64,000 nucleotides of DNA from Alphaproteobacteria bacterium. GTDB taxonomy: Bacteria > Pseudomonadota > Alphaproteobacteria > Rickettsiales > SXRF01. Below, piece by piece: positions 1-64,000 of this stretch. Location: NCBI GenBank assembly GCA_033763775.1, contig JANRJW010000004.1, positions 8,755-72,754 of the forward strand, in the 5' to 3' direction. The translations under genes were made by a program, and so were the position numbers. Under the pieces are notes generated by a model. That model made no database searches and was not told the origin of the DNA. It worked only from the letters and a program-made list of their open reading frames with translations. How positions within the stretch are numbered: the stretch's first letter is position 1; each line of letters opens with the position of its first letter.

Positions 1-243
1 AGGCACTTCCACGCCGGTTTTCGGATTGCGACCCATGCGCTGCTTTTTGTGGCGCAGGTTGAACGTGCCAAACGACGAGAGCTTCACGCTATCGCCCTGT
101 TCCAGTGCGGTGCAGATTTCCTCGATCACCGAATCAACAAGCGCATTGCACTCCTGCAGCGACAGGCCAATTTGTTTATAGATGGCATTGCTGAGGTCAG
201 CGCGGGTGAGAGTTTTACCTTCGTCGGTGATGATATCGGTCAT
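1..243 (-). CDS. ihfA: integration host factor alpha subunit, C-terminal end cut by window edge
   Basis: Absent from the ORF track because it has no stop in the window. Reverse translation from ATG (cat at 241-243) gives MTDIITDEGKTLTRADLSNAIYKQIGLSLQECNALVDSVIEEICTALEQGDSVKLSSFGTFNLRHKKQRMGRNPKTGVEVP, a typical IHF/HU sequence. It lies next to fabH-plsX-rpmF. Confidence 0.85.
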   Translation of the reverse strand, partial: MTDIITDEGKTLTRADLSNAIYKQIGLSLQECNALVDSVIEEICTALEQGDSVKLSSFGTFNLRHKKQRMGRNPKTGVEVP

Positions 244-308
244 GGCAGGGCTCATTGTTTGATGATGAATGGCACCAGTATAGCGTTTTTTAGAATAAAA
301 TCAAGTAT

Positions 309-1271
309 CTACCAGCGAAGCAGCGCGCAGCCCCAGGTAAAGCCCGCGCCCATGGCCGGGCAGGCGATAAGCTGGCCGGGCTTCAGGCGGCCATCCTTGG
401 CCGCCACATGCAGCGCCAGCGGGATGGAAGCCGCCGAGGTATTGGCGTGCAGGGGCACGGTGGAAATCAGCTTTTCGGGGGGTAGCCCCAGCTTTTCGCC
501 GACACTGGCCAGAATACGCTGGTTGGCCTGATGGGGGGCAATCCAGTCAATATCACTGGCTGTAAGGCCGTTTTCTGAAAGCACCGCAAGTGTTGCTTCC
601 GGCATTTTGGCCACGGCATGGCGATAAACCTCTTTGCCGGCCATGGAAAGCACGCCCGCTTTCTGATTGGTGGCGACACCACCGCTGGTTATCAGCATGG
701 AGCCAAACGCGCCATCGGAATAGATGCGTGAGCCAAGAATGCCCCGATTCTCTCCCTCGCGCGCTTCCAGCAGCATGGCAGCTGCGCCATCGCCAAACAG
801 GATGCAGGTGGTGCGATCCTGCCAGTCGATAATGCGCGAGAAAATTTCTGCGCCGATGACCAGCGCGCGATTGGCCTGTGCGTTTTTCAACATGGCATCG
901 GCGACACTGAGCGCATAGACAAAGCCGCTGCAGGCGGCATTCAGATCAAACGCAGCGCCTGCTTTCATGCCAAGCTTGTGCTGCACTTTCGTGGCGGTTG
1001 CGGGCAGGGTATCGTCCGGTGTGGCGGTGGCAACGATGATGAGGTCAACCGATTCTGCCCCCACGCCAGCACGCTCCAGAGCTTGCTTCGCGGCGTGGGC
1101 TGCGAGGTCGGAGGTGAGCTCATTGTCTGCTGCCAGGTGGCGCTGGCGGATACCGGTGCGCTCAACGATCCACTCATCGCTGGTGTCGACCAGCTTTGCC
1201 AGCTCATGGTTGGTCATCACGCGCTGGGGTAAATAGGCGCCCGTGGAAAGAATGATACTACGGCGCATCAA
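309..1271 (-). CDS. fabH: 3-oxoacyl-ACP synthase III
   Basis: 320 aa. Active-site context NAACSGFVYAL, HQANQRI and GFTWG motifs are typical of FabH. It overlaps plsX by 4 nt. Confidence 0.95.
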   Translation of the reverse strand: MMRRSIILSTGAYLPQRVMTNHELAKLVDTSDEWIVERTGIRQRHLAADNELTSDLAAHAAKQALERAGVGAESVDLIIVATATPDDTLPATATKVQHKLGMKAGAAFDLNAACSGFVYALSVADAMLKNAQANRALVIGAEIFSRIIDWQDRTTCILFGDGAAAMLLEAREGENRGILGSRIYSDGAFGSMLITSGGVATNQKAGVLSMAGKEVYRHAVAKMPEATLAVLSENGLTASDIDWIAPHQANQRILASVGEKLGLPPEKLISTVPLHANTSAASIPLALHVAAKDGRLKPGQLIACPAMGAGFTWGCALLRW

Positions 1272-2341
1272 TCCGCCTCGCCTTCCACTGCATCCAGCGG
1301 CACACCGGGCATGGCCGGCGGTGTCGAGAGCTTGATTTCCTGCATGATGCGCTGGTTGATATGGTGGGCAACCAGCTCAATCGCCACACTAACGGCGTTG
1401 CAAAATCCTTTTGCGTCGGCACCGCCATGGCTTTTCACCGCAATGCCACCAAGGCCAAGGAACATCGCGCCGTTGCGCTTGCGGTCATCCAGCTTATCTT
1501 TCACCACGCCCAGCGCACCAGCTGCCATCAGCCCGCCAAGGCGCGCCGGAATTGAGCTTGAGAAAGCCTCGCGCATGTAGGTGCGGATCAGACGGGCAGC
1601 GCCTTCTGCTGTTTTCAGGGCGACATTGCCGGTGAAACCGTCCGTCACCACGACATCCACCGTACCCATCGCAATATCATTGCCTTCGACAAAACCATGG
1701 AAATTCAAATCCAGACCGGATGATTCAATCAGTCTGCGCGCATCTTTCACTTCGTCGCGGCCTTTCAGGTCTTCCGAGCCGACATTCAGCAGCCCGATTT
1801 TGGGTCTGGAAAGTCCGAGCACCGCGCGCGCATACGCATCGCCCATCACGGCGAAGCGAAATAGATCCTGCGCGTCACATTCAACATTGGCTCCCAGATC
1901 CAGCATCACACACTCGCCTTTGAGTGTTGGGAAAAGTGCTGCAATCGCCGGGCGCGATACGCCGGGAAGCGTGCGCAGAATGAGTTTGGACATGGCCATC
2001 AGTGCGCCGGTATTGCCCGCGGAAACCACCGCGCAGGCTTTTTCTTCTTTCACCGATTCAATGGCCAGCCACATGCTGGATTTTCGGCCGCGACGCACCG
2101 CGACGGATGGCTTATCATCACCCGCAATAACCTCTTCGGTATGCACAATCTCACAATGCTTGGCCAGCTGGCCGAGATCAGCAAGCAGCGGCTCTAAGAT
2201 GTAGCGATTACCAAACAGAAGAAAACGGCTGCCGGGGTGGCGAATAAGCGCCAGCTGGGCGCCTTTGAGCACGGCGTGCGGGGCATGATCACCGCCCATC
2301 GCATCCAGCGCAATCGGGAGTCTCAGTTTACTTGCAGCCAT
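1268..2341 (-). CDS. plsX: phosphate acyltransferase PlsX
   Basis: 357 aa. AMGGDHAP near the N-terminus and the DGFTGNVALKT motif. Conserved rpmF-plsX-fabH order. Confidence 0.95.
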   Translation of the reverse strand: MAASKLRLPIALDAMGGDHAPHAVLKGAQLALIRHPGSRFLLFGNRYILEPLLADLGQLAKHCEIVHTEEVIAGDDKPSVAVRRGRKSSMWLAIESVKEEKACAVVSAGNTGALMAMSKLILRTLPGVSRPAIAALFPTLKGECVMLDLGANVECDAQDLFRFAVMGDAYARAVLGLSRPKIGLLNVGSEDLKGRDEVKDARRLIESSGLDLNFHGFVEGNDIAMGTVDVVVTDGFTGNVALKTAEGAARLIRTYMREAFSSSIPARLGGLMAAGALGVVKDKLDDRKRNGAMFLGLGGIAVKSHGGADAKGFCNAVSVAIELVAHHINQRIMQEIKLSTPPAMPGVPLDAVEGEAD

Positions 2342-2443
2342 GGGAGCTCATCGTTATCGTGATCGCCAGAGTTTGGTATTCTTTGTGATGCATAAACCAT
2401 CACAACGAACACGACAATCACGAATTACAATGGCCGCAAAAAA

Positions 2444-2626
2444 TTAGCGGTTCACCTTAGACTTCGTGACCTGACGGCCTTTGTAGTAACCATCGGGCGA
2501 AACATGATGGGGGCGCTTGAGTTCGCCGGTGGTTTTATCTTCCACCACAGTTACTTTATCGAGCGCGTGGTGCGAGCGGCGCATGTTGCGGGCGCTGGGG
2601 GTCTTTTTTCGCTTAGGTACAGCCAT
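2444..2626 (-). CDS. rpmF: 50S ribosomal protein L32
   Basis: [20 protein letters not shown] is the canonical L32 N-terminus. The track start at 2632 is TTG; the ATG at 2626 has AAGGA about 9 nt upstream. Confidence 0.95.
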
Positions 2627-2702
2627 GGTCAAACATCCTTATTTTTTTGTGAGGGAGCCTTATACAGCAAGAACCGCTGGCTTGGAAAGCAGTTTTTTAA
2701 GC

Positions 2703-3938
2703 TTAAACGGCAAGCTTTCTAAGCAGCTCGGATTCGGCCTGACCACCGTACATATAGTCACGGGTGATTGGCAAGGCATTGATTTTCTTTGAAAATTGGA
2801 TCTGCCACGCCATGGTTCCGGAGTAGATCATCGCCAGTTCGCAGCCGGTGAGGTACAGGTCGAACATGCGGTAAAACACCTCGCCATTCATGGCGCGGAT
2901 GCGCTCGCTGTTTGCACGGTAGCGTTTTTTCCATTCGCGCAGCGTGTAGGAATAGTGCAGGCGCAGCACCTCGGCATCGGTCACCCAGAAGCCAGCTTTT
3001 TCGATAAAGGGGATGGTCTCCGAAAGCGCCGGCAGGTAGCCTTTTCTGAACATGTATTTTTCCAGCCATGGCTGCGTGGCGAGCGAGGGTTTGTTGTAGC
3101 CGATCGAGTGCAGCAGCATGAGGCCATCTTCTTTCATCAGCTCATGCACTTTGCCAAAATATTCCGGATAGTGAGGCAGGCCAACATGCTCGAACATGCC
3201 CACCGAAACAATGCGATCAAAAGTCTCGCTCACGTGGCGATAATCCTGCAGTCGGATATCGATTTTATCTTGCAGCCCGGCGGCTTTCACACGCTCTACG
3301 GCGAGCTGGTGCTGCTGCGCCGAAAGCGTGACACCCACGACGCTCACGCCTTTTTGCTTCGCCATTTCCATCGCAAGCCCGCCCCAGCCGCAGCCAATAT
3401 CCAGCACGCGCTGGCCGGGCGATAAATTTAGCTTGGCGATGATGTGGTTTTTCTTATTGATTTGTGCCTGTTCCAGCGTGTCGTGCTCGCTTTTGAAATA
3501 GGCGCAGGAATACTGCATGTCCTTGTCGAGAAACAGCTGGTAGAGCTCATTGGAAATATCGTAGTGAAACTGAATGTTTTTGGTGGCGTAGCCGATGGCG
3601 TTATTCTGCCAGATACGGCGCAGCGCATAGCGCGCCAGCGTGATGGCTTTTGCAAAAGGAAAATCACGAAACGCCTGGTTGTTGGCCGCCAGCACGCGCA
3701 GAAATTTATCAAGATCACCGTCATCAATCGTCATCGTGCCGAACATGTAGGCCTCCGGCAGGTTGATGGAGGGGTTCGCTACCAGCTTCCAATGTAGCGC
3801 TTTATCATGCAGCGTAATCGCGGTGGATTCGCCCGGGCTACCTGCATAGTGGTGGCGCTTGCCGGTGGCATCGGTGACGGTGAGTTCGCCGCGTTTGATG
3901 ATGTGGCGAAACAGCGCGCCGGCGGGAAAATCGAGCAT
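2703..3938 (-). CDS. cfa: cyclopropane-fatty-acyl-phospholipid synthase family methyltransferase
   Basis: 411 aa. SAM motif VLDIGCGWGGLA and the typical CFA synthase C-terminal half (FEHVG, YSYTLREW). Confidence 0.85.
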   Translation of the reverse strand: MLDFPAGALFRHIIKRGELTVTDATGKRHHYAGSPGESTAITLHDKALHWKLVANPSINLPEAYMFGTMTIDDGDLDKFLRVLAANNQAFRDFPFAKAITLARYALRRIWQNNAIGYATKNIQFHYDISNELYQLFLDKDMQYSCAYFKSEHDTLEQAQINKKNHIIAKLNLSPGQRVLDIGCGWGGLAMEMAKQKGVSVVGVTLSAQQHQLAVERVKAAGLQDKIDIRLQDYRHVSETFDRIVSVGMFEHVGLPHYPEYFGKVHELMKEDGLMLLHSIGYNKPSLATQPWLEKYMFRKGYLPALSETIPFIEKAGFWVTDAEVLRLHYSYTLREWKKRYRANSERIRAMNGEVFYRMFDLYLTGCELAMIYSGTMAWQIQFSKKINALPITRDYMYGGQAESELLRKLAV

Positions 3939-3962
3939 GGCAGATATCCTTGCTAATGAGAG

Positions 3963-4802
3963 TTAAGCGGCCGAGAGCTTACCTTTAGAAATGATCTGGT
4001 CAACAGGATCCAGCGCGCCGTCGGCAATCAGGGGTTGTTTTTTTACTTCAGCATAAATCGGCGCGAAGTCCGGCTTGGTGGCCTCAAACAGATCCTCCAG
4101 CGAATCAATCACGAAGTAGGTTTTCTGCAGGTCATCGATGCGGTAGTCGCTGCGCATGATGCGTTTCAAGTCAAATTTCAGCCGGTTAGGCTTATCGCTT
4201 TCTAAACAATAGACCGATTCGGTTTTGGAGGAAACAATGCCGGAACCGTAAATGCGAAGCCCTTCTTCCTGCTGGATGAGGCCGAATTCCACCGTAAACC
4301 AGTATAGGCGTTCGATTTCCTTATCAGCATCCAGCGTGTGCGCTTTCAGCGCCCCTTTGCCCCATTCCTGCATGTAATCGGCGTAAACCTGATGCGCGAG
4401 CATCGGCACATGGCCAAAAAGATCATGGAAAATGTCCGGCTCCATCAGGTAATCAATCTTCGCTGGCTCGCGGATCCACCATGTGACTGGGAACTGGCGC
4501 TTGGAGAGATGCTCCAGAAACACCATCGGCGGCAGATAGCCCGGCACGGTGACAAGCCGCCAGTTTACCGTTTTCTCGAGCATATCAGAAACGCGGCGCC
4601 AGTCGGGAATCACGTCGCTTTCTTTCATGCCGAGCATCTCCAGCGAGCTTAGATACTCTTTGCATGCGCGGTTTTTAAGCAGCGGATACTGGCGGTTGCT
4701 GAGCGTGCGCCACATGCCATGATCCTCGGCGGTGTAGGCGGCCGGATCAAAGTCGAATGTGTAGTCGGCGCGCATGTTTTTCGGGTGTTCGTCTGCTCTC
4801 AT
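3963..4802 (-). CDS. phhA: phenylalanine-4-hydroxylase
   Basis: EPDIFHDLFGHVPML iron-binding region and YWFTVEFGL motif. The track start (4841) is GTG inside a hairpin repeat; the ATG at 4802 (or 4775) is more likely, so the start is uncertain. Confidence 0.85.
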   Translation of the reverse strand: MRADEHPKNMRADYTFDFDPAAYTAEDHGMWRTLSNRQYPLLKNRACKEYLSSLEMLGMKESDVIPDWRRVSDMLEKTVNWRLVTVPGYLPPMVFLEHLSKRQFPVTWWIREPAKIDYLMEPDIFHDLFGHVPMLAHQVYADYMQEWGKGALKAHTLDADKEIERLYWFTVEFGLIQQEEGLRIYGSGIVSSKTESVYCLESDKPNRLKFDLKRIMRSDYRIDDLQKTYFVIDSLEDLFEATKPDFAPIYAEVKKQPLIADGALDPVDQIISKGKLSAA

Positions 4803-4805
4803 TTT

Positions 4806-4939
4806 AAGCCCCGCCGCATGGCGGGGTCTGGTATTCCGCACATGCGCTTGAAAAAATGGTTATCATCGGCCAGTATAGCCATCATGACACGTAAATCCAC
4901 CAAAACCAGCACCAGACCCCGCCATACGGCGGGGCTAAG
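4806..4939. repeat. CCCCGCC-hairpin inverted pair spanning the phhA/GNAT divergent region
   Basis: aagccccgccgcatggcggggtctggtatt (4806-4835) and its inverted counterpart accagaccccgccatacggcggggctaag (4911-4939). Confidence 0.8.
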
Positions 4940-5357
4940 TATCCGCGAACTGAAAACCCGCGCCGAGATCGAGACGATTTACCCGCTGGTAAAGCAGGTG
5001 AACCCGCAAGTATCTAAACGTGAGTTCATGACCGACCTTGATACCATGCTACCGCTGGGCTATCGCTGCATTGGGGCATTTTCCGGCGATAAACTCGTGG
5101 GCGCCTGTGGCCTGTGGATCGGCCGGCGGTTCTGGTGCGGAAAATACTGCGAGGTGGATAATCTTGTCGTTGATTTAAATCAACGCAGCGGGGGCATCGG
5201 TGCGCTTATGATGCGCTGGGTGGAAAAAGAAGCGAAAAAAGAGAAATGTGCGATCGTGATGGCAGACAGCTACACGACCAACCATGCCTCACACCGCTTT
5301 TATTTCCGCGAAGGATATATTATAAAGGGCTACTGTTTTTACAAAGAACTCTACTAG
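4884..5357 (+). CDS. GNAT family N-acetyltransferase
   Basis: QRSGGIGALMMRWVE acetyl-CoA binding motif (Q/RxxGxG/A). ATG at 4884 chosen. The N-terminal 20 aa are encoded by a hairpin repeat (TRPRHTAGL). Confidence 0.7.
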   Translation: MTRKSTKTSTRPRHTAGLSIRELKTRAEIETIYPLVKQVNPQVSKREFMTDLDTMLPLGYRCIGAFSGDKLVGACGLWIGRRFWCGKYCEVDNLVVDLNQRSGGIGALMMRWVEKEAKKEKCAIVMADSYTTNHASHRFYFREGYIIKGYCFYKELY

Positions 5358-5460
5358 GACAGACAGCTTGCTTGTTTTTTCTGCGCTTCCGCTGCGCGTG
5401 TAATTTAAAGTACACTTGCGCTGCTGCTTACGAAAAAACTTCGCATCTGTCTTGTCCTAG
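5354..5460. repeat. ~107-nt element with terminal inverted repeats, upstream of hppD
   Basis: Arms ctaggacagacag / ctgtcttgtcctag. The core shares cttgcttg...ctgcgcttccg.tgc with the element at 6593-6702. Confidence 0.6.
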
Positions 5461-5483
5461 CGAGTTCTGATAAAGGAGAAATT

Positions 5484-6590
5484 ATGCCGCAACCAGCTAC
5501 CAGCAATCAGCCGCCAGCCACAGACATTAACCCCATGGGCACGGACGGCTTCGAGTTTGTCGAATATGCGGCGCTTGATCCGCGCCCGCTGGAAGAGCTG
5601 TTCGCCAAGCTCGGCTTTACGCGCGTGGCGCAGCACCGCTCGAAAAATGTTCATCTGTGGCGTCAGGGCGATATTAATTTTATTTTGAATGCCGAGCGCA
5701 ATTCGCAGGCTGAAGGGTTTTACAACGCGCACGGCCTATCCGCCAATGCGATGGCGTTTCGCGTGAAAGACGCGGCCTTTGCGATCAAGCGCGCGAAAGA
5801 ACTCGGCGCAAAAGTGGTGGAATCAAAAGTGGGGCCGATGGAACTGGCCATTCCCGCCATTGAGGGCATTGGTGGTAGTTTGCTTTATCTGGTGGATCGC
5901 TACGGTAAGCAGGGCTCGATTTATGATATTGATTTTGTGCCGCTGCCGGGGGTGGATCAGCATCCGGCGGGTGTGGGGCTTACTTACATCGACCATCTCA
6001 CGCACAATGTTGAGCGTGGCAACATGGAAAAATGGGCGGATTTTTATTCACGCCTGTTTAACTTCCGCCAGATCCGCTATTTTGATATTGAAGGTAAGCT
6101 CACCGGCCTTGTCAGCAAGGCGATGACCAGCCCTTGCGGCAAGATCCGCATCCCGATCAACGAATCGTCGGATGATAAATCGCAGATCGAAGAATATCTG
6201 CGCGAATACAAAGGCGAAGGCATCCAGCATATCGCGCTGGCAACGGACGATATTTACGCGACCGTGGCGCAGCTGAAGCAGCATGTGCGCTTCATGGATC
6301 CGCCGCCCGATACCTACTATGATAACCTGAAAAAACGCGTGCCGCACAGCAAGGAAGATGTGAGCAAGCTGAAGCCGCTCGGTATTCTGGTGGATGGCGC
6401 GCCGGAGAGCAAACCGGGCGCGAATGATGGTGGTATTTTACTCCAGATTTTCACCGCGACCGTCATCGGCCCGATTTTCTACGAAATCATCCAGCGCAAA
6501 GGCGATGAAGGTTTCGGCGAAGGCAATTTTAAGGCTTTGTTTGAGTCGATCGAGGAAGATCAGATCAAGCGCGGGGTTCTTAAGCAATAG
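5484..6590 (+). CDS. hppD: 4-hydroxyphenylpyruvate dioxygenase
   Basis: 368 aa. [12 protein letters not shown], the C-terminal [24 protein letters not shown] signature, and AAGGAG Shine-Dalgarno upstream. Confidence 0.95.
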
Positions 6591-6592
6591 CG

Positions 6593-6702
6593 CTTCCTGA
6601 AGCTGGGGAACTTGCTTGCGATGCTGCGCTTCCGGTGCTCACGTACTAGAACGCTGTGCGCCGGTTCTCGCCTCACTTAGCATTTCCCTCAGCTTGAGGA
6701 AG
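6593..6702. repeat. ~110-nt element with terminal inverted repeats, downstream of hppD
   Basis: Arms cttcctgaagctgggg / ccctcagcttgaggaag. Core acttgcttgcgatgctgcgcttccggtgctcacgta. Confidence 0.6.
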
Positions 6703-6716
6703 CTTAGTACAATATA

Positions 6717-7430
6717 TTAATTGAGCGAGAGGCCGGCTGCGCCCTGCCGGCTTTGCGCAAGGCGCTGCACAAAACTGCCGCCGCGCAGGGTTTTACCTAC
6801 CATCTCTACCATTGAGCGCTGCAGCTCGGGGGTGTTGAAATTTTCTGCAATGCTGGCCGCCATCTCGCTGGGCACCTGCTCGCGCTCGACCTGCTCCAGC
6901 ACCGTTTCCGGCAGCTTTGACATGCTGTAAGCCACCCGCAGGTTGCCTTTATCTATCTGCAGCGGTGGCAATTTGTTGACATCCACCCTGCCGCCAGCAA
7001 CTTCCTTGAACACACGCGCGGCATCCAGCGCGTCGGTGTGGCCACGCGCCATGTTTTTGTAGGCGGCGATCACGCGCACGTCCTCCACCGAATAACCATC
7101 CGCCTCGCGCAGCACATAGGCCGCCACTTTGCCCGGGCCGGTGCCAATGGCGTTAGTGTTCACGGCGTGATCAAGCCGGTGGTGGCCATCCGCGACATAA
7201 AGCGCGCCATTCAGACGTTCATGCAGCAGCAGTGGATCGCCGTCTAAGATTGGATTCCAGCTTTTGCGGCGGATGCGATGTGCCTCGGTGATGCCTTTGC
7301 TATCACCATGCGCGCGGAACTGATAGGCCTGCGCATCGGTCTTGATGGCCTCGGGCGCCACCATCACTAGGCTCAGCTTTTCAAGCGCCAGGCGCGGTTG
7401 TTGTAATGTAAACATCCCCATACACGCCAT
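6717..7430 (-). CDS. ParB/Srx-fold (ParB-like nuclease domain) protein
   Basis: 237 aa. IKTDAQAYQFR ... YVADGHHRL matches the ParB-like N-terminal nuclease-domain pattern (DGHHR). No HTH/ParB DNA-binding half recognised. Start uncertain (MACMGMF). Confidence 0.55.
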   Translation of the reverse strand: MACMGMFTLQQPRLALEKLSLVMVAPEAIKTDAQAYQFRAHGDSKGITEAHRIRRKSWNPILDGDPLLLHERLNGALYVADGHHRLDHAVNTNAIGTGPGKVAAYVLREADGYSVEDVRVIAAYKNMARGHTDALDAARVFKEVAGGRVDVNKLPPLQIDKGNLRVAYSMSKLPETVLEQVEREQVPSEMAASIAENFNTPELQRSMVEMVGKTLRGGSFVQRLAQSRQGAAGLSLN

Positions 7431-7593
7431 TCTAGCGCGCAGGAGGCCAGTAGCCCAGCCTTCAAATATGAAGTTTTGATGACGAATACAGTGCTGGAAC
7501 AGAAAGCAGATAATATTGATTTTTAAACATTAACTGAAAATAAACCATGCTGCTTTACTGTTGAGAGAGTTTCATTAAAGACCGAGTTAATGC

Positions 7594-8205
7594 ATGGCCA
7601 GCCATATTCATCCTAAAAATGTCCGTGCGAGCGATAGCATCGACGTGCTGGCTCTTAAGCACGATGATTTCAAAGTCCGTCGCGGTTTTCCGACCGTGCG
7701 CGAAATGGCGAAGCTGTGCCTTTCAGCGGTTCTTATCGTGTTTGGTGTGGTGATTCTGGTGCGCAATGATACGCTCGTCGGCGCTTTGGTTTGTACACTA
7801 GTGGGCGGCCTTATGCTCTATCTGGGGCAGAGTATCGAAAAGCAGCAGAAAGTTATCAATGCAACAGAATTCATGAATGCACTTTTTTCTTCCGCGCTGA
7901 GCAAAGATTATCAATTTTGTCTTATTGCCCGAGAAGACGGGGGAATGATTTATTTCGATCGCGGATTCCAAAAGGCTTTCCCTGAGTTCATGCTAGGCAA
8001 TCGACGCGACCTTGCAGGGCTTTGTAACCACTACCAAGTTGAAGCCGACGTGACCGAGCGGCTGGGAAGCATTATTTCTTCTGGCAAGCAGGGTGAACTG
8101 CAGTTGGCAATCCCGGCGCGGGCTGATTCCCCCAGCCAGACATTCTCGGTGACCTGCGAACCCATCGCACGTCCGAAGGGCTACGTGCTGGTGCGCGGTA
8201 AGTAG
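7594..8205 (+). CDS. membrane-anchored protein with PAS-like C-terminal domain (putative)
   Basis: 203 aa. Two hydrophobic segments (aa ~40-85), then a ~110-aa region with a PAS-like pattern (REDGGMIYFDRGFQKAFPEF...GYVLVRG). No output domain. Confidence 0.4.
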   Translation: MASHIHPKNVRASDSIDVLALKHDDFKVRRGFPTVREMAKLCLSAVLIVFGVVILVRNDTLVGALVCTLVGGLMLYLGQSIEKQQKVINATEFMNALFSSALSKDYQFCLIAREDGGMIYFDRGFQKAFPEFMLGNRRDLAGLCNHYQVEADVTERLGSIISSGKQGELQLAIPARADSPSQTFSVTCEPIARPKGYVLVRGK

Positions 8206-8208
8206 AGC

Positions 8209-8454
8209 TTAAGCAGCCGCTTTTGTCAGCATCGAATAAAGCTCGTCTTTAAGCGCGAGGCGCTGCTTTTTGAATTTTTCCGCCAGAATGTCGGAGACCT
8301 TGTCGATCTCCTGCTCAATGCGGTGCACCTGCTTGCATACGGCTTCATATTCATCAAACAGCCGGGCGAAGTGGGCATCATTTATTTTCAGCGCGTGAAT
8401 CTGCTCTTTGAACTCGGGAAATTCCTGAAGCAGTGAATAAGATTCGTTGAACAT
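8209..8454 (-). CDS. DUF465 (YdcH-like) small protein
   Basis: 81 aa. FPEFKEQIHALKINDAHFARLFDEYEAVCKQVHRIE resembles the YdcH/DUF465 family. Confidence 0.65.
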   Translation of the reverse strand: MFNESYSLLQEFPEFKEQIHALKINDAHFARLFDEYEAVCKQVHRIEQEIDKVSDILAEKFKKQRLALKDELYSMLTKAAA

Positions 8455-8519
8455 AAAAAGCTCCTTTTCGTTGACTCAGGCAACATTAGCAGCATGTGCC
8501 ATGATAGCCTTGATTCGTA

Positions 8520-9290
8520 TCAAGCGCCAGCAATAACAGGGTGAGCGCCAATTTTCTGATATTCATCAAAGAGTTTGGGGGTGCGGTTTTCGCCCGCCCT
8601 GCAGATGGCCTCATCCATGGCAACGGTGCCAAGCAGCGCCACGCCCAGCTCGCGCGCGAGTTTCTCGCCGCCGCCGCTGCCAAACATGCTGCCCGACATA
8701 TTTTCCACCACGCCCAGCACCGGCACATGCACCTTGGTGAACATCTGCGCGCATTTGCGCGCATCCAGCAGCGCGACTTCCTGCGGTGTGGTGACGATGA
8801 TCGTACCCGATAGCGGCACTTGCTGCGCCATGCTTAAATGAATATCGCCTGTGCCCGGCGGCATATCCACCAGCAGCACATCCAGCGGTGCTTCTTTTAT
8901 GCCCCAGCGTGTCATACGCAGCAGCTGGTTCAGTGTTTTGGTAATCATGGGCCCGCGCAGCACCGCCGCACTATCACCAATGATGAAACCGATCGAATTG
9001 CACACGATGCCGGCCGCCTCAAGCGGTATCATCTGCTCTTTAAATTCCGGCTGGCCGGAAAGCCCCATCAGGTAGGGGATGCTGGGGCCGTAAATATCCG
9101 CATCCAGAATGCCAACGCGCTTTCCCGCCGCCGAAAGCGCCATGGCCAGGTTCACTGTGGTGGTTGATTTGCCCACGCCGCCCTTGCCAGACGCCACCGC
9201 GATGACTCTGCCCACAAAAGGCAGCGGCTCGCGCACCCAGAGTGCTGGTTTTTTTAGCGGTGTTTCATCCTGAATCATCGTTGATGTCAT
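8520..9290 (-). CDS. mrp: Mrp/ApbC-type Fe-S cluster carrier ATPase
   Basis: Deviant Walker A VASGKGGVGKSTT, DADIYGPS, DMPPGTGD. ATG at 9290 (MTSTMIQ) preferred over the longer track ORF that overlaps hflK. Confidence 0.9.
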   Translation of the reverse strand: MTSTMIQDETPLKKPALWVREPLPFVGRVIAVASGKGGVGKSTTTVNLAMALSAAGKRVGILDADIYGPSIPYLMGLSGQPEFKEQMIPLEAAGIVCNSIGFIIGDSAAVLRGPMITKTLNQLLRMTRWGIKEAPLDVLLVDMPPGTGDIHLSMAQQVPLSGTIIVTTPQEVALLDARKCAQMFTKVHVPVLGVVENMSGSMFGSGGGEKLARELGVALLGTVAMDEAICRAGENRTPKLFDEYQKIGAHPVIAGA

Positions 9291-9378
9291 GGTCTTGCAA
9301 TCTGCTTGTTTCCCCCTATATAGTTGCCCGAGCGAAAAAAACCAGTACCGCCTTGAGGCGGGAACCAGTGGAGGGTGC

Positions 9379-10506
9379 ATGGCGTGGGATAATCAGGGTC
9401 CGTGGGGCAAACCAGGCGGCAGCAGTGGCATGGGTGGTGGTCCACGCCGGCCGATGGGCGGCGGTGGCGGCGGTAAGCCGCAAGGGCCGGATCTTGATGA
9501 GCTGCTGCGCAAAAGCCGCGAGCAGTGGAAAACCATGTTTCCTCAGGATGGCAATGGCGGAGCGAAAGGGCTCGTGCTGCTGCTGATTATTGTGGTGCTG
9601 CTGTGGCTGTCGTCGGGAGTGTATTTTGTGAAAGCCGATGAGCAGGGCGTGGTGCTTCGCTTTGGCGAATATCATCGCACCACCGGCTCAGGCCTTAACT
9701 ATCACCTGCCTTATCCATTTGAAGGCGTGCTGACACCGAAGGTGACGGCCGTGAACCGCGTGGAGGTTGGCTATCGCTCCGGTTCAGCGCGCACAAACCG
9801 CGAAACGACGGCGGTGCCGGAAGAAAGCCTGATGCTCACCGGCGATGAAAATATCGTCGATATCAATTTCGAGGTGCAGTGGAAAATCCGCGAAGCGCCA
9901 GATTTCCTGTTTAACATCCGCAATCCCGAAGACACGGTGAAAGCCGTTTCTGAAAGCGCGATGCGCGAGGTGATCGGCCAGAGCCAGATTGCTACCGTGC
10001 TTACCGCTGGCCGCGAGGATGTGGCAATGAAAACCAGAACCCTCATCCAGCAAACGCTGGACGATTACAAAGCTGGTATTGAGATCATCGCGGTGAACCT
10101 TCGTGATGTGAACCCGCCTGATCAGGTGATTGCTGCGTTCCGCGATGTGCAATCCGCGCGCGTGGACATGGAAACAGCGCGCAACCAAGCCGAGGCGTAT
10201 CGCAACGATATTCTTCCTAAAGCGCGCGGCGCCGCGCAGCAGATGATTCTGGAGGCAGAAGCCTACAAGCAGGAAGTGATTGCAAGGGCGCAAGGTGAAG
10301 CGTCACGCTTTGCTGCAGTGTATGAAGAATTTAAAATGGCGCGCGATGTCACCAAGCAACGCATCTATCTTGAAACAATGGAAGATATTCTTTCTGGCAT
10401 GAACAAGGTGATCATCGATGAAAAAGGTGCGGGCGGCGTGGTGCCGTACCTGCCGCTTGATTCGCTCAAAGCCAAACAGCCAGCAGCTCAGGAGGTGAGG
10501 CCATGA
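9379..10506 (+). CDS. hflK: protease modulator HflK
   Basis: SPFH/band-7 domain and glycine-rich N-terminus MAWDNQGPWG. GGAGGG Shine-Dalgarno before the ATG at 9379. Overlaps hflC by 4 nt. Confidence 0.9.
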   Translation: MAWDNQGPWGKPGGSSGMGGGPRRPMGGGGGGKPQGPDLDELLRKSREQWKTMFPQDGNGGAKGLVLLLIIVVLLWLSSGVYFVKADEQGVVLRFGEYHRTTGSGLNYHLPYPFEGVLTPKVTAVNRVEVGYRSGSARTNRETTAVPEESLMLTGDENIVDINFEVQWKIREAPDFLFNIRNPEDTVKAVSESAMREVIGQSQIATVLTAGREDVAMKTRTLIQQTLDDYKAGIEIIAVNLRDVNPPDQVIAAFRDVQSARVDMETARNQAEAYRNDILPKARGAAQQMILEAEAYKQEVIARAQGEASRFAAVYEEFKMARDVTKQRIYLETMEDILSGMNKVIIDEKGAGGVVPYLPLDSLKAKQPAAQEVRP

Positions 10507-11420
10507 AGTGGTTAAGTGTTGCAATTATTGCTTTTTTTATCGGGCTGTTTGTGCTGTTTAATTCGCTGTTTGTGGTGCGCCAGACCGAGCAGGCGCTGGT
10601 GCTGCAATTCGGCAAGCCGATTCGTGTGGAGCAGGATCCCGGCCTTGAGTTCAAGGTGCCTTTTATTCAGAATGTTGAGTTTTACGACCGCCGCCTGCTT
10701 GATTTTGATGCCGAGCCGAAAGAAGTTACCGCGGCTGACCAGAAACGCCTGATGGTCGATGCGTTTGTACGTTACCGCATCACCGATCCGCTGCTGTTTA
10801 AGCAAACAGTGGGCAGTGAGATCAATATGCGCAGCCGCCTGAACTCGATTCTGGAAGCGAGCCTTCGTCAGGTGATTGGCCGCGTGCCGCTTTCCGATGT
10901 GATCTCGGAAGAGCGTGACGACATCATGGAGCGTATTCGCGTGCTGGTAAACGCGCAGGCTTCGGGCGCACAGCTCGATGCGGATGGCAACCTGATCAAA
11001 GGCCAGTCGCGCGGGTTTGGTGTGGATGTGGTGGATGTGCGCATCATGCGCGCGGATCTGCCGAAAGAAAACTCGGAAAGCATCTATAAACGCATGCAGA
11101 CCGAGCGCGAGCGCGAGGCTAAGGAATTCCGCGCAAAAGGTTCGGAGGATGCGCAGAAAATTCGCTCTCAGGCGGATAAAGAGCGCACGATTATTCTGGC
11201 TGAAGCTAAGAAAACCGCTGAGATCACGCGCGGTCAGGGCGATTCGCAGGCGACCAAGATTTTTGCTGATTCATTTGGCAAGGACGAGGAGTTTTTTAAA
11301 TTCTACCGCACCATGCAGGCCTATCGCAAAACGCTGGGCAAAGATGACACCACCATGGTGCTCTCGCCTGATAGCGACTTCCTGAAATATATAGAAAAAG
11401 GTTCCAGTTCAACACGTTAG
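10503..11420 (+). CDS. hflC: protease modulator HflC
   Basis: 305 aa. N-terminal TM plus SPFH domain, directly coupled to hflK. Confidence 0.9.
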   Translation: MKWLSVAIIAFFIGLFVLFNSLFVVRQTEQALVLQFGKPIRVEQDPGLEFKVPFIQNVEFYDRRLLDFDAEPKEVTAADQKRLMVDAFVRYRITDPLLFKQTVGSEINMRSRLNSILEASLRQVIGRVPLSDVISEERDDIMERIRVLVNAQASGAQLDADGNLIKGQSRGFGVDVVDVRIMRADLPKENSESIYKRMQTEREREAKEFRAKGSEDAQKIRSQADKERTIILAEAKKTAEITRGQGDSQATKIFADSFGKDEEFFKFYRTMQAYRKTLGKDDTTMVLSPDSDFLKYIEKGSSSTR

Positions 11421-11492
11421 AATTGTAACCTAAACTTAATACACGAATCTTTCGACCTCTGCTACGATGATATTAGAAGGTAGGGGGGAAGC

Positions 11493-12230
11493 GTGGCTGT
11501 AAGCAAAGATGTTCACGCCATTCACGGCAGCTGGTCGTGTGAGCTGGCGGATGATGGTTCTGTGCTTTGCTATGTTGGAAAATTTCATCAGGAAGATAAG
11601 CATCATGCACAGGGTACGGCCAGATTTTTTGAACACGCAAAAATAACAAAAGGCTACCATGAGCCTCTTAAAGATGCCGATAACCGCTGGGTTGTCAGGG
11701 TTTGGCGTTATGATAAAATTCATGCGTTCGAACGTTGGCCGCGTTTTGCAGACTTACTCCCGGATATCGCCAGATCGCTTGAGCAAGATATGCAAATGCG
11801 CGAGATTGAAGATTGGCGTCAGACGATAAAAAATCAAAGTGCGCCGCGTTTCAAACCGCTAGCAGAAAAATATGCAGAAGCTATTGTCAAACGCCTGCCG
11901 TGGGAAATGGTTGATGTAGGCCACCAGCGTAGCTATGTGGTGGAAGTTGCCGAGCCAGTCTTGGCATTGCAGCTGGCTGTTTACCTTGCGCGTCATGGGT
12001 TTATCTCAAACAATGAACGCTGTCGCATTGAATCAGAAGTTTCTTATGCGCTGAAGGAAAATAATTTTGCAGTTGATTGGTCGCGACGCATTGGCATAGA
12101 TGCGTCGAAAGCAGAATCTTTTGGTGAACAATTTGTGTCAGGCGCTCCGATGCCTTTGCTTTCTCTTGAAGAGATTCGCTCAATTATGCATAAATCTATC
12201 GGTAAAAATGGCTGGTCGCTATCTGCATGA
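11493..12230 (+). CDS. hypothetical protein
   Basis: 245 aa. GTG start after a GGGGGGA purine run. Visibly AT-richer than its neighbours. No family recognised. Confidence 0.5.
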   Translation: MAVSKDVHAIHGSWSCELADDGSVLCYVGKFHQEDKHHAQGTARFFEHAKITKGYHEPLKDADNRWVVRVWRYDKIHAFERWPRFADLLPDIARSLEQDMQMREIEDWRQTIKNQSAPRFKPLAEKYAEAIVKRLPWEMVDVGHQRSYVVEVAEPVLALQLAVYLARHGFISNNERCRIESEVSYALKENNFAVDWSRRIGIDASKAESFGEQFVSGAPMPLLSLEEIRSIMHKSIGKNGWSLSA

Positions 12231-12307
12231 TAATGGATGACGTACTTGTCACTTGAAAAACCTCAGCTCAGCACTTAGCTTTGGCATGGTTTCTTATGAG
12301 GTTTGCC

Positions 12308-13711
12308 ATGAAGTGCCTTTTTGCTGCTTTTCTGCTCACTTTTTCCCTAATCGGCGGCGTGCAGGCACAAAGCACCGTACCGCAAGCTGGTTTTGCTGAC
12401 CTGGTGGAAAAGCTCTCGCCAGCGGTGGTGAATATTTCCACTACCCAGAAGGTGAAAAACCCGCCCATGATGTTTGGCATGCCATTTGAGGGGCTGCCAA
12501 ATAGCCCTGAGATGGAGCCGTTTCGTGAATTTTTTGATCGCTTTGGCCAGGGTATGAAGCAAGCCCCCGAGCGCGAGGCAACCTCGCTGGGCAGCGGCTT
12601 TGTGATTGATCCTAAGGGCTATGTTATCACCAACAACCATGTGGTGGAGCAGGCCGAGGAAATCACCGTGATTTTTTCGGATAATACCAAATACAAGGCC
12701 GCCATTGTCGGGCGCGACAAAAAAACCGATCTGGCGCTGCTTAAAATTGATGTCAAAAAAGACCTGCCATTTGCTGTGATGGGTGATTCGGATGCCATGC
12801 GTGTCGGCGACTGGGTGATTGCCATTGGCAACCCGTTCGGCCTTGGCGGATCGGTCACGCAGGGGATTATTTCGGCCAGGCAACGATCCATCAATGCCGG
12901 GCCTTTCGACGACTTTCTGCAAACTGACGCGCCGATCAACCGCGGTAATTCCGGCGGCCCATTATTTAACACCAAGGGCGAGGTGATTGGGATTAATACC
13001 GCTATTTTTTCGCCCTCCGGCGGTTCGGTGGGGATTGGTTTTGCGATTCCTACGGCGCTCGCAAAGCCAGTGGTCGAGCAGCTCAAGGCCAGCGGCAAGG
13101 TGACGCGCGGCTGGCTTGGCGTGAAGATTCAGGAGGTTTCGGAAGAAATCGCTAACAGCGTCGGGCTGGAGAAGCAGATGGGCGCGCTGGTGCTGGATGT
13201 GAGCAAAGCGAGCCCAGCCGATAAGGTTGGTATTCAGGCGGGCGATGTCATCACCCATTTCGGCGGCAAGGAAATCAAGGAAATGAAAAACCTGCCAAGG
13301 CTGGTCGCGGAAGCGCCGATTGGTAAACCGGCTGAGATCCGTTTCTGGCGCTCGGGCAAGGCCATGAGCGGTATGATCACCGTTGGTGAGCTGAAGGACG
13401 AGGCGGAGAAGGCGGGCGCGGGTAGCAAAGGCTCGCCAGCTGTGCCGGCGGCGGGTGAAGTGGTGCTGGGCATGCGGCTGGTGCAGGGTGAGGGTGAGCT
13501 TCAGGTGGCTGAGGTGGAAGCTGGCTCTGAGGCAGCAAAGCGCGGCGTGAGGGAAGGGGATGTGATTCGCGAGGTGGGCGGCGAAAAAGTCACCAGCGCC
13601 TCCGGCCTCAAACAAGCCATGCAGGCGGCAAAAAAAGCAGGGCGTAAATTCGCGCTGGTGCGTATTTCGCGCGGCAGTGAAGAGGCCTTTATCCCGCTTC
13701 CGGTGGAGTGA
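12308..13711 (+). CDS. degP: periplasmic serine endoprotease DegP/HtrA (Do family), two PDZ domains
   Basis: Signal peptide MKCLFAAFLLTFSLIGGVQA, catalytic TNNHV, DLALLK and GNSGGPL motifs, PDZ regions. ATG at 12308 with GAGG upstream; the track start at 12281 is TTG. Confidence 0.9.
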   Translation: MKCLFAAFLLTFSLIGGVQAQSTVPQAGFADLVEKLSPAVVNISTTQKVKNPPMMFGMPFEGLPNSPEMEPFREFFDRFGQGMKQAPEREATSLGSGFVIDPKGYVITNNHVVEQAEEITVIFSDNTKYKAAIVGRDKKTDLALLKIDVKKDLPFAVMGDSDAMRVGDWVIAIGNPFGLGGSVTQGIISARQRSINAGPFDDFLQTDAPINRGNSGGPLFNTKGEVIGINTAIFSPSGGSVGIGFAIPTALAKPVVEQLKASGKVTRGWLGVKIQEVSEEIANSVGLEKQMGALVLDVSKASPADKVGIQAGDVITHFGGKEIKEMKNLPRLVAEAPIGKPAEIRFWRSGKAMSGMITVGELKDEAEKAGAGSKGSPAVPAAGEVVLGMRLVQGEGELQVAEVEAGSEAAKRGVREGDVIREVGGEKVTSASGLKQAMQAAKKAGRKFALVRISRGSEEAFIPLPVE

Positions 13712-13715
13712 TTTT

Positions 13716-14549
13716 TTAGCTGATGGCGTAGATCAAAGCGCTTAAATCACAATGATTTAGCTGATTTTTCGCCTGCGCGCGCACGTTTGGTTTGGCGTGG
13801 TAGGCAACGCCAAGACCTGCGGCGAGCAGCATCGGCAGATCGTTCGCCCCGTCGCCGATGGCGATGGCTTCAGCGGGAAAGATGCCAAGTTTAGCGCATC
13901 CCTCATTCAGCGCGGCGAGTTTGGCATTTTTATCGAGAATGGGGGGGATGACGCGGCCTGTCAGCTTGCCTGCTGCGATTTCGAGCTTGTTGCTGCGCTC
14001 CTCATCAAACCTGAGCCGCGCTTTGATACGCTGGGTATAAAAACTGAAGCCACCAGAGACGAGCATGGTGTAAATACCGGCATCTTTCAGCGCTTTCATC
14101 AGCGCCTCGGCGCCGGGCATGAGCCGCACGCGCTCATCGTAAACTTCCTGCAAGGCTGATTCGGGCAGGCCAGCAAGGAGGCCTACGCGCTCTTTCAGCG
14201 CCTGCTCAAAATCCAGCTCGCCATTCATGGCGCGCCGTGTGATGGCTTCGATTTTATCCCTGAGGCCGACATAATCCGCCAGCTCGTCGAGGCATTCATT
14301 CTCGATGATGGTCGATTCCATGTCCGCAACGAACAGCTTATAGCGCGGGCGGGGATGGGGCTGGATGATGATGTCAGATGACAGATGACGGATGACGGAT
14401 GACGAATAGTTCTCGACGATCAAACGACAAGCGATGCCTGCTTCCAGCCAGCATACATCTTGCGCCTTAAGATCGCGCGCGGCGCTATCCACCTCTTGCG
14501 TTGTCAGTGGGTTTTGTTTGGGGTTGGCAAGCAGGGTGATGGAAAACAT
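13716..14549 (-). CDS. serB: phosphoserine phosphatase
   Basis: 277 aa. HAD motifs (FVADMESTII, SGGF, GDGANDL). Divergent from miaA. Confidence 0.85.
   Translation of the reverse strand: MFSITLLANPKQNPLTTQEVDSAARDLKAQDVCWLEAGIACRLIVENYSSSVIRHLSSDIIIQPHPRPRYKLFVADMESTIIENECLDELADYVGLRDKIEAITRRAMNGELDFEQALKERVGLLAGLPESALQEVYDERVRLMPGAEALMKALKDAGIYTMLVSGGFSFYTQRIKARLRFDEERSNKLEIAAGKLTGRVIPPILDKNAKLAALNEGCAKLGIFPAEAIAIGDGANDLPMLLAAGLGVAYHAKPNVRAQAKNQLNHCDLSALIYAIS
14370..14404. repeat. five tandem heptamers GATGWCR inside serB
   Basis: gatgtca gatgaca gatgacg gatgacg gatgacg. Confidence 0.8.
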
Positions 14550-14559
14550 AATTTTATCA

Positions 14560-14624
14560 TTTCCGCATCAGCGGGAATCCTGTAAATAGTTTAGCGCAGG
14601 ATGCCTGCTTTCGCAGGCATGACA
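14560..14624 (+). repeat. double-hairpin repeat related to copies A and C, upstream of miaA
   Basis: tttccgc-atca-gcgggaa, then atgcctgc-tttc-gcaggcat followed by gaca-AGGA. Ends 10 nt before the miaA ATG. Confidence 0.7.
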
Positions 14625-14633
14625 AGGAAAAAA

Positions 14634-15485
14634 ATGAAAAAAATTCATATCATCGCCGGGCCAACTGCCAGCGGTAAGTCAGCGCGGGCACTGGCGCTGG
14701 CGGAAAGCACGGGCGGCGTGATCATCAACGCGGATTCGCAGCAGCTTTTTAAAGACCTGCCGATTCTGACTGCGCGCCCAACCAAGCAGGACGAAGCGCG
14801 CGCACCGCACAAGCTTTACGGCTTACTCAACGCCAACGAATCGCCCTCGGCTGGGAAATGGCTGAAATGGGCAAAGATGGAGATTGACTGGGCACTCGCT
14901 GAATGCCGCCTTGCGATTGTGGTGGGGGGAACTGGGCTTTACCTGAAGGCGCTCACCAAGGGGCTAGCCGAAATTCCTGATATTGACACGGCAGTGACAA
15001 AGCAAGCAGCGAATGATTATGAGGCAATGGGAAAAGCTGCGTTTGAGGAACGGCTGAAAGTGGTTGACCCGCTCTTTTTTGAGCGGCTCAAGGTGTATGA
15101 TAAGCAGCGGCTCATTCGCGCTTACGGCGTGTGGCTTGGTTCCGGCAAGCCGCTCACCTACTGGCAGCAGCAGGAGCAAAAACCGTTTTATTCCGAGGAT
15201 TATTTCGAAATCGAAAAGATAGAGGCGGAGCGCGAAGAACTCTACCAGCGCTGCGACCAACGTTTTGATAAGATGATAGAAATGGGCGCAGTAGAGGAAG
15301 TGCGTGAATTTATCGAAACCCGCCAGCTGGCTGCTGCTGGTTTGGAGAAGATTATCGGCTTCAGGGAGCTTTCTGCCTATCTACGCGGCGAGCTGGTGCT
15401 TGAACAAGCAATTGATAAAGCAAAACAAATGACCAGAAACTATGCCAAGCGCCAGATGACCTGGTTTCGGCATCAATTGTCATGA
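14634..15485 (+). CDS. miaA: tRNA dimethylallyltransferase
   Basis: IIAGPTASGKS P-loop and typical MiaA body. ATG at 14634 after AAGGA. The track extension (MPAFAGMTRKK) is encoded by a hairpin repeat. Confidence 0.9.
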   Translation: MKKIHIIAGPTASGKSARALALAESTGGVIINADSQQLFKDLPILTARPTKQDEARAPHKLYGLLNANESPSAGKWLKWAKMEIDWALAECRLAIVVGGTGLYLKALTKGLAEIPDIDTAVTKQAANDYEAMGKAAFEERLKVVDPLFFERLKVYDKQRLIRAYGVWLGSGKPLTYWQQQEQKPFYSEDYFEIEKIEAEREELYQRCDQRFDKMIEMGAVEEVREFIETRQLAAAGLEKIIGFRELSAYLRGELVLEQAIDKAKQMTRNYAKRQMTWFRHQLS

Positions 15486-15567
15486 ATTCGTCACTTACTT
15501 TTAATGCAGTGTTATTTTATGCTGCTATTACGAATGTAAATTTTAATAAATATGAATGTGTAGATAA

Positions 15568-17775
15568 ATGACAACACAAGACAAGAAAAACACCATGCTT
15601 CCATGGCATGTGGTGTTTGTAGCCAGTACGACGCCAGAAAAACTCAGGGATTTTCAGGTTGCTGCCACGGCTAAGGGGTGGCCGATTCTTTTTGCGGATA
15701 TCCGTGAGATTATAGGCGTCTATCACAACGTGGACGAAAACGGCAAAGATTTTAAGGTCAATGCTGGCTTGAAGCGTAGCGTGATTGAGCGCTTTGTTGA
15801 TGTGCTGCGTAAGGATGACAACAATCTCAAGCAGTGGTGCCAGAATAACGGGTTGGAGTTTGATCGTGCCCGGGTGCATTTCATGACCGAGGATTCGGGT
15901 TTTAGTGTACCAAAGGAGATATGGGACAAAATTGATAAGGACGGAATCCCTGACTACGTTCAGAAAAGAATTGATGAATCGAGTTCCCGCAGGCTTGGCG
16001 GGCCAGGTGTGGAGACTGGCCCTGTGGTAAGTGCGCTTCTGGGCGCGGGTAACCTGATGGGGCGTATCTTGCAGGCGGCTGGACCAGATATTCAGCGCGC
16101 CCATATCGAAGCGAAACAATATAGCACCGTCGCGGTTCTTTCGCTGAACCACCCGAACCACACCTTCAAACCACTAACGGTAGAGGTTGCCAGCTATATT
16201 CGTCCTAATTCTGACGATGGCCCGCGTGTCAGTAATTATAATTATGTTCGCTCTAAGGAAAAACCATATAGTTCGGCTGCTGCATTGGGTGAGCAATATA
16301 TTTCCAATTACAGCCCGCGCGCAAAGATTGTTGATTATCTGGCCGAGGATGTCTGCAAGCTCAGCCCTGCTCAGAAAATAAAAACACCCCTTAAACGCCA
16401 ACCCGCCAAGCAGTTTAAAACGGCATTGCTTGGAGCAGATCGCGGTGAAAAGGATTCGCTGCGTCAGTTTCTGATGGACGCAGGTAAACGAGATCAGATG
16501 ACACCGACAGAAATCGTATCATTTGACGCTTCCCATCAGCCTATTGAGGTCGGATCTGCCTCAATGCGGGCGAATGCTGCCTTATCATACGTGGAAAATC
16601 TACTGAGTGAGACTAACGCAGTATTATTGCCACCGTCTGATATTGAAAACTCAGTTGATCCATTGTTTGATCGAGCAAAGCAGCTTTATGACCTGATGTC
16701 GCTCATTGTGGCCAAGCAGCTGAACCCGCGCGATAGCAACAAGCCCATCATTATCATGAACCATAAAGGTGCCTGGGATGATGCGGTGAGGCTCCATTAT
16801 GACCTCGCGAACATGTCGCTGACGAAGGAGCACTCTATTTTGCTGCCAGTAGATGTTAATGGCAATGGTGCTGCTGTTAAGGCTCATTCCAACAGCTATT
16901 TTCATGTGTTAAGCGGTGATGACCAGCGCAAAATCGAAAAAGCCGCAAGCTATCTGCTGTCGCAGGCAAGGCAGGGCTTTGTATCGGTAGAAAATTCAGA
17001 GCAGCCAACCATGCAAGAGGGCACTTCGCCCGATAAAGATCAGCGATTCAAGGTGGCGGTATTTTGTTCCGCCAGCTGCGAAAACGCCACACTTAATGCA
17101 TCGCTGAAGGATTTATCATACCGCCTTTCAAAAGATGGTTATGGCATCATTTATGGCGGGGGTGACCGCTACACAATGGGCGCGGTACTGGATGGTGTTA
17201 GGCGGCATCGCGACGAGCTGGTGGCGCAGGGCATGACGGCGGTGGCGGCCAAAGAAGCAACCTATATTGCTGGTATCAGCACTGATTTAATCGCGGCAGC
17301 GGAAACCGAAAAAGGTGAGCTTTCGCCCGACCTTAACTATCGCGAGCTGACCCGCGATATTTATGACCGTATGGCCAAAATGCTGGTACCTTCTGATGCC
17401 ATTGTCATCGCACCGGGCGGTGCTGGAACCGTGCAGGAATGGATGGCAGCGCTTATGCTACGAAAACTCGAGCCAGAGAGTTTTGCCGGTAAGCCTATTG
17501 TGGTCTATAATCCCCAGCTTCTTAAAGAAAAACCGGGTCTTGCAGAACATGAGAAAAAAGTCTGGGACGGCCTGCTTAAGCACATGCTTGGCGAAAAGGA
17601 CTATCGCCTTTTAACCTCGGCAGAGCCAGCGATGCAGGCGGCGCGTCTCAGACGTAGTCGTGAGCTGGGCATCTATGTGGAGACGCAGGTCGAAGATGTT
17701 CAGCAGCGCCTTGATCAGCTTGCTCGTGAAAAAAATACTGCACACAGGCAGGGTGCTGGCGTTGCTATCGGATAA
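15568..17775 (+). CDS. multidomain protein: N-terminal Ham1/RdgB (ITPase)-like domain, degenerate LOG-like middle domain, C-terminal LOG/TIGR00730-like domain
   Basis: 735 aa. aa ~14-260: VVFVASTTPEKLRDF, VDENGKDFKVNAGLK, TEDSGFSV and LGGPGVETG parallel the ITPase motifs (ATgNxgK, EEtGxtFxeNAxxK, DDSGL, LnGxPGv). aa ~495-650: VAVFCSAS, YGGGDRYTMG and APGGAGTVQEW match GGGxxGxMG and PGGxGTxxE. aa ~285-455 keeps the LOG layout (KPIIIMNHKGAWDD), but PGGxGT is replaced by PPSDIEN. Confidence 0.6.
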   Translation: MTTQDKKNTMLPWHVVFVASTTPEKLRDFQVAATAKGWPILFADIREIIGVYHNVDENGKDFKVNAGLKRSVIERFVDVLRKDDNNLKQWCQNNGLEFDRARVHFMTEDSGFSVPKEIWDKIDKDGIPDYVQKRIDESSSRRLGGPGVETGPVVSALLGAGNLMGRILQAAGPDIQRAHIEAKQYSTVAVLSLNHPNHTFKPLTVEVASYIRPNSDDGPRVSNYNYVRSKEKPYSSAAALGEQYISNYSPRAKIVDYLAEDVCKLSPAQKIKTPLKRQPAKQFKTALLGADRGEKDSLRQFLMDAGKRDQMTPTEIVSFDASHQPIEVGSASMRANAALSYVENLLSETNAVLLPPSDIENSVDPLFDRAKQLYDLMSLIVAKQLNPRDSNKPIIIMNHKGAWDDAVRLHYDLANMSLTKEHSILLPVDVNGNGAAVKAHSNSYFHVLSGDDQRKIEKAASYLLSQARQGFVSVENSEQPTMQEGTSPDKDQRFKVAVFCSASCENATLNASLKDLSYRLSKDGYGIIYGGGDRYTMGAVLDGVRRHRDELVAQGMTAVAAKEATYIAGISTDLIAAAETEKGELSPDLNYRELTRDIYDRMAKMLVPSDAIVIAPGGAGTVQEWMAALMLRKLEPESFAGKPIVVYNPQLLKEKPGLAEHEKKVWDGLLKHMLGEKDYRLLTSAEPAMQAARLRRSRELGIYVETQVEDVQQRLDQLAREKNTAHRQGAGVAIG

Positions 17776-17809
17776 TCATTGACGCAAGCTGGCTGCAGCA
17801 CTAGGCTAA

Positions 17810-19624
17810 ATGCCCTTTACAACGCGGTGTGCCATGAAATCTGCAACGAAAATAACGACGCAGCAAGCTGACCATTCTGCCGCCGACCTTCTCGGTGCGG
17901 AGGCGATTGTGCGTGCGCTGGCGAATGAAGATGTGGATACGGTGTTTGGTTATCCCGGCGGCGCGGTGCTGCCGATTTATGACGCGCTCTTCAAGCAGAA
18001 CCATGTGCGCCATATTCTAGTGCGCCATGAGCAGGCGGCAACCCACGCCGCGGAGGGCTATGCGCGCTCCACTGGCAAGGTGGGGGTGGTGCTGGTGACG
18101 AGCGGCCCGGGCGCGACCAATGCGGTCACCGGACTCACCGATGCGATGCTGGACTCGATCCCGATGGTGTGCATTACCGGGCAGGTGCCCACGCACCTGA
18201 TTGGCTCGGATGCGTTTCAGGAAGCGGACACGACCGGCATTACACGCTCCTGCACGAAATATAATTATCTCGTGCGCTCGGCACCGGAATTGCCGGGTAT
18301 CATCCATGAAGCATTCCATGTCGCGCGTAGCGGCAGGCCGGGGCCGGTGGTGATTGATATTCCCAAAAATATCATGAACCAGAAGCTGGTTTATCACGGC
18401 AAGCCGGAGACGGTGCGCGCCTCTTACAATCCGCAGGTGAGGGGCGATGAGGCGCAGATCGACAAGGCGATTCAGCTGATGGCCACCGCCCGCAGACCGA
18501 TTTTTTATGTCGGCGGCGGCGTGATTAACTCAGGCCTTGATGCCTGCGCGAAGCTGACCGAATTTGTGCGCATGACCGGCTTTCCCTGCACCAACACGCT
18601 GATGGGGCTTGGCGCATTCCCGGGCAATGATCCTCAATTTGTCGGCATGCTCGGCATGCATGGCAGCTTGGAAGCCAATATGTGCATGGCCGAGTGCGAC
18701 GTGATGATCAATATCGGCGCGCGGTTTGATGACCGTGTGACTGGCAGGCTGGATGCGTTTTCGCAGAAATCCAAAAAAATCCATGTCGATATCGACCCCA
18801 GCTCGATCAACAAAAACGTACGCGTGCATGTGCCGATTGTGGGCGATGCGGGGGTGGTGATCGAGCAGATGATGGCGGCGTGGAAAGCTCGCAGCGCAAA
18901 ACCAGACAAGGCGGCGCTGGAGCAGTGGTGGCAGAAAATCGAAGGCTGGCGCGCGAAGAAAAGTTTTTCTTACGATCAGGGAAGTGAAATCATTAAACCG
19001 CAGCACGCGCTGGCACGCCTTCAGGCGCTGACGAAAGCGCGCTCGCCTTACATCACCACCGATGTCGGCCAGCACCAGATGTGGGCGGCGCAATATTTGA
19101 TTTATGAAAAGCCCTATAAATGGATGACGAGCGGTGGCCTGGGGACGATGGGTTACGGCCTGCCATCAGCGATGGGCGTGCAGATCGCGCATCCGGACGA
19201 GCTGGTGGTGTGTGTCACCGGCGAGGCGAGCTTCATGATGAATATTCAGGAGCTGTCGACCATCACCCAGTACCGCCTGCCGGTCAAAATTTTTATCCTG
19301 AATAATCACTGCATGGGCATGGTGCGCCAGTGGCAGCAGATGTTCCATGGCTGCCGCTACAGCGAATCTTACATGGATTCGCTGCCGGATTTCGTGAAAC
19401 TTGCTGAAGCCTATGGCATGAAGGGGCTGCGCTGCGAAAAGATCGAGCAGCTCGATAGTACCATTGAGCAGATGCTCGCTACTCCTGGCCCGGTGCTATG
19501 CGACATCATCGTTGACCCGGAAGAAAACGTCTACCCGATGATTCCCGCAGGTGCGGCGCATTACGAGCTGCTGCTGCGCCCTGAAGATAATAAAGGCGAG
19601 ATTAAGACGGGGGATCTTTTATGA
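17810..19624 (+). CDS. ilvB: acetolactate synthase large subunit
   Basis: 604 aa. FGYPGGAVLPIYDA, ThDP motif GLGTMGYGLPSAMG. Alternative ATG at 17834. Confidence 0.95.
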   Translation: MPFTTRCAMKSATKITTQQADHSAADLLGAEAIVRALANEDVDTVFGYPGGAVLPIYDALFKQNHVRHILVRHEQAATHAAEGYARSTGKVGVVLVTSGPGATNAVTGLTDAMLDSIPMVCITGQVPTHLIGSDAFQEADTTGITRSCTKYNYLVRSAPELPGIIHEAFHVARSGRPGPVVIDIPKNIMNQKLVYHGKPETVRASYNPQVRGDEAQIDKAIQLMATARRPIFYVGGGVINSGLDACAKLTEFVRMTGFPCTNTLMGLGAFPGNDPQFVGMLGMHGSLEANMCMAECDVMINIGARFDDRVTGRLDAFSQKSKKIHVDIDPSSINKNVRVHVPIVGDAGVVIEQMMAAWKARSAKPDKAALEQWWQKIEGWRAKKSFSYDQGSEIIKPQHALARLQALTKARSPYITTDVGQHQMWAAQYLIYEKPYKWMTSGGLGTMGYGLPSAMGVQIAHPDELVVCVTGEASFMMNIQELSTITQYRLPVKIFILNNHCMGMVRQWQQMFHGCRYSESYMDSLPDFVKLAEAYGMKGLRCEKIEQLDSTIEQMLATPGPVLCDIIVDPEENVYPMIPAGAAHYELLLRPEDNKGEIKTGDLL

Positions 19625-19626
19625 GT

Positions 19627-19679
19627 GTCACCCCGTCGAATGACGGGGTCCGGATGCCGTCATAAAGACGGCATGACAG
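19627..19679 (+). repeat. double-hairpin repeat, copy A (gtcaccccgtcgaatgacggggtccggatgccgtcataaagacggcatgacag)
   Basis: Two 8-bp stems. The 3' 31 nt are identical to copy C at 20720-20773. Confidence 0.85.
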
Positions 19680-19688
19680 AGTAGGTGT

Positions 19689-20000
19689 ATGACCAAACAA
19701 TACTACGTCTATATCCTGGCCAAGGCGCGAAATAGTACGTTTTATATTGGTGTGACGAATGATTTAATACGTAGAGTTTATGAGCATAAGCACGGTTTGG
19801 CTGATGGATTTACTAAAAAGTATGGTATCAAAATGCTGGTATATTATGAAATGTGCGATGATGTGAATGCGGCCATATGGCGGGAAAAACTGATCAAGAA
19901 ATGGCGCAGAGAAATAAAAATGGAAGCGATTGAACGCATGAATCCGCAGTGGAAGGATTTGTATGTTGATTTAGTAGGTCATACCATGCCGCCTTCATGA
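19689..20000 (+). CDS. GIY-YIG nuclease family protein (UPF0213/YhbQ-like)
   Basis: 103 aa. YYVYILAKARNSTFYIGVTNDLIRRVYEH carries the GIY-YIG motif pair. AT-rich. Confidence 0.85.
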   Translation: MTKQYYVYILAKARNSTFYIGVTNDLIRRVYEHKHGLADGFTKKYGIKMLVYYEMCDDVNAAIWREKLIKKWRREIKMEAIERMNPQWKDLYVDLVGHTMPPS

Positions 20001-20050
20001 CGGCATCCGGGTATCATCAAAACCAGACCTCGTCATGAAGACGGGGTGAC
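19985..20050 (-). repeat. double-hairpin repeat, inverted degenerate copy B
   Basis: The reverse complement reads gtcaccccgtcttcatgacgaggtctggttttgatgatacccggatgccgtcatgaaggcggcatg. It overlaps the GIY-YIG stop codon. Confidence 0.7.
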
Positions 20051-20057
20051 AAGTAAG

Positions 20058-20081
20058 ATCAAGACGGGGGATTTGTTGTGA
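20058..20081 (+). repeat. duplicated relic of the ilvB 3' terminus
   Basis: atcaagacgggggatttgttgtga versus ilvB 19601-19624 attaagacgggggatcttttatga. 20 of 24 nt are identical and both encode IKTGDLL-stop. Confidence 0.75.
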
Positions 20082-20088
20082 AAAGGGA

Positions 20089-20697
20089 ATGGTTCAAATG
20101 ACGAATTGGAGAAATGAGACCGATTTGGAAAAAGCCAAAATCGCTGTTCTTACTTTTATCAGAGCCTACGAAAGTTTAAGACGGGATGACGGTTCCTATC
20201 TTCATGACGCAAGCAATTGGCGGGACGCCGCGTCTCGCACAGAGATTCTCAACGCCCTAAGCGCACATGGAATTTCCATTGGGGGTTTTATTGAGCAATC
20301 GGAGGATCAAACGCTGGATCAAATTAACAAGCTGCAATACGGTCAACCCAATCCATACCCAACAGATAAAGCGCTAGCGCAAAAAGCACTTGATGAGCTA
20401 GTAAAAGAAGGGCTTGTGGAAATAAAAAATCTAGTTGGGGGTAATAGAAAGAACATTACTCCGGCAAAATATCGTGTTACCGAAAAGGGAAAGAAATTTG
20501 AGCTTCCATCTGTAAATATTGGTGGGACGCAAGTACAATATAATACCAAACCCGTACAAGAGGATGTGAGTCAAGCATCAGGCGTTTCATCTGGGGTGCG
20601 TGACAAGTGGACAGGTATCATGAGTAGTGTTCGCATTCATTTACCCAATGACGGCGTTACGCTTAAACCCAAGAAAGGCGGCTGGGAGATCGAATGA
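20089..20697 (+). CDS. hypothetical protein with probable winged-helix segment
   Basis: 202 aa, AT-rich. ALDELVKEGLVEIKNLVGGNRKNITPAKYRVTEKGKKF resembles a wHTH. Confidence 0.5.
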   Translation: MVQMTNWRNETDLEKAKIAVLTFIRAYESLRRDDGSYLHDASNWRDAASRTEILNALSAHGISIGGFIEQSEDQTLDQINKLQYGQPNPYPTDKALAQKALDELVKEGLVEIKNLVGGNRKNITPAKYRVTEKGKKFELPSVNIGGTQVQYNTKPVQEDVSQASGVSSGVRDKWTGIMSSVRIHLPNDGVTLKPKKGGWEIE

Positions 20698-20719
20698 CCC
20701 TCGCCCCCCTATATCAATT

Positions 20720-20773
20720 GTCACCCCGTGCTTGTCACGGGGTCCGGATGCCGTCATAAAGACGGCATGACAG
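20720..20773 (+). repeat. double-hairpin repeat, copy C
   Basis: gtcaccccgtgcttgtcacggggtccggatgccgtcataaagacggcatgacag. The first stem carries compensatory changes relative to copy A. It ends 10 nt before the ilvN ATG. Confidence 0.85.
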
Positions 20774-20783
20774 GACAACCTAT

Positions 20784-21332
20784 ATGACCACCGAAACCCT
20801 CGATATCGTCTATGACATCCCGAAAATCACCGACAAGCCGTCGCGCCATACGCTCGCGGTGCTGGTGGATAACGAGTTTGGCGTGCTGGCGCGGGTGATT
20901 GGTTTGTTCTCTGGGCGCGGCTACAACATCGAGTCGCTCACGGTGGCCGAGGTGGAGCATGAGAAAAAACTCTCGCGCATCACCATCGTAACTTCCGGTA
21001 CTGAGCATGTGATTGAGCAGATCAAAAAGCTGCTTGAGCGCATGGTGCCGGTGCATAAGGTGCATGATTTAACCGTGGAAGGCGCGCATGTGGAGCGCGA
21101 GCTGGCGCTGCTGAAAGTGGTGTCGAAGGCAGAAAACCGGCAGGCGGCACTGAAAACCGCTGATATGTTCCGTGCGAAAGTGATTGATTCGACCCCGGAA
21201 TCATTTGTGTTTGAAATAACCGGCGAGGCACGCACCATCGACGAACTGATTGCCATGATGCAGCCGCTTGGGTTGACCGAAATCTGCAGAACGGGTATTG
21301 CTGCGGTTTCGCGCGGAAAACAAGGTATTTAG
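20784..21332 (+). CDS. ilvN: acetolactate synthase small (regulatory) subunit
   Basis: 182 aa. ACT domain start HTLAVLVDNEFGVLARVIGLFSGRGYNIESL. Confidence 0.95.
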   Translation: MTTETLDIVYDIPKITDKPSRHTLAVLVDNEFGVLARVIGLFSGRGYNIESLTVAEVEHEKKLSRITIVTSGTEHVIEQIKKLLERMVPVHKVHDLTVEGAHVERELALLKVVSKAENRQAALKTADMFRAKVIDSTPESFVFEITGEARTIDELIAMMQPLGLTEICRTGIAAVSRGKQGI

Positions 21333-22364
<1,032 letters not shown>

Positions 22365-22367
22365 ATT

Positions 22368-22435
22368 AGCCCCGCCGAATGGCGGGGTCTGGTATATTAT
22401 AAGCGGGGACCGGACCCCGCAATAAATGCGGGGCC
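22368..22435. repeat. CCCCGCC-hairpin inverted pair (compact copy)
   Basis: agccccgccgaatggcggggtctggtat followed by accggaccccgcaataaatgcggggcc. The central ccccgc can pair with gcgggg on either side. Fills the ilvC-leuA spacer. Confidence 0.8.
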
Positions 22436-22438
22436 AAC

Positions 22439-23977
22439 ATGACCAAAGACAAAATCATCATTTTTGATACCACACTGCGCGATGGCGAGCAGTCGCCCGG
22501 CATGTCGATGAATTTGGACGAAAAGCTCATGGTGGCGGAAGCGCTGGATGCGATGGGCGTCGATGTGATTGAGGCTGGGTTTGCCATGGCGTCGCAGGGT
22601 GATTTTGAATCGGTGCGCGAGATTGCACGCCGAATTAAAAATGCTGCTGTGTGCTCGCTGGCGCGTGCCAAGGCGGCCGATATTGAACGCGCTGCAGAAG
22701 CGCTGAAAGGCGCGCGGCAGCCGCGTATTCACACTTTTATTTCCACCAGCGATATTCACCTGAAATACCAGTTCCGTCTTTCCAAAGAGCAGGTGCTTGA
22801 GATTATCCGCGAGACGGTGACACTCGCGCGCAGCTTTACGGAGAATGTCGAATGGTCGGCGATGGATGCGACGCGCAGCGATAAGGATTATCTCTGCAAA
22901 GCTGTGGAAACAGCAATCAAAGCCGGAGCGACGACGGTCAACATCCCCGACACCGTGGGCTATGCCACGCCGGATGACTACGGCGCGCTCATTAGCTACC
23001 TCAAAAATAATGTACCGAACATCGATAAGGCGATTATCTCCACCCACTGCCAGAACGATCTGGGGCTTGCCACTGCCAACAGCCTCGCCGCTGTTCGTGC
23101 GGGCGCAAGGCAGGTGGAGTGCACCATCAATGGCATTGGCGAGCGCGCCGGCAACACCGCGCTGGAAGAGGTGGTGATGGCGATTAAAACACGCGCTGAT
23201 ATGTACCCCTACCAGACGAATATCGACGCCACGCACATCACCAAGCTTTCGCGCCTCGTGCAGAGCATCACCGGGGCGATGGTACAGGTGAATAAAGCGA
23301 TTGTCGGTGCGAATGCCTTTGCCCATGAATCGGGCATTCATCAGGATGGCATGCTCAAGCACGCCGGCACCTATGAGATCATGACGCCGGAATCAGTTGG
23401 GCTTGCAAAGTCGAATCTCGTGCTTGGCAAACATTCTGGCCGCGCCGCCTTTCGCGATAAGCTCAACGATCTATCGATTGAAGTAGGTGAGAATGCGTTT
23501 GAAGATGCGTTTCACCGCTTCAAGGATCTCGCGGACAAAAAGAAAGATGTGTATGACGAAGATATCATTGCGCTGCTCGATGCCGAATCGCGCCGCGATG
23601 ATGCGATTCAGCTGGAATCACTTCATATCACCTGCGGAACGATTGGCCCGCAGACCGCGATGCTCTGCCTGCGCGTGAATGGCGAGATTCGCCGTGCAAC
23701 AGTGGAAGGCAACGGCCCGCTGGATGCCACCTTTAACGCGATTGGCGCGCTGGTGCCACACCGCGCAACACTTAAGCTATATCAGGTGAATGCCGTGACC
23801 CAGGGGATCGACGCGCAGGCGGAAGTGACCGTACGACTGGAAACACCGGAAGGTCGTATCATCAATGGCCATGGCTCGAGCATTGACACCATGGTGGCTT
23901 CGGCGATGGCCTATGTGAATGCGCTGTGTAAACTGCAGATGATTCAGGAACGTCAGGCTCTGCTGCCGGCGGCCTAA
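22439..23977 (+). CDS. leuA: 2-isopropylmalate synthase
   Basis: 512 aa. [25 protein letters not shown]-like [13 protein letters not shown]-terminal LeuA dimerisation/regulatory domain. Confidence 0.97.
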
Positions 23978-23978
23978 T

Positions 23979-25847
23979 ATGGTAGAGAAGCTGAAACAGC
24001 TTTTCTCGGTTGACCTGCGCTCGCTGGCGCTGTTTCGCGTGATGCTGGCGCTATCCATCCTGCTGAACCTCGCCATTTTATTGCCTGATCTTTCGGTGTT
24101 CCTCAGCGATAGCGGGCTTTATCCCCGCCGCACTGCGATGGGCTCGTCTTATGGCTGGTCGCTTTATTTTATTCATGGCAGCAGTTGGTTTGCACTCCTA
24201 CTTATGCTGTTAAACAGCCTTGCCGCATTGCTGTTACTGGTGGGGTATCGCACACGCTGGATGACCACTCTCTGCTGGGTGTTTGCGATGTCGCTTGATA
24301 GCCGTATTTTTAGCCTTACCAGCGGTGCGGATACGTATCTTCGCCTTCTACTTTTCTGGGCGATGTTTTTACCGCTGGGCGCGCGCTATTCGGTGGATGA
24401 GGCGATGAATAAAGCGCCTGCGCCAGCTGCACCTTATTTTTCATGGGCGGTGGTGGGGGTGCAGGTGCAGGTGGCCAGCCTTTACCTGTTTAGTGCGCTG
24501 CTTAAAACCGGTAGCCACTGGCGTGAAACCTATGATGCGGTATTTTATGCGCTTAACTCTCCGGAGATCACCACGCCGCTGGCTGCCTACATCGCTTCCT
24601 ACAGCGATCTGCTGCGTGGTCTGACATTGTATGTGTATCATCTTGAGCTGGTTGCAGTGCTTTTTCTTTTTGCGCCCGTCTTCACGTCGCAGGCACGATT
24701 GCTGATCGTTTGCCTGCTAGCGCTGATGCATATTGGCTTTGCACTGTTTCTTTCGATTGGATTTTTCCCGCTCGTTTGCATCGCTGGTCTTATGGTATTT
24801 CTGCCCTCCCTTTTCTGGGACAGGTTGCCGCCAGAGCGCCGCCAGCGCATTCGCATCTATTATGATGAGGGGTGTGGTTTCTGCCGTAAAATCTGCCTGA
24901 TATTCCGCGCACTCGGCATGCCGCCAGCCACGGAAGTGCTGCCAGCGCAGCAAACTGCCGAGATACGAGAGATATTGGAACGGGAAAATAGCTGGGTGGT
25001 GGAAGATGAAAAGGGTAGGCTGCTGCTGCGCTGGGAAGCGGTGGCATGGTGCTGGCGGCGCTCGGCGATATTATGGCCGCTGGGTGTGTTGTTTGCCATT
25101 CCGCCAATGAATATACTGGGCGAGAAACTTTACCGTTTTATTGCTACGCATCGCGGTGATTTTGGAATACTTAGCGCAAAGCTCTTGCCTGAAAAGGATT
25201 ATGATTCCGCAGCGCCGCTGCCCGTTGCAGTCAGTTATCTAATGGCGGCGCTTGTGATGGTGGTGGTGGCGTGGAATATCGCAACATTAAAGGGAAAACC
25301 ACAAGCTATTTTCCCATCATTGATTTCGGACACGGTGCAGCTGTTGGGATTGCGGCAGAAAATGGGTTTTTTTGCGCCGCAGCCAATCAGTCGATCGCGC
25401 TGGGTGGTTCTTGAAGGCACATTGGCAGATAGCAGTAAGATTGATTTGCTGTTTCGTAAGAATCAGCCGCCACAGCATGGTGTGCCGCTGCATGGTTTTC
25501 AGGCTAAACCCGGCTATCGCTGGCGTAAATTTTTTTCCGCCACGGATATACACAGGCAGCGCCTGCTGCTCGGCCGTGCGCTATGCCGTGATTACGCGGC
25601 ATGGAAAAGTCCAGATATGGCGCCCCTTCAGAGCGTCGATCTGCTGATGTATCGCCAGACAACCCCCGCACCGAATGCGACAGCAGAGCTTGTCGAGCGC
25701 TTGTGGCATATTCGCTATGATTGCGCAGCACGAAGCGCCAGAATTCTGACATCGCCGCCAAAAAAAGCAGAAAAGACCACCCAAACGGTGAGTGATCTTG
25801 ACGCGTATCTCGATACTGTGCTTCGCGAGCCAGGCGCGGATCAGTAA
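23979..25847 (+). CDS. HTTM-domain membrane protein fused to a DCC-type (DUF393) thiol-disulfide oxidoreductase-like segment
   Basis: 622 aa. FSVDLRSLALFRVMLALSILL is the HTTM start. Multiple TM segments follow, then YYDEGCGFCRKIC (the YDGxCxxC pattern of the DCC family), then a ~220-aa C-terminal region. Confidence 0.65.
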   Translation: MVEKLKQLFSVDLRSLALFRVMLALSILLNLAILLPDLSVFLSDSGLYPRRTAMGSSYGWSLYFIHGSSWFALLLMLLNSLAALLLLVGYRTRWMTTLCWVFAMSLDSRIFSLTSGADTYLRLLLFWAMFLPLGARYSVDEAMNKAPAPAAPYFSWAVVGVQVQVASLYLFSALLKTGSHWRETYDAVFYALNSPEITTPLAAYIASYSDLLRGLTLYVYHLELVAVLFLFAPVFTSQARLLIVCLLALMHIGFALFLSIGFFPLVCIAGLMVFLPSLFWDRLPPERRQRIRIYYDEGCGFCRKICLIFRALGMPPATEVLPAQQTAEIREILERENSWVVEDEKGRLLLRWEAVAWCWRRSAILWPLGVLFAIPPMNILGEKLYRFIATHRGDFGILSAKLLPEKDYDSAAPLPVAVSYLMAALVMVVVAWNIATLKGKPQAIFPSLISDTVQLLGLRQKMGFFAPQPISRSRWVVLEGTLADSSKIDLLFRKNQPPQHGVPLHGFQAKPGYRWRKFFSATDIHRQRLLLGRALCRDYAAWKSPDMAPLQSVDLLMYRQTTPAPNATAELVERLWHIRYDCAARSARILTSPPKKAEKTTQTVSDLDAYLDTVLREPGADQ

Positions 25848-25882
25848 TCTGTTGCCTTATTTTGAGGCCGCGCTACAAGTAG

Positions 25883-26956
<1,074 letters not shown>

Positions 26957-27023
26957 TATCGCTTCGGCAAAAAATCTTTTTTACAGGCAGCAGAGAACGC
27001 TCTTGGCAGCTGATGCCATATTA

Positions 27024-27039
27024 TTAAAATTTCCTTAAC
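27024..27039 (+). promoter_or_regulatory. CtrA-type box TTAA-N7-TTAAC in the mreB-mreC spacer
   Basis: ttaaaatttccttaac, an exact match to the TTAA-N7-TTAAC half-site arrangement, inside an AT-rich 164-nt spacer. Confidence 0.35.
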
Positions 27040-27120
27040 ATGAATGATAAAAATAATCGCGTGAAGATTTCCTGCTTGCGCGTTGTTTGTGAAAGAGTAA
27101 CAATTAAAATGTAATTTATT

Positions 27121-27957
27121 TTGTCTATGGCAGTGAAACGACCACAATCCCTTCGCATTGCGCCGCCCTCCTTGCGGCAGTGGGCATCGCGCGCAAGCCT
27201 CGCGCTGATGATCGCTGCCTCGGCGATGTTGCTGGTCATGAGTAGAACGGAAAATTCGGCGGCTACTAAGCTGCGTACCAGTATCAGCGATGCGCTGGCA
27301 CCGGTTCTGGCGGTGGCAGCCAGCCCTATGGATGCTGTTTCGGCAGCGGGTCAGTCGCTGGCAGGGATGGTGAATCTGTACCACGAAAATATTGCGCTTA
27401 AGAATCAGAACATCGAACTGCTCAAATGGCAGGCGATGGCTAAAGATATGCAGCAGGAAAACGAATCGCTTCGTCGGCTGCTGAATGTTGTGCCCCAACC
27501 TGGCCGCAGCTATGTTTCTGCCCGCGTTGTGGCGGATGCTTCCGGCCCTTATGCGAATGCGGTATTGATTCAAAGTGCGGACACACTGACAGTGGAAAAA
27601 GATCAGGCGGTGATTAATGATCGTGGCTTAGTTGGTCGAGTGGTGGATGTAGGAACAAAAACCGCGCGCGTGCTGCTGCTCACCGACATTAATTCGCGTG
27701 TGCCGGTGGTGCTGGAGCGTACCCGTGAAAAGGCTATGCTTGCCGGTAGTAATGATGGTCTGCCCTCGCTGCTTTACCTCGCGGTGAATACACAAGTGGC
27801 TCTGGGTGATCGGCTGGTGACCTCTGGTGATGGCGGCGTATTTCCACCGGGTGTGCCGGTGGGTGTGGTGAGTGCCAATGACAATGGCATATTTAAGATC
27901 GAGCCGTTTGTTCGGGCATCGCAGCTTGAATATGTCAGTGTTGTGACGACCCAATAG
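27121..27957 (+). CDS. mreC: rod shape-determining protein MreC
   Basis: 278 aa. Coiled-coil N-terminus and GLVGRVVDV, TSGDGGVFPPGVPVG motifs. The track start is TTG; there is an ATG at 27127. Confidence 0.9.
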   Translation: MSMAVKRPQSLRIAPPSLRQWASRASLALMIAASAMLLVMSRTENSAATKLRTSISDALAPVLAVAASPMDAVSAAGQSLAGMVNLYHENIALKNQNIELLKWQAMAKDMQQENESLRRLLNVVPQPGRSYVSARVVADASGPYANAVLIQSADTLTVEKDQAVINDRGLVGRVVDVGTKTARVLLLTDINSRVPVVLERTREKAMLAGSNDGLPSLLYLAVNTQVALGDRLVTSGDGGVFPPGVPVGVVSANDNGIFKIEPFVRASQLEYVSVVTTQ

Positions 27958-27962
27958 TTTCC

Positions 27963-28499
27963 ATGATTACTGATCGTTTCAAGCAGATCTGGCTGCTGGT
28001 TCTGGCAGCGGTTCCGGGTATGCTCTTATTGCTTGCTATCATTCTCACCATGGCACCCAAGCATGTGGAGGGGCTCTCGCGTTTCATGCCACTACTTTAT
28101 CTGCCGGTGGTTTATTATTGGGGCATGCATCATGCACGCCACATGCCGTATTGGTTGGTTTTTGCCGCTGGATTGGTGGTCGATGCGCTGGGGGGGCAGC
28201 CCATGGGGCTTCATGCCTTGCTGCTGCTGGGATTCCTGATGGCGGTGCATCGCCAGCACCGCACGGTTCATAAAGAAGGATTTGTGCTACAGTGGGCGAT
28301 GTTTGCTGCCCTCATATTGGGGCTGGCCTGCTGCCAGTGGGTGCTGATGATGCTTTATTATCAGGCCTATGTCAGCCCTGCTTCTGGTGTGATGCAGTGG
28401 TTGCTCACGGTGTGTCTCTATCCGCTGTTGCATCAGCTCTTTGATGGCATGAACCACGTGCTGCAACATCGGCGCTATCTCTTGCTGCATGGCAGGTAG
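27963..28499 (+). CDS. mreD: rod shape-determining protein MreD
   Basis: 178 aa polytopic membrane protein in the mreBCD position. Confidence 0.75.
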   Translation: MITDRFKQIWLLVLAAVPGMLLLLAIILTMAPKHVEGLSRFMPLLYLPVVYYWGMHHARHMPYWLVFAAGLVVDALGGQPMGLHALLLLGFLMAVHRQHRTVHKEGFVLQWAMFAALILGLACCQWVLMMLYYQAYVSPASGVMQWLLTVCLYPLLHQLFDGMNHVLQHRRYLLLHGR

Positions 28500-28502
28500 T
28501 CG

Positions 28503-30308
28503 ATGCCCAGGGAGAATGATAAGCAACGCATTTTTTCCAGGCGCGCGCTGATTCTTGGTGGTTTGCAGGGCGCTGCATTTTCTATTCTGGCCGGGCGGTT
28601 GTTTTACCTTCAGTTCATGAGGGCGGATGAGTATAAAACGCAGGCGGAAAATAACCGGATTAAACTTCAGCTCATTACGCCGGAGCGTGGCCAGATCCTC
28701 GATCGCTTTGGTCTGCCGCTGGCAACGAATGAAAAGAATTTCCGTCTGTTTATTGACTACAGCACGCTGAAGCAGAAAGATTTTATCGCCAGTGTGGAAA
28801 TGCTGCAGACCATGCTGCCGCTGCCGGAAAAACGCTACAAACAATTGTTGAAGACACGCGTCAGCACGGCCTCTATGCCCGAATTGCTGCATGAGCACCT
28901 CAGCTGGCAGCAGGTGTCGATGATTGAGCTGAATCTGCTGTCGCTACCGGGTATGTATGTGGATATTGGGCAGGTGCGCCACTATCCGCTGAAGGATGAG
29001 GCGGCGCATCTACTTGGCTATGTGGGTGCGGTATCGGAAGATGACTTATCGCCGGACGACCCGCCGCTGATGCGTCTGCCTGATTTTAAAATCGGTAAAA
29101 ACGGCGTGGAAAAAATGCTGGAAGACGAGTTGCGCGGCACTGCCGGCATACGCCAGCTGGAGGTGAATGTGCGCGGTGTGCCGGTGCGCGAGGTGAGCAA
29201 CCGCGAAAGCGTGCCGGGCAAGAATATTCGTCTGACGATTGATCGCCAGCTGCAGGATTATATTGCTGACTATGTGAAGGAGGAGAGTGCCTCGGCCGTG
29301 GTGATGGAGGTGGATACGGGCAATGTGCTGGCGCTGGTCTCCATGCCGGCATTTGATCCGAACAGCTTCAGTGTCGGTATTTCCAGCGATGAATGGGACG
29401 CACTCAATAAAAACAAAAAGAATCCACTCATGAACAAGGCGATTACCGGTCAATACCCGCCGGGATCCACCTTCAAAATGCTGGTCGGGATGGCGGGCAT
29501 TGAATCCGGTATGTTCAATACGGCTTCGAGTGTTTTTTGTCCGGGGCATTTCATGCTGGGGGATCACCGCTTTAATTGCTGGAAACCGGAAGGCCATGGC
29601 ACGGTGAATTTTCATGATGCGGTGGTGCAGTCCTGCGATACCTATTTTTATACGGTGGCGCAGCGCATCGGCATTGAACGCTATGCGGAAGTAGCGCGGC
29701 GATTTGGTCTGGGTCAGCTCTATAATATCGGGCTGATAGGTGAAAAAGCGGGCATTATTCCGGACCCCGAATGGAAAATGAAACGCTTCAAACAGCGCTG
29801 GACGGGCGGGGATACCATTAACTGCTCCATCGGTCAGGGGTTTGTGCTTTCAACCCCGTTGCAGCTGGCCACCATGACAGCGCGTATGTGTAGCGGACGA
29901 CAGGTGGTGCCGCGCCTTTATGTTCCTGACGATGCGCGGCCAGTTAATTTTGATCCCATCGCTATCAAGGAATCGCTGCTGAGAGTTAATCTCGAATCGA
30001 TGATTGATGTGGTCAATAGCGAAATGGGTACCGCCTTTGGCAAGCGCATCATGGAGCCGCGCTTTGCGTTTGGTGGCAAGACTGGCACGTCACAGGTGCG
30101 GCGCATTACGCAGCGCGGGGTGGATCAGAAAACCATCCCATGGGAGCAACGCCACCATGCGCTGTTTGTTGGTTTTGCGCCGGTAGACAAACCGAAATAT
30201 GCCTGCTGTGTCGTGGTGGAACATGGCGGCGGCGGATCAGCGGCTGCTGCGCCGGTTGCTCGTGATATTCTGCTCAAAATCCAGCAGCTTGATGAGGCAA
30301 GAAGCTAA
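28503..30308 (+). CDS. mrdA: penicillin-binding protein 2 (elongasome transpeptidase)
   Basis: 601 aa. RG.I.DR N-terminal pattern (ERGQILDRFG) and SxxK as PPGSTFK. Follows mreD. Confidence 0.92.
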   Translation: MPRENDKQRIFSRRALILGGLQGAAFSILAGRLFYLQFMRADEYKTQAENNRIKLQLITPERGQILDRFGLPLATNEKNFRLFIDYSTLKQKDFIASVEMLQTMLPLPEKRYKQLLKTRVSTASMPELLHEHLSWQQVSMIELNLLSLPGMYVDIGQVRHYPLKDEAAHLLGYVGAVSEDDLSPDDPPLMRLPDFKIGKNGVEKMLEDELRGTAGIRQLEVNVRGVPVREVSNRESVPGKNIRLTIDRQLQDYIADYVKEESASAVVMEVDTGNVLALVSMPAFDPNSFSVGISSDEWDALNKNKKNPLMNKAITGQYPPGSTFKMLVGMAGIESGMFNTASSVFCPGHFMLGDHRFNCWKPEGHGTVNFHDAVVQSCDTYFYTVAQRIGIERYAEVARRFGLGQLYNIGLIGEKAGIIPDPEWKMKRFKQRWTGGDTINCSIGQGFVLSTPLQLATMTARMCSGRQVVPRLYVPDDARPVNFDPIAIKESLLRVNLESMIDVVNSEMGTAFGKRIMEPRFAFGGKTGTSQVRRITQRGVDQKTIPWEQRHHALFVGFAPVDKPKYACCVVVEHGGGGSAAAAPVARDILLKIQQLDEARS

Positions 30309-30310
30309 GC

Positions 30311-30727
30311 TTATTCCTCGTCAATATATTGCTTTTCCATCTTTTCATGGCGTTCCTGCGCCTCGATGGTCATGGTGGCAATCGGTCGTGCTTCCAGGCG
30401 TTTAAGGCCAATTGGATCGCCGGTTTCTTCGCAATAGCCATAGGTACCATCATCTATGCGCTTCAGCGCGGCATCGATTTTGCCGATTAATTTTAAATAG
30501 CGGTTGCGGGTGCGTAGTTCAACGCCGGCTTCGGTTTCAAGCGAAGCACGGTCAGACAGATCAGGCTCGCGCCAGTTTTCTTCCTTGAGGTTGTTGATGG
30601 TTTCCTGCGATTCGGCTAGCAATTCATCGCGCCATGCCGTCAGTTTCTGGCGGAAATATTCCAGCTGCTTGGCACTCATGTATTTTTCATCGGCGGTGGG
30701 TTTGTAGCCCTTGGGAAGTTTGGTCAT
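30311..30727 (-). CDS. dksA: RNA polymerase-binding regulator DksA
   Basis: Coiled-coil with DLSDRASLETE acidic tip. The C-terminal region has a single Cys (GYCEETGDPI), i.e. not the 4-Cys zinc finger. ATG at 30727 with AGAGG upstream. Confidence 0.88.
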   Translation of the reverse strand: MTKLPKGYKPTADEKYMSAKQLEYFRQKLTAWRDELLAESQETINNLKEENWREPDLSDRASLETEAGVELRTRNRYLKLIGKIDAALKRIDDGTYGYCEETGDPIGLKRLEARPIATMTIEAQERHEKMEKQYIDEE

Positions 30728-30837
30728 CGCACACCTCTTCAATGGTTTGATGGTTGTTTAGGATGATTGGTTAAAATTTTTACCCTGTTATCGAAGGAAA
30801 GCGTGTATAGCGCCAGAGCATTTAAAAAGCAACCCGT

Positions 30838-31296
30838 TTAACCTTTTGTCTGGTCAGCCTGTGCTTTGGCTGCCATTTCCAGCTTGGCCTGCTCTACGGC
30901 GGCGCGCAGTTCAATATCATCGAGCAGTGCCAGCAGTGCGGGATCGCTTGCCGTGGCGCGATGGCTGGCAAGTTCGCTGCTAAGACTACTTAGTGTGCTG
31001 AGCGTCACCTGCCCAAGCAGCAGCTGCTGACGTAGCATATCCAGCTTATCCAGCAGGTTTTGCCCGCGTGTCAGCAGCTGGCGGCGCTGCACCTCATCGT
31101 CCGAAACCTCCTGCAGCGCCAGCATGGTGTGCACATCAGCGGTGGGGGTAATGTCACTTAGGCTTGCGGGTGCGTCGGCGCCGGAATCCAGCGCGCTGAG
31201 AACATCCGCGAAGCTGCTGCCCGAGGCGCTGGCGGCGCGGGCGCGGCGGCGTATTTCGGCGGCAGTTTTAATCGGGTTGGAATCACTGATACGCAT
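30838..31296 (-). CDS. fliX: flagellar assembly regulator FliX
   Basis: MRISDSNPIKTAAEIRRRARAA...LLALQEVSDDEVQRRQLLTRGQNLLDKLDMLRQQLLLG...DPALLALLDDIELRAAVEQAKL matches the alphaproteobacterial FliX pattern. Divergent from flgI, as in Caulobacter. Confidence 0.8.
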   Translation of the reverse strand: MRISDSNPIKTAAEIRRRARAASASGSSFADVLSALDSGADAPASLSDITPTADVHTMLALQEVSDDEVQRRQLLTRGQNLLDKLDMLRQQLLLGQVTLSTLSSLSSELASHRATASDPALLALLDDIELRAAVEQAKLEMAAKAQADQTKG

Positions 31297-31428
31297 GAAA
31301 ACATCATAGTCCAAGCCGAGGCATGACGTAAAGCGGCATGAGCAGATGTGGTGAAGGCTGCTGTGGCAGCTTTTACCTACTCTACTATTAAAGGCCATTT
31401 TTATTTATACAAAACAACAACCTAACTT

Positions 31429-31444
31429 TGGCACGGCTTTCGCA
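31429..31444 (+). promoter_or_regulatory. sigma-54 promoter upstream of flgI
   Basis: tggcacggctttcgca versus consensus TGGCACG-N4-TTGCW, with correct GG/GC spacing, 32 nt before the flgI ATG. A 20-bp palindrome aaggctgctgtggcagcttt at 31354-31373 could be an activator site. Confidence 0.75.
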
Positions 31445-31475
31445 TGGTGGATGGTGATGATTTCAAGGGGAATGT

Positions 31476-32612
31476 ATGACTGCATCGACTGGACTTAAAC
31501 CTTTCTCGTTGCTTTTGGCCGTGTGGGTGGCGGTTGCCAGCCTGCCAATGCCGGCTCGGGCGGAGGCGCGCATCAAGGATATTGCGACATTTGAAGGCAT
31601 TCGTGAGAACATGCTGATGGGCTATGGCCTGGTGGTGGGGCTGAAAGCTACCGGCGATAATCTTAAAAACAACGCCTTCACCGAGCAGAGTTTAGTAGCG
31701 TTTCTGGAGCGCCAGGGGGTGAATACACGTGGTACTGAGCTGAAAAGCAAAAATGTGGCTGCGGTGACCGTTACTGCGATGCTCCCGCCCTTTTCACGCA
31801 GCGGCAATAAAATCGATGTGACAGTGAGCGCGATGGGCGATGCCAAGGATTTAACTGGCGGCACACTGCTTGCCACGCCGCTTTATGGTGCGGATGGTGA
31901 GGTGTATGCGGTGGCGCAGGGGTCGATTTCCATTGGTGGTTTTCAGGCGGGTGAGGGCGCAACTACGATTACAAAAGGCGTGCCCACTTCGGGGATTATT
32001 GCCAGCGGGGCGATTGTGGAAAAAGAAATTGAATTTGCTCTCAATTCACTGCCTGAGCTGAAAATTTCGCTGAGAAACCCTGATATCACCACAGCCAAGC
32101 ACGTCGCGGAGGCGATTAACAATAATATTGGGCCGGGTATTGCCATGGTTGCTGATCCGGGCACGGTTCAGATCGCTGTGCCGCCTGCCTATCTCGGCAA
32201 CAACACCCAGCTGCTTGCCGAGGTGGAAAAGCTGACGGTGCCAACCGATCAGGTGGCGCGGATTGTGATTGATGAAGCATCCGGCACCATCGTCATGGGC
32301 GAGAATGTGAAAATTGATACGGTGGCGGTGGCGCAGGGCAACCTGATTGTCAAAATTGAAGCCACCCAGCAGGTTTCGCAGCCGGGTGTGCTGGCACCGG
32401 TTGGTGCCGAGACCGTTACTACACAGCAAACGGCTGTGACGGTTGAAGAAGCTGGCCCGGGCAAGAAAATGGCGGTGCTGGAAGGTGGTGCGACGCTTAA
32501 GGATCTGGTTGCCGGCCTCAATGCGCTTGGTGTTTCGCCGCGTGACCTGATCACGATTCTGCAGACCATCAAAGCCGCCGGCGCGCTGCAGGCGGAAATT
32601 CAGACGAGGTAA
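31476..32612 (+). CDS. flgI: flagellar P-ring protein FlgI
   Basis: 378 aa. Signal peptide, then RIKDIATFEGIRENMLMGYGLVVGLKATGD. Confidence 0.97.
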   Translation: MTASTGLKPFSLLLAVWVAVASLPMPARAEARIKDIATFEGIRENMLMGYGLVVGLKATGDNLKNNAFTEQSLVAFLERQGVNTRGTELKSKNVAAVTVTAMLPPFSRSGNKIDVTVSAMGDAKDLTGGTLLATPLYGADGEVYAVAQGSISIGGFQAGEGATTITKGVPTSGIIASGAIVEKEIEFALNSLPELKISLRNPDITTAKHVAEAINNNIGPGIAMVADPGTVQIAVPPAYLGNNTQLLAEVEKLTVPTDQVARIVIDEASGTIVMGENVKIDTVAVAQGNLIVKIEATQQVSQPGVLAPVGAETVTTQQTAVTVEEAGPGKKMAVLEGGATLKDLVAGLNALGVSPRDLITILQTIKAAGALQAEIQTR

Positions 32613-32616
32613 TGCA

Positions 32617-32958
32617 ATGATGATCTCAGGTGTGGATGCGGCGCAGGCCATGGCAGGTATCGCGGGAAGGCAGCAGCCGGCGGAGCTTTCGCCGCTGGGG
32701 CTTAAAGCGCGCGCATCGCGCATGACCAACGAACAGATTGATAAGACAGCCAAAGATTTTGAATCGATGTTTCTATCACAGATGCTTGAGCAGATGTTTG
32801 GAGAATCGGTCGGTAGTGAACTGTTTGGTGATGAGCAGACCAGCGAGATTTATAAAGGGTTGGTGGTGGAGCAGTATGGCAAGGAAATCGCCCGCTCCGG
32901 TGGCATAGGAATTGCAGACTACGTAAGGAAAGAACTACTCAGATTGCAGGAGGTGTAG
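32617..32958 (+). CDS. flgJ: rod-binding protein (FlgJ N-terminal-domain-like, no muramidase domain)
   Basis: 113 aa. AKDFESMFLSQMLEQMF is the rod-binding domain signature. Confidence 0.8.
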   Translation: MMISGVDAAQAMAGIAGRQQPAELSPLGLKARASRMTNEQIDKTAKDFESMFLSQMLEQMFGESVGSELFGDEQTSEIYKGLVVEQYGKEIARSGGIGIADYVRKELLRLQEV

Positions 32959-32959
32959 C

Positions 32960-33424
32960 ATGAGTACCAGAACCGATATGAGCATGGAAACAACGCCGGG
33001 CGTTCAGCTGGATGTGCGGGCGATTATCACTGTTACGGCGCGTCTCGCGCAGCTGCTGGCAGAAGAGGTGGATCTGCTCAGCGATATGAAAGTATCGAAA
33101 ATTGAGCACCTGCAGAACGAAAAAATCTTTTTGACCAATGCACTCGAAGCGCAAAAGAAACTGATTGATCGCAATCCGCACATGCTCGAGACCATTCCCT
33201 CGCAGGATCGCAGCGATCTTGAGCAGGTGGTCGAGGTATTCAGCGGTATTCTCGAGGAGAATCATCGCAAGCTGCTGCTGGCCAAAGAAATCAACCACAA
33301 AATTGTTCAGGCTATTACCAGTGTGGTGAAAGAAAACACCCAGAGCAAAGTGTATGACGATCGCGGCATCAAGGACATCGCGCCGTATGAGTCGCTTTCT
33401 GTCACACTGAACCAAACCATCTGA
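32960..33424 (+). CDS. putative FlgN-like flagellar export chaperone
   Basis: 154 aa. Helical, LAQLLAEEVDLLSDMKVSKIEHLQNEKIFL resembles FlgN. AGGAGG Shine-Dalgarno. Immediately precedes flgK-flgL, the FlgN clients. Confidence 0.45.
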   Translation: MSTRTDMSMETTPGVQLDVRAIITVTARLAQLLAEEVDLLSDMKVSKIEHLQNEKIFLTNALEAQKKLIDRNPHMLETIPSQDRSDLEQVVEVFSGILEENHRKLLLAKEINHKIVQAITSVVKENTQSKVYDDRGIKDIAPYESLSVTLNQTI

Positions 33425-33441
33425 AGCGGGTGTAAGCGGCT

Positions 33442-36159
33442 ATGACCCTCTCTCTTGCGCTGAATAATGCCTTAAGTGGCCTTAACGTCAACCAGCAATC
33501 GCTATCGGTGTTGTCGCAGAACATTGCCAATGCCAATACGCAGGGCTACACGCGCAAGGTGATCAATCAGGCGGCGCTCTATCTTGATGGCCGCGGCGCC
33601 GGAGTCAGCATTGAATCAGTTTCGCGTAAGGTGGATGACTATCTGCTGCGCTCCATTCGTCTGCAGGGGAGTGTGGTGGGGCGCGGTGAGGTATATTCGG
33701 ACTATGCGGATCGCACCCAGTTGCTGCTAGGCAGGCCTGGTAGCCAGAACAGTCTGCCGAGTTTTGTGGGTAATTTTTTTAACTCCATTCAAACGCTGGC
33801 ACAAACACCGGAAAACACCACACTACGCGTTGGTGCGGTCAATAGCGCTACGGCGATGACGCGTGAAATCCGTACCTTGTCGCAATCACTGCAGGATATG
33901 CGGCTGGAGGCGGAAAATGACATTGTGCAGTCGATTAACGTTATCAATGCTACGTTGCGTGATCTCAAGGCGCTCAATGCCACGATTGTTAATGATTCGC
34001 AGCTTGGCAAAAATGTCGGCGAATTGCTCGACCGCCGCGACCGAGCGCTTGCTACACTTTCTGAATATCTCGATATCGGCACCTATCAACAGGCGAATGG
34101 GCAGATCAATATCTTCACCAGCAGCGGTGCCAGCCTGCTGGATGATAATGTGTATCAAATCAGCTATCTACCGCAATCCTCAACCACGGCCTTCATTAAC
34201 GATTCGGTCAAGGCGCCGATTAATATTTTTCGTGTGAATGATAGCGGCCAGCTGACTGGTAACCCTGTGCAGCTGGTTTCTGGCGGCAGAAGCGCGCAGG
34301 TAACCAGTGGACTGGTAGGCGGCAAGCTGCGCGGTCTTATTGATATGCGCGATAAGCAGCTGCCGAATCTGCTGGCGCAGCTGGATGTGGTGGCGTCTAA
34401 CCTGCGCGATGAGTTTAACCGCGTGCATAATAGCGGCGTAGGTTTTCCTGGCGCTAATAGCTATACCGGTGCACGTCAGGTGAATGCTGGCAGTTTCAGC
34501 CAGTGGAATGGCCAGATGCGCATGGCGCTGATGGATGGTACGGGGCGTCCGATCCCATCATCCTACCCGGATGAAACTTCTGGCGTGCGTCCGTTGCTGC
34601 TGGATTTCACCAAGCTGAATACTGGCAGTGGCGCGGGCTTTCCGACAATTCAAGGCATCATTGACGAAATCAACCAATATTACGGGCCACCGCAGAACAA
34701 GGCGGTGGTAGGCAATCTTAATAATATCCGTCTGGCTTCCAACAGCACGATACTGCCCGGAAGCCCGCCGCAGTTTAATTTTGATTTCGACCTTGAGAAT
34801 ATCTCCGGTAGCAGCTCGAATTTTTTTGTCACCGGTGTTCAGGTGCTCGATAATGCCGGCACGGATATCACCAACGTATCGCAAACCATTCCGCAGGTGG
34901 ATTTAACTGGCACCGGCACCTATACCACGACCGCCGGCAGCAGCACCGTCACCGTGCGTGCTGCAGCAAATCACGGCTTTACCAACGGCCAGACGATCTA
35001 TCTCTCAACACCGCCGGGCAGTGTTGGCGGTATTCCTGGGGCGCAGCTGGGGGGATTTTTCACCATCAGTAATGTGACCTCCGATACGTTCGAGATCACC
35101 GCAGGCACGCTCGCTACGTCCAGTGGCCCTGTCGATGTCGTCGGACAGAACGCGAAGCCACCTTACAAGGAAGTTGCGGCAGGTGAATATGGCCGCACAA
35201 CGGATCGCGGCACCATTACCGCCAATCTTGCTGGTAATCCTAACGCGCTGTTTTACACCGTGCGTGTGAATGTGGCGGTGAAAGATGCGGCGGGCAACAT
35301 GACCACCTCGCAGATCAGCTATCAGGTGGATAATAACCAGCCGAACCTGCGCAACCGACGCTACTCCACCAATGGTGTCAGCGGTGGTGGACAGCTCGTG
35401 GCACCAACAAACTTTCGGCCGCTTGCGCGCGCCATGCTGGTGGATGAAAACGGTGTTGAGTTGCCGAAAGTCAACGGTCAGTACACAACGCAGCAAAATG
35501 GTTTTCTCCGCCTCGTGGCAGATAACCCAGACGTTTCAATCGGCATTGATAGTTTAAACAGTGCCGAAAATGGCAGCCCGAACAGCAGCCCGCCGGTCGC
35601 AGGCACGGGTAGAGGGTTTTCTTATTTCTTTGAGCTGAATAACTTCTTCCGTCATTTTGACACGAATGGCGACAGCGTTACCAATGCCGCACTTAATCTG
35701 GATATTGAGGAGCGCATCGCACGCAATCCCAACTTGATTTCGCTTGGTCAGCTACGTCAGAGCCCGCGCCCGGCGGATCCGAATCAGGCGCCGCTTTACA
35801 CCTATGAGCGCAATATCGGCGATAATAGCATCATTCAGCAGCTGGCAGGGATTTCCAGCAAGATTATCCGCTTTCAGGCGGCGGGCGGGCTGGGTGAATC
35901 GTCCACCACCTTTGGCAGCTATAGCGGTGCGATTATCGGATCAGCAGCGACAACCGCCTCATCCGCGGAGGCGGATTTAAAAAATGCCAAGGCACTGATG
36001 TCTGGCTTCAGCGATCGGTCTGATTCGATCAGTGGGGTGAATCTCGATGAGGAACTCGCCAATACAGTGATTTATCAGAATGCCTACACCGCCTCCACCC
36101 GGGTGATTACGGTGGTGAGCGAATTATTCGATGCGCTTTTGAATACGTTTGGAAGATAG
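33442..36159 (+). CDS. flgK: flagellar hook-associated protein 1 FlgK (long form, 905 aa)
   Basis: N-terminus LNNALSGLNVNQQSLSVLSQNIANANTQGYTR and C-terminus GVNLDEELANTVIYQNAYTASTRVITVVSELFDALLN. Confidence 0.95.
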   Translation: MTLSLALNNALSGLNVNQQSLSVLSQNIANANTQGYTRKVINQAALYLDGRGAGVSIESVSRKVDDYLLRSIRLQGSVVGRGEVYSDYADRTQLLLGRPGSQNSLPSFVGNFFNSIQTLAQTPENTTLRVGAVNSATAMTREIRTLSQSLQDMRLEAENDIVQSINVINATLRDLKALNATIVNDSQLGKNVGELLDRRDRALATLSEYLDIGTYQQANGQINIFTSSGASLLDDNVYQISYLPQSSTTAFINDSVKAPINIFRVNDSGQLTGNPVQLVSGGRSAQVTSGLVGGKLRGLIDMRDKQLPNLLAQLDVVASNLRDEFNRVHNSGVGFPGANSYTGARQVNAGSFSQWNGQMRMALMDGTGRPIPSSYPDETSGVRPLLLDFTKLNTGSGAGFPTIQGIIDEINQYYGPPQNKAVVGNLNNIRLASNSTILPGSPPQFNFDFDLENISGSSSNFFVTGVQVLDNAGTDITNVSQTIPQVDLTGTGTYTTTAGSSTVTVRAAANHGFTNGQTIYLSTPPGSVGGIPGAQLGGFFTISNVTSDTFEITAGTLATSSGPVDVVGQNAKPPYKEVAAGEYGRTTDRGTITANLAGNPNALFYTVRVNVAVKDAAGNMTTSQISYQVDNNQPNLRNRRYSTNGVSGGGQLVAPTNFRPLARAMLVDENGVELPKVNGQYTTQQNGFLRLVADNPDVSIGIDSLNSAENGSPNSSPPVAGTGRGFSYFFELNNFFRHFDTNGDSVTNAALNLDIEERIARNPNLISLGQLRQSPRPADPNQAPLYTYERNIGDNSIIQQLAGISSKIIRFQAAGGLGESSTTFGSYSGAIIGSAATTASSAEADLKNAKALMSGFSDRSDSISGVNLDEELANTVIYQNAYTASTRVITVVSELFDALLNTFGR

Positions 36160-36170
36160 TGAGGTGAGAG

Positions 36171-37082
36171 ATGAGTATTGGCCGCGTTAGTACTTTTGGG
36201 CTTCAGCAGACGACGCTTCGCGATGCGTCGCGTACGCAGGAGCAGCTTTCTCAGCTTCAGATACAGCTCTCGAGCGGTCTTAAAGCACAGACATTTGAGG
36301 GCATTGCCAACCAGACGGAGCAGTTTCTACAGCTCGATACGCGTATTTCCCGTACCAGACTTTTTACGGAGAATAATCGTGTGGCGATTACGCGCATGAG
36401 CACGACCGATAACGTGCTGAGCCAGTCGATTGAAACCGTGACCAGCCTCAAAAGCCTGATCATGCAGCGTCGCAACGGTGCGATAGCGGGCAATATGGCG
36501 TTTCCTGAACAGCTGGAGGGCATCTGGAAACGACTCTCGGCAGAACTTAATACCACGCTTGAAGGCCGCTATCTTTTCAGTGGCACGCGCACGGATGTCG
36601 CCCCGATTAAAAGCTCTCCTTTTCCAACATTGCGTGTCGATGGCGTACCGGATGATGGCTATTATAATGGCAGCAGCGATGATATGACCATCCGTGCGGA
36701 TGATAATATCGATATCACCTACAACGTGCGTGCCAACGAACCGGCATATCAAAAAGTTTTTGCAGCGCTTGCCATGGCAAAGAAAGGCCATGAAACCGAC
36801 AATCAGCAGGATCTGATTAAAGCCTTCGAGCTTGCCGATCAAGGGCTGAAAGAGGTGATATCCGTGCGTGCACGTGTCAGCTCTAACAAACTATCATTGG
36901 AACAGATTGTCGAGCGTCAGGACTCGCTGTCGCTTTACTGGAAAGGTGTGAAAGAAGAGATTTCTAACACCGATCTGGTGACGGTTTCCACCCAGGTGGC
37001 TGTCAATCAAGGAGTGCTGCAAGCGTCATTTCAGGCATTTGCACGAATTAATTCCTTGAGGCTCGTCGACTTTTTACGCTAA
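36171..37082 (+). CDS. flgL: flagellar hook-associated protein 3 FlgL
   Basis: 303 aa. Flagellin-like N-terminus (RVSTFGLQQTTLRDASRTQEQLSQLQIQLSSG) and C-terminus (QASFQAFARINSLRLVDFL). Confidence 0.9.
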   Translation: MSIGRVSTFGLQQTTLRDASRTQEQLSQLQIQLSSGLKAQTFEGIANQTEQFLQLDTRISRTRLFTENNRVAITRMSTTDNVLSQSIETVTSLKSLIMQRRNGAIAGNMAFPEQLEGIWKRLSAELNTTLEGRYLFSGTRTDVAPIKSSPFPTLRVDGVPDDGYYNGSSDDMTIRADDNIDITYNVRANEPAYQKVFAALAMAKKGHETDNQQDLIKAFELADQGLKEVISVRARVSSNKLSLEQIVERQDSLSLYWKGVKEEISNTDLVTVSTQVAVNQGVLQASFQAFARINSLRLVDFLR

Positions 37083-37099
37083 ATTAGAGGAGATATTTC

Positions 37100-37606
37100 A
37101 TGTTTTCATCAGCAGGGTATTACGGCATGCCAACACAACTTCCCATTTCCAGCGGTCAGGATGTCGCCGGCGCGCCTGCAGGCGTCATCAAATCGCGCTT
37201 TGGCGAGGTGGCGGTGGACCCAGCCAAAATTCTTTCATTTCCTCGTGGTCTGCTTGGCATGCCGGAGCGTTTTCAGTTTATTCTCACCAGCTTCCCCAGT
37301 GATAAAATGGCGCAGTTCAAACTGCTGCAATCAACCGAAGACGAGGCGCTCTCTTTCATCACTCTGCCGCTGGATCTGGATAACCCGATTATTGCGCGTG
37401 GTGATATTCTGCTTGCCTGCCGTGATCTTGGCATTGCCGAGCAGGATCTTGCGATGCTACTCATTGTTTCAGTGCATCGCACGCCGGATCAGGTGAAGCT
37501 TTCGGTGAATGCCCGCGCACCGCTGATGGTCGATGCGCAGCGCCGCCTCGGGGTGCAGCATGTATTTTCGAGTGATGACTACAAAGTCCAGCACATGCTT
37601 GGGTAG
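37100..37606 (+). CDS. fliW: flagellar assembly factor FliW
   Basis: 168 aa. SRFGEVAVDPAKILSFPRGLLGMPERFQFIL...FKLLQSTEDEALSFITL matches FliW/DUF180. GAGGAG Shine-Dalgarno. Confidence 0.88.
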   Translation: MFSSAGYYGMPTQLPISSGQDVAGAPAGVIKSRFGEVAVDPAKILSFPRGLLGMPERFQFILTSFPSDKMAQFKLLQSTEDEALSFITLPLDLDNPIIARGDILLACRDLGIAEQDLAMLLIVSVHRTPDQVKLSVNARAPLMVDAQRRLGVQHVFSSDDYKVQHMLG

Positions 37607-37610
37607 AGGC

Positions 37611-39233
37611 ATGTCACTTGGCAACAGCCTGATTGATTCTTATCAGAAAGCTGATGCACTCCTGTGCAGGGGCGAACTGCAGCAGGCGGCTGATATCTGT
37701 AAACAGATGCTGGAGAGCAATCCAAACTTTGCTTATGGGTATCACTTGATGGCCTCGCTGTTCAAGGTCACGGGTAATTTTGAAAAAGCACTGAATTTTT
37801 CGGATCTTGCGATCAAGCTTGATCCTAATGTGCCCAGCTTTTATCTGCAGCGTGGCACGTTGCTCATGGCGCTGCACTGTTATGAAGCTGCTGAGGATGT
37901 GTTTCGTAAAGCCTACCAGATGAAGCCGGGTTTGATCCAGGCGCTCCTAATGGCGGCGGATGCTAGTGTTCATCAAGGACGCCACGATGATGCGGCGCGT
38001 ACCTTTGCACTGGCGCGTAGCCGCGCCACGGATCATGAGCAGGCGGATATTGATCAGCAGGAAGGCTTATGCCAGCTATCGCTCGGGCAACTGGCACGAG
38101 CCGAGGCACTGTTTGAAAGGGTGATAGCGCAGCGGCCGAATCAAGCCGGAGGTTATCTCCATAAAGGCCATATCCTGCTGCATCAGCAGCGCGATCAGGA
38201 GGCGGAGGTCTGCTATGCGCGGGCACTCAATTGTGATCCTCACCTGCAGGAAGCGCTGCATGGCATGGCTGTGGTGAATGAGCGCCAAGGTCAGATTGAT
38301 ACGGCGGTGGCATTTGCTATTCAGGCGGTGAGTGCGCATGGCACCGTGCTTGATAGCCTGCTACTGCTCGGGCAGCTATTGTTGCGGAAACAGAATTTCT
38401 CCGCTGCAGAGCAGATGTTCCGTCAGGCATTGGCCGTGGTGCCAGATCAGGTGGTGGCGCTGTGCGGGCTGTCACAATCATTGATAGCGCAGCGCAGGCA
38501 GCATGAGCTGGCAAGTTTTCTTGCGGAGCAGGCCACGATCATGCCGCAGCACGAAGGGCTGATTTTTCTTGCGGCGGCGGCAAGTGGGCAGAATGCTTTG
38601 CGAGCGCCGCAAAGCTTCATCAGCAGCTATTACGATGAGCTGGCGCGGCGTTATAATTATTTTCTCAGGCCGCTCGATATGTATCAGCCGCACCAGTGTG
38701 CTGAAATGCTGCGCGCGCTACCACAACTACAGGGGCGAACGAGCCTCAGCCTTGTCGATTTAGGGTGTGGCGATGGACGCCTATCCGCAGCGCTGGGGGA
38801 TGGTTTCTCTTTGCGCCTCGGGGTTGATCTCTCCAAAGCGATGCTGGATATTGCCCAGATACACCGCCGTTATGATGAGACCTACACGTTGGATATGGTC
38901 GAATTCGCCATGGGTAGTGACCGTATGTTTGATATCGTCGCTGCGATTGATGTGCTGCCGCATCTGGGAGATCTTGTACCCTTTTTCCGTGCGGCACGAA
39001 ACCTTCTCGCTTCTGCCAGCGTCATGGTGTTTACGATTGAAAAATCCAATTTAGAAGCTGCCTACACGCTGCGTCCGAACGGGCGTTATATGCATAGCCA
39101 TGGCTTCATCCACGCATTGCTGCAGGATGAGGGCTATAACTGTGTGTTTTCTGAAGAGGTGTTGCTTCGTCTTGAGGCGGGCGTGCCGGTGATGGGCATG
39201 GTCTATGTTGTTCAGAAAATGACGGTGCACTGA
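37611..39233 (+). CDS. TPR-repeat protein with C-terminal class I SAM-dependent methyltransferase domain
   Basis: ATG at 37611. The N-terminal ~330 aa are TPR-like repeats. The C-terminus has motif I LVDLGCGDGRLS and DIVAAIDVLPHLGDL. Its stop overlaps the next ATG (tgATGa, 39231-39235). Confidence 0.75.
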   Translation: MSLGNSLIDSYQKADALLCRGELQQAADICKQMLESNPNFAYGYHLMASLFKVTGNFEKALNFSDLAIKLDPNVPSFYLQRGTLLMALHCYEAAEDVFRKAYQMKPGLIQALLMAADASVHQGRHDDAARTFALARSRATDHEQADIDQQEGLCQLSLGQLARAEALFERVIAQRPNQAGGYLHKGHILLHQQRDQEAEVCYARALNCDPHLQEALHGMAVVNERQGQIDTAVAFAIQAVSAHGTVLDSLLLLGQLLLRKQNFSAAEQMFRQALAVVPDQVVALCGLSQSLIAQRRQHELASFLAEQATIMPQHEGLIFLAAAASGQNALRAPQSFISSYYDELARRYNYFLRPLDMYQPHQCAEMLRALPQLQGRTSLSLVDLGCGDGRLSAALGDGFSLRLGVDLSKAMLDIAQIHRRYDETYTLDMVEFAMGSDRMFDIVAAIDVLPHLGDLVPFFRAARNLLASASVMVFTIEKSNLEAAYTLRPNGRYMHSHGFIHALLQDEGYNCVFSEEVLLRLEAGVPVMGMVYVVQKMTVH

Positions 39234-40399
39234 TGAGCGCGCTGCTACAGCATCCGCTGCTTGGCGAGTTTCAGTGCCTTGGGGATCGCTGCGCGGATAC
39301 GTGCTGCAAAAGCTGGTCGATGCAGCTCGATGCCGCTACCTATGAAACCTACCAGCGAGAAGCACCCGAGCTTCTGGATGCAGTGGAGGCGGCAGAAGAA
39401 TCACCATGGATCATGCGTAAGGATAAACAGACCGGTTATTGTGTGAAATTCGATAATGGCCTGTGCGGCATTCACAAAAATTATGGCGATAAGTTTCTCG
39501 GGGATGCCTGCCATTTTTATCCGCGCGCCACACGCAAGCTTGGCGATCAGACGATCATGACCGCCACGCTGTCCTGTCCCGAAGTGGCAAGGCTCGCGCT
39601 ATATGCGGATGCGCCCTTTGGCTGGCGCGAAACAACCATCGACCGCTTGCCCTTCAGCCTCAAGGACTATCTGCCCGAGGCGCTCAGCGGCGAGCAGGCG
39701 CGCCATGTCCATGAAGCTTTTCTTCATGCCTGCGAAGATGCCGCTCCAGCCGAACAGATTCTTGCACGCATAGCCAGTGTGGCACGTTCCATGATGCTTC
39801 TGGATCAGGCAAGCTGGCCACAAGCGGTGGGTTTTTATTTGCGTATGGCCGACGGTCGTCTGCCTGCTGCTAAGGCGGATGTGAATGACCCGTTTAACCT
39901 GCTCCACGCGCTGATGGGGATTATTGTCGCCACTCGCAAGCCGATGAGCGAGCGCTTGCGCCAGACAGTTTCACAGATGCAGGCGATGCTGGCTGTCACT
40001 CTCGACTGGCAGACCACACAGATACACACCACCGATGCCAGCGCGCCAGCTTATCAGCAGGCGCGGCAGAACTGGGATGAGCACGCCGCATATTATCAGC
40101 CGCTTCTGAAACGCTACCTGCAGATGCAACTCTCTGTTTCTCTTTTTCCATTTTCGGGGCTTGGATCAAACGCGCCGGAGCGTATCACGCTGATCGGTGT
40201 CAGGCTCGCCACCATCAGGCTGGCACTGATGGCTGCGCATCAATGCCATGGCGATGTGCCGAATCAGGAAGAGGTGGTCAGGGTGGTGCAAAGTTTATCG
40301 CGCTGTCTGGATCATCTGGGCGATGCAGCCTTTTCACTCGCCATTTATCATGAAACGGGCTGGGATCAGGAAGCGCGCCTTCGTGGGCTGCTGATATGA
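39233..40399 (+). CDS. fliB: FliB-like flagellin lysine-N-methylase family protein
   Basis: 388 aa. The N-terminus FQCLGDRCADTCCKSWSMQLD...YCVKFDNGLCGIHKNYGDKFLGDACHFYPR parallels Salmonella FliB (FSCSGSACRDHCCKGW...C.......LC...C..FPR). Confidence 0.7.
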   Translation: MSALLQHPLLGEFQCLGDRCADTCCKSWSMQLDAATYETYQREAPELLDAVEAAEESPWIMRKDKQTGYCVKFDNGLCGIHKNYGDKFLGDACHFYPRATRKLGDQTIMTATLSCPEVARLALYADAPFGWRETTIDRLPFSLKDYLPEALSGEQARHVHEAFLHACEDAAPAEQILARIASVARSMMLLDQASWPQAVGFYLRMADGRLPAAKADVNDPFNLLHALMGIIVATRKPMSERLRQTVSQMQAMLAVTLDWQTTQIHTTDASAPAYQQARQNWDEHAAYYQPLLKRYLQMQLSVSLFPFSGLGSNAPERITLIGVRLATIRLALMAAHQCHGDVPNQEEVVRVVQSLSRCLDHLGDAAFSLAIYHETGWDQEARLRGLLI

Positions 40400-40450
40400 A
40401 ACCTAAAAATTTTCTTGTGATTCTTCAGTGGTGTGCTAGCTTTATGCACA

Positions 40451-40490
40451 TAAAGTTGAATTTTCTAATGCGGCATTAACGAAGCATTAA
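40451..40490 (+). promoter_or_regulatory. candidate fliC promoter region: sigma-28-like TAAAGTTG-N11-GCGGCATT overlapping a TTAA-N7-TTAA CtrA-type box
   Basis: taaagttg (40451-58), 11 nt, then gcggcatta. The -10 is a weak match to GCCGATAA. ttaacgaagcattaa at 40476-40490 is an exact TTAA-N7-TTAA. About 100-140 nt upstream of the fliC ATG. Confidence 0.3.
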
Positions 40491-40592
40491 GGAATTCACA
40501 GTAAAACTGTAGGGTAGTGTGGTCATAGAAGACCGCATTGGTACGGAGAGCATGTAGCACTCCATGTTTAACATCCATGTAGGAGACGACCC

Positions 40593-43500
40593 ATGGTCAA
40601 CTCAATTAACACCAATATTGCGGCTTATTTTGCGCAAGCAAACATCAGTCGCGCATCCGATATGTCCTCATCGTCAGTCGCGCGTCTTTCGAGCGGTAAC
40701 CGCATCGTAAGAGCGTCCGATGACGTAGCAGGTCTTTCTATCGGTACCAGCCTTCGCACCAGCGTTTCGGCACTGCGTACCGCACTCGTGAACGCCTCGC
40801 AGGGCTCCAGCCTGCTTCAGGTTGCTGACGGTGCGCTCTCGCAGGTGACGGAGATTCTGCAACGTCAACGCGCCATTGCCTTCCAGGCGGGTTCGGGTAC
40901 GCTGCAAAACTCTGACCGCGTGTTCCTCAACCAGGAATTCCAGGCACTGACCTCTGAGGTCGATCGTCTGACGGGTTCCACCAACTTCAACGGTGTGCGC
41001 CTGCTCAACGGTTCGCTCACCAGTGCTGCTGGTATTAATTCGAATAGCAACGCTTCCACGGGCGGCGAACTTCGCCTCAACTTCAACGATCTCATCACGG
41101 CTGGTGAGTCGGTGATCGTTGGCGGCGTGACCATGGTTGGTCTGAGCTCTGCCTCGACCGATCCGCGTGGTTTCGTTGTCACTGCAGATATCAACACCAC
41201 CCTGCAGAACCTTGCTAACGCGCTCAATAACCTTGCTTCGAACGCTACTTACGGTACGTCGGTTGGCCAGGCTATTTACAGCGTGGATGGTAACTCGCTG
41301 GTGGTTAAATCCCGCACCGGCGGTACGCTCAGCAACAACTTCACCTCTTCTTCTGTGGCTACCGGCCAGTCGCTGAACGGCCTTGGATCTGCTGCTGTAG
41401 GCACGGCTGCTGGTGATGATATCACCATTAACCTTGCGAATTCCGGCTTTGTCGTCGGCCAGCGCGTAGTGTTTAATGGTATGTCGGCTGTCGGCGGTAT
41501 CACGCTCTCTGGCGAATATGTTGTGACCGCAGTAAGCGGCAGCAACTTTACCATTGATCAGGCTGGTACGCCTAGCAACACCACCAACGTGAACCAAGGT
41601 GCTAACGCGATCGTCTATGCTGCGACCGCTGCTTATACCAGCTCGGTTTCCTTTGGTGAGGCTACCTTCAACACTGGTGGTTCCAGTTTCAGCCTGTTTT
41701 CAACCACGGGTGCCACCTCGGCAACCACGGTGGTTTCTGCAAACGCGGCAGCAGCTGGCACACCTTTTGCCAACGGTGATTCCATTACCGCAACCGTGAA
41801 CGGCGTGACCAAGACCCTCTACACCTTTGGTGCAGCGAGTGACGGTGGTGCGCGTACGTTGAAAGACGTGGTGGATGGCATCAATGCTAACTTTGCCAAT
41901 ACTGGTTTCAAAGCAGCGCTGACCTATAGCGGTGGCGGCTATAACATTCGCCTCAGCTATGCCGGCAACGCCAGCAACGTGATCATTGATTACGGCAGCA
42001 ACTATGTTGGCACTAACTATGCTGTGGCTGGCCAGGGTATTGGCACTACGGCTGCGAATGGTGCAACAACAGCTACTACGGCTACCCGTGCGCTGTTTGG
42101 CACCAGCTACATTGATGTGTTGAACACTGCGAGCGGTGTAGCGAACTTAACCACCTCTGTGGTTGGTACCGATGCTACGGCTCCGTTTGCTGTTGGCAAC
42201 ACCATCACGCTGAACGTCAACGGCAAGAGCGAAATCCTGCATACGATTGCTGCAGGCAACACTCTGACGCAGATTGTCAGCAGCATCAACTCACGCACTG
42301 CCGACACTGGTGTAGTTGCGATGATCAGCGGCACTTCAGGCGCCTACAACATTCGCCTGTTTGTTTCTGATTCAGCTGCTTCCCCAACTGTTGCAGGCAG
42401 GACGAACGATGTGATCACCGTCAGTTCAGCCACAGCGCTGGGCAGCGGTACGGTGAACGCAGCTACATTTGGCACGATCGATTCCAGCACGGTGCTGGTG
42501 CGTAACAGCAACTTCGGTCTTGCGGGTGGTCTGGATAACGGCATCAGCGCAGGCAGTGTTTCGGTCACCGGTTCGGTGGGCGACAGCATCCTGACCGCGT
42601 TGGCACAGACTCGTGCGAACAGCTCGCTCATCTTCACCTCAAACGCTTCGGAGAACGACACCATTACCCTTGGTGGTAAGGTGTTCACGTTCACCAGCAA
42701 CACGACCCGCGGTGTGGATGAAATCCTGATCGGCTCGACAATTTCCGAAACGATCGACAACCTGATCAATACGCTGCGCAGTTATCTGGCGAACGGTAAC
42801 GCCACGACAGCAGAGGCCTACCAGCTCAACCAGATGGAATTTGCCCGCAGCGGCAATACCTTCACGGTGACGGGCAAGGGTCTTGGTAACATTACCACCA
42901 TCAATGGTGCGAATGCGACCATCGCACGTTCCAACACCACTGGTACGTCGCTCACCTCGGGCACGTTCAACAACGCCTCCAGCACCTATGGCGTGGATGT
43001 GACCGGCATCACCAACGCGGCTTTCCGCGGTGTGCTGCAGGGCTTCCAAGCCACTTACACAGGTACGGCGGATACGGTGAACCTATCGATCAAAATCGGC
43101 GACTTCACCTACACTGCTAACAACCTGGATGCCACGGTGTCTGCGAATACCCGGGTTCGCCTGTATTCCAATACGGTGGATGGTAAAAATGGTGGGTATT
43201 TCGATATCCAGCTTGCTTCGGGCGCTGTTGCCAATGGCTTCAGTGATCAAGCCGGTGCGGATGCGATTGCCAGCCGTCTGAACGTGGCGTTCACCACACT
43301 GACCTTCCGTCAGGAACGCCAGATCTCTAGCTACAATGGCACACAAGGTATCTCTTCCAACGGCACCATCATTGGTTCGCTGGTGGGTACCAGAGTGTCG
43401 GCTCAGGTGAATGATTTCAGCAGCCTCCGCTTGTCTGATATCAAAGTCACCGCACCGACCGGTAGTGCTACTGATGCGAAGATCAGCCTGCTCATCAATG

Positions 43501-44093
43501 GTGTAAGCTACAGCACCACGGCAGGTCTTGGTTCGAAGCTCGGCGCTAATCAGACCTTCCGTCTGGTCAGCGAGGTGGATGCGAATCAGTATCTCGAGTT
43601 CACGACTGGTAACACCTCCATCGATATCAGCTCGGCAGCAAACGCTGCTGCGGTTGAAACCGCTCTGAAGAGCGCCTTTGGTGCGACCTCCGGCTCTGCC
43701 GCGCTGTCGTTCCAGATCGGCTCCAGCGCGACCGATACGCTTGCTGTATCGATTGGTGATGCGACCACAGACTCGCTGTTTAACGGCGAAGTGCTCGATG
43801 TGTTGAGCCAGGCCAGCGCAACCCGCGCTGCCGCTGTACTCGATGCAGCACTACAGAAGGTCACCAGCATCCGTGCGGATGTGGGTGCGCTGCAATCCAG
43901 GTTTAACTTTGCTTCAGCGAACATTCAGATCGCTGTGCAGAACCAGGACGCCGCGCAGTCTCAGCTGCTCGATACTGACATTGCCTCTGAGTCGACATCG
44001 TATGCTACCTCGCAGGTAAAACTGCAGGCTGGTATCTCGGTACTCGCTCAGGCTAACCAGCAGCTCCAGGCTCTTCTGAAGCTGATCGGTTAA
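40593..44093 (+). CDS. fliC: flagellin, giant form (1166 aa)
   Basis: N-terminus MVNSINTNIAAYFAQANISRA...LSSGNRIVRASDDVAGLSIG and C-terminus IRADVGALQSRFNFASANIQIAVQNQDAAQSQLLDTDIASESTSYATSQVKLQAGISVLAQANQ are canonical D0/D1 segments. About 880 aa of Thr/Ser/Gly/Ala/Asn-rich middle. Confidence 0.95.
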   Translation: MVNSINTNIAAYFAQANISRASDMSSSSVARLSSGNRIVRASDDVAGLSIGTSLRTSVSALRTALVNASQGSSLLQVADGALSQVTEILQRQRAIAFQAGSGTLQNSDRVFLNQEFQALTSEVDRLTGSTNFNGVRLLNGSLTSAAGINSNSNASTGGELRLNFNDLITAGESVIVGGVTMVGLSSASTDPRGFVVTADINTTLQNLANALNNLASNATYGTSVGQAIYSVDGNSLVVKSRTGGTLSNNFTSSSVATGQSLNGLGSAAVGTAAGDDITINLANSGFVVGQRVVFNGMSAVGGITLSGEYVVTAVSGSNFTIDQAGTPSNTTNVNQGANAIVYAATAAYTSSVSFGEATFNTGGSSFSLFSTTGATSATTVVSANAAAAGTPFANGDSITATVNGVTKTLYTFGAASDGGARTLKDVVDGINANFANTGFKAALTYSGGGYNIRLSYAGNASNVIIDYGSNYVGTNYAVAGQGIGTTAANGATTATTATRALFGTSYIDVLNTASGVANLTTSVVGTDATAPFAVGNTITLNVNGKSEILHTIAAGNTLTQIVSSINSRTADTGVVAMISGTSGAYNIRLFVSDSAASPTVAGRTNDVITVSSATALGSGTVNAATFGTIDSSTVLVRNSNFGLAGGLDNGISAGSVSVTGSVGDSILTALAQTRANSSLIFTSNASENDTITLGGKVFTFTSNTTRGVDEILIGSTISETIDNLINTLRSYLANGNATTAEAYQLNQMEFARSGNTFTVTGKGLGNITTINGANATIARSNTTGTSLTSGTFNNASSTYGVDVTGITNAAFRGVLQGFQATYTGTADTVNLSIKIGDFTYTANNLDATVSANTRVRLYSNTVDGKNGGYFDIQLASGAVANGFSDQAGADAIASRLNVAFTTLTFRQERQISSYNGTQGISSNGTIIGSLVGTRVSAQVNDFSSLRLSDIKVTAPTGSATDAKISLLINGVSYSTTAGLGSKLGANQTFRLVSEVDANQYLEFTTGNTSIDISSAANAAAVETALKSAFGATSGSAALSFQIGSSATDTLAVSIGDATTDSLFNGEVLDVLSQASATRAAAVLDAALQKVTSIRADVGALQSRFNFASANIQIAVQNQDAAQSQLLDTDIASESTSYATSQVKLQAGISVLAQANQQLQALLKLIG

Positions 44094-44161
44094 CCCGGGA
44101 GACTCTACGGGAATGGCCGGGGTGGTAACCCCATCCCGGCCAAACCTGTAAGGAGGACAAT

Positions 44162-44527
44162 ATGGATGTATTAGGAACAATAAAACCAGCAGCTACTACG
44201 CCCATGCCGGTGAAAGCATCGGCGGTACTTCCTGCTGCGTCATCTGCGCAAAGTATTCAATTGCCGCAACGCAATCTGGAGACCGTGCAGTATGATGCTA
44301 AAGTGGCGGATGCAAAGCGCCAGGAAGCGGTTGCCAATGCTGCGCGCAACGCGCCGCAGCCTCTGGGCAGTCAGGTCTTTACCATGTTCAAAGACTCTAC
44401 CGGCCAGATCGTGACGCGCTTTCGCGACACCAATAGCGGCAAAGTGACCTACATACCAGAGCCGCAGCTACTACGCATGGCAGGCAATACCAGCGGTTCG
44501 GAATCGCTGCTGAATATCAAGGTTTAG
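44162..44527 (+). CDS. flaG: flagellar protein FlaG
   Basis: 121 aa. The C-terminal TMFKDSTGQIVTRFRDTNSGKVTYIPEPQLLRMAG fits the FlaG family. AAGGAGG Shine-Dalgarno. Confidence 0.8.
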   Translation: MDVLGTIKPAATTPMPVKASAVLPAASSAQSIQLPQRNLETVQYDAKVADAKRQEAVANAARNAPQPLGSQVFTMFKDSTGQIVTRFRDTNSGKVTYIPEPQLLRMAGNTSGSESLLNIKV

Positions 44528-44545
44528 CACGAAACATCGTGCGCT

Positions 44546-44561
44546 AGGCATGAAAATTGCT
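44546..44561 (+). promoter_or_regulatory. sigma-54-like promoter between flaG and fliD
   Basis: aggcatgaaaattgct has GG and GC at consensus spacing (TGGCAC-N5-TTGCW) with two deviations. Confidence 0.45.
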
Positions 44562-44578
44562 TAGAATGAACTAGACAT

Positions 44579-44620
44579 AGAGCCACGCGCACCAGCGGGT
44601 GAGCCGAGTGGCTCTTTTTG
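44579..44620 (+). terminator. intrinsic terminator-like hairpin plus U-tract
   Basis: agagccac / gtggctct 8-bp outer stem with further inner pairing, followed by ttttt. Lies 30 nt before the fliD ATG. Confidence 0.65.
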
Positions 44621-44650
44621 TCTCTTAGTTATGCATGATCAAGAGGCGTT

Positions 44651-46777
44651 ATGGTAACCCAGATTCAATTAGGTAACTTCTACAGCTCTGGCGGAAGAAC
44701 CGTCGTGGGCGGTGCGGGCGGTTCCGGACTGGATACCCAGTCGATTATCAAATCACTCACCGATGCCAAGCGTCTGCCTGCCACTCAAATTGAAGATCGT
44801 ATCAAAACGAATAGTGAGCGTACCAAAGCGCTGACGGAATATCGCACGCTGATGGCAAAATTCAAAGATGCGCTCAATTTCCTACGCAACCCGCCGGGGG
44901 TTGGCAATGCCGCGGATAATGTTTTTCGCTATGTGAACGCCAGCGTGACTTCCAATAGCGCCGTTGCTGGAACCAGCTACCTTACTGCCAGTGTGGCACC
45001 GGGCGCTAGCTTACAGAACTACAGCGTTACTGACATTACCTCTGTCGCGCGTGCACGCCGCCAGAGCACGGCTAATTTCAGCATCGCTAATCCTGACACA
45101 GCCGTTGTGTCTGATTCACCTGCAGGCGTTGAGTTCAAAGCTGGAACTTTTACTTTTAAGGGCAAAAGCATCACGCTGAATGCGGGCGATAGCCTGAATA
45201 CAGTCGCCACCAAATTCAATGCAGTTTCTGCTGATACGAAAGTGACCGCCAGTGTTGTCCGTGTTGGGGATAACAGCTACCAGCTGCTTTTTACCGCCAC
45301 AGCTACCGGCACTGCCGTCGATTTTAATTTTAATGATGGCGGCACCACGCTGGTTGATGCAAGCAATGTATTTAGTCTTGTAACTGTGACCAACCAGCAG
45401 ACGGCGAGCAACGCAGTTTTCAAATTCAATGGCACGGAAATTACCAGGCAGTCCAACAGCGTGACCGATCTCGTCCCCGGGCTGACGCTGAATATTCTCA
45501 CCACCACGCCGCCAGAGCCGGATCCCACTGAAATCACCATCAATATCAGTCCGGATGCGCAGGTGGTCAAGGGCGGCATCATTAATTTCATCAATGCCTA
45601 TAACGATCTGAAAGTTTTTGCCGCCAAGCAGACGCAGGTAAATCCTGATGGCACGTATGCTGATACGGCGGTGCTGAGCAACAGCTCGGTGCTACGCAGC
45701 AGTCTGAGTAGCGTTTCCTCGCAGCTTTCCACGATTGTATCGGGTCTTGGCAGCGGTTTTAGCCGCCTTGCGGATATTGGTGTGGTGTCGGCGGATCTTC
45801 CGGAGTCGGATGAAAACCCGCTGGTGCGCAATATTTTGAATGTTGATGAAGGCAAACTTACCGAGGCAATCTCCAGTAACTTTGATCAGGTGCGTCGGCT
45901 TTTTGAATTTGATTTTGTTTCAAACAACCAGAATCTGCGTGTTTTTTCACGCACCAATGCACTCACCGCGAATAATTTTACGCTGGAAGTCAACCCCTAC
46001 GCGGTGCAGCAGACTAAAATCTATGAGATTGTGGATGCGAATGCCGCCGTTGTGGCCGCCAGCCCGGATAGTAATCAGATTAAAGCCGGCGCGGTGATCA
46101 TCAATAGCGTGGCGATTGATCTGGTGGCAGGCGATTCGCTGAACCAGATTCGCGATAAGTTTAATGCGGTGAGTGCAACCACCGGCGTAACGGCCGAAGT
46201 GGTTGAGACAGCGCCGAATAAGTTCCGCCTTAAATTCACCAGCACTGTCAATGGTGTTGATACTAACCTTCTTTCGTCAAGTGTGAATCCTAATGGCGTA
46301 TTCAGCGATGCAGGCATTACCGCAACCGCCAGCTACAAAGCGACTTATGCAGGCTCAGGTGGCCCAGTGACTCTTGATTTGACAGGTTCTTTTGTGCTGG
46401 GTTCAGGCAACAGCCCCAGCGGTATTCGCCTTGAGGGGCAAAGGGGCACGGCGCTGGAAGGGCTGGTGATGGTATATGCAGGCACGCTTTCTTCCAGTAT
46501 TGCGGTCAGTGCTACGCAGGGCATTGCGGATCGCATTTATAACCTCAGCGATGAAATTCTGAAGGAAGATGTAGGTGCGCTCGAAATTGAGCTTGAAAGC
46601 ATCAAAACCTCCGATACCAAGCTGCAGGAAGATATCAAGCGCATTGATGCTCAGGTCGAGCGCTATCGTGAAGAACTGCTTGCTAAATTCAGTGCGCTCG
46701 AGCAGGCTATTACGCGTGTTAACACGCTGCTTCAGAGCCTTGATGCCAACCAGCGCGCGATGAATGGAGAAAACTAA
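44651..46777 (+). CDS. fliD: flagellar filament cap protein FliD
   Basis: 708 aa. GLDTQSIIKSLTDAKRLPATQIEDRIKT N-terminus, two flagellin-IN-like repeats (SITLNAGDSLNTVATKFNAVSADTKVTASV / IDLVAGDSLNQIRDKFNAVSATTGVTAEV), coiled-coil C-terminus. Confidence 0.93.
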   Translation: MVTQIQLGNFYSSGGRTVVGGAGGSGLDTQSIIKSLTDAKRLPATQIEDRIKTNSERTKALTEYRTLMAKFKDALNFLRNPPGVGNAADNVFRYVNASVTSNSAVAGTSYLTASVAPGASLQNYSVTDITSVARARRQSTANFSIANPDTAVVSDSPAGVEFKAGTFTFKGKSITLNAGDSLNTVATKFNAVSADTKVTASVVRVGDNSYQLLFTATATGTAVDFNFNDGGTTLVDASNVFSLVTVTNQQTASNAVFKFNGTEITRQSNSVTDLVPGLTLNILTTTPPEPDPTEITINISPDAQVVKGGIINFINAYNDLKVFAAKQTQVNPDGTYADTAVLSNSSVLRSSLSSVSSQLSTIVSGLGSGFSRLADIGVVSADLPESDENPLVRNILNVDEGKLTEAISSNFDQVRRLFEFDFVSNNQNLRVFSRTNALTANNFTLEVNPYAVQQTKIYEIVDANAAVVAASPDSNQIKAGAVIINSVAIDLVAGDSLNQIRDKFNAVSATTGVTAEVVETAPNKFRLKFTSTVNGVDTNLLSSSVNPNGVFSDAGITATASYKATYAGSGGPVTLDLTGSFVLGSGNSPSGIRLEGQRGTALEGLVMVYAGTLSSSIAVSATQGIADRIYNLSDEILKEDVGALEIELESIKTSDTKLQEDIKRIDAQVERYREELLAKFSALEQAITRVNTLLQSLDANQRAMNGEN

Positions 46778-46782
46778 CTGGC

Positions 46783-47241
46783 ATGACCAGCAGGCAGAAA
46801 TATCAGGCCTACGCCTCAGCCACGCAGACGGTGGCGCGCACTAAGCAGATTGTCATGCTGTATGATGCCGCCATTCGCTATCTCCAGCAGGTCAAAGAGG
46901 CGATTGCGGAAAAACGCATTGAAGATCGCTATCATCTGCTCATTAAAGCAAGCGAGATTATCTTTGGTTTGCAGTCCTGCCTTGATTTTGAAAATGGCCG
47001 CGATATTGCGAAGATTCTCTACCAGTTCTATTCTTCCATCGACAGCCGCATTTTTGCTATCCATCGTTCGGCCAGCCTTGAGGGCTGCGATGAAATCATT
47101 GCCGAATTAAAGCAGATGCGCGATGTCTGGCACGATATCGATCAGGGCACATTGCCTGCCAGTGAACCGGCGGCTGCGCCGGCCACCACCACAGCGCCTA
47201 TTGCTCCTGCGGCAGAAGGTTCTGTCAGTTTCTCTGCCTGA
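46783..47241 (+). CDS. fliS: flagellin-specific chaperone FliS
   Basis: 152 aa. QIVMLYDAAIRYL...ASEIIFGLQSCLDFENG..IAKILYQFYSSI pattern. Pro/Ala-rich C-terminal tail. Confidence 0.9.
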   Translation: MTSRQKYQAYASATQTVARTKQIVMLYDAAIRYLQQVKEAIAEKRIEDRYHLLIKASEIIFGLQSCLDFENGRDIAKILYQFYSSIDSRIFAIHRSASLEGCDEIIAELKQMRDVWHDIDQGTLPASEPAAAPATTTAPIAPAAEGSVSFSA

Positions 47242-47290
47242 TACCTGTTTTTCCTGATATTTTTGCTGTTTGTACAAATATTGCTGCTGG

Positions 47291-47306
47291 TGGCACGGCG
47301 ATTGCA
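47291..47306 (+). promoter_or_regulatory. sigma-54 promoter upstream of fliK-flgD-flgE
   Basis: tggcacggcgattgca is a full match to TGGCACG-N4-TTGCA, 46 nt before the fliK ATG. Confidence 0.85.
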
Positions 47307-47351
47307 TTGCAATGAAGTCAGTAGACTCATTTCAAAGTATCAGGAGCCATT

Positions 47352-49193
47352 ATGGCAAATGTTTCCGTTTCCCTTCTTAAGCTGGCGCAGCCGGCATCTT
47401 CTGCAACTGGCGATGCTCGCGTGGAATCTGCCCAGGATTTCAGCCTGCTGCTGGCAAGCGGGCAGGGCGCGGGCGATCAGGGTCTCAAAAAACGCAGGCC
47501 AGATGAGCTGCAGGGTAATTTGTTCGCGCAGCCAATGCTTCTCCCGGATGTGATGCCCCAGCGGGTAAGCCCGGCGCGGGGTTCGGTCGAAGCGAGCCCT
47601 GAGCCGGACATGGATAACATTCAGCCGCAGACGGCGACACCGCAAATGCCTGAACGCCGCTTAGCATCGCGCCGAGCTGCAAGCGAATCGCGCGAAGATG
47701 CTAGCGAGACCACCGCACCGCAAAAACCAGCAGCGCCGCGTGCGGCTGATTCAGATGCAAAACAACCTGTCTCGCAAGAGCGCGATGCTGCGGAGGTTAG
47801 CGAATTTTCTTCTGCTGAGTCGCCGGCGATATCGACCGCGACGAACCCGGCAGAGACAGAGCCGTCAAAGGAAGTTTCCAAGCTGGCGGATGAGATGCAA
47901 AAGCAGCTTGCCGCCATGCTTGCGTCGGGTAATTTTGCCGGGCTTTTATCGCTGCTGCGCGAATTTGTAGCGCAACTGCAGTCGCTTGCGCAGGGGCAGC
48001 CGGGTGCTGCTGCGGTGCAGCTGGGGGGTGGCACATTTCAGGCCGAGGCGCAGTCAGCTGGCGCAGCGCCAATGAATGGTCAGGCTTTCCTGCTGCAACT
48101 TTCCGCGCAGCTTCAGGGATTGGTGCCGCAGAATGCATCATCGCTAACGCTGCCGCCTGAAGGAAGTTTCAGCCAGTCGCAGCTGGCCATGCTGACGCGT
48201 CAGCTTCAAGCGGCAATTGCCTCGTGGCAATCATCACGACAATCGCCAGGTGCTCAGTCTAGCAATCCGACCGATACGTCATCCCTGGCACAGACGCTTC
48301 AAACCCTGCGCGCTGCGCTGGCTTCTGCGATGAATGATAGTGTCGCCAGTTTTCAGGCGGCAGAAGTCGCAACACCGGCAGCAACCACACCCATTCCCGC
48401 CGCTTCTGCTGAAACCGCGGTGCTACGTCCTCAGGATAGACCCGTAACGGCCTCGGAGCCATCAACAGCGCTTTCTTCAGTAGCTGGAGAAGCCGATAGA
48501 TCGGTTGCGCCGGTGCTATCATCACCCGCGCAGGCGCCATCTTCATCACAGACGGCTGTTCAAAATCCCTCACAGGCTGAGACGCTACTTGCTTCGCAAG
48601 CCGTGGTGGCATCCGGGCAGGCATCATTATCAGATGGTGAAGGAAGCGGCTCAGAAGGACGATCATCGCAAGCGCCGCTTCAGGCCATAGGCCAGCCCTC
48701 AACCGCACCCGCAGATGCATCGCATGGGCGTGTACATACAGCGGCATTTTCTCGCCTGTTGCAACCGCAGCCCAGCCAGCCAGTTGCTGATCAGGTCGCG
48801 GTGCAGATTAAAACGGCACTGCGTGATGGCAGCAGCAGCATTACGATTCAGCTGGATCCAGTGGAGCTGGGCAAGCTGGATATCAAGCTGCATGTGGCCT
48901 CAGATGGCCGCACGCAAGTGGTGATAACCGCGGATAATAAAGACACGCTGGCATTGCTGCAGAAAGATAGTGGCGGGCTGGAGCGTGCTCTGTCTGATGC
49001 GGGGCTGAAGGCAGATAGTGGCAGCCTGAGTTTTAATCTGCGTCAGGGTCATAGCCAGCAGGAATCTGACCACCAATATGCCAGAGAGAGCTACCTCAAA
49101 ACCATGCCGGACGAGGAGGAAGTGCCGCCGGCGAGCGTGATTGCGCGAAACTACATGGTCAGCCTCACTGAAGGCATTGACATTAAAATTTAA
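47352..49193 (+). CDS. fliK: flagellar hook-length control protein FliK
   Basis: 613 aa. Long Pro/Ala/Ser/Gln-rich ruler and C-terminal Flg_hook domain (ITIQLDPVELGKLDIKLHVASDGRTQVVITADNKDTLALLQKDSGGLERAL). Confidence 0.88.
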   Translation: MANVSVSLLKLAQPASSATGDARVESAQDFSLLLASGQGAGDQGLKKRRPDELQGNLFAQPMLLPDVMPQRVSPARGSVEASPEPDMDNIQPQTATPQMPERRLASRRAASESREDASETTAPQKPAAPRAADSDAKQPVSQERDAAEVSEFSSAESPAISTATNPAETEPSKEVSKLADEMQKQLAAMLASGNFAGLLSLLREFVAQLQSLAQGQPGAAAVQLGGGTFQAEAQSAGAAPMNGQAFLLQLSAQLQGLVPQNASSLTLPPEGSFSQSQLAMLTRQLQAAIASWQSSRQSPGAQSSNPTDTSSLAQTLQTLRAALASAMNDSVASFQAAEVATPAATTPIPAASAETAVLRPQDRPVTASEPSTALSSVAGEADRSVAPVLSSPAQAPSSSQTAVQNPSQAETLLASQAVVASGQASLSDGEGSGSEGRSSQAPLQAIGQPSTAPADASHGRVHTAAFSRLLQPQPSQPVADQVAVQIKTALRDGSSSITIQLDPVELGKLDIKLHVASDGRTQVVITADNKDTLALLQKDSGGLERALSDAGLKADSGSLSFNLRQGHSQQESDHQYARESYLKTMPDEEEVPPASVIARNYMVSLTEGIDIKI

Positions 49194-49205
49194 CCGGAGA
49201 TTGGT

Positions 49206-50129
49206 ATGATCAATACGAACGCAGTTTCAAATTCGGTAGGTGGCGGCAAATCTCGCGAATCGCTGGGCAAGATTGACGAAAACTATCAGAATTTTCTAAC
49301 CCTGCTGACAACACAGCTCAAAAATCAGGATCCATCCGATCCCACCGATACCAATCAGTTGACGCAGCAGATTGCAACCCTCTCGCAGGTGGAGCAACAG
49401 CTTAAGACCAACGAAAATCTTGAAAAGCTGGTGGGGATGTACAGTGCCACACAATATAACAGCGTGGTGTCCTATATCGGTAAAAAAATTGAAGCCGAGG
49501 GCGATGCAGGCGCACTTAAAAATGGTACGGCAAGTTTTTCCTACAATCTTTCCAGCGCAGCGAATGATGTCAAAATTATCATTCGTGACAAGGACGGCAA
49601 TCTTGTTCGAACCGATAACTTGAGCGGTATTCGTAATGGCGGTGGCCATCGCTATAACTGGGATGGCAAGGATAATCAGGGCAACGTCGCAGGTGAGGGC
49701 GAGTATACGCTCACGGTTGAGGCGCGTCTCGGCAATAGCACCATATCGGCCACGGGCAACGCAGCTGAGCTGCGCCATACCAAGCCAGAATTTGTTTACT
49801 ATCTTGCGCAGGATGCCGCGTCGCTTACCATTACCATCAAGGATAAGAATGGTGGCATTATTCGTCGCGACACCGCAGGTGGCACAAAAATTGCTGGCCG
49901 TAACAGCTATGTATGGGACGGTAAAGATAACAACGGAAATACGATGCCTGAAGGTGAATACAAAATCGAAGTAGCGGCGAAGGACAATGCGAACAAGGAT
50001 ATTGTCGCAAAGACTTTCATGACCGGTGTGGTGACATCGATCGATAGCGTGAATGGTTCTGCATTCCTTTCGATTGGTGACATCGCGATTCCGCTGGAGC
50101 GGGTGACTTCCATCCGCTTGGCAAGCTAA
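49206..50129 (+). CDS. flgD: flagellar hook assembly (cap) protein FlgD with duplicated Ig-like domain
   Basis: 307 aa. NYQNFLTLLTTQLKNQDPSDP N-terminus. Two tandem units each ending in xWDGKDNxGNxxxEGEYxxxVxA. Confidence 0.92.
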   Translation: MINTNAVSNSVGGGKSRESLGKIDENYQNFLTLLTTQLKNQDPSDPTDTNQLTQQIATLSQVEQQLKTNENLEKLVGMYSATQYNSVVSYIGKKIEAEGDAGALKNGTASFSYNLSSAANDVKIIIRDKDGNLVRTDNLSGIRNGGGHRYNWDGKDNQGNVAGEGEYTLTVEARLGNSTISATGNAAELRHTKPEFVYYLAQDAASLTITIKDKNGGIIRRDTAGGTKIAGRNSYVWDGKDNNGNTMPEGEYKIEVAAKDNANKDIVAKTFMTGVVTSIDSVNGSAFLSIGDIAIPLERVTSIRLAS

Positions 50130-50156
50130 CAGGATTTATAACACAGGAGTTTTTTT

Positions 50157-53100
50157 ATGAGTTTGTACGGTTCGCTTTTCTCTGGTGTGTCGGGACTGCG
50201 CTCGCAGAGTAACAAAATCGGCATCATCTCGGACAACATCTCCAACGTGAATACGGTGGGTTACAAAGCAGGTTCTGGCTTGTTTCAGAGTCTGGTGACC
50301 ACCGCTTCTGTTTCATCGACCTTCTCTCCGGGCGGTGTACTTGGCGGAAATCGCCAGCTGGTTAGCAAGCAGGGGCTTTTGCAGTCCACCGATTCACCCA
50401 CTGATATTGCGATTTCCGGTGGTGGCTTTTTTGTAGTGAATCAGGCGGCGGATCAGAGTGGCCGTACGTTCTACACACGTGCTGGTTCCTTCCGTCAGGA
50501 TTCCACCGGCAACTTCCGCAATGCTGCGGGGTTTTTCCTGCAGGCATGGCCGCTGGATCGCGAGGGGCGTCTGCCGGGTGAGCCAGGCAATACTAATACT
50601 ACTTCCAGCGCCAACCTTACCAGTCTTCGTACGGTTAACGTGCAGAACTTAACGGGCGTTGCGGCAGCAACGACCAATGTTTCAGTGGGTGCGAATCTGC
50701 GCGCTTCGCAAACTGTATTCCCAGGTGCTTCGGCAACCGCCAGCATGGATGCGCTGCATACGGTGAACTTTAACATCCGCGCGAAAGACATCATTACGCC
50801 GGATAACAGTTCGCCATTTGTTAACCGCATTCAGCGCGGCGATAAATTCTCTGTCAGCACCGGGGCGGGGCTCAGCTATACCTATCGCTATGGCGGCTTT
50901 ACGTTTGGCCGCGATGTCAGCAATGCTAACAGCGGCGATAATGGCCTGAACCTTCTGGCTGGTAACACGACCATTTCTGGCTCTGATACGCTATTGGCAA
51001 CCCCGTTTACTGTACCTAACAATAGCAACGTCGTCACCGTGACGATGGCTAATCATGGCCTTCTTACTGGTGATTCCGTTACCCTTGCTGGCAACACCTC
51101 CCCGGCGGGCGATCTTGGCACGATTCCAGGGACTCAGCTGAACGGTTCATTCATTATCACCAGAGTCGATGATGATACATTTACTATCCGTACAGTTGCT
51201 TCTAACACCTCTGGTGGTGCTGTTACGGGGGGTGCAACAGGTATCACTGCAAGCCCAAGAACTTTCAGTATCAGTGGTGAAGGCAGCAACGTAGTTCGTG
51301 TGCGTCAGCGCGATCATGGCCTGGCGACGGGTGCGGTGGTAACGCTCTCTGGCAACACGGATAGTTTTGCGGGTATTCCCTCTTCGGAACTCAATGGCAA
51401 TTTTGTGGTCACCGTGATTGATGCGGATCACTACACCATCAATACCGTCAACTCTGCCACTGCAACCACACTCGGCGCAACGCCGTTCAGCACCACGAAC
51501 GGTAGCCGGGACGTTGTGATTACTTCAACTGGCCACAACTACACGGTGGGTGATTCGGTAACTCTTTCCGGCAACACGGATACGACCAACTTCACGAGTG
51601 CCAACGATATCAATGGCACGTTTGTGGTGGTGGCTGCCACGGCCAATACTTTTACGGTTCGACTGACTAACCCGGCGATTGCTACCTCTGCGACGGCGGG
51701 TGCTGGCACCATCAAGGTGATTGAGCAGGCAGGCGGATCAGGTACGCTTATTTCCAATACCCGGCCGTTTGTTGGTAACGTGCTCGATGCCACCAGTCCG
51801 ACCCAACCGTTCCTCGGCACGACGGGCACCGCTGGCTATACACCATCCGGCCTCACCTTTACCATCACCACGGTCACCACGGGCACGGTAACCTTTACCT
51901 ACACCTCGGCCTCACCAAACCCTCAGCTTGGCCAGTTCAATAACCTGAACAACCTCGCTTCGGCGATCAGTTCAGTCAACGGCCTGTCAGCCCGCGTGGT
52001 GGATAACCGTCTTTATGTCAGCGCCACCAATGCTAACGAAGCGATCACCTTCTCTAACGGTTCCACGATCGGCACCTCCGGGCCACCAGTGCAAGCCGGT
52101 ATTGACTGGGTGCGTGAGCTGGGGCTTGATAGCCTCTCAGTAGGCACCGATCGTTTCAGCACCTTGGAAGGTCTTGCGGCACTCATCAATAACTCTGCAG
52201 GCGTCAGCGCAACGATTGAAAACCCAACATCTAACGCATCGCTGCGCATCAATGTGGATGATCCGCTGGATACCATCACCTTTGCCGACAGACCGGTGCC
52301 AACGGGCGGCTTTTCCGCCGCAGCCTTCGGCACGAATCCGCTGGCAACCACGGCCAATAGTCGCATCGTGACCATTACTACACTGGCGGCGCATGGTCTG
52401 ACCACGGGGGATATTATCACTCCGTCGGGCATTCCTGCTGGTACTTACAATGGTATCCCCGACACTGCGATCAACGGAAGTGCGTTTGAAGTGACCGTTA
52501 CTGGTCCCAACACCTACACCATCCGGTTGCCAGCTCAGTATTCCGCGACTGCTACGGGATCCTTTGGTGGTAGTGGTAACCTGACCACGACATCGCCCAC
52601 CAATGCCGGCAGTATTCTCGCTGAGCTTGGACTGGTGAACTCGCTGGCAGGTGCTTCCTTCACAGCGCAGACCACGGGTGCCATCGGCCCGGCCTATGAC
52701 CCGACCAACCCGCTGAAGAATATGGCATCTGGCGCTATTCCCGCGCAGTTCAGCCGTCCTATCCGCGTGTTTGATTCACTCGGTACCGGCCACGATCTCA
52801 GTGTGAACTTCATTAAGATTGGGGTGAATAACTGGGCGGTGGAAGTGTTTGCGCTTCCGGCGAGTGACGTGACCACGGCGCTGCCTAACGGCCTTTTGAC
52901 CTATGGTACCGTCACTTTCAACGGCGATAGCAGTCTTCGCAGTGTCAGCTCGCTGCTTGCTGATCCGGTGAATGCGACATGGACGAACGGCGCTGCTGCC
53001 AGCACCATTAACTTCAACTGGGGCACGGCAGGTCAGCCATTTGGCACCCCCGGTGCGGCAACGGTTGGCCTGACTGATGGTCTCAGCCAGTTTGACAGCG

Positions 53101-53498
53101 CGTACCGTGTGAGCTTTGTCAATCAGAACGGTGCGCCGGTGGGTGAGCTTTCCAGTGTGGCCATTGATGAAAATGGCTTCATTGTGGCGAGCTACAGCAA
53201 CGGTGAAACGCAGCGGCTCTTTAAAATCCCGCTGGCTGATTTTGCTAACCCCGACCAGCTTCAGACCCTGTCTGGCAACGTCTTTGCCGAAACGTCTGAT
53301 TCCGGCGAGGTGAACCTGGCGCAGGCTGGCTCCAGCGGTGTGGGTGAGATCGCCGCTTCAACACTGGAAGCCTCCAACGTGGAGCTTGCCGACCAGCTGA
53401 CGGATATGATTGTTGCGCAGCGCGCCTATCAGGCGAATACGCGTGTGATCACCACCTCCGACCAGCTGCTTGAGGAGCTCAACCGGATTCTACAGTAA
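50157..53498 (+). CDS. flgE: flagellar hook protein FlgE, giant form (1113 aa)
   Basis: N-terminus MSLYGSLFSGVSGLRSQSNKIGIISDNISNVNTVGYK and C-terminus EASNVELADQLTDMIVAQRAYQANTRVITTSDQLLEEL are canonical. The middle contains four copies of a shared module plus IN-like motifs. Confidence 0.95.
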   Translation: MSLYGSLFSGVSGLRSQSNKIGIISDNISNVNTVGYKAGSGLFQSLVTTASVSSTFSPGGVLGGNRQLVSKQGLLQSTDSPTDIAISGGGFFVVNQAADQSGRTFYTRAGSFRQDSTGNFRNAAGFFLQAWPLDREGRLPGEPGNTNTTSSANLTSLRTVNVQNLTGVAAATTNVSVGANLRASQTVFPGASATASMDALHTVNFNIRAKDIITPDNSSPFVNRIQRGDKFSVSTGAGLSYTYRYGGFTFGRDVSNANSGDNGLNLLAGNTTISGSDTLLATPFTVPNNSNVVTVTMANHGLLTGDSVTLAGNTSPAGDLGTIPGTQLNGSFIITRVDDDTFTIRTVASNTSGGAVTGGATGITASPRTFSISGEGSNVVRVRQRDHGLATGAVVTLSGNTDSFAGIPSSELNGNFVVTVIDADHYTINTVNSATATTLGATPFSTTNGSRDVVITSTGHNYTVGDSVTLSGNTDTTNFTSANDINGTFVVVAATANTFTVRLTNPAIATSATAGAGTIKVIEQAGGSGTLISNTRPFVGNVLDATSPTQPFLGTTGTAGYTPSGLTFTITTVTTGTVTFTYTSASPNPQLGQFNNLNNLASAISSVNGLSARVVDNRLYVSATNANEAITFSNGSTIGTSGPPVQAGIDWVRELGLDSLSVGTDRFSTLEGLAALINNSAGVSATIENPTSNASLRINVDDPLDTITFADRPVPTGGFSAAAFGTNPLATTANSRIVTITTLAAHGLTTGDIITPSGIPAGTYNGIPDTAINGSAFEVTVTGPNTYTIRLPAQYSATATGSFGGSGNLTTTSPTNAGSILAELGLVNSLAGASFTAQTTGAIGPAYDPTNPLKNMASGAIPAQFSRPIRVFDSLGTGHDLSVNFIKIGVNNWAVEVFALPASDVTTALPNGLLTYGTVTFNGDSSLRSVSSLLADPVNATWTNGAAASTINFNWGTAGQPFGTPGAATVGLTDGLSQFDSAYRVSFVNQNGAPVGELSSVAIDENGFIVASYSNGETQRLFKIPLADFANPDQLQTLSGNVFAETSDSGEVNLAQAGSSGVGEIAASTLEASNVELADQLTDMIVAQRAYQANTRVITTSDQLLEELNRILQ

Positions 53499-53516
53499 GC
53501 GTTCTTAAGATCTGGA

Positions 53517-53550
53517 GAAACGCCCTGCCATCAGGCAGGGCGTTTCTTTT
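53517..53550 (+). terminator. rho-independent terminator after flgE
   Basis: gaaacgccctgcc-atca-ggcagggcgtttc is a perfect 13-bp stem followed by tttt. Confidence 0.9.
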
Positions 53551-53703
53551 GCTATGATATAAGAAATGTAAAAAAAAGCAGATTTTTCTGTGTGTTTTGT
53601 GTGTGTTTCAGATTGACAAGCAGGCTTAAATTTTCTACCACTTACAGTAAGTTGGGATTTGTTTGTGTTAACTAAGTGGTTAATGCAGTTAACGTTTCAG
53701 GAC

Positions 53704-54027
53704 ATGGCCATGAAAAAAATCAATCTTCCACTCAGCAAGCTGAACATTACGGGAGCAAAAAAACCTTCCGAGGGGGATCCGGAAATCACCAACATGATGC
53801 TGGATGCGCGCTATCTGCGCCAGTCCTCTTCGCTCATTCAGGAAGCGCTGCAGAAGGGGTTTGATGTTCTCCAGCTGGCCAACGGCGATATTGTAACCAC
53901 CGGCACGAAAACGGTTGTGTACCAGTATAGCTGGGATGAGGAGAAGGGGAAGCTGGTGAAGGCTCGCCCCAGCAAATCGCGCCGTAGTGAAGATGAAGAA
54001 GACGAGCTCGAAGTCTCCGATAACTGA
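53704..54027 (+). CDS. hypothetical small acidic-tailed protein
   Basis: ATG at 53704 (MAMKKINL) preferred over the TTG track start. C-terminal SRRSEDEEDELEVSDN. No family recognised. Confidence 0.45.
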   Translation: MAMKKINLPLSKLNITGAKKPSEGDPEITNMMLDARYLRQSSSLIQEALQKGFDVLQLANGDIVTTGTKTVVYQYSWDEEKGKLVKARPSKSRRSEDEEDELEVSDN

Positions 54028-54034
54028 TCGCGGA

Positions 54035-54298
54035 TCAGTGAATTTTTAGCTCACCTTTGCAATAGACCAGGCTTGCCGGCCGTATCAGCTCGCAGCTTGC
54101 TACTTTCACCGAGTGTAGCTTGCCTTCGAGTTCTTTTTCCCAAAAGCCAAGAAATCTGCTGAGCACAGGGAAGCGCGGCGCAATATCAAGATCCTGCCAG
54201 ACATAGCTTTGCAACAGGCGTGGGTGATCGGGCAGGTGGTAGAGAATTTCCGCCGTCGTCAGGCGGTAATCAGCAAGTTGCTGGTACAAGTTTACCAT
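54035..54298 (-). CDS. usg: Usg family protein
   Basis: 87 aa. LTTAEILYHLPDHPRLLQSYVWQDLDIAPRFPVLSRFLGFWEKELEGKLHSVKVA is a close match to the alphaproteobacterial Usg pattern. Confidence 0.85.
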   Translation of the reverse strand: MVNLYQQLADYRLTTAEILYHLPDHPRLLQSYVWQDLDIAPRFPVLSRFLGFWEKELEGKLHSVKVASCELIRPASLVYCKGELKIH

Positions 54299-54465
54299 AG
54301 TGCAGCCTCATTACACAGGTTTAACTTAATCCTATTGTACAAAATAAAACGGCTTATTTCCATGGCAGCGCCGTCAAAATATTCCAAAAAACTGTCATAA
54401 AATTACTGAGATTTTTATCGATACTATGCTATAATATTTCCCTGTTTCATTTGCAGGGGATGCGA

Positions 54466-56526
54466 TCAGTGCGAATTAAGCGGACTGATTGCTGAGAGTT
54501 CAGCCGGGTTCACGGGATAGACGCGCTCAACGTGCTGCCTAGCCGCCTCTTTCTTAAGCTGGATGCCTGCTGCCTTAGATTCCGGCGATTGCATCAGCAA
54601 CCCCCCCATCAGCCACATAGCTGGCCGATGATTGGGCGTCTCGCGTAGAATACGGTCGAGAAACTGAAATTTTCTAGCGTCAGATTGTTGTGTTAATCCA
54701 TCGAGGTTCATTAGAAAGATTGTCAACTGATCGTCGCGCAGCGGCGCGTAGCTGGTCATTCGTATCGCAACTGTTTCAAAAGATTGAATGGCTTGTCTGT
54801 TTAAGCGCTCAAATAGCGGCAACGGCAAGTCGGAAAAAAGTGCCAGATGCAGCCTTAATGAAAATTGCCGAATCAAGCCGCCGGCCTGTGGCACGTCCCA
54901 TGATTGCATTGCCGAATTCTTTAATCGCTCAACACACAAAACATGGCGATCGTCGAGTTTTGTCGAGAATTTGATTAAAGTTGAGATATAGGCAGAGCCG
55001 ATTTCGTTGAGCCGTTCACCGCCTCTGGCAAGATCCTGATTGACGAATTCCTGCGGTAGTGAATCGCAGCTGGCATTAAAGACGTGCTTGGTCATGATCT
55101 GGCTGTAGTGAATCATGCGCCATTGCCCGTAGGCGCTGGCAAGCAAAACCAGCGTGCCGATGGAGCAGAGCAGATAATGCGCCACGGGAGATGCCCTGCT
55201 AGTGGTTTCCACGGCGCGGTGGGTGCTGATAATAGCAGCCAGCATCATGGCATGAAAACCCAAGACGTGAGGGATTTCAAACCAGACATACGCAAGAACG
55301 GTAACGCCCACAAACAAGGGCATGGATTGCCAGAAGGTGCGTCTCGGCAATGTTTTAATGATCACAAAACACAGCCACAACCACAGCGCAAAGCCGATAA
55401 TGCCAAAAGAAAGCCATGCCTCGAGCGGTTGGCTATGGCTATGATAGGACGTGCCATCCAGTAAAAACCAGTTGGGTTCATAACGGGTGCCGCGAAATGT
55501 TGCTAGCCCATCCACCAGACCATATTTGAGCAGATCATCAGAAAACATCCCAAAGCCATGGCCGTACAATAATCGTTGCGGTTCATGCATGAACATGTTG
55601 ATCGCCACCTGATTCATCACCAACCGGCTACCCACGCCTTCATCTTTCGCCGCAAGAAATGATGTCTCCACCCCATGGGCAGACGGGTCATGATGAGTAA
55701 AATAAAAGCTGTAAAAAAACCAGCTTACGGGAATCACGCAGGCCAGACAGGCCGTGATGCGCCAGCTCGGGCTTGGACGCAGTAATTTTCGGCACCATGG
55801 TGCCGTGCGGTGAACCATGCTCATAGCAATCGCGCAAGTCAGCAGGGCGATGCCCGTGATGTTATCTGATTTCAGTAATGCCCACATGCCGATGGCAATC
55901 GAGATAAACAGCCACCGATCAGACTTGGCTTCATGACTAACCAGTAGAGCAATCCATAAAAATCCTACGGCAAACGCCATGTAATCTGGCCATGGGTTGG
56001 GCTGCCAAGCATTATCTTTGCGAACGGCAACATCAAGAAAGTCATAAAAATAAGCCAATAATCCTGCCTGAACAGTTAGCGAAACAAGGCCGCACATCAG
56101 CATTATTTTTCGGCAGAGATTCTGGCGCCACAGACTATTCATCAGAAGGGTTTGTGACGCAAGCGCGATCCACCAGCCAGTTCCTTCACCGGTATTAGGT
56201 GCGCCAAACCATGCGCGCCAGGGCGAGGGTGATGTGATAACGGTTAGCAGCTGCCACAGCAAGAATAACCCGATGACAAGCCAGAATGGATGAGAAAGTT
56301 GTAATGCCACGAGATTGCGATGCGTTGCAACCATCAACCACATTAATCCTGCCGCAGCCAGGAGAAAATGCGCCATTATCATCGGCTCAATCTGGAACCA
56401 GTAGCCGCTATGAAACGCAGGCATGCCAAATAAAAAAGCGGCAATCTGCAGGCAGGCAATGACGGTGCCGCAGGCAAGCAGCCATTGATTCGTTTTGTTT
56501 TGCAGTTGAGTTTGCATGCGTCGCAC
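54466..56526 (-). CDS. O-antigen ligase-like (Wzy_C) polytopic membrane protein with soluble helical C-terminal domain
   Basis: 686 aa. About 10-12 TM segments and a SYHSHSQPLEAWLSFGIIGF loop motif typical of the Wzy_C/O-antigen ligase family. The C-terminal ~230 aa are non-membrane. Confidence 0.6.
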   Translation of the reverse strand: MRRMQTQLQNKTNQWLLACGTVIACLQIAAFLFGMPAFHSGYWFQIEPMIMAHFLLAAAGLMWLMVATHRNLVALQLSHPFWLVIGLFLLWQLLTVITSPSPWRAWFGAPNTGEGTGWWIALASQTLLMNSLWRQNLCRKIMLMCGLVSLTVQAGLLAYFYDFLDVAVRKDNAWQPNPWPDYMAFAVGFLWIALLVSHEAKSDRWLFISIAIGMWALLKSDNITGIALLTCAIAMSMVHRTAPWCRKLLRPSPSWRITACLACVIPVSWFFYSFYFTHHDPSAHGVETSFLAAKDEGVGSRLVMNQVAINMFMHEPQRLLYGHGFGMFSDDLLKYGLVDGLATFRGTRYEPNWFLLDGTSYHSHSQPLEAWLSFGIIGFALWLWLCFVIIKTLPRRTFWQSMPLFVGVTVLAYVWFEIPHVLGFHAMMLAAIISTHRAVETTSRASPVAHYLLCSIGTLVLLASAYGQWRMIHYSQIMTKHVFNASCDSLPQEFVNQDLARGGERLNEIGSAYISTLIKFSTKLDDRHVLCVERLKNSAMQSWDVPQAGGLIRQFSLRLHLALFSDLPLPLFERLNRQAIQSFETVAIRMTSYAPLRDDQLTIFLMNLDGLTQQSDARKFQFLDRILRETPNHRPAMWLMGGLLMQSPESKAAGIQLKKEAARQHVERVYPVNPAELSAISPLNSH

Positions 56527-56576
56527 TATACGGTTTTATCATTGCGGTTTCATTAAAAAACTCTCAGGCGGTGCCT

Positions 56577-58046
56577 ATGCCACATTCGTTTGCCGATGCC
56601 ATGCATCAACTCGCGATCAAGACAGCGCCTTCCGGCCTTGCGGTGCGCAGCCCGCACCGCGGCGCGCTGATGGCGACAATCGCTCTGGATTCACCTGCCA
56701 CCATTTCCGACAAGCTCAGCAATCTGACTCGCGCGCAGGGCGCATGGGCGGCGCTTGCGGCCAGCGAGCGTGAGAAAAAACTTGTGGAGTATGCTGGCGC
56801 ACTCAAAGAGCAGCGTGAGCTGATGGCAGCGATTCTCTCGGAGGAAGCTGGCAAAACCATGAAAGAGGCGCTCGCTGAAACCGACAGCGCGGAGGCTACC
56901 ATCACAAACACCATCAAGCAGGCGACGCTGCCCGAGCAGGGCGGCATGAACCGCCGCAAGGAGCGGCCGCCGGTAGGTGTCGTAGGGCTGATTACCTCGT
57001 TTAATTTTCCGATTGCTGTGGCGCATTGGAGCCTCGCGCCGGCGCTGCTTTCGGGCAATGGCGTGCTATGGAAGCCATCGGAAAAAACACCGCTCACGGC
57101 GCTGGCGGTTAAAGCCGTGTTTGACCGTGTGATGGGCGCACATGCCGGCCTGCTCGAGGTGGCGATTGGCGGGCGCGAGGTGGGCGAGGCGCTGGTGGCG
57201 CATGAATCGGTGGATATGGTGTCGGCCACTGGCAGTGTTGGGATGGGCATGGGCATTAAAAAACTGCTGGCCGCTAAGAAGAACAACAGCATACCTCCGA
57301 TTCTGGAGCTGGGCGGCAATAACGGCGTTGTTATTTCAAACCATGTCAGCAAAGAGCATTTAAACTGGTCGCTTGCCGCCATTCTAACCTCGTTTCTCGG
57401 CACCACCGGCCAGCGCTGCACTAACACGCGTCGTCTGTTTATCCAGCGCAGCCTCTACGATGAATCCGTTTCGATTCTGGAACAATTGCTCAGGGAATTT
57501 ATGGCTGCGCAGGCCAGCGACCCGGAGAATGCTTATGGCTATGCGGTATTGATTGATGAAGATGGCTACAGGCGCTTTGAGGCGGCGAAGGCTAAGGCAC
57601 AGAAGGAAGGCGGGCGGATTGTGATGGGCGCGAAACTAGATAGCCCCGCTGGCGTGTATCGCACTGAGCCGGCGCTAGTGCTGCTTTCTACCCAGACGGC
57701 CACAATGCATGAAGAAACGTTTGCACCGCTGCTTTATGTGGTGCCGTATGAGACGCTGAATGATGCCATCAGCATGGTGAATGCGCCAGACAATAGCGGG
57801 CTGGTCGCGGCGATTTACACCCAGAGCCAAAGCGAAGCAGACTTGTTTGCGGCGCGCGCGGAGGCAGGCCACATCCTTATTAATTCGCCGAAGGGCACCG
57901 GCACCCCGGCTTATGGCATGGGCTTTGGCGGCAATAAACATTCCGGCTGCGGCGAGATTTTAAACAGTGCTGATCCACTGGCGGCGTTTACGCGCCAGAC
58001 CCATTTCCGCCGTATTGCGCAGAACAAAGATGTGGTGATGAATTAG
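56577..58046 (+). CDS. NAD(P)-dependent aldehyde dehydrogenase family protein (ALDH7-like by motif)
   Basis: FNFPIAVAHWSLAPALLSGNGVLWKPSEKTP, ELGGNN and catalytic TGQRCTNTRRLFI. GTG at 56571 is an alternative start. Confidence 0.85.
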   Translation: MPHSFADAMHQLAIKTAPSGLAVRSPHRGALMATIALDSPATISDKLSNLTRAQGAWAALAASEREKKLVEYAGALKEQRELMAAILSEEAGKTMKEALAETDSAEATITNTIKQATLPEQGGMNRRKERPPVGVVGLITSFNFPIAVAHWSLAPALLSGNGVLWKPSEKTPLTALAVKAVFDRVMGAHAGLLEVAIGGREVGEALVAHESVDMVSATGSVGMGMGIKKLLAAKKNNSIPPILELGGNNGVVISNHVSKEHLNWSLAAILTSFLGTTGQRCTNTRRLFIQRSLYDESVSILEQLLREFMAAQASDPENAYGYAVLIDEDGYRRFEAAKAKAQKEGGRIVMGAKLDSPAGVYRTEPALVLLSTQTATMHEETFAPLLYVVPYETLNDAISMVNAPDNSGLVAAIYTQSQSEADLFAARAEAGHILINSPKGTGTPAYGMGFGGNKHSGCGEILNSADPLAAFTRQTHFRRIAQNKDVVMN

Positions 58047-59377
58047 AATGCAATCTTCAGTTTTTCCAGCTGGCACGGATAGCAAAATTTGGTGCTGGCG
58101 AGTTTATCCGGCGTAAGCGGCCAGGGGCCCACGGCGGGGTCTTTATCATAGAGCGAGCTGGATTTGGAAAAGAAAATGCCCCACAGGTCAAATGGCGTGC
58201 GGTAGGTCACGCCCGAAGGAACGGCCAGTGCCACCACATGGCCTTTCTTGATATGCACCATCTCATCATACTGATAGATGGCATAGGCCAGCTCACCCCT
58301 GGGGTTGATGATGTTTTCTAAAATGGTCTGAATGGCGTAGCTACCATCTTTCAGCTTCACTAACACACGGTCGCTTTGTTTAGGAATGGCATCCGCCGAG
58401 TGGCATTCGGTGACCATGTAAATCTCATCATCTGGCCGGGCGTTGCCGCTTGCCGTCAAGTCGGCGTAGGTGATGCGTGGTTTGACATGATAACCCGTGA
58501 AGGCGCCGTTTTCTTTTTCGTGCAGCGGTTTGACCGCGGTCAGCCCCAGCGTGTGAAGCGCCGAAAGAATGAACGAGGCGGCCACGTGCGGCGCATAGGG
58601 CTCTTCGTGGCGACCGGCTTCGATGCCAACCTGATAGCCAATATTTGGCAGTGGCGCGAGGATGGTTTTGAGCGTTTGCAGCGTCACAGCGCCGGACGCA
58701 TTGGCCGAGATTGCATCCGCAAGATCCAGCAGCAAGCTACGAATCGGCGAAAATTTCAAATCCTGATCGCGCTTATGATCCGTGATGCAGATCATATTGC
58801 CGCGCGCGGTGTGGATATCGGCAATACCGGAAATATGCTGGCCGATATGATAAAGCTCCTGCGCGCGTTTGATGTGATGCGAATCCGCGGGGCGCGACTG
58901 AAAATCGGTCGGAATACGGTTCATGTCCGGCAGCAGCGAGCCGTCATCCGCCACGCCGCAGCGAAACGCATCTCGCGTTTCCTGACGTGCCTCGGGCGCA
59001 TCTTTGCGTGCTTTGAAATATTGCGCGGCTGCCAGCGGGTTGCCAATCACCGCCACCACATCTTCTTCCAGAAGCCCTGCTTCAGACAGCGCCATAGCTA
59101 TAAGGATGCCAGCAAGGCCGGCTGGCTCGTTTCCGTGCAGCTGCGCGAGGATGCAAAAGGGCGCAGTGGGTGATTTCTTGCCCTTGATGGTCATCGCTGA
59201 GGTGATATCGCGGCCGCCGATCGTCAGGGTTTGCGGCTGTATATGAGCAAATACCTGTTCCAGCTCTTCCAGATCCAGCGCCGTATCAAAGAAAATATGC
59301 TGAAAATCCTGAGGTTTCTCAAGGCGTGCAAAATCGTGGTTGAAAATTGTTTGTAACAGGTGTGTGGTAGGGCTCAT
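58043..59377 (-). CDS. succinylglutamate desuccinylase/aspartoacylase (M14-like) family protein
   Basis: LAQLHGNEPAGL zinc-binding motif. About 444 aa from the ATG at 59377, longer than a typical AstE. Confidence 0.6.
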   Translation of the reverse strand: MSPTTHLLQTIFNHDFARLEKPQDFQHIFFDTALDLEELEQVFAHIQPQTLTIGGRDITSAMTIKGKKSPTAPFCILAQLHGNEPAGLAGILIAMALSEAGLLEEDVVAVIGNPLAAAQYFKARKDAPEARQETRDAFRCGVADDGSLLPDMNRIPTDFQSRPADSHHIKRAQELYHIGQHISGIADIHTARGNMICITDHKRDQDLKFSPIRSLLLDLADAISANASGAVTLQTLKTILAPLPNIGYQVGIEAGRHEEPYAPHVAASFILSALHTLGLTAVKPLHEKENGAFTGYHVKPRITYADLTASGNARPDDEIYMVTECHSADAIPKQSDRVLVKLKDGSYAIQTILENIINPRGELAYAIYQYDEMVHIKKGHVVALAVPSGVTYRTPFDLWGIFFSKSSSLYDKDPAVGPWPLTPDKLASTKFCYPCQLEKLKIAF

Positions 59378-60710
59378 GAGTACGCGCGCAGAAGAAGTGA
59401 TCTTTGTAGGGCTGCCTGGCCCCACCCATAATTACGGTGGGCTTTCCGGCGACAATGTCGCTTCAAACCTTAACCGCGGACTAAGCTCTAGCCCAAAACA
59501 GGCAGCGTTTCAAGCCTTGGCTCTGGTTTCTCTTCTTCGCTCGCTGGGCATCACGGCGGGCATCATGCCGCCGCAGCTTCGCCCGCATCTGCCGGTGCTG
59601 CGCGAGTCTTTTTCCGGCAGCGATGATGAGGTGATTCGCATCGCTGCGCGTGAAAAACCAGAACTGCTGGAAAAAATGACCTCCAGCTCCGCGATGTGGA
59701 CGGCCAACGCCGCCACCGTGACCACCGCCAGCGATAGCGGGGACGGCCAGCTGCACCTGACAGTTGCTAATCTTCACACCAACCTGCACCGGCGTATTGA
59801 GGCGGCGGATACTTACCGCGTGCTTGCCGCCATCTTCAAGGATGTGCCGCGCACGCACGTGCACGCGCCGCTGGATGCAAGCAAAGGTTTTCGCGATGAG
59901 GGTGCGGCGAACCACATGCGCCTTAGCCCGCACCATGATTCACCCGGCCTGAATGTCTATGTTTACGGCACGGATGGTCGTGCGGATGACCCGCCAAGCG
60001 CGCGCCAGACCTTATCCGCTTTTGATGAGATTCGCAGGCAGCATCATGTCGCAAACGAGCGCGCATTGTATGTGAAGCAACATCCGGAGGTGATTAGGCA
60101 GGGGGTGTTTCACAATGATGTGATTGCGGTTTCTAACCAGCATGTGCTGCTCACGCATGAGTCGGCCTATGTGAGCGGCGCTGATGATATCGAGCGCATT
60201 CGCGCCGCCTACCACCGAGCGACCAACCAACGCTTGACGACGCTCATGATTCCGCGCGGCGAACTTGAGGTTGAAGAGGCGGTGCATACGTATTTTTTCA
60301 ACAGCCAGATGATCACGCGGCCGGACGGCGGTATGACGGTGATTGCCCCCACCGAAACACGCGATTTATACGCCGGCAAGGCGGCGCGTGTGATGGATCG
60401 GCTGCGTCAGGATTCAGCCAATCCCATCGACGATATTCGCTTTGCCGACCTGCGCCAGAGCATGAATAATGGCGGCGGGCCTGCGTGTCTGCGCCTGCGC
60501 GTGGTGATGGATGAAGCGCAAATCGCCGCAATGAAAGCCCGTGTGAATGTGCTGGCGGACGATGCACTGCTTTCCGGCCTTGAGGAGATTATCGCCAGCG
60601 ATTACCCCGGCGAACTTACCCCGGCCATGATCGGCAATCCTGAGCTTTATCACCGCTGCCGCGCCATTCTCGCCCGCATCAGTGCGCTGATGAAGCTGCC
60701 GCTGCTATGA
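59376..60710 (+). CDS. astB: N-succinylarginine dihydrolase
   Basis: EVIFVGLPGPTHNYGGLSGDNVAS...SSPKQAAFQAL and C-terminal NGGGPACLRLRVV are AstB signatures. ATG at 59376. Confidence 0.88.
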   Translation: MSTRAEEVIFVGLPGPTHNYGGLSGDNVASNLNRGLSSSPKQAAFQALALVSLLRSLGITAGIMPPQLRPHLPVLRESFSGSDDEVIRIAAREKPELLEKMTSSSAMWTANAATVTTASDSGDGQLHLTVANLHTNLHRRIEAADTYRVLAAIFKDVPRTHVHAPLDASKGFRDEGAANHMRLSPHHDSPGLNVYVYGTDGRADDPPSARQTLSAFDEIRRQHHVANERALYVKQHPEVIRQGVFHNDVIAVSNQHVLLTHESAYVSGADDIERIRAAYHRATNQRLTTLMIPRGELEVEEAVHTYFFNSQMITRPDGGMTVIAPTETRDLYAGKAARVMDRLRQDSANPIDDIRFADLRQSMNNGGGPACLRLRVVMDEAQIAAMKARVNVLADDALLSGLEEIIASDYPGELTPAMIGNPELYHRCRAILARISALMKLPLL

Positions 60711-60874
60711 CGCCTGATCATCAATCAGAGCCTCAGCTCTTGTTGTCACAAAAGCTTCATAAACCAGTCATCAAATTGTCACAATAAGTGAATAAAATTT
60801 CAGAACTGGGGTATCTAAAACACAGCCCGTGTTTTAGCGTAAAATTCAAACAGGTTAATAGAAAAGGGGTTGTT

Positions 60875-61321
60875 ATGACGAAGAAAAGATATTTTCTGGC
60901 GGGTGTCGCTGCGCTGGTTATGACCGCAAGTGCAGCCGCACATGCTGGCTGCATTGATGGCTGTGGTGATACAGGCGAAGCACGTGATCTCTCGATTGGT
61001 GCGACACTCGCACTGGACTCTTCTCGCTCAAACTACATTATAACATATTATCCAATAGCTTGGGTTGACACAGTAATCAGGCCTACAACCCCAAAAATAC
61101 GAGATTTCATTGAGGACTTAGACACAACATTTTATCCGCGACCCGATAATTATAACTTTGTTTGCGATACAGTGATCGGCAATGTTTCTCGGGCGTTTAG
61201 TGGAACTGAAATTGCTTCATCTCTAGAATGGGGTACAGTTGGTAATGTTACTGCCACTGTAAGGGTTGTAACGTTCGATCGAGGCCGCAGAGGCAGTTCC
61301 GAAACCGTTTATTGTGACTAA
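60875..61321 (+). CDS. secreted hypothetical protein
   Basis: Signal peptide MTKKRYFLAGVAALVMTASAAAHA. AT-rich, four Cys. No family recognised. Confidence 0.5.
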   Translation: MTKKRYFLAGVAALVMTASAAAHAGCIDGCGDTGEARDLSIGATLALDSSRSNYIITYYPIAWVDTVIRPTTPKIRDFIEDLDTTFYPRPDNYNFVCDTVIGNVSRAFSGTEIASSLEWGTVGNVTATVRVVTFDRGRRGSSETVYCD

Positions 61322-61334
61322 TCGCTGATAAATC

Positions 61335-62108
61335 TTATATTTTACCGACTGGTTTAGCCGGAAGTCTGGCGAAAAACCAGTCGGTAACTGTTGGCGATAA
61401 GCAGGAAAGCAGCCAGAGCGGCGCATGCAGCGCCAGCGGAAAAGCGATGCGCGAGCGGTTTTTTTTGAGGCCGCGCATGATGATGGAGGCCGCTTTATCC
61501 GCGCTCATCATCAGCGGCATCGGGAAGTCATTCACCTTGGTCATCGGCGTATCGATGTAGCCGGGGCAGACCACATTCACCCGCACGCCATGCTTGCCTA
61601 AAACACCGCGCAGTGCTTCGCCATAATAACGCACCGCGGCTTTTGAGGCGCTGTAGGCCGGGCAGCTGGGCAGGGCGCGAATACCTGCAAGTGAACTAAT
61701 GATAGCGATCTGCCCGCGCTTTCGTGCGACCATCGGTTCAATCAGCGGTTGTATGGTATTTAAAACACCATCCACATTGGTGGCAAAGATGCTGCGCACC
61801 TGATCGTCATCTTCGGTGCCGCCGCCAGTGCCAGCGGAGATGCCGGCATTGGCAATCACCAAATCAACCGGGCTTTCGCGGTCAATGGCATGCAGGCAGG
61901 CGGCCATCGCCTCGCATTGGGCGACATCTACTACATAAGTGCGAACGGTTGCCTCGTTTTCCATGCAAAGATTGGCGATTTCCCGCAGCCTTTCCTCATT
62001 TCGGCCAAGCAGGTGCAGCTGCGCCCCCGGGCGCGCGTATGCTCTGGCCAGCGCCGCGCCCAGGCCGCTGCTAGCCCCTGTAATCACAATAGTTTTGATG
62101 TTTTTCAC
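61335..62108 (-). CDS. short-chain dehydrogenase/reductase (SDR)
   Basis: TGASSGLG cofactor motif and YSASK catalytic motif. GTG at 62108 chosen, because the longer track ORF would overlap the LOG gene. Confidence 0.8.
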   Translation of the reverse strand: MKNIKTIVITGASSGLGAALARAYARPGAQLHLLGRNEERLREIANLCMENEATVRTYVVDVAQCEAMAACLHAIDRESPVDLVIANAGISAGTGGGTEDDDQVRSIFATNVDGVLNTIQPLIEPMVARKRGQIAIISSLAGIRALPSCPAYSASKAAVRYYGEALRGVLGKHGVRVNVVCPGYIDTPMTKVNDFPMPLMMSADKAASIIMRGLKKNRSRIAFPLALHAPLWLLSCLSPTVTDWFFARLPAKPVGKI

Positions 62109-62178
62109 GAAAAAGTAACCTTTGCGGACGTAGAATAATAGTGTACGAGAAGATGGAAAAATACTAGCAGGAAGCCTA

Positions 62179-62724
62179 ATGAAAAAAAATAAATCTGTGT
62201 GCGTCTTTTGCGGCGCATCGAATGCAGTCGATAAAAAATTCTTAGATGCCGGTGCTGAATTTGGAAAGCTGCTCGCCTCGCGCGGCATCACGCTGGTCTA
62301 TGGCGGCGGTGATTGCGGTGTGATGGGCGCGGTCGCGAATTCCACCATGAAAGCCGGCGGCCATGTGACCGGCGTATTTCCGGTCAGCCTTCGCAACATT
62401 GAAAACGAGCATCAGTCGCTCACTGAAATCATCATCGTGAACACCATGCACGAGCGCAAACAGAACATGTTTGACCGCTCGGATGCCTTTATTGTGTTCC
62501 CCGGCGGCTTTGGCACCATGGATGAAATGTTCGAGATTTTAACGTGGAAGCAGCTGCTACTGCACGATAAGCCGGTCATTATTTTTAACTATCAGGGCTA
62601 CTGGGATCCGCTGATTGCTCTGATGCACAACATCATTGAGCAGCGCTTTGCTAAGGCTGAGGTTGCGACCTATTTCCATGTGGTGACCGAGCTGGAACAG
62701 ATTCTTGACGTGCTTGGGTATTAA
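62179..62724 (+). CDS. LOG family protein (TIGR00730; cytokinin riboside 5'-monophosphate phosphoribohydrolase-like)
   Basis: 181 aa. VYGGGDCGVMGAV and FPGGFGTMDEMFE are the canonical GGGxxGxMG and PGGxGTxxE motifs. Confidence 0.88.
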   Translation: MKKNKSVCVFCGASNAVDKKFLDAGAEFGKLLASRGITLVYGGGDCGVMGAVANSTMKAGGHVTGVFPVSLRNIENEHQSLTEIIIVNTMHERKQNMFDRSDAFIVFPGGFGTMDEMFEILTWKQLLLHDKPVIIFNYQGYWDPLIALMHNIIEQRFAKAEVATYFHVVTELEQILDVLGY

Positions 62725-62726
62725 TT

Positions 62727-62846
62727 AAGCCCCGCACTTGTTGCGGGGTCTGGTTATGTTCTGGTTTTATTCGAAATTATGAATCATGAGATGTAAGCTT
62801 ATATTATCAAAGAATACCGGACCCCGCCATTCGGCGGGGCTTAAAG
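62727..62846. repeat. CCCCGC-hairpin inverted pair flanking an AT-rich core
   Basis: aagccccgcacttgttgcggggtctggttat ... accggaccccgccattcggcggggcttaaag. The right arm contains the O-methyltransferase stop codon. Confidence 0.8.
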
Positions 62847-63494
62847 CTTTATCGCCACGCTTATTCCTTCCGCGGTCGGAATCATCAGCCCGAAGAATTT
62901 GTTTTTATCGGCTAAGCGTTCGTTGAAGCGGCGCATGGCCTGCCATGTTTTCGGGGCGATACCCGGCGGCGGGGCATCCAGCGCTACGGCATCAAACAGC
63001 AGTGTGTTATCCGCCACAATCAGCCCGCCAGGGCGGATATTTTCCTCTGCCCAATCGAGATAGTCCGGATAGCTGATTTTATCAGCATCGATAAACACCA
63101 TATCGTAGGGCGCCTGCTTTGAAAGCACCGGCAGGATCAGGTGCGCGTCGCCCTCGAGCAGGGTGATGCGCTCCGCCACATCGGACTGGTCAAAAAAATG
63201 TTTCGCCATGGCATTGTGCTCAGGGTCTTTGCCGATGGTGAAAATCTGGCCGCCATCTGGCAGGGCGCGTGCCATCCAGATCGTGGAATAGCCAGCAAGC
63301 GTGCCGATTTCAACCACGCGCCGCGCACCGCTTAGGCGAATGAGAAGTTGTAAGAGCTTTCCTTCCTCAGGCCCCACCTGCCACGCGATATCCAGCTTTT
63401 TCAATGTGTCGGCAATGCTGGCCAGCAAGCTGTCTTGCGGCGCGTAGAGCCTCCGGATATAGTCGATGTTTGGGGTGATATGTTCGCGGGGCAT
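62841..63494 (-). CDS. class I SAM-dependent O-methyltransferase (caffeoyl-CoA OMT-like)
   Basis: 217 aa. VVEIGTLAGYSTIWMA, FIDADK, GGLIVADNTL. Confidence 0.85.
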   Translation of the reverse strand: MPREHITPNIDYIRRLYAPQDSLLASIADTLKKLDIAWQVGPEEGKLLQLLIRLSGARRVVEIGTLAGYSTIWMARALPDGGQIFTIGKDPEHNAMAKHFFDQSDVAERITLLEGDAHLILPVLSKQAPYDMVFIDADKISYPDYLDWAEENIRPGGLIVADNTLLFDAVALDAPPPGIAPKTWQAMRRFNERLADKNKFFGLMIPTAEGISVAIKL

Positions 63495-63545
63495 GGGTAG
63501 CGGGATGATTGGATATTTGGATGTTTAAAAGGTAATGATGTCTTT

Positions 63546-64000
63546 ATGCATAGCACAAACTCACTTCATCATCCAATCATCCAATCATCCTCTCACCTCG
63601 CTTCCGCCACCGGTGCTTCGTGGCAATTCACCGAGGCACCAGAGCACGACGTGCAGCAGATGATGCGCGTGCATGACCTGCCGGAAATTCTCGCGCGGAT
63701 TCTGGTTTCTCGCGGGGTGACCCTAGAGACGGCGCATGATTTCCTGCATCCCAGCTTGAAGGCTTCGCTGCCGGATCCCGCACATCTGCTGGATATGGAG
63801 GCGGCGGCGGAGCGTGTGGCGGCAGCGGTGCTGGCGGGGGAAACCATTGCCATCTGGGGCGATTATGATGTGGATGGCGCGACGTCCTCCGCGTTGCTGG
63901 TGCGCTATTTGCGTGCGCTGGGCAGCGAGCCATTGGTCTATATTCCGGATCGCATGAAGGAGGGTTATGGCCCTAATAGCGCTGGCCTGCTTTTGCTTAA
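63546..64000 (+). CDS. recJ: single-stranded-DNA-specific exonuclease RecJ, N-terminal part (runs off window)
   Basis: Absent from the ORF track because it has no stop in the window. Frame from the ATG at 63546 gives ...WQFTEAPEHDVQQMMRVHDLPEILARILVSRGV...LPDPAHLLDMEAAAERVAAAVLAGETIAIWGDYDVDGATSSALLVRYL...YIPDRMKEGYGPN. Confidence 0.9.
   Translation, partial: MHSTNSLHHPIIQSSSHLASATGASWQFTEAPEHDVQQMMRVHDLPEILARILVSRGVTLETAHDFLHPSLKASLPDPAHLLDMEAAAERVAAAVLAGETIAIWGDYDVDGATSSALLVRYLRALGSEPLVYIPDRMKEGYGPNSAGLLLL

Follow-up and report, generated by a model that had tools for sequence, protein, structure and literature searches.

One phage-type beta-barrel domain in the hook, junction and filament proteins of an uncultured alphaproteobacterium

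The flagellar genes of an uncultured freshwater alphaproteobacterium encode three axial proteins that are characterized by the presence of the same small domain, or module: four copies reside in the hook protein FlgE, one in the hook-filament junction protein FlgK and one in the flagellin FliC. The comparisons described below establish that the six copies constitute one family, and likewise establish the fold of the module, its link to phage proteins, the variation in its copy number and its conservation in relatives. Our favoured reading, which we regard as probable, is that a mobile surface domain of phage type was recruited as outer decoration of hook, junction and filament, a structural role being the likeliest. 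The analysis covered a window of 64,000 nucleotides, the whole stretch of DNA under study, and the relevant features are as follows.

33442..36159, + strand: flgK, hook-filament junction protein (HAP1), 905 aa; TIGR02492 flgK_ends at 292.6 bits (cutoff 170.75)
34909..35130, + strand: FlgK module, aa 490-563, single copy; iE 2.5e-9 with an HMM built from the FlgE copies only, hhalign probability 99.1% (ortholog alignment)
40593..44093, + strand: fliC, giant flagellin, 1166 aa; Flagellin_N at 5-141, Flagellin_IN at 537-585, Flagellin_C at 1082-1165
41397..41582, + strand: FliC module, aa 269-330, one divergent copy; iE 2.1e-5 with a 230-module HMM, hhalign probability 98.2%, E 3.3e-14
50157..53498, + strand: flgE, giant hook protein, 1113 aa; TIGR03506 at 266.7 bits, PF16190 at 43.4 bits
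50985..51224, + strand: FlgE module 1, aa 277-356; hhalign probability 98.9%, AF2 model with pLDDT 86.7
51243..51470, + strand: FlgE module 2, aa 363-438; hhalign probability 99.1%, phmmer against module 1 iE 5e-12
51471..51689, + strand: FlgE module 3, aa 439-511; hhalign probability 99.3%
51690..52319, + strand: FlgE middle region, aa 512-721; a different domain between the modules, with no module match
52320..52556, + strand: FlgE module 4, aa 722-800; hhalign probability 99.1%, best PF16190 stretch 734-796

The identities of the three host reading frames derive from Pfam and NCBIfam scans. In FlgE all modules are positioned between the D1 match (aa 85-159) and the FlgE_D2 match (864-992), and a C-terminal rod motif is present in addition. 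FlgK displays rod motifs at its N- and C-terminal ends, and its module is located C-terminal to the FlgK_D1 match (aa 101-337) and N-terminal to the rod motif at 863-901; the FliC module lies between Flagellin_N and Flagellin_C. The initial annotation of this DNA had claimed that one common domain is inserted into the variable middles of the hook, junction and filament proteins. This claim is upheld both by the homology of the copies and by the Pfam core matches that flank every one of them; the six amino acid ranges and nucleotide coordinates given there each translate exactly as written. The copy numbers put forward, four in FlgE and one each in FlgK and FliC, were recovered by profile scans of the window, which disclosed no further copies. 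When the module profile was run along full-length ortholog alignments with hhalign, exactly 4 + 1 + 1 copies emerged and the next-best alignments had a probability of at most 2.2%. FlgL (303 aa) and FliD are devoid of the module in profile scans. The Flagellin_IN HMM (PF07196) matches FliC at 537-585 and FliD at 483-532 and none of the modules, and the similarity of the FlgE middle region (512-721) to the IN-type repeats of FliC and FliD is not significant.

An HMM constructed from the four FlgE copies only and searched against 819 six-frame ORFs retrieves the FlgK copy (iE 2.5e-9) and nothing else. The four FlgE copies also match one another pairwise in single-sequence phmmer searches, with iE values from 5e-12 to 2e-3. 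In module 3, H-N-Y replaces H-G-L. As judged from these sequence comparisons, the kinship of the FlgE and FlgK copies is beyond doubt. The FliC copy was missed by the small FlgE-based models, its best iE among the 819 ORFs being 0.72. A broader HMM was assembled from 230 modules of FlgE homologs and FlgK orthologs, FliC sequences being left out: this model detects the FliC copy at iE 2.1e-5 and 20 bits over nearly its full length, and scores 17-56 bits at the equivalent site in 20 of the 31 nearest FliC orthologs. Alignment of the FliC orthologs with the module alignment by hhalign resulted in a probability of 98.2%, an E value of 3.3e-14 and a score of 71 over 67 columns; 60 column shuffles scored no higher than 16.5 and the reversed alignment scored 11.3. 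The initial annotation had proposed an HMM built from the copies and a profile-profile alignment against shuffled controls as checks. The former, built from FlgE alone, finds the FlgK copy, and ortholog-based profiles are needed for the FliC copy; in the latter, the real score far exceeds those of the shuffles, so that homology stands.

Amino acid identity between copies ranges from 18 to 46% and identity at third codon positions from 0.25 to 0.42; long nucleotide repeats are absent. The copies are old. Their nucleotide divergence had been invoked against a recent duplication or an assembly artefact, and this argument holds: identities are low, and an artefact is excluded because the same architecture recurs across many independent assemblies. 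Scores from hhalign between groups of modules are 110-135 for phage against FlgE modules and 116-153 for the FlgE positions against one another, and do not separate an origin of the FlgK and FliC copies in FlgE from separate acquisitions. Taken as a single sequence, the FliC copy has its nearest matches among phage-type proteins.

The AF2 model of FlgE module 1 (pLDDT 86.7) is all-beta, and its best PDB matches in Foldseek are the beta-barrels of the phi92 and K1F endosialidases, with TMq 0.71-0.73, rmsd 1.5-1.7 Å and 24-28% identity over approximately 70 columns. The FliC module, modelled on its own with moderate confidence (pLDDT 63), also retrieves the endosialidase beta-barrel in first place (TMq 0.60-0.67). 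For both models the FCCH domains of UBA6 and UBA1 rank below it, with TMq 0.43-0.57, rmsd 3-5 Å and probabilities of 0.6-0.94. The structure prediction and Foldseek search suggested in the initial annotation therefore rank the same fold first for two separately built models, of a FlgE and of the FliC copy, and the module is predicted to adopt the endosialidase beta-barrel (PF12195-type) fold. Profile searches of the PDB match UBA1 FCCH (E 1.8e-4) and the phi92 endosialidase (4HIZ, E 2.5e-4). TAL-effector repeats were listed first in these searches; however, no single stretch is significant, the score being an 18-residue 'HGLT..VV' word summed over repeats, and the TALE repeat is a 34-residue helical unit whereas the module is all-beta. 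A single-sequence phmmer search of the PDB with module 1 returned only noise.

PF16190 (E1_FCCH) attains 43.4 bits on the whole FlgE protein, above its gathering cutoff of 29.5, with the best stretch at aa 734-796. Scanned alone, FlgE modules 4 and 1, the FlgK module and FlgE module 2 score 27.4, 18.8, 16.3 and 15.0 bits, respectively, all below the cutoff; FlgE module 3 and the FliC copy alone show no match, and the whole FlgK and FliC proteins fall below the cutoff. FlgE therefore passes only by the summed score over its four copies. PF12195 (End_beta_barrel) assigns 17.8 and 18.4 bits to modules 1 and 2, below its gathering cutoff of 35; matches to this family are present in some FlgE homologs (P0056, P0080, P0083) and in other carriers (P0121, P0126, P0127). 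The core motifs HG[LF]xxGD, NGxF and [TY]T[IV] are retained in hundreds of copies and in all three proteins, and the fold of the module is therefore under selection. The modules are rich in Thr, Ser and Gly and carry hardly any charged residues (K 1.1%, R 0.9%); in a set of 230 homologous modules, Ser and Thr together make up ∼27% of the sequence.

A word-indexed homolog search with a five-copy alignment produced no matches, and an exhaustive HMM search was required: 5,762 cluster representatives harbour the module (E<=1e-3). Among 59 shorter carriers sampled, 33 match phrog_3287, a virion structural protein, and the remainder include giant secreted proteins, FlgE proteins and members of tail and baseplate-wedge families. 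Predicted viral structures in BFVD are matched as well, namely tail spikes, tail fibres and baseplate wedge proteins, with TMq up to 0.84, and phage and flagellar modules align by hhalign with E values from 1e-13 to 7e-28. In phage carriers the module often occurs as 2-4 tandem copies close to the N-terminus. The likeness to phage tail-fibre modules that the initial annotation had suggested is thus backed by the endosialidase fold match, the phrog families and the BFVD matches. A tblastn search of 50,697 phage genomes with the three tandem FlgE modules yielded a sole, weak match (35.6% identity, E 2e-4), the target being a structural protein encoded by Synechococcus phage S-N03, and this provides no evidence for a recent transfer from a cultured phage.

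FlgE homologs of related 'Rickettsiales' MAGs contain between 1 and 5 module copies, and the protein lengthens by ∼90-100 aa with each added copy. The position of module 1 is occupied by a module match in 119 of the 120 FlgE homologs listed, and the PF16190 label is already precomputed on many FlgE homologs. The FlgK module is kept at the same position in 10 relatives (L001-L010). More distant FlgK proteins (L011-L013) lack it and a Caulobacter FlgE model of 505 positions covers only the two ends of the window FlgE; the modules are therefore insertions. They are the fastest-evolving and least conserved segments of FlgE and FliC: identity to orthologs in FlgE is 48-56% for the modules, 81-83% for the termini and 71% on average for the middle region, and in FliC it is 32% for the module and 69-74% for the termini. 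On another metagenomic contig (L014), a DUF1217 protein with nine module copies is encoded two genes from fliL, which hints at more flagellum-associated proteins in the same system.

The scenario that we favour runs as follows. The module is an independently folding beta-barrel of ∼65-70 residues, belonging to the family of the phage endosialidase tailspike beta-barrel and, more distantly, of the ubiquitin E1 FCCH domain. It behaves as a mobile 'bead', often arranged in tandem, and is found both in giant secreted proteins of bacteria and in the virion, tail, tail-fibre and baseplate proteins of phages. In a single uncultured alphaproteobacterial lineage ('Rickettsiales bacterium' in GenBank) it has entered the presumably outward-facing middles of FlgE, FlgK and FliC, the FlgE copies then multiplying through duplication. 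In solved axial protein structures the chain proceeds from the core outward and then returns. As the axial chain follows this course, the modules are expected on the outer surface of hook (four per subunit), junction (one) and filament (one), and are presumably exposed on the assembled hook and filament; their least-conserved position points in the same direction. The resulting thick, fast-changing outer layer would confer bulk or stiffness and form the face that the flagellum turns toward its surroundings. This phage-like module would probably be on show along the whole flagellum outside the cell; any outer layer would be broken at FlgL, which is without a module.

Other roles are conceivable for such domains. 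The modules may bind glycans, and the rotating hook and filament might then constitute a multivalent adhesin for polysaccharide on particles, prey, hosts or the cell's own capsule. The nearest solved fold of both the FlgE and FliC copies speaks for such a lectin layer: the beta-barrel of the K1F tailspike provides one of three polysialic-acid binding sites and is a hotspot of host discrimination (PMC12632334), and End_beta_barrel is employed as a marker of receptor-binding proteins in phages (PMC9230537). Tail fibres, tail spikes and baseplate proteins are, moreover, frequent among the carriers. However, identity to the endosialidase barrel is only 24-28%, the window modules remain below the PF12195 cutoff, and a number of copies fluctuating from 1 to 5 in close relatives, coupled with the lowest conservation, is hard to square with a fixed ligand site; we consider an adhesive layer somewhat unlikely. 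The same rapid evolution in FlgE and FliC, variable copy number and nearly uncharged composition would suit inexpensive spacers that evolve freely, serve no specific mechanical or binding purpose and hide the conserved axial core from flagellotropic phages, grazers and proteases. A passive or shielding function accounts for the rapid evolution and the changing copy number no less well than a mechanical one does. Against spacers of this kind stand the preservation of the core motifs over hundreds of copies and three proteins, which indicates that the fold is selected, and the recruitment of the same domain three times, which they leave unexplained; this account appears doubtful. Equally doubtful is a more elaborate picture of a flagellum clad in phage-captured domains of receptor-binding type, which would act as a rotating multivalent glycan-binding surface (for attaching to the cell's own envelope or to particles, prey or hosts) or else protect against flagellotropic phages as a decoy or shield, with FlgK bridging most of the junction, a gap only at FlgL and a reach tuned by hook copy number.

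The initial annotation had also raised the possibility that the modules are a common substrate of adjacent modification enzymes. The gene order lends itself to this idea: a gene for a FliB-type flagellin lysine-N-methylase (NF038110, 145 bits) lies directly upstream of fliC, this enzyme and a TPR + SAM-methyltransferase are encoded between fliW and fliC, and a protein with a Wzy_C (O-antigen-ligase-like) domain is encoded adjoining flgE. The Ser and Thr content of the modules would also be compatible with modification. However, there are zero lysines in the six modules, which disfavours them as FliB substrates, and glycosyltransferase, Maf and nonulosonic-acid synthesis families find no match among the scanned window ORFs; methylation or glycosylation of a shared substrate is thus very improbable as an explanation. 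A resemblance arising by chance from a composition akin to low complexity, or by misassembly, is hardly credible: the FliC copy did escape pairwise methods, but composition-preserving column shuffles stay at or below 16.5 against the real 71, the same fold ranks first for two separately built models, and the architecture is kept in many separate assemblies.

The outer domains of flagellins are diverse and their functions mostly unexplained, and extra outer domains of the hook are known in few lineages. A literature search of incomplete coverage found no description of the present arrangement, one barrel domain in hook, junction and filament. The flagellum examined here offers, in three axial proteins, a single mobile domain that can be identified as of phage-virion type, with a hook copy number that varies, and provides a concrete example of a domain exchanged between phage particle and flagellum. 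The hook series of 1 to 5 copies represents a natural set for asking what mechanical effects outer domains have, and the module is a testable candidate for a glycan-binding flagellar surface. The automatic Pfam label 'ubiquitin-activating enzyme E1 FCCH' on hook proteins is misleading, and 'phage-type surface beta-barrel' fits better.

Among known systems, the endosialidase beta-barrel (PF12195; PDB 1V0E, 3GVK, 4HIZ) is, like the module, a small accessory barrel housed in a bigger surface protein that is part of a filamentous or fibrous assembly. Its host is a depolymerase, whereas that of the module is a flagellar axial protein, and the modules form tandem arrays, unlike the endosialidase barrel. 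E1_FCCH (PF16190) resembles the module in sequence (FlgE 43.4 bits; UBA1 FCCH E 1.8e-4) and is a weaker structural match than endosialidase (TM about 0.5 and rmsd about 4 Å for FlgE module 1); the module occurs without E1 context or catalytic role, in FlgE, FlgK and flagellin and not in an enzyme activating ubiquitin-like modifiers. Phage virion, tail, tail-fibre and baseplate proteins (phrog_3287, phrog_2048 and others) belong to the same sequence family as the flagellar modules, and are part of a virus particle in contrast to a bacterial motility organelle. Flagellin_IN (PF07196) sets a precedent for a short module that recurs in several external flagellar proteins, here FliC and FliD, and differs from the modules in sequence family and position, without overlap. 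Epsilonproteobacterial FlgE possesses the extra outer domains D3 and D4; the corresponding model, TIGR02489, matches the window FlgE in two stretches, of which the best covers aa 862-1109, outside the inserted region. Large middle insertions occur in the giant flagellins of Bermanella and Oleibacter (PMC6248924), and sheaths made of flagellin outer domains have been described (PMC8931119). All these likewise occupy the variable middle as large inserts, make filament or hook thicker, and arose via internal duplication and new inserts. They have other folds and were described one protein at a time, whereas here one phage-type domain is present in hook, junction and filament.

A single small domain recurs in the hook protein FlgE, the hook-filament junction protein FlgK and the flagellin FliC, whose genes belong to a flagellar cluster at 30.8-54 kb of the window, encoded on the + strand throughout except for fliX.

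Features of the flagellar cluster and its downstream flank (window coordinates)
flagellar cluster, - strand: fliX
flagellar cluster, + strand: flgI
flagellar cluster, + strand: weak FlgN-like ORF
33442-36159, + strand: flgK, 905 aa
between flgK and the TPR gene, + strand: flgL and fliW
37533-39233, + strand: gene combining TPR repeats with a SAM-methyltransferase domain, 566 aa
39233-40399, + strand: FliB-type flagellin lysine-N-methylase gene, 388 aa (NF038110, 145 bits, cutoff 85)
40593-44093, + strand: fliC, 1166 aa
between fliC and fliD, + strand: 121-aa ORF
downstream of the 121-aa ORF, + strand: fliD, 708 aa
after fliD, + strand: fliS
47352-49193, + strand: fliK, 613 aa
49206-50129, + strand: flgD, 307 aa
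50157-53498, + strand: flgE, 1113 aa
53659-54027, + strand: DUF2671 ORF, 122 aa, between flgE and the Wzy_C gene
54466-56526, - strand: membrane-type protein with a Wzy_C (O-antigen-ligase-like) domain, 686 aa, just downstream of flgE

Outside the cluster the window carries ordinary chromosomal housekeeping genes (plsX, hflKC, degP, ilv/leu genes, mreBCD, PBP2), and as a whole it shares 99% identity with contig CANHDY010000003.1 from the MAG 'Rickettsiales bacterium RE-15aug16-6'. Between leuA and mreB, and unrelated to the module, sits a 622-aa protein (23979-25847, + strand) in which an HTTM domain is fused to a DCC1-like thiol-disulfide oxidoreductase domain. Two stretches of FlgD match the FlgD Ig-like domain. 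Like the giant hook protein, further components of hook assembly (FlgD and FliK) may be enlarged.

The amino-acid ranges and nucleotide coordinates assigned to the copies by the initial annotation all reproduce exactly. The FlgE copies recover one another in single-sequence searches, and an HMM built from these four alone, run against the 819 six-frame ORFs of the window, retrieves the FlgK copy (iE 2.5e-9) and nothing else outside its own sources. The FliC copy had been described as more degenerate, and such small models miss it (best iE 0.72); it was therefore tested separately, in four ways. An HMM trained on 230 modules, all of them from FlgE homologs or FlgK orthologs and none from FliC, matches FliC aa 271-327 with almost full model coverage (iE 2.1e-5), as well as the corresponding position in 20 of the 31 closest orthologs, where scores reach 56 bits if a second copy adjoins the first. 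Alignment by hhalign of a 17-FliC-ortholog profile with 48 diverse FlgE/FlgK modules gave a probability of 98.2% (E 3.3e-14, 67 columns): the score of 71 compares with at most 16.5 in 60 composition-preserving column shuffles of the FliC alignment and 11.3 for the reversed alignment. When the combined module profile was scanned along full-length ortholog alignments, exactly six sites emerged (four in FlgE and one each in FlgK and FliC), the next-best alignments having a probability of <=2.2%; the original count of 4 + 1 + 1 is thus exact. Profile scans of FlgL, FliD, FliK and FlgD found no copy. These are old copies: protein identity between them is 18-46%, identity at third codon positions is 0.25-0.42 and long DNA repeats are absent.

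FliC and FliD of the cluster share a second small module, one that is already known. This Flagellin_IN-type segment is duplicated internally in FliC (aa 385-462 and 528-595; nt ~41745-41978 and 42174-42377) and in FliD (aa 156-221 and 470-540), with phmmer iE of 6.5e-11 and 8.7e-15, respectively. The middle region of FlgE has no significant match to these segments.

FlgE scores 43.4 bits (cutoff 29.5) on PF16190, the ubiquitin-E1 FCCH domain, with the best stretch on module 4, and single modules give sub-threshold Pfam matches to PF16190 and to PF12195, the phage endosialidase beta-barrel. The AlphaFold model of FlgE module 1, from a 48-sequence alignment, is almost all beta and of high confidence (pLDDT 86.7), and its best PDB matches are the phi92 and K1F endosialidase beta-barrels (TMq 0.71-0.73, rmsd 1.5-1.7 A over ~70 columns, 24-28% identity), followed by the UBA6/UBA1 FCCH domains at TM ~0.5. 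The FliC copy, modelled from its own ortholog alignment with moderate confidence (pLDDT 63), also ranks the K1F and phi92 endosialidases first (TMq 0.60-0.67), then UBA6; the possibility of unrelated folds, raised at the outset, is therefore not borne out. Profile searches of the PDB give the UBA1 FCCH domain at E 1.8e-4, the phi92 endosialidase at E 2.5e-4, weaker matches to phage tail and tail-tube proteins, and no solved flagellar protein among the matches. These searches also returned TAL-effector repeat proteins (whole-sequence E down to 1.5e-18), rejected as spurious: they arise from the module word 'HGLTxGDxVTL', the score being summed over many repeats. Automated annotation of module proteins could be misled by such matches.

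An exhaustive search in which every protein of 1.84 billion cluster representatives was read yielded 5,762 proteins at E<=1e-3, of which 1,195 reach E<=1e-10. These carriers range from 141 to 6,564 aa, contain up to 27 matched stretches and include very large secreted-looking bacterial proteins. Among 59 sampled shorter carriers, 33 match phrog_3287 (virion structural protein), 12 reach PF16190 and some others match tail-protein and baseplate-wedge families. Module matches in BFVD, a collection of predicted viral structures, are tail spikes, tail fibres, baseplate wedge and giant-virus proteins (TMq up to 0.84). The resemblance to HGL..GD beta modules of phage tail-fibre-like proteins, suggested in the initial annotation, is thus borne out. 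Profile comparisons put phage modules no farther from FlgE modules (scores 110-135) than FlgE positions are from one another (116-153). FliC modules are equidistant from all groups (65-72), and the FliC copy as a single sequence is closest to phage-type proteins. A further carrier is P0195, a related giant flagellin of 1,409 aa from a metagenome, with three well-scoring modules at aa 593-830 and not at the aa ~270 site of the window FliC, which suggests separate insertions or relocation within flagellins. P0121 (1,611 aa; 5989-10824 of the metagenomic contig L014) opens with a DUF1217 domain, has nine module copies behind it and is encoded two genes from fliL. DUF1217 genes lie inside Brucella flagellar loci (PMC7410920), and P0121 may be a fourth flagellum-associated carrier; the window contains no DUF1217 gene. 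The module is shown to be an autonomous small barrel, occurring alone or in tandem.

All of the best 120 FlgE homologs come from uncultured 'Rickettsiales' or 'Alphaproteobacteria' assemblies, and all 120 contain the module, in 1 to 5 copies, with FlgE length following copy number (~825, 925, 1015, 1110 and 1200 aa). At position 1 (~aa 275) a module is detected in 119 of them; extra copies stand in tandem behind it or after a better-conserved ~200-aa middle domain. The FlgK copy is found at the matching site in ten related loci (FlgK identity 48-99%) and is absent from the two next-closest FlgK (38-39% identity, ~790 aa) and from one gammaproteobacterial FlgK. Among flagellins, only the closest show a detectable FliC copy. 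By an inferred pairing of proteins to four of the related loci, FlgE and FlgK of both L003 and L004 carry modules, with a FliC copy also detectable in L004; L007 has them in FlgE and FlgK, with none detected in FliC; and L010, to which no FlgE was paired, has the FlgK module and a flagellin lacking a detectable copy. The Caulobacter FlgE model (505 positions) matches nothing of the window FlgE but its two ends, so the module is no standard component of alphaproteobacterial axial proteins.

In all three proteins the modules are flanked on both sides by the segments forming the axial core. They are the least conserved parts of their hosts: mean ortholog identity in FlgE is 48-56% for the modules but rises to 71% in the middle domain and 81-83% in the termini; in FliC the module has 32% and the termini 69-74%. 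The FlgE middle domain (51690-52319, aa 512-721, ~210 aa), between modules 3 and 4, matches neither Pfam nor the module and, by topology, could represent the hook subunit's most distal portion. Axial proteins have an established out-and-back chain topology, from which the modules would lie on the outside of hook, junction and filament. With the textbook values of Salmonella, the same domain would be exposed by ~120 hook subunits in four copies each, by 11 FlgK and by thousands of flagellins.

The most likely role of the modules is structural outer decoration, which would make the structures bulkier or stiffer and give them a fast-evolving face on the outside. The main rival, a lectin-like function, draws on the endosialidase barrel, where one of the three polysialic-acid sites in the K1F tailspike resides (PMC12632334), and on the use of the domain to mark phage receptor-binding proteins (PMC9230537); however, similarity to the endosialidase barrel is low and its binding residues could not be placed on the module. 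The initial annotation had also proposed a common substrate for the adjacent modification enzymes. This is disfavoured because the identifiable enzyme, encoded directly upstream of fliC by the 388-aa ORF (which has no Pfam match), is a lysine methylase and the six modules contain no lysine; over 230 modules lysine makes up 1.1% of residues, and FliC has only 16 lysines, none in its module. No glycosylation-enzyme family was matched among the scanned window ORFs.

The domain family is already known, as are outer-domain insertions as a general phenomenon, and many of these FlgE proteins already bear an automatic PF16190 tag. The literature search found no description of the combination of one phage-type module common to hook, junction and filament proteins, its copy-number variation in the hook, and a link between the flagellar domain and phage virion proteins. 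The organism is uncultured. The structural decoration favoured here has proposed parallels in giant flagellins (PMC6248924) and in flagellin outer-domain sheaths (PMC8931119).

Follow-up and report, generated by a model that had tools for sequence, protein, structure and literature searches.

The analysed window is a 64,000-nucleotide stretch of DNA from an Alphaproteobacteria bacterium (GCA_033763775.1, JANRJW010000004.1:8755-72754), and it carries a flagellar operon; the source is a Rickettsiales-like MAG lineage that is uncultured. Within this operon, flgK, flgL, fliW, ORF1, ORF2 and fliC follow one another on the plus strand with short gaps, and 193 nt lie between ORF2 and fliC (Table 1). 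flgK opens this series of late flagellar genes, which share one strand and are closely spaced. FliD, FliS, FliK, FlgD and FlgE are encoded downstream of fliC. The external axial proteins are all oversized, with lengths of 905 aa for FlgK, 1113 aa for FlgE and 708 aa for FliD. FlgL exceeded the cut-off in Pfam, and its scores against two NCBIfam profiles were just under the cut-off for TIGR02550 flgL (E 4.5e-34, 118.4 bits, cut-off 127.2) and under that for NF006489 (E 5e-42, 144.3 bits, cut-off 217). The gene calls and profile matches bear out the preliminary description of this DNA, which had placed ORF1 and ORF2 in the flgK-flgL-fliW run upstream of fliC. A promoter and terminator scan of positions 33000-44700 gave counts equal to the shuffled background and was uninformative on operon boundaries.

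ORF1 starts with an ATG at 37611, 4 nt after the fliW stop and with AGAGG 4 nt upstream, and its stop codon occupies 39231-39233. An alternative in-frame ATG is present at 37533 inside fliW; all orthologues begin at the position equivalent to 37611. The stop of ORF1 and the start of ORF2 share one base (c-TGA-TG), which was previously taken as translational coupling. While the overlap itself is real, it is specific to this lineage, and orthologous pairs are 4-24 nt apart. Obligate coupling was therefore rejected; what is conserved is that the genes are tightly spaced within the operon. The arrangement of the two genes is not a matter of chance, since numerous independent contigs show an identical gene order.

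Table 1. Genes and features of the flagellar locus, in window coordinates.
Feature	Coordinates	Strand	Description	Basis
flgK	33442..36159	+	905-aa hook-filament junction protein	Pfam FlgK_D1 E 2.6e-41; TIGR02492 292 bits (cut-off 170.75)
flgL	36171..37082	+	303 aa	Pfam Flagellin_N 48.2 bits (cut-off 26.6)
fliW	37100..37606	+	168 aa, flagellin-binding assembly factor	Pfam FliW E 8.7e-16, above cut-off
ORF1	37611..39233	+	540 aa, TPR + class I SAM methyltransferase fusion	Pfam, orthologue alignment, AlphaFold2 model
TPR arm	37629..38582	+	residues 7-324, 19 helices, about 9.5 repeats	AF2 secondary structure
Class I (Rossmann) SAM methyltransferase domain	38685..39230	+	residues ~359-540	Methyltransf_11 38.8 bits (cut-off 21.2)
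SAM-binding motif I, LVDLGCGDG	38751..38777	+	residues 381-389	sequence; D-L-G-C-G-x-G invariant among orthologues
TGATG stop/start overlap	39231..39235	+	ORF1 TGA 39231-39233, ORF2 ATG 39233-39235; one base common	
ORF2 = fliB	39233..40399	+	388 aa, flagellin lysine-N-methylase family	NCBIfam NF038110
CX4CX3CC motif	39275..39307	+	C15-LGDR-C20-ADT-C24-C25 in ORF2	
fliC	40593..44093	+	1166-aa flagellin, presumed substrate	Pfam Flagellin_N and Flagellin_C

Domain architecture of ORF1 and identity of ORF2

Pfam assigned many TPR families to residues ~5-320 of ORF1 and Methyltransf_11, 12, 25, 23 and 31 to residues ~363-486, every one of the latter above its cut-off, which confirms the TPR-like repeats and the class I SAM methyltransferase domain described previously. 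The motif quoted at that time, LVDLGCGDGRLS, corresponds to residues 381-392. As expected of a class I, Rossmann-like fold, motif I of the domain has the GxGxG form and strand 2 is followed by an acidic residue (the invariant D406). In the AF2 model of ORF1 (pLDDT 78.8), strands and helices alternate at residues 379-536, and the separately predicted methyltransferase domain reached a pTM of 0.78. When the full model was searched with Foldseek, OGT (1w3b, E 3e-13) and SPINDLY came out best, both matched through their TPR superhelices. ORF1 is probably cytoplasmic, judging by eye from a hydrophilic N-terminus with no visible signal peptide.

To compare ORF1 with its orthologues, we aligned eight sequences of 39-96% identity. 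The best conserved part is the N-terminal TPR block at residues ~14-55 (LQQAADICKQML to NPNFAYGYHLMASLF). Invariant residues in the methyltransferase domain include D383-L-G-C-G-x-G389, D406, D428, D441, E477, G491-R492, H495, K536 and the C-terminal H540. Both halves are under purifying selection (dN/dS 0.08-0.17); the values for the TPR and methyltransferase halves were 0.085 and 0.17 in comparison with locus L006, and 0.085 and 0.076 in comparison with L017.

ORF2 scored 145.3 bits against the NCBIfam profile NF038110, 'flagellin lysine-N-methylase' (cut-off 85, E 3.5e-42), and its residues 12-361 align to profile positions 6-365, covering 350 of 373. The sequence contains FQCLGDRCADTCCKSWSMQLD, LCGIH and CHFYPR, and 15 FliB sequences all share eight of its cysteines (C15, C20, C24, C25, C70, C78, C93 and C115). 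Salmonella FliB is likewise reported to have eight highly conserved cysteines, an agreement in number, and its CX4CX3CC motif holds a [4Fe-4S] cluster (PMC8598068). In the Pfam-A copy used, ORF2 had no match to FliB_C (PF27117); this family is precomputed for orthologues including P0075 (97% identity) and the fliB products of loci L001 and L003. A homologue search returned 454 proteins whose source name is 'flagellin lysine-N-methylase', and fliB adjoins the flagellin gene both here and in related loci. Judged by profile, motif, cysteines and fliC neighbour, the protein earlier called FliB-like is a true member of the FliB family of flagellin lysine methylases, with a predicted SAM/[4Fe-4S] activity.

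The domain content, the intactness of the SAM motif and the membership of ORF2 in the FliB family are established, as are the conserved position and the purifying selection. From these we infer that ORF1 and ORF2 form a cytoplasmic flagellin-tailoring pair, in which ORF1 would be a second tailoring enzyme whose TPR arm recruits flagellin. We give this reading a probability of about 0.5. A two-enzyme flagellin modification unit had been proposed previously; the FliB identity of ORF2 and the presence of the fusion in the same operon both stand, and methylation of flagellin by ORF1 is suggested by the position of its gene.

Family and fold neighbours of the methyltransferase domain

A profile built from the ORF1 methyltransferase domain retrieved 1104 proteins at E <= 1e-6 with ~30% identity, many of them named by JGI as 'predicted TPR repeat methyltransferase', a family that we take to be of the COG4976 type. 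Based on these matches, the domain derives from this widespread family. None of five more distant TPR-methyltransferases examined (<=30% identity) was flagellar, which makes placement among flagellar genes a trait of the long-armed subfamily. A literature search on TPR-methyltransferases in flagellar systems and on COG4976 found no characterised example, in agreement with the preliminary description, whose author knew of none with a role in flagellar assembly, and a paper on Aeromonas flagellin methylation names no such enzyme.

ORF1 had no match to the CheR family in Pfam or NCBIfam, and among the best 60 of 68 PDB matches (E <= 1) none was described as an outer-membrane-protein lysine methyltransferase, the type to which the rickettsial OmpB enzymes PKMT1 and PKMT2 belong. 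On the matches listed, a relationship to CheR-TPR proteins or to the rickettsial PKMTs was rejected. In the same PDB sequence search, the methyltransferase domain matched UbiG (9rfr, E 3e-6) and dTDP-amino-sugar N,N-dimethyltransferases (E ~1e-4). Foldseek with the separate domain returned class I methyltransferases at E ~1e-9, where NTMT, METTL6, METTL9, a toxoflavin methyltransferase and NNMT were nearly tied at TM 0.5-0.6. While these fold neighbours include the protein N-methyltransferases NTMT1/2 and METTL9, the discrimination is weak. Assignment of a substrate by either search was therefore set aside, as the neighbours were generic class I enzymes with near-tied scores and the full-model search was dominated by TPR proteins.

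Since the best PDB sequence matches are small-molecule enzymes, ORF1 might methylate a sugar or small molecule that ends up on flagellin, by N- or O-methylation of a glycan or nucleotide-sugar precursor, and not the polypeptide. The fliC product contains 26% Ser+Thr, like many glycosylated flagellins, and a Wzy_C/O-antigen-ligase-like gene is found 10 kb downstream. The same flagellin is free of Cys and has 16 Lys, of which the central region (residues 181-1070) contains 13. However, the 28.5-62.3 kb region examined has neither glycosyltransferase, Maf or FlmG genes nor genes for nonulosonate biosynthesis, the sequence matches are all far under family cut-offs, and a TPR arm of 320 residues suggests that the partner is a protein. 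We consider a sugar substrate improbable on this balance.

Distribution of the long-armed TPR-methyltransferase

Among 70 related loci, the long-armed TPR-methyltransferase was found solely between fliW and fliB, in about 15 distinct lineages sharing 34-96% identity. The homologue search with full-length ORF1 was swamped by generic TPR proteins and gave 7 orthologues, so the wider spread was seen through a scan anchored on FliB. The placement holds both in look-ups of exact-protein orthologues and in loci reached independently via FliB, and in a genome scan with ORF1 as query, all five true orthologues lie between fliW and fliB. Every orthologue of the subfamily that we found sits at this junction, so the case earlier named as refuting, a TPR-methyltransferase never linked to flagellar genes in related genomes, does not hold. 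About 27 fliW-fliB junctions are without ORF1, including those of the close relatives L016, L025 and L026. ORF1 is accessory and dispensable, being missing from the majority of fliW-fliB-fliC loci. In a neighbour-joining FliB tree, which carries no support values, ORF1 carriers fall in one crown subclade and are interspersed with non-carrier lineages.

The repeated loss of the gene, together with the scatter of the wider TPR-methyltransferase family in non-flagellar contexts, would suit a general enzyme inserted into the operon by chance and having no flagellar role. We regard this as very unlikely, as the same slot is kept over the whole range of identities and lineages, ORF1 was never seen elsewhere in the loci recovered, and the gene is under purifying selection.

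The ORF1 slot beside fliB is occupied by other proteins in several loci. In L020 there is only a 226-aa TPR fragment from which the methyltransferase domain is deleted, and this could represent decay. L042 has a TPR protein with a sulfotransferase domain, whose gene overlaps the fliB stop, and L040 has two TPR proteins with unassigned C-terminal halves, the second overlapping the fliB start. In L024 a split pair was found, consisting of a 151-aa TPR protein and a 226-aa methyltransferase, and this locus carries an extra stand-alone copy of the ORF1 methyltransferase domain. The TPR-only ORF retained in L020 would be in line with ORF1 acting mainly as an adaptor for FliB, where the arm delivers flagellin or FliS to FliB, or keeps FliB bound in a complex, and the methyltransferase domain is secondary or regulatory. 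ORF1 also accompanies and directly precedes fliB in all loci examined, its N-terminal TPR block is the most conserved part, and Salmonella FliB is reported to be a membrane-associated oligomer that receives FliS-bound flagellin. Nevertheless, no orthologue departs from the SAM-binding residues, and purifying selection acts on the methyltransferase half. Salmonella FliB and the FliB of most loci here do without a partner of this kind, and the extra copy in L024 argues that catalysis matters. A role mainly as an adaptor is unlikely, and a catalytic ORF1 that tailors flagellin is the reading we carry forward.

A tie between ORF1 and giant flagellins had also been suggested. Profiling of 28 loci spoke against it, as neither the length nor the central-domain composition of flagellin correlated with the presence of ORF1. 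Flagellin lengths overlap in loci with ORF1 (587-1285 aa) and without it (563-1212 aa); the gene is present beside a 587-aa flagellin in L014 and absent beside flagellins of 1173-1212 aa in L016, L025 and L026. The link to giant flagellins was thus rejected. This independence could be expected if the target of ORF1 were another flagellar protein, such as FlgK, FlgE, FliD, FliW, FliS or FliB, and the location of ORF1 downstream of flgK-flgL-fliW in the same closely spaced run and the oversized axial proteins point the same way. However, in every locus found ORF1 immediately precedes fliB or lies near it, and its distance to fliC exceeds the length of the fliB gene by no more than about 200-400 nt; the characterised TPR-fused tailoring enzymes of flagellar loci act on flagellin. 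A target other than flagellin seems unlikely to us, and flagellin remains the preferred candidate substrate.

Proposed tailoring of flagellin and comparison with known systems

If ORF1 and ORF2 tailor flagellin together, they would be expressed with the late flagellar genes. ORF2, as a SAM-dependent [4Fe-4S] enzyme, would monomethylate exposed lysines in the central domains of flagellin before export. On this reading, ORF1 goes back to the TPR repeat methyltransferase family, from which it took its catalytic domain and whose short TPR region grew into a superhelical arm of ~320 residues. The arm would hold unexported flagellin, or flagellin complexed with FliS or FliW, and present it to the Rossmann-fold domain, where a methyl group would move from SAM. 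The candidate marks are an additional methyl group on the methyl-lysine made by FliB and an N-methyl group on some other side chain. Substrate recruitment by a TPR arm has experimental precedent, as the TPR domains of FlmG (PMC7591256) and Maf-1 (bioRxiv 10.1101/2023.12.03.569772) are necessary and sufficient for flagellin binding; binding by the ORF1 arm would follow by analogy with them and with the TPR superhelix of OGT.

The known ways of tailoring flagellin are glycosylation, carried out by Maf, FlmG and other glycosyltransferases, and lysine methylation, carried out by FliB. If our reading is correct, ORF1 would add a third type of enzyme to these, a TPR-armed class I methyltransferase with a set place between fliW and fliB, and capture of flagellin by a TPR arm would have been reused with different chemistries. 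The TPR-sulfotransferase in the same slot of L042 points the same way. Such a role would also offer a first clue to what the large 'predicted TPR repeat methyltransferase' family does. A broader and more tentative idea is that free-living Rickettsiales-like alphaproteobacteria have modular TPR-arm tailoring enzymes beside FliB with swappable heads, namely a methyltransferase here, a sulfotransferase in L042 and unassigned domains in L040. ORF1 might then add a second methyl mark beyond that of FliB (di- or trimethyl-lysine, or a mark on Arg, Gln, Asn, His or the N-terminus), and the filament might carry a combinatorial, sugar-free modification code.

Several known proteins combine a TPR region with a catalytic domain. 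FlmG of Caulobacter (PMC7591256) and Maf-1 of Shewanella (bioRxiv 10.1101/2023.12.03.569772) resemble ORF1 in joining a TPR domain of ~310 residues to a catalytic domain and, probably, in being cytoplasmic, and FlmG is also encoded among the flagellar genes of an alphaproteobacterium. FlmG and Maf have been studied by co-expressing them with flagellin in a heterologous host. In contrast to these proteins, ORF1 has a class I SAM methyltransferase head instead of a GT-B or MAF_flag10 domain, matched no glycosyltransferase family and has no sugar pathway nearby, and the likeness of the TPR arms was taken at the level of the generic repeat. Members of the 'predicted TPR repeat methyltransferase' family share with ORF1 an N-terminal TPR region, a C-terminal methyltransferase and ~30% domain identity. 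However, the typical members listed are 200-370 aa long, the bulk of them about 300-370 aa, and have far fewer TPR matches; the listed hits of the domain profile span 168-368 aa. ORF1, in contrast, has 540 aa, about 9.5 TPRs (19 helices) and a fixed place between fliW and fliB. OGT and SPINDLY, the eukaryotic O-GlcNAc and O-fucose transferases, also have an N-terminal TPR superhelix, which selects protein substrates for the C-terminal catalytic domain; their catalytic fold and chemistry are unrelated to those of ORF1, and the structural match covers the repeat superhelix alone. In FrzF and WspC, a glutamate O-methyltransferase of the CheR family, whose targets are chemoreceptors, is followed by TPRs at the C-terminus. 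They are methyltransferase-TPR fusions in motility-related pathways as ORF1 may be, but ORF1 is without a CheR match.

In enterobacteria, fliB lies in a fliC-fliB-fliA region, whereas the order here is fliW-(ORF1)-fliB-fliC in an alphaproteobacterial, Rickettsiales-like MAG. ORF2 differs further from Salmonella FliB in its presumed substrate, a 1166-aa flagellin with only 13 central-region lysines, on which its activity is predicted. ORF2 and Salmonella FliB (NF038110; Wang et al. 2021, PMC8598068) nevertheless agree in profile match, CX4CX3CC motif, eight conserved cysteines, similar length and a neighbouring fliC.

Gene layout and the FliB-type partner

Both ORF1, which encodes a TPR-methyltransferase fusion, and ORF2 were borne out on the sequence at the coordinates of the preliminary description (see table). 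An in-frame ATG upstream of ORF1, at 37533, falls within fliW. Since the start matches position 37611 in all aligned orthologues and AGAGG lies 4 nt 5' of this ATG, 37611 is the likely start. Base 39233 is common to the ORF1 TGA and the ORF2 ATG; the strict translational coupling claimed for the pair does not hold, as orthologous pairs lie 4-24 nt apart. The surrounding flagellar genes are tightly spaced on the + strand in the order FlgK-FlgL-FliW-ORF1-ORF2-flagellin-121-aa ORF-FliD-FliS-FliK-FlgD-FlgE, with a 193-nt gap between ORF2 and the flagellin gene.

The external axial proteins FlgK, flagellin, FliD and FlgE are all oversized, and the FlgE insert matches Pfam E1_FCCH at residues 734-796 (43 bits, cut-off 29.5). 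The 121-aa ORF, between fliC and fliD, occupies the usual FlaG position; the 154-aa ORF, preceded by a gene for a FlgJ-like rod-binding protein and followed by flgK, stands at a site where one might look for FlgN. Both keep their place in every related locus, and neither matched a Pfam or NCBIfam family. Just past the cluster lie genes for a DUF2671 protein and for a Wzy_C/O-antigen-ligase-like membrane protein, whose role may be that of an O-antigen ligase or of a protein O-oligosaccharyltransferase.

Coordinates of features in the window and in related loci
Locus	Feature	Coordinates	Strand	Length (aa)	Remark
Window	154-aa ORF	32960-33424	+	154	
Window	FlgK	33442-36159	+	905	
Window	ORF1	37611-39233	+	540	stop 39231-39233
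Window	ORF2 (fliB)	39233-40399	+	388	bears the cysteine strings quoted earlier
Window	Flagellin	40593-44093	+	1166	
Window	121-aa ORF	44162-44527	+	121	
Window	FliD	44651-46777	+	708	
Window	FlgE	50157-53498	+	1113	
Window	DUF2671 protein	53659-54027	+		
Window	Wzy_C protein	54466-56526	-	685	
L003	Stealth-family protein	1789-2898	-		
L020	TPR-only ORF1 remnant	5004-5684	+	226	methyltransferase domain deleted; 244 nt before fliB
L024	ORF1 orthologue	14-928			
L024	305-aa ORF	1080-1997	-	305	
L024	TPR protein	2011-2466		151	
L024	Methyltransferase	2501-3181		226	fliB at 3187
L040	TPR protein	3727-5442	+	571	
L040	TPR protein	5439-7001	+	520	overlaps fliB start at 7001
L042	TPR + Sulfotransfer_3	8164-9834	+	556	E 6e-36; 4-nt overlap with fliB stop; fliC at 10058

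The proposal that ORF2 is a FliB-type flagellin lysine methylase is upheld by NF038110 ('flagellin lysine-N-methylase', an NCBIfam equivalog), which spans ORF2 nearly end to end (145.3 bits, cut-off 85, E 3.5e-42). ORF2 contains CX4CX3CC (C15-x4-C20-x3-C24-C25), and eight cysteines are invariant in an alignment of 15 homologues (C15, C20, C24, C25, C70, C78, C93 and C115). Close homologues bear the NCBI name 'flagellin lysine-N-methylase [Rickettsiales bacterium]', and a PDB sequence search found no related solved structure. Judged by these matches, ORF2 is an ordinary new member of the already known FliB family. Salmonella FliB is SAM-dependent, is without recognisable domain, and has eight highly conserved cysteines and an oxygen-sensitive [4Fe-4S] cluster on its N-terminal CX4CX3CC motif (Wang et al. 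2021, PMC8598068); its authors proposed cytosolic action on FliS-bound flagellin, at exposed D2/D3 lysines (PMC8598068). In the window, FliB would monomethylate exposed lysines of the flagellin, which has 16, 13 of them in its central region.

Distribution and constraint of ORF1

FliB was used as the anchor for the survey because a full-length ORF1 search was swamped by generic TPR proteins and returned seven orthologues; the survey drew on 454 FliB homologues, three context look-ups and a metagenome scan, the last of which gave 55 loci. An ORF1 orthologue separates fliW from fliB in the window and in L001/L002/L008, L003, L006, L007, L009, L010, L013, L014/L015, L017, L018, L021, L022, L023, L028, L036 and L071. 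About 27 loci lack ORF1 and have fliB immediately after fliW (among them L016, L019, L025, L026, L029-L031, L033, L037, L039, L044, L046, L048, L050, L051, L053-L056, L062, L064, L066-L068 and L070). Flagellar linkage of the TPR-methyltransferase thus extends to related genomes and the conserved ORF1-fliB pairing is well supported; that ORF1 is a non-flagellar hitch-hiker is very improbable. In a neighbour-joining tree without support values, ORF1-bearing loci all fall in one crown FliB subclade, mixed with ORF1-less loci, and basal FliB clades entirely lack ORF1, so the pattern fits a single gain followed by repeated loss. The suggested link to giant flagellins failed: ORF1 presence follows neither flagellin size nor composition, as it occurs with a 587-aa flagellin in L014 and is absent beside flagellins of 1173-1212 aa in L016, L025 and L026. 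We consider it unlikely that ORF1 targets a flagellar protein other than flagellin.

The closest loci come from MAGs that carry the labels 'Rickettsiales bacterium' and 'Alphaproteobacteria bacterium', with proteins of L006 95-100% identical to those of the window; the FliX and DUF2671 genes are consistent with an alphaproteobacterium, and window G+C is 53.8%. By tblastn with window proteins, the order PBP2-DksA-FliX-FlgI-FlgJ-orf154-FlgK-FlgL-FliW-ORF1-FliB-FliC-orf121-FliD-FliS-FliK is complete in L001, L003, L007, L008 and L009, and is kept in L006 up to orf121, where the contig ends. In L003 alone, a Stealth-family (CR1-CR3) putative hexose-1-phosphoryltransferase gene lies between dksA and fliX.

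No other gene of the syntenic set evolves as fast as ORF1 (in L009, 39% identity for ORF1, 53% for FliB and 75% for FlgI). Both halves are constrained: dN/dS was 0.085 for the TPR half against either L006 or L017, and 0.17 and 0.076, respectively, for the methyltransferase half. Most structural flagellar genes gave 0.03-0.05, flagellin 0.045-0.087 and FliW 0.099 (against L017). Differences from the 95%-identical L006 orthologue cluster just after SAM motif I (window ~38770-38810, ORF1 residues ~390-402; GDGRLSAALGDGFSLRLG versus GDGLFSAALGDFACSRLG), accounting for much of the higher dN of the methyltransferase half in that comparison. A role of ORF1 mainly as an adaptor for FliB seems improbable to us.

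Anatomy and proposed role of ORF1

The N-terminal ~320 residues of ORF1 match many TPR families in Pfam, and residues ~363-486 match Methyltransf_11, 12, 25, 23 and 31, each above cut-off. An AlphaFold2 model (pLDDT 78.8) places 19 helices, or ~9.5 TPRs, at residues 7-324, followed by a poorly predicted linker and a Rossmann-type domain at 379-536. Foldseek ranked OGT and SPINDLY first, by their TPR superhelices; in both, the arm picks the proteins on which the C-terminal catalytic domain acts. Across eight orthologues the SAM motif DLGCGxG, D406, D428, D441, the distal G491-R492-x2-H495 and the C-terminal K536 and H540 are invariant, and the most conserved block is N-terminal (residues ~14-55). 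ORF1 is probably cytoplasmic, since no signal peptide was seen in its N-terminus by eye.

Based on gene position, this anatomy and analogy, we propose, at a probability of roughly 0.5, that ORF1 is an accessory cytoplasmic flagellin-tailoring methyltransferase working alongside FliB, a plausible function in which the TPR arm would hold flagellin before its export, free or bound to a chaperone, and the class I domain would move a methyl group from SAM to flagellin. The methyltransferase domain gave weak, generic matches to PDB sequences (UbiG, E 3e-6; amino-sugar N-methyltransferases, ~1e-4), and modelled separately it gave a near-tie in Foldseek between NTMT1/2, METTL6, METTL9, toxoflavin N-methyltransferase and NNMT (TM 0.5-0.6). 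Neither the PDB sequence matches nor the fold matches of the domain model yield a substrate type; that ORF1 instead methylates a glycan or small molecule is rather unlikely.

Variants beside fliB and relation to known systems

Several loci carry other TPR-armed genes beside fliB. The L042 TPR-sulfotransferase, with its TPR region at the N-terminus and the sulfotransferase domain at the C-terminus, fills the place between fliB and fliC and hints at sulfation of flagellin or of a flagellin glycan. In L040, the C-terminal ~300 residues of both TPR proteins had no Pfam or NCBIfam match, and the upstream sequence showed neither fliW nor any other flagellar gene. In L024 the ORF1 orthologue precedes an opposite-strand ORF that matched no family; next, just before fliB, comes a split pair of a TPR protein and a stand-alone methyltransferase, the latter being the nearest relative of that domain in ORF1 (39% identity). 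The L020 remnant may be either decay under way or a functional TPR-only protein, and in L048 and L050 the gene after fliB is an ORF of ~280 aa that gave a weak glycosyltransferase-like hit. Taken together, these variants suggest that the position beside fliB/fliC gathers TPR-armed enzymes with differing catalytic domains.

A profile of the ORF1 methyltransferase domain retrieved 1104 proteins at E <= 1e-6. The nearest were the L024 stand-alone copy and a 168-aa protein, P0196 (40% identity), followed by ~30% identical proteins of 200-370 aa, mostly ~300-370 aa, with the JGI name 'predicted TPR repeat methyltransferase'; their sources include Microvirga, Aureimonas, Allorhizobium and Variovorax. 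Gene neighbourhoods were checked for two of the JGI-named proteins and for three TPR-methyltransferases that are longer and more distant, and none was flagellar. Considering this identity and these neighbourhoods, ORF1 is, by descent of its domain, a specialised offshoot of this uncharacterised family, with which it shares domain homology but from which it differs in architecture and context: its arm is long and its place among flagellar genes is fixed.

We found no TPR-methyltransferase with an assigned flagellar role in the literature. The CheR-TPR enzymes FrzF and WspC belong to a different methyltransferase family and act on chemoreceptors; ORF1 has no CheR match. FlmG binds flagellin through its N-terminal TPR, which is both required and enough for the interaction (PMC7591256), and the same holds for the C-terminal TPR of Maf-1 (bioRxiv 10.1101/2023.12.03.569772). 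Although ORF1 fails the defining catalytic feature of FlmG, Maf-1 and OGT because it is without their glycosyltransferase domain, it is like them in overall plan.

Follow-up and report, generated by a model that had tools for sequence, protein, structure and literature searches.

A stretch of 64,000 nucleotides, here called the window, was analysed, and an ORF of 1166 aa was found at 40593..44093 (stop codon included; this and all features below lie on the plus strand). The question raised by this gene is whether so long a protein is a true flagellin, and of what its large outer region is built. The ORF begins with ATG, contains no internal stops and encodes a protein with a computed mass of 117.7 kDa and a computed pI of 4.8. 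At the N-terminal end, aa 5-141 aligned with positions 1-137 of the 139 in Pfam Flagellin_N (PF00669), scoring 110.8 bits (cut-off 26.6; E 6.9e-32). At the other end, aa 1082-1165 of 1166 aligned with positions 3-86 of the 86 in Flagellin_C (PF00700), with E 1.2e-15. Flagellin NCBIfam models were matched through D0/D1, and flagellins were likewise, through D0/D1, the best matches in a sequence search of the PDB. The protein scored 178 bits on a flagellin model, compared to 62 bits on the FlgL model TIGR02550, and a separate FlgL of 303 aa is encoded after FlgK at 36171-37082. Judged from its sequence, the 1166-aa protein, which adjoins FliD and FliS, is a flagellin rather than its junction paralog FlgL, and by its predicted length it fits the definition of a giant flagellin, a true flagellin of more than 1000 aa. 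The near full-length Flagellin_N and Flagellin_C matches, together with the position in the flagellin slot between fliB and flaG-fliD-fliS, bear out the claim of a genuine giant flagellin made in a preliminary description of this DNA. The same description had called the middle of the protein rich in Thr, Ser, Gly, Ala and Asn and poor in Lys and charge, which agrees with the composition of aa 151-1040: T 13.9, A 12.9, G 11.8, S 11.6 and N 9.1 %, with K at 1.5 % (13 Lys in 890 outer residues), D+E at 5.6 % and R at 2.8 %.

The gene lies in a flagellar cluster with the order FlgK-FlgL-FliW-(TPR-methyltransferase)-FliB-flagellin-FlaG-like-FliD-FliS-FliK-FlgD-FlgE, which is syntenic in eight loci of related MAGs (Rickettsiales/Alphaproteobacteria bacterium). 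Upstream are the hook-filament junction protein FlgK (905 aa, 33442..36159, TIGR02492), the flagellin-binding assembly factor FliW (37100..37606; NCBIfam FliW models, E 1.5e-17, below their cut-offs) and a FliB-like flagellin lysine-N-methylase (39233..40399; NF038110, E 3.5e-42, 145.3 bits with the cut-off at 85). Downstream are a small ORF of 121 aa in the FlaG position (44162..44527), whose match to FlaG is weak (E 0.07) and which is conserved in all loci, the filament cap FliD (708 aa, 44651..46777; Pfam FliD_N, FliD_C and Flagellin_IN, and hhalign), the flagellin chaperone FliS (46783..47241; Pfam FliS, E 2.3e-24) and the hook protein FlgE (1113 aa, 50157..53498; FlgE models). The flagellin gene is directly preceded by a conserved, structured stretch, a putative 5' leader (40517..40592), in which RNAalifold on the alignment of the eight loci found four compensated pairs. 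Its two hairpins (40517-40538; 40545-40563) are followed at 40569-40586 by the invariant block TAACATCCATGTAGGAGA, which holds the Shine-Dalgarno sequence.

It is considered highly probable that the giant flagellin is a filament subunit, probably the sole one, and that it would build a thick filament. An unlikely alternative is that it is a minor or specialised flagellin, forming a proximal or distal segment or made conditionally, while a normal-size flagellin encoded elsewhere makes the bulk of the filament. Many bacteria have several flagellins, Geovibrio having three (PMC11532411), the part of the genome examined for flagellins was 64 kb, and metagenomes hold short complete flagellins with 52-56 % identity in D0/D1. 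However, in 8 of 8 loci this gene fills the only flagellin position alongside FliD, FliS, FliW and FliB, and when all six frames of the 64-kb window were scanned with phmmer, no further flagellin came up, as had been stated before. Furthermore, no short complete flagellin came near the ~75-80 % D0/D1 identity of the giant orthologs, and in a collection of 5.8 billion proteins every short flagellin that was complete stayed at or below about 56-62 % identity in D0/D1. A normal-size flagellin in the genome, named in the preliminary description as a finding that would speak against its reading, is hereby dismissed in part, namely for the window and, above that range of identity, for the protein collection.

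Domain and structure prediction, suggested earlier for aa ~150-1040, was carried out with AlphaFold and profile comparisons. The model of aa 151-1040 had a pLDDT of 86.4 and a pTM of 0.87, and the ~900-aa outer region is modelled as seven small domains, A-B-C-D-E-F-G, predicted to be compact and mostly beta. They are flanked by the predicted filament core, that is the N-terminal D0/D1 helices (40593..41027, aa 1-145; model helices aa 2-33, 36-100 and 106-130), with 73-80 % identity across the family, and the C-terminal D1/D0 helices (43728..44090, aa 1046-1166; helices aa 1073-1127 and 1130-1165). Domain A (41028..41378, aa 146-262) is a beta/alpha domain with a pLDDT of about 84-96 and is a paralog of domain E (42465..42896, aa 625-768; pLDDT >90), with an hhalign probability of 98 % (E 1.8e-13). 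Between the two are domain B (41379..41627, aa 263-345), predicted from the model strands and hhalign to be a five-strand, E1_FCCH-like beta-barrel, domains C (41628..42017, aa 346-475) and D (42018..42392, aa 476-600), which are Flagellin_IN-type repeats 1 and 2, and a poorly conserved, low-confidence linker (42393..42464, aa 601-624) with 17 % family identity and a pLDDT of <50 at aa 594-607 and 612-623. Domain E opens the E-F-G block common to most relatives, and aa ~620-1040 was the stretch matched most often in the representative library. Domain F (42897..43301, aa 769-903; pLDDT 91-97) is modelled as a beta-sandwich with a helix, and domain G (43302..43727, aa 904-1045), placed by the model, hhalign and the architecture table, adjoins the C-terminal D1 and is a likely paralog of F, with moderate support (hhalign probability 81 %, E 1.3e-5). 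Among the outer domains only the pairs A and E, C and D, and F and G scored high in hhalign; all remaining pairs were at 30 % or below.

The internal flagellin-IN-like repeats pointed out in the preliminary description, at aa 392-456 and 532-591, were found to be parts of a longer repeat, in which aa 349-462 and 492-597 are 35 % identical (Smith-Waterman score 138). A repeat window scan gave a score of 121, compared to a maximum of 74 in 3000 shuffles, and profile-profile comparison of C with D gave a probability of 99.7 % (E 5.7e-26). In the full protein Flagellin_IN (PF07196) passed its cut-off of 22.7 bits at aa 537-585 (24.0 bits, E 4.6e-5). On segments alone, D reached 28.7 bits (E 1.5e-6), whereas repeat C, with 16.3 bits (E 0.012), stayed below the cut-off. 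The repeats therefore stand as described. They are also related to the filament cap, as hhalign aligned C with aa 142-227 of the FliD encoded in the window at a probability of 90 %, and D with aa 97-214 at 93 %. The likeness to FliD D2/D3 and PF07196 thus consists in domains C and D matching both PF07196 and aa 97-227 of this FliD; what differs is that in the giant flagellin the motif lies inside a flagellin and is tandemly amplified, reaching six or seven copies in relatives. FliD structures (6iwy, 5fhy, 5xlk and 5h5t) ranked near the top of the structural search with the outer region, but the matches were weak (best Foldseek E 3.9e-3).

Domain B provides a similar link to the hook and the junction. 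A copy of the module shared by these structures had been reported earlier for the flagellin, and one copy was indeed located at aa ~268-337, with a pairwise score of 82 compared to a shuffled maximum of 78 (z = 4.2). With the module family of FlgE and FlgK as partner, profile comparison by hhalign gave a probability of 98.6 % (E 5e-16), and with the FlgK and FlgE alignments 95.9 % and 94.8 %. A plain HMM of the FlgE/FlgK module did not match the flagellin, Pfam gave no match on segment B at E <= 5, and the cut-off of PF16190 (E1_FCCH) was not reached in the flagellin itself. The FlgE copy at aa 734-796 does pass PF16190 (43.4 bits, E 3.6e-11), so the homology of B to a PF16190-type module is visible solely through profile comparison with the FlgE and FlgK copies; no ubiquitin-E1 function is implied by this likeness. 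By the module HMM, FlgE contains four copies and FlgK one (aa ~495-563), in addition to the one in the giant flagellin. Domain B was modelled with low to moderate confidence only.

Could the outer region have a second function, in which the filament would present thousands of copies of an enzyme, a lectin or an adhesin? There are precedents for added roles, in the metalloprotease flagellins (flagellinolysins) and in a cell-surface flagellin homolog of Sphingomonas, and Foldseek gave weak matches to CBM66 (E 0.17) and to glycoside hydrolases. Domain-sized matches to phage sheath and tail proteins were also seen (8kee, probability 0.99; RcTitan A0A0K1LLJ5, rmsd 3.0 over 127 columns); these belong to the model of the outer region and are not tied to any single domain. 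Glycan binding is common among phage tail decoration domains of similar fold. Nevertheless, the whole 1166-aa protein contains no HExxH motif, as the preliminary description had noted by eye, no Cys and no Trp, and has a single His. No segment matched an enzyme or lectin Pfam family at E <= 5, the CBM and hydrolase matches had structural probabilities of 0.07 or below, and the recognisable modules are all flagellar (Flagellin_IN, FliD-like and the hook/junction barrel). A second function is thus held to be quite improbable. Of the two outer-region types mentioned in the preliminary description, thick-filament and enzymatic, the non-enzymatic one is favoured by the lack of a catalytic motif and of any enzyme family in any segment. 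Flagellinolysin was specifically rejected, there being no HExxH and only 30 bits on NF033876 against a cut-off of 205, solely through the shared C-terminal region at aa 1021-1096.

The giant flagellin belongs to a family of several hundred proteins, of up to 1680 aa among the typed full-length members and up to 2067 aa among all matches; by predicted length the 1166-aa protein is mid-sized in this family and not its largest member. The ABCDEFG architecture was found in 28 full-length relatives of 1160-1291 aa, with the same domain order in independent assemblies and different samples, and domain B is confined to this subgroup in the architecture table. The architectures form a modular series, FG, AEFG, ACEFG, ACDEFG, ABCDEFG and AC(C/D)nEFG, with lengths between about 490 and 1680 aa. 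The smallest architecture typed was FG (about 490-560 aa), F was typed in most architectures, and the 559-aa flagellin of locus L008 retains region G. In the eight syntenic loci the orthologs (49-96 % identity) are uninterrupted and align colinearly with the flagellin, and dN/dS against the 96%-identical ortholog (L002) was 0.086 for the whole gene and between 0.04 and 0.13 for the individual domains. The gene is intact and under purifying selection, and the possibility raised earlier that the ORF is split by a sequencing error can be set aside. That the long ORF is an artefact, be it an assembly chimera, frameshift-fused genes or a decaying pseudogene, is extremely improbable: mis-assembly of repetitive genes is possible in MAGs, but no positive sign of it was found here, the internal repeats, being 35 % identical, are too diverged for assembly collapse, the 28 colinear proteins from independent assemblies (1160-1291 aa) agree in the order of their seven domains, dN/dS was about 0.09 throughout, and the eight aligned loci preserve both the start codon and the Shine-Dalgarno block. 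Family proteins are already annotated as flagellin in public MAG records.

The protein is a further example of the described giant flagellins and not a new kind of thing. Thomson et al. (2018) counted 92 Flagellin_N (pf00669) proteins of more than 1000 aa in UniProtKB, before FlgL filtering, and placed giant flagellins in many phyla (PMC6248924), so the published record is broader than the few lineages allowed for in the preliminary description. The 120-kDa giant flagellins of Bermanella and Oleibacter are the sole filament protein in filaments of at least 30 nm (PMC6248924). With Bermanella marisrubri and Oleibacter marinus the protein shares a length of more than 1000 aa, a canonical D0/D1, an outer region enlarged by duplication, the lack of an enzyme domain and, within the 64-kb window, a single flagellin locus. 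These bacteria are, however, Gammaproteobacteria with tandem Pseudomonas-type 'DE' regions and a DX insert (PMC6248924), whereas the outer region here consists of seven domains of four types, one of which is common to hook and junction. An Oceanospirillales-type outer region of tandem DE was rejected by PDB and Foldseek comparison, with Bermanella compared by its description only. The central 890 aa had no significant sequence match to any PDB chain, including the P. aeruginosa flagellins 5wk5, 5wk6 and 4nx9.

For the full-length model the best structural match was the 793-aa flagellin of Geovibrio thiophilus (PDB 9au6, E 4.7e-15). Its outer region consists of D2-D5, including a duplicated domain with kinship to FliD D2, and growth through recombination with other flagellar genes was proposed (PMC11532411). 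Both proteins have a multi-domain, partly FliD-related outer region, but the one described here exceeds the Geovibrio flagellin by 373 aa, with seven outer domains compared to four. The top 50 Foldseek matches of the cropped model (aa 151-1040) contained no flagellin, and 9au6 was absent; since this match is lost without D0/D1, the Geovibrio outer domains are not close structural relatives. No solved structure matched the outer region at E <= 1e-3; the top matches were FliD and decoration domains of phage sheaths. No part of the flagellum is less well understood than the outer domains of flagellin, and the four-domain region of Geovibrio (793 aa) is the largest solved so far. The seven-domain layer, being without a solved counterpart, is a cryo-EM target.

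A filament built from the giant flagellin can be pictured as follows. From family membership, the helices of aa 1-145 and 1046-1166 would form the D0/D1 coiled-coil core, and the termini would drive type-III export, binding of FliS and FliW and polymerisation under the FliD cap. The seven outer domains (~900 residues, about 90 kDa) would project outward from D1. According to sequence order and conservation, F and G may be the ancestral inner pair next to the C-terminal D1, to which E/A, the C/D repeats and barrel B would have been joined one after another, through duplication and through recombination with further genes of the flagellum. When the two solved filaments of Salmonella and Geovibrio are used for scaling, and each subunit is assumed to rise about 4.7 A along the axis, the predicted diameter is about 29-37 nm, thicker than the 24-nm Salmonella filament; the computed lower bound for solid packing is 20.6 nm. 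The coat would be dense, weakly acidic, rich in Ser, Thr and Asn and poor in lysine, and probably stiffens or stabilises the filament and shows a variable surface. The graded series within one lineage shows a stepwise build-up of giant flagellins by tandem duplication and borrowing of cap, hook and junction modules, and so provides a test set for outer mass versus filament diameter, stiffness and swimming.

The conserved lysines K762, K834, K963 and K1026 in domains E, F and G are plausible targets of the adjacent FliB methylase, and K865 is a further conserved candidate. A fliB homolog directly upstream of the flagellin, and next to it in 8 of 8 loci, is also seen with Salmonella FliC and FliB (PMC7181671, PMC8598068), but the flagellin here has just the 13 outer lysines, and methylation is predicted from the genes alone. 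A 566-aa fusion of Pfam TPR repeats and a class-I SAM methyltransferase (37533..39233; Methyltransf_11/12/25 at aa 408-499) precedes fliB. It is present in only three of the eight loci (L001-L003), matched no NCBIfam family and is a possible second flagellin-modifying enzyme.

It is tentatively proposed, though rather doubtful, that hook (1113 aa), FlgK (905 aa), flagellin (1166 aa) and cap (708 aa) were enlarged jointly by module exchange among the four genes, the exchanged modules being the E1_FCCH-like barrel and the Flagellin_IN/FliD-like domains. If so, these proteins would form one continuous, self-encoded coat from the cell surface to the tip, module copy number (1-4 in FlgE, 1-7 in flagellin) would be a fast-evolving dial of thickness, stiffness and surface identity, and the flagellin of the ABCDEFG subgroup would be the first with a hook-type module displayed on the filament. 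The host organisms are uncultured, and the isolate names of the MAGs suggest an environmental (freshwater) host and not an enteric pathogen.

The giant flagellin gene (40593-44093, plus strand) was found to be a single open reading frame of 1166 codons with an ATG start and no internal stops. Pfam Flagellin_N matched aa 5-141 nearly completely (E 6.9e-32) and Flagellin_C matched aa 1082-1165 completely (E 1.2e-15), in agreement with the textbook flagellin ends assigned in the preliminary description. Matches to flagellin models of NCBIfam, and to dozens of flagellins in the PDB, were confined to these two termini. The encoded protein has a mass of 117.7 kDa and a pI of 4.8 and contains no cysteine, no tryptophan and a single histidine. 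The middle had been described as rich in Thr, Ser, Gly, Ala and Asn and poor in Lys and charge; these five residues make up 59% of the central 890 residues, with 1.5% Lys and 5.6% Asp plus Glu.

The D0 and D1 domains of flagellins polymerize into a core of 11 protofilaments, and all residues in between point outward. The giant flagellin would thus be a filament-forming subunit, probably the sole one, building a thick filament with a weakly acidic, charge-poor coat in which hydroxyl and amide side chains abound. The present analysis shows its family membership and locus, the integrity of the gene, the selection on it and its architecture; the rest of this reading comes from established knowledge, precedent and estimate. 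Solid packing of 1166 residues gives a diameter of at least 20.6 nm, assuming an axial rise of ~4.7 Å per subunit, and when this value is multiplied by the ratio of observed to solid diameter, 1.41 for Geovibrio and 1.78 for Salmonella, the estimate becomes ~29-37 nm. The 120-kDa flagellins of Bermanella and Oleibacter are the sole filament protein and form filaments of at least 30 nm, compared to 24 nm (PMC6248924). It is unlikely that the giant protein is instead a minor flagellin beside a normal-size one encoded elsewhere in the genome. When the protein collection was searched with a synthetic query of D0/D1 only, no short flagellin that was complete exceeded ~56-62% identity; among the giant orthologs this part is ~75-80% identical. 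Only truncated fragments were returned when the N-terminal 150 aa were used to search for a short paralog, the search apparently favouring targets of similar length. A six-frame phmmer scan of the 64-kb window found no second flagellin, as had been proposed.

An AlphaFold model of the full-length protein reached a pLDDT of 76.7, and a model of aa 151-1040 built from 121 sequences a pLDDT of 86.4 and a pTM of 0.87. Borders set by secondary structure, confidence dips and conservation divided the outer region into seven domains, A (aa 146-262), B (aa 263-345), C (aa 346-475), D (aa 476-600), E (aa 625-768), F (aa 769-903) and G (aa 904-1045), with a floppy linker (aa 601-624) between D and E. Conservation peaked in E-F-G (~38-67% identity), while B and the linkers were the least conserved parts (17-29%). 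The two internal Flagellin_IN-like repeats quoted in the preliminary description are present at aa 392-456 and 532-591, and Pfam Flagellin_IN matched aa 537-585 slightly above the gathering score. The extended repeat (aa 349-462 and 492-597) is 35% identical and scored 121 in a Smith-Waterman window scan, against a maximum of 74 among 3000 shuffled comparisons. Self-BLASTP with default statistics did not detect the internal repeat; the window scan with its shuffle control and profile-profile comparison were required to reveal it. Profile-profile comparison of family sub-alignments identified three paralogous pairs, C and D (probability 99.7%, E 5.7e-26), A and E (98%, E 1.8e-13) and F and G (81%, E 1.3e-5). 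The remaining 18 domain pairs, all at 30% probability or below, served as an internal control for composition bias.

The best PDB match of the full model was the 793-aa flagellin of Geovibrio thiophilus (9au6, E 4.7e-15), followed by E. coli H7, Azotobacter and Pseudomonas flagellins. As judged from the models, the match to 9au6 rests on D0/D1: with these removed, Foldseek of the cropped model (aa 151-1040) found no PDB chain at E <= 1e-3. A homologous relationship between the outer region and the outer domains of solved flagellins was rejected, since the Geovibrio match was lost on cropping and a phmmer search of aa 151-1040 against PDB sequences gave chance-level matches only. The best matches of the cropped model were H. 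pylori FliD (3.9e-3), phage tail sheath outer domains (8kee, Milano, 7-7-1) and FliD D2-D3 fragments, and in the viral library uncharacterised structural proteins of phages were matched over domain-sized stretches. As the best of these weak matches are of the FliD and phage type, the modelled outer layer appears to be built of generic surface-decoration folds, flagellar and phage type, in a seven-domain arrangement without a solved counterpart. This seven-domain, three-pair architecture is a new detail. Display of an enzyme, lectin or adhesin by the outer region is improbable; nothing but very weak structural matches speaks for it. A catalytic domain was found neither by Foldseek of the cropped model nor by a Pfam scan of the seven segments (E <= 5), and HExxH, which had not been seen by eye either, is absent from the whole protein. 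An enzyme in the outer region was rejected on these grounds.

Searching the protein collection with a threshold of E <= 1e-20 identified 571 relatives. Lengths among the best 120 are 888-1680 aa, and the few that carry a name are entered as 'flagellin [Rickettsiales bacterium]' or '[Alphaproteobacteria bacterium]'. Orthologs with 44-96% identity were present in eight genome loci from MAGs titled Rickettsiales or Alphaproteobacteria bacterium, in which the gene order from FlgI to FlgE is identical as far as each contig extends. Compared with the closest locus (L002), dN/dS was 0.086 overall and 0.04-0.13 in each outer domain. The giant flagellin is a real, intact gene under purifying selection throughout, which excludes a pseudogene and, together with the independent assemblies, leaves a negligible chance that the long reading frame is an artefact. 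Nucleotide identity to L002 was mostly 97-99% in the flanks and 88-92% within the flagellin (41100-44100 compared with 11000-13500 of L002), and dS was ~0.3-0.4 in the outer region compared with 0.03 in the N-terminal D0/D1. Diversifying selection was rejected as the cause of this divergence; the low dN/dS (~0.09) and the 10-fold rise in dS point to recombinational import and indicate that the surface-coding part was replaced relative to L002. Such replacement is usual in flagellins. A second divergent patch (82.7%, 38694-38993) lies inside a TPR-methyltransferase gene.

Hidden Markov models of domains A to G were run on 260 relatives, and an architecture series was drawn from the full-length ones. 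The series runs from FG (from 489 aa, n=23) through AEFG (from ~780 aa, n=15), ACEFG (from ~890 aa, n=49) and ACDEFG (from ~1080 aa, n=18) to ABCDEFG, the type of the giant flagellin (1160-1291 aa, n=28), and AC(C/D)nEFG (1318-1680 aa, n=27 in total). When 1.84 billion cluster representatives were scanned exhaustively with HMMER, only 183 relatives of aa 151-1040 were found; among the matches listed, lengths were 124-2067 aa, and the commonest shared stretch was aa ~620-1040, corresponding to E-F-G. One of the syntenic loci (L008, 'Alphaproteobacteria bacterium') encodes a 559-aa flagellin (10001-11677), which tblastn aligned to aa 879-1166 of the giant flagellin; inspection by eye showed two segments resembling F/G, which the A-G models did not recognise. 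The series suggests that F and G, which adjoin C-terminal D1, represent the old inner part of the outer region, and that B, C and D in mid-sequence are recent, distal and variable. The main route of growth would have been amplification of the Flagellin_IN-type unit in tandem. Only the ABCDEFG subgroup presumably gained the B barrel, the simplest source being the hook or junction gene nearby.

The flagellin had been stated to carry one copy of a module shared with the hook and junction proteins. This is correct and refers to domain B, although the relationship is visible to profile methods only. hhalign of family profiles related B to the FlgE/FlgK module family (98.6%) and to the separate FlgK (95.9%) and FlgE (94.8%) alignments. 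No BLASTP match of the giant flagellin to FlgE, FlgK or FliD was found, iteration of an HMM for the hook/junction module did not reach it either, and B had no PF16190 match in the Pfam scan of separate segments. Domains C and D matched aa 97-227 of the FliD in the window (probability 90-93%). FlgE (50157-53498, plus strand, 1113 aa) contains four E1_FCCH-like barrel copies (aa ~289-359, 376-440, 449-516 and 734-805), of which aa 734-796 passed Pfam E1_FCCH (PF16190; 43.4 bits, cut-off 29.5). FlgK (33442-36159, plus strand, 905 aa) has one copy (aa ~495-563), 42% identical to FlgE aa 290-356 (BLASTP E 5e-7). Display of such a hook/junction-type barrel on a flagellin is a new detail. To our knowledge the FlgE far exceeds every structurally studied hook in size. 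Across the eight loci FlgE varies from 831 to 1143 aa with one to four barrels, while FlgK is kept at ~900 aa. The shortest hook (831 aa, one barrel) belongs to L008, the locus of the 559-aa flagellin, a hint from these eight loci that hooks and filaments change size in concert. Enterobacterial counterparts are far smaller, so that with FliD (44651-46777, plus strand, 708 aa) all four external axial proteins are enlarged. A co-ordinate enlargement of the whole external flagellum by module sharing, giving one continuous protein coat, is a tentative reading and rather doubtful.

A 2018 study described giant flagellins as widespread across phyla and covered their thick filaments and how duplication of domains gave rise to them (PMC6248924); multi-domain outer regions assembled from FliD-like modules followed in 2024 (PMC11532411). 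As relatives of the giant flagellin are also already labelled 'flagellin' in public records, the phenomenon is known and novelty is confined to details, among them the clean modular series inside a single lineage in which hook, junction and cap are giant as well. A specialist would see a nice case and no surprise.

The 5' leader of the flagellin gene (40517-40592, plus strand) is conserved in the eight loci. It contains hairpins at 40517-40538 and at 40545-40563, the latter with GC to AU covariation, and an invariant block, TAACATCCATGTAGGAGA, at 40569-40586, in which UCC can pair with GGA of the Shine-Dalgarno sequence (40574-40584). The leader looks like a putative translational control element. 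No Rfam match was found anywhere in the window, and csrA was absent from the window and the eight loci, although fliW is present. As no CsrA partner was found, a CsrA-FliW switch acting on the leader is speculative. Around the gene, neither the sigma-70 scan nor the terminator scan rose above chance, and no convincing sigma-28 match was seen upstream by eye.

Upstream of the flagellin lie FliX (30838-31398, minus strand) and, on the plus strand, FlgI (31476-32612), a FlgN-like ORF (32960-33424), FlgK, FlgL (36171-37082) and FliW (37100-37606). A FliB-type flagellin lysine-N-methylase (39233-40399, plus strand; 145 bits, cut-off 85) adjoins the flagellin in 8/8 loci. The conserved lysines K762 (46/52), K834 (40/52), K963 (31/52) and K1026 (34/52) in E, F and G are plausible candidate FliB methylation sites, by analogy to Salmonella (PMC7181671, PMC8598068). 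Downstream, on the plus strand, follow a FlaG-position ORF (44162-44527), FliD, FliS (46783-47241), FliK (47352-49193), FlgD (49206-50129) and FlgE. Between fliW and fliB, a 566-aa fusion of TPR repeats and a class-I SAM methyltransferase domain (37533-39233, plus strand; domain aa ~405-500) overlaps the end of fliW. It was found in L001-L003 only, the three closest relatives, and matched no NCBIfam family. The fusion may be a TPR-targeted flagellin-modifying enzyme, presumably comparable to the TPR-glycosyltransferase FlmG of Caulobacter.

A DUF2671 ORF (53617-54024, plus strand, E 3e-20) lies directly past flgE. Together with FliX and the upstream housekeeping genes (ilvBHC, leuA, mreBC and PBP2) it would fit an alphaproteobacterium and not a reduced obligate endosymbiont. 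Also next to the end of flgE, the minus strand (54466-56526) encodes a membrane protein of 686 aa with an O-antigen-ligase (Wzy_C) domain; periplasmic O-oligosaccharyltransferases normally would not encounter flagellin. A 735-aa protein (15568-17775, plus strand) has a C-terminal LOG/TIGR00730 Rossmann-fold domain (aa ~495-649), and no NCBIfam model matched the ~490 aa at its N-terminus. Between leuA and mreB, a 622-aa fusion protein (23979-25847, plus strand) joins an HTTM (vitamin-K-carboxylase-like) membrane domain to a DCC1-like thiol-disulfide oxidoreductase domain.
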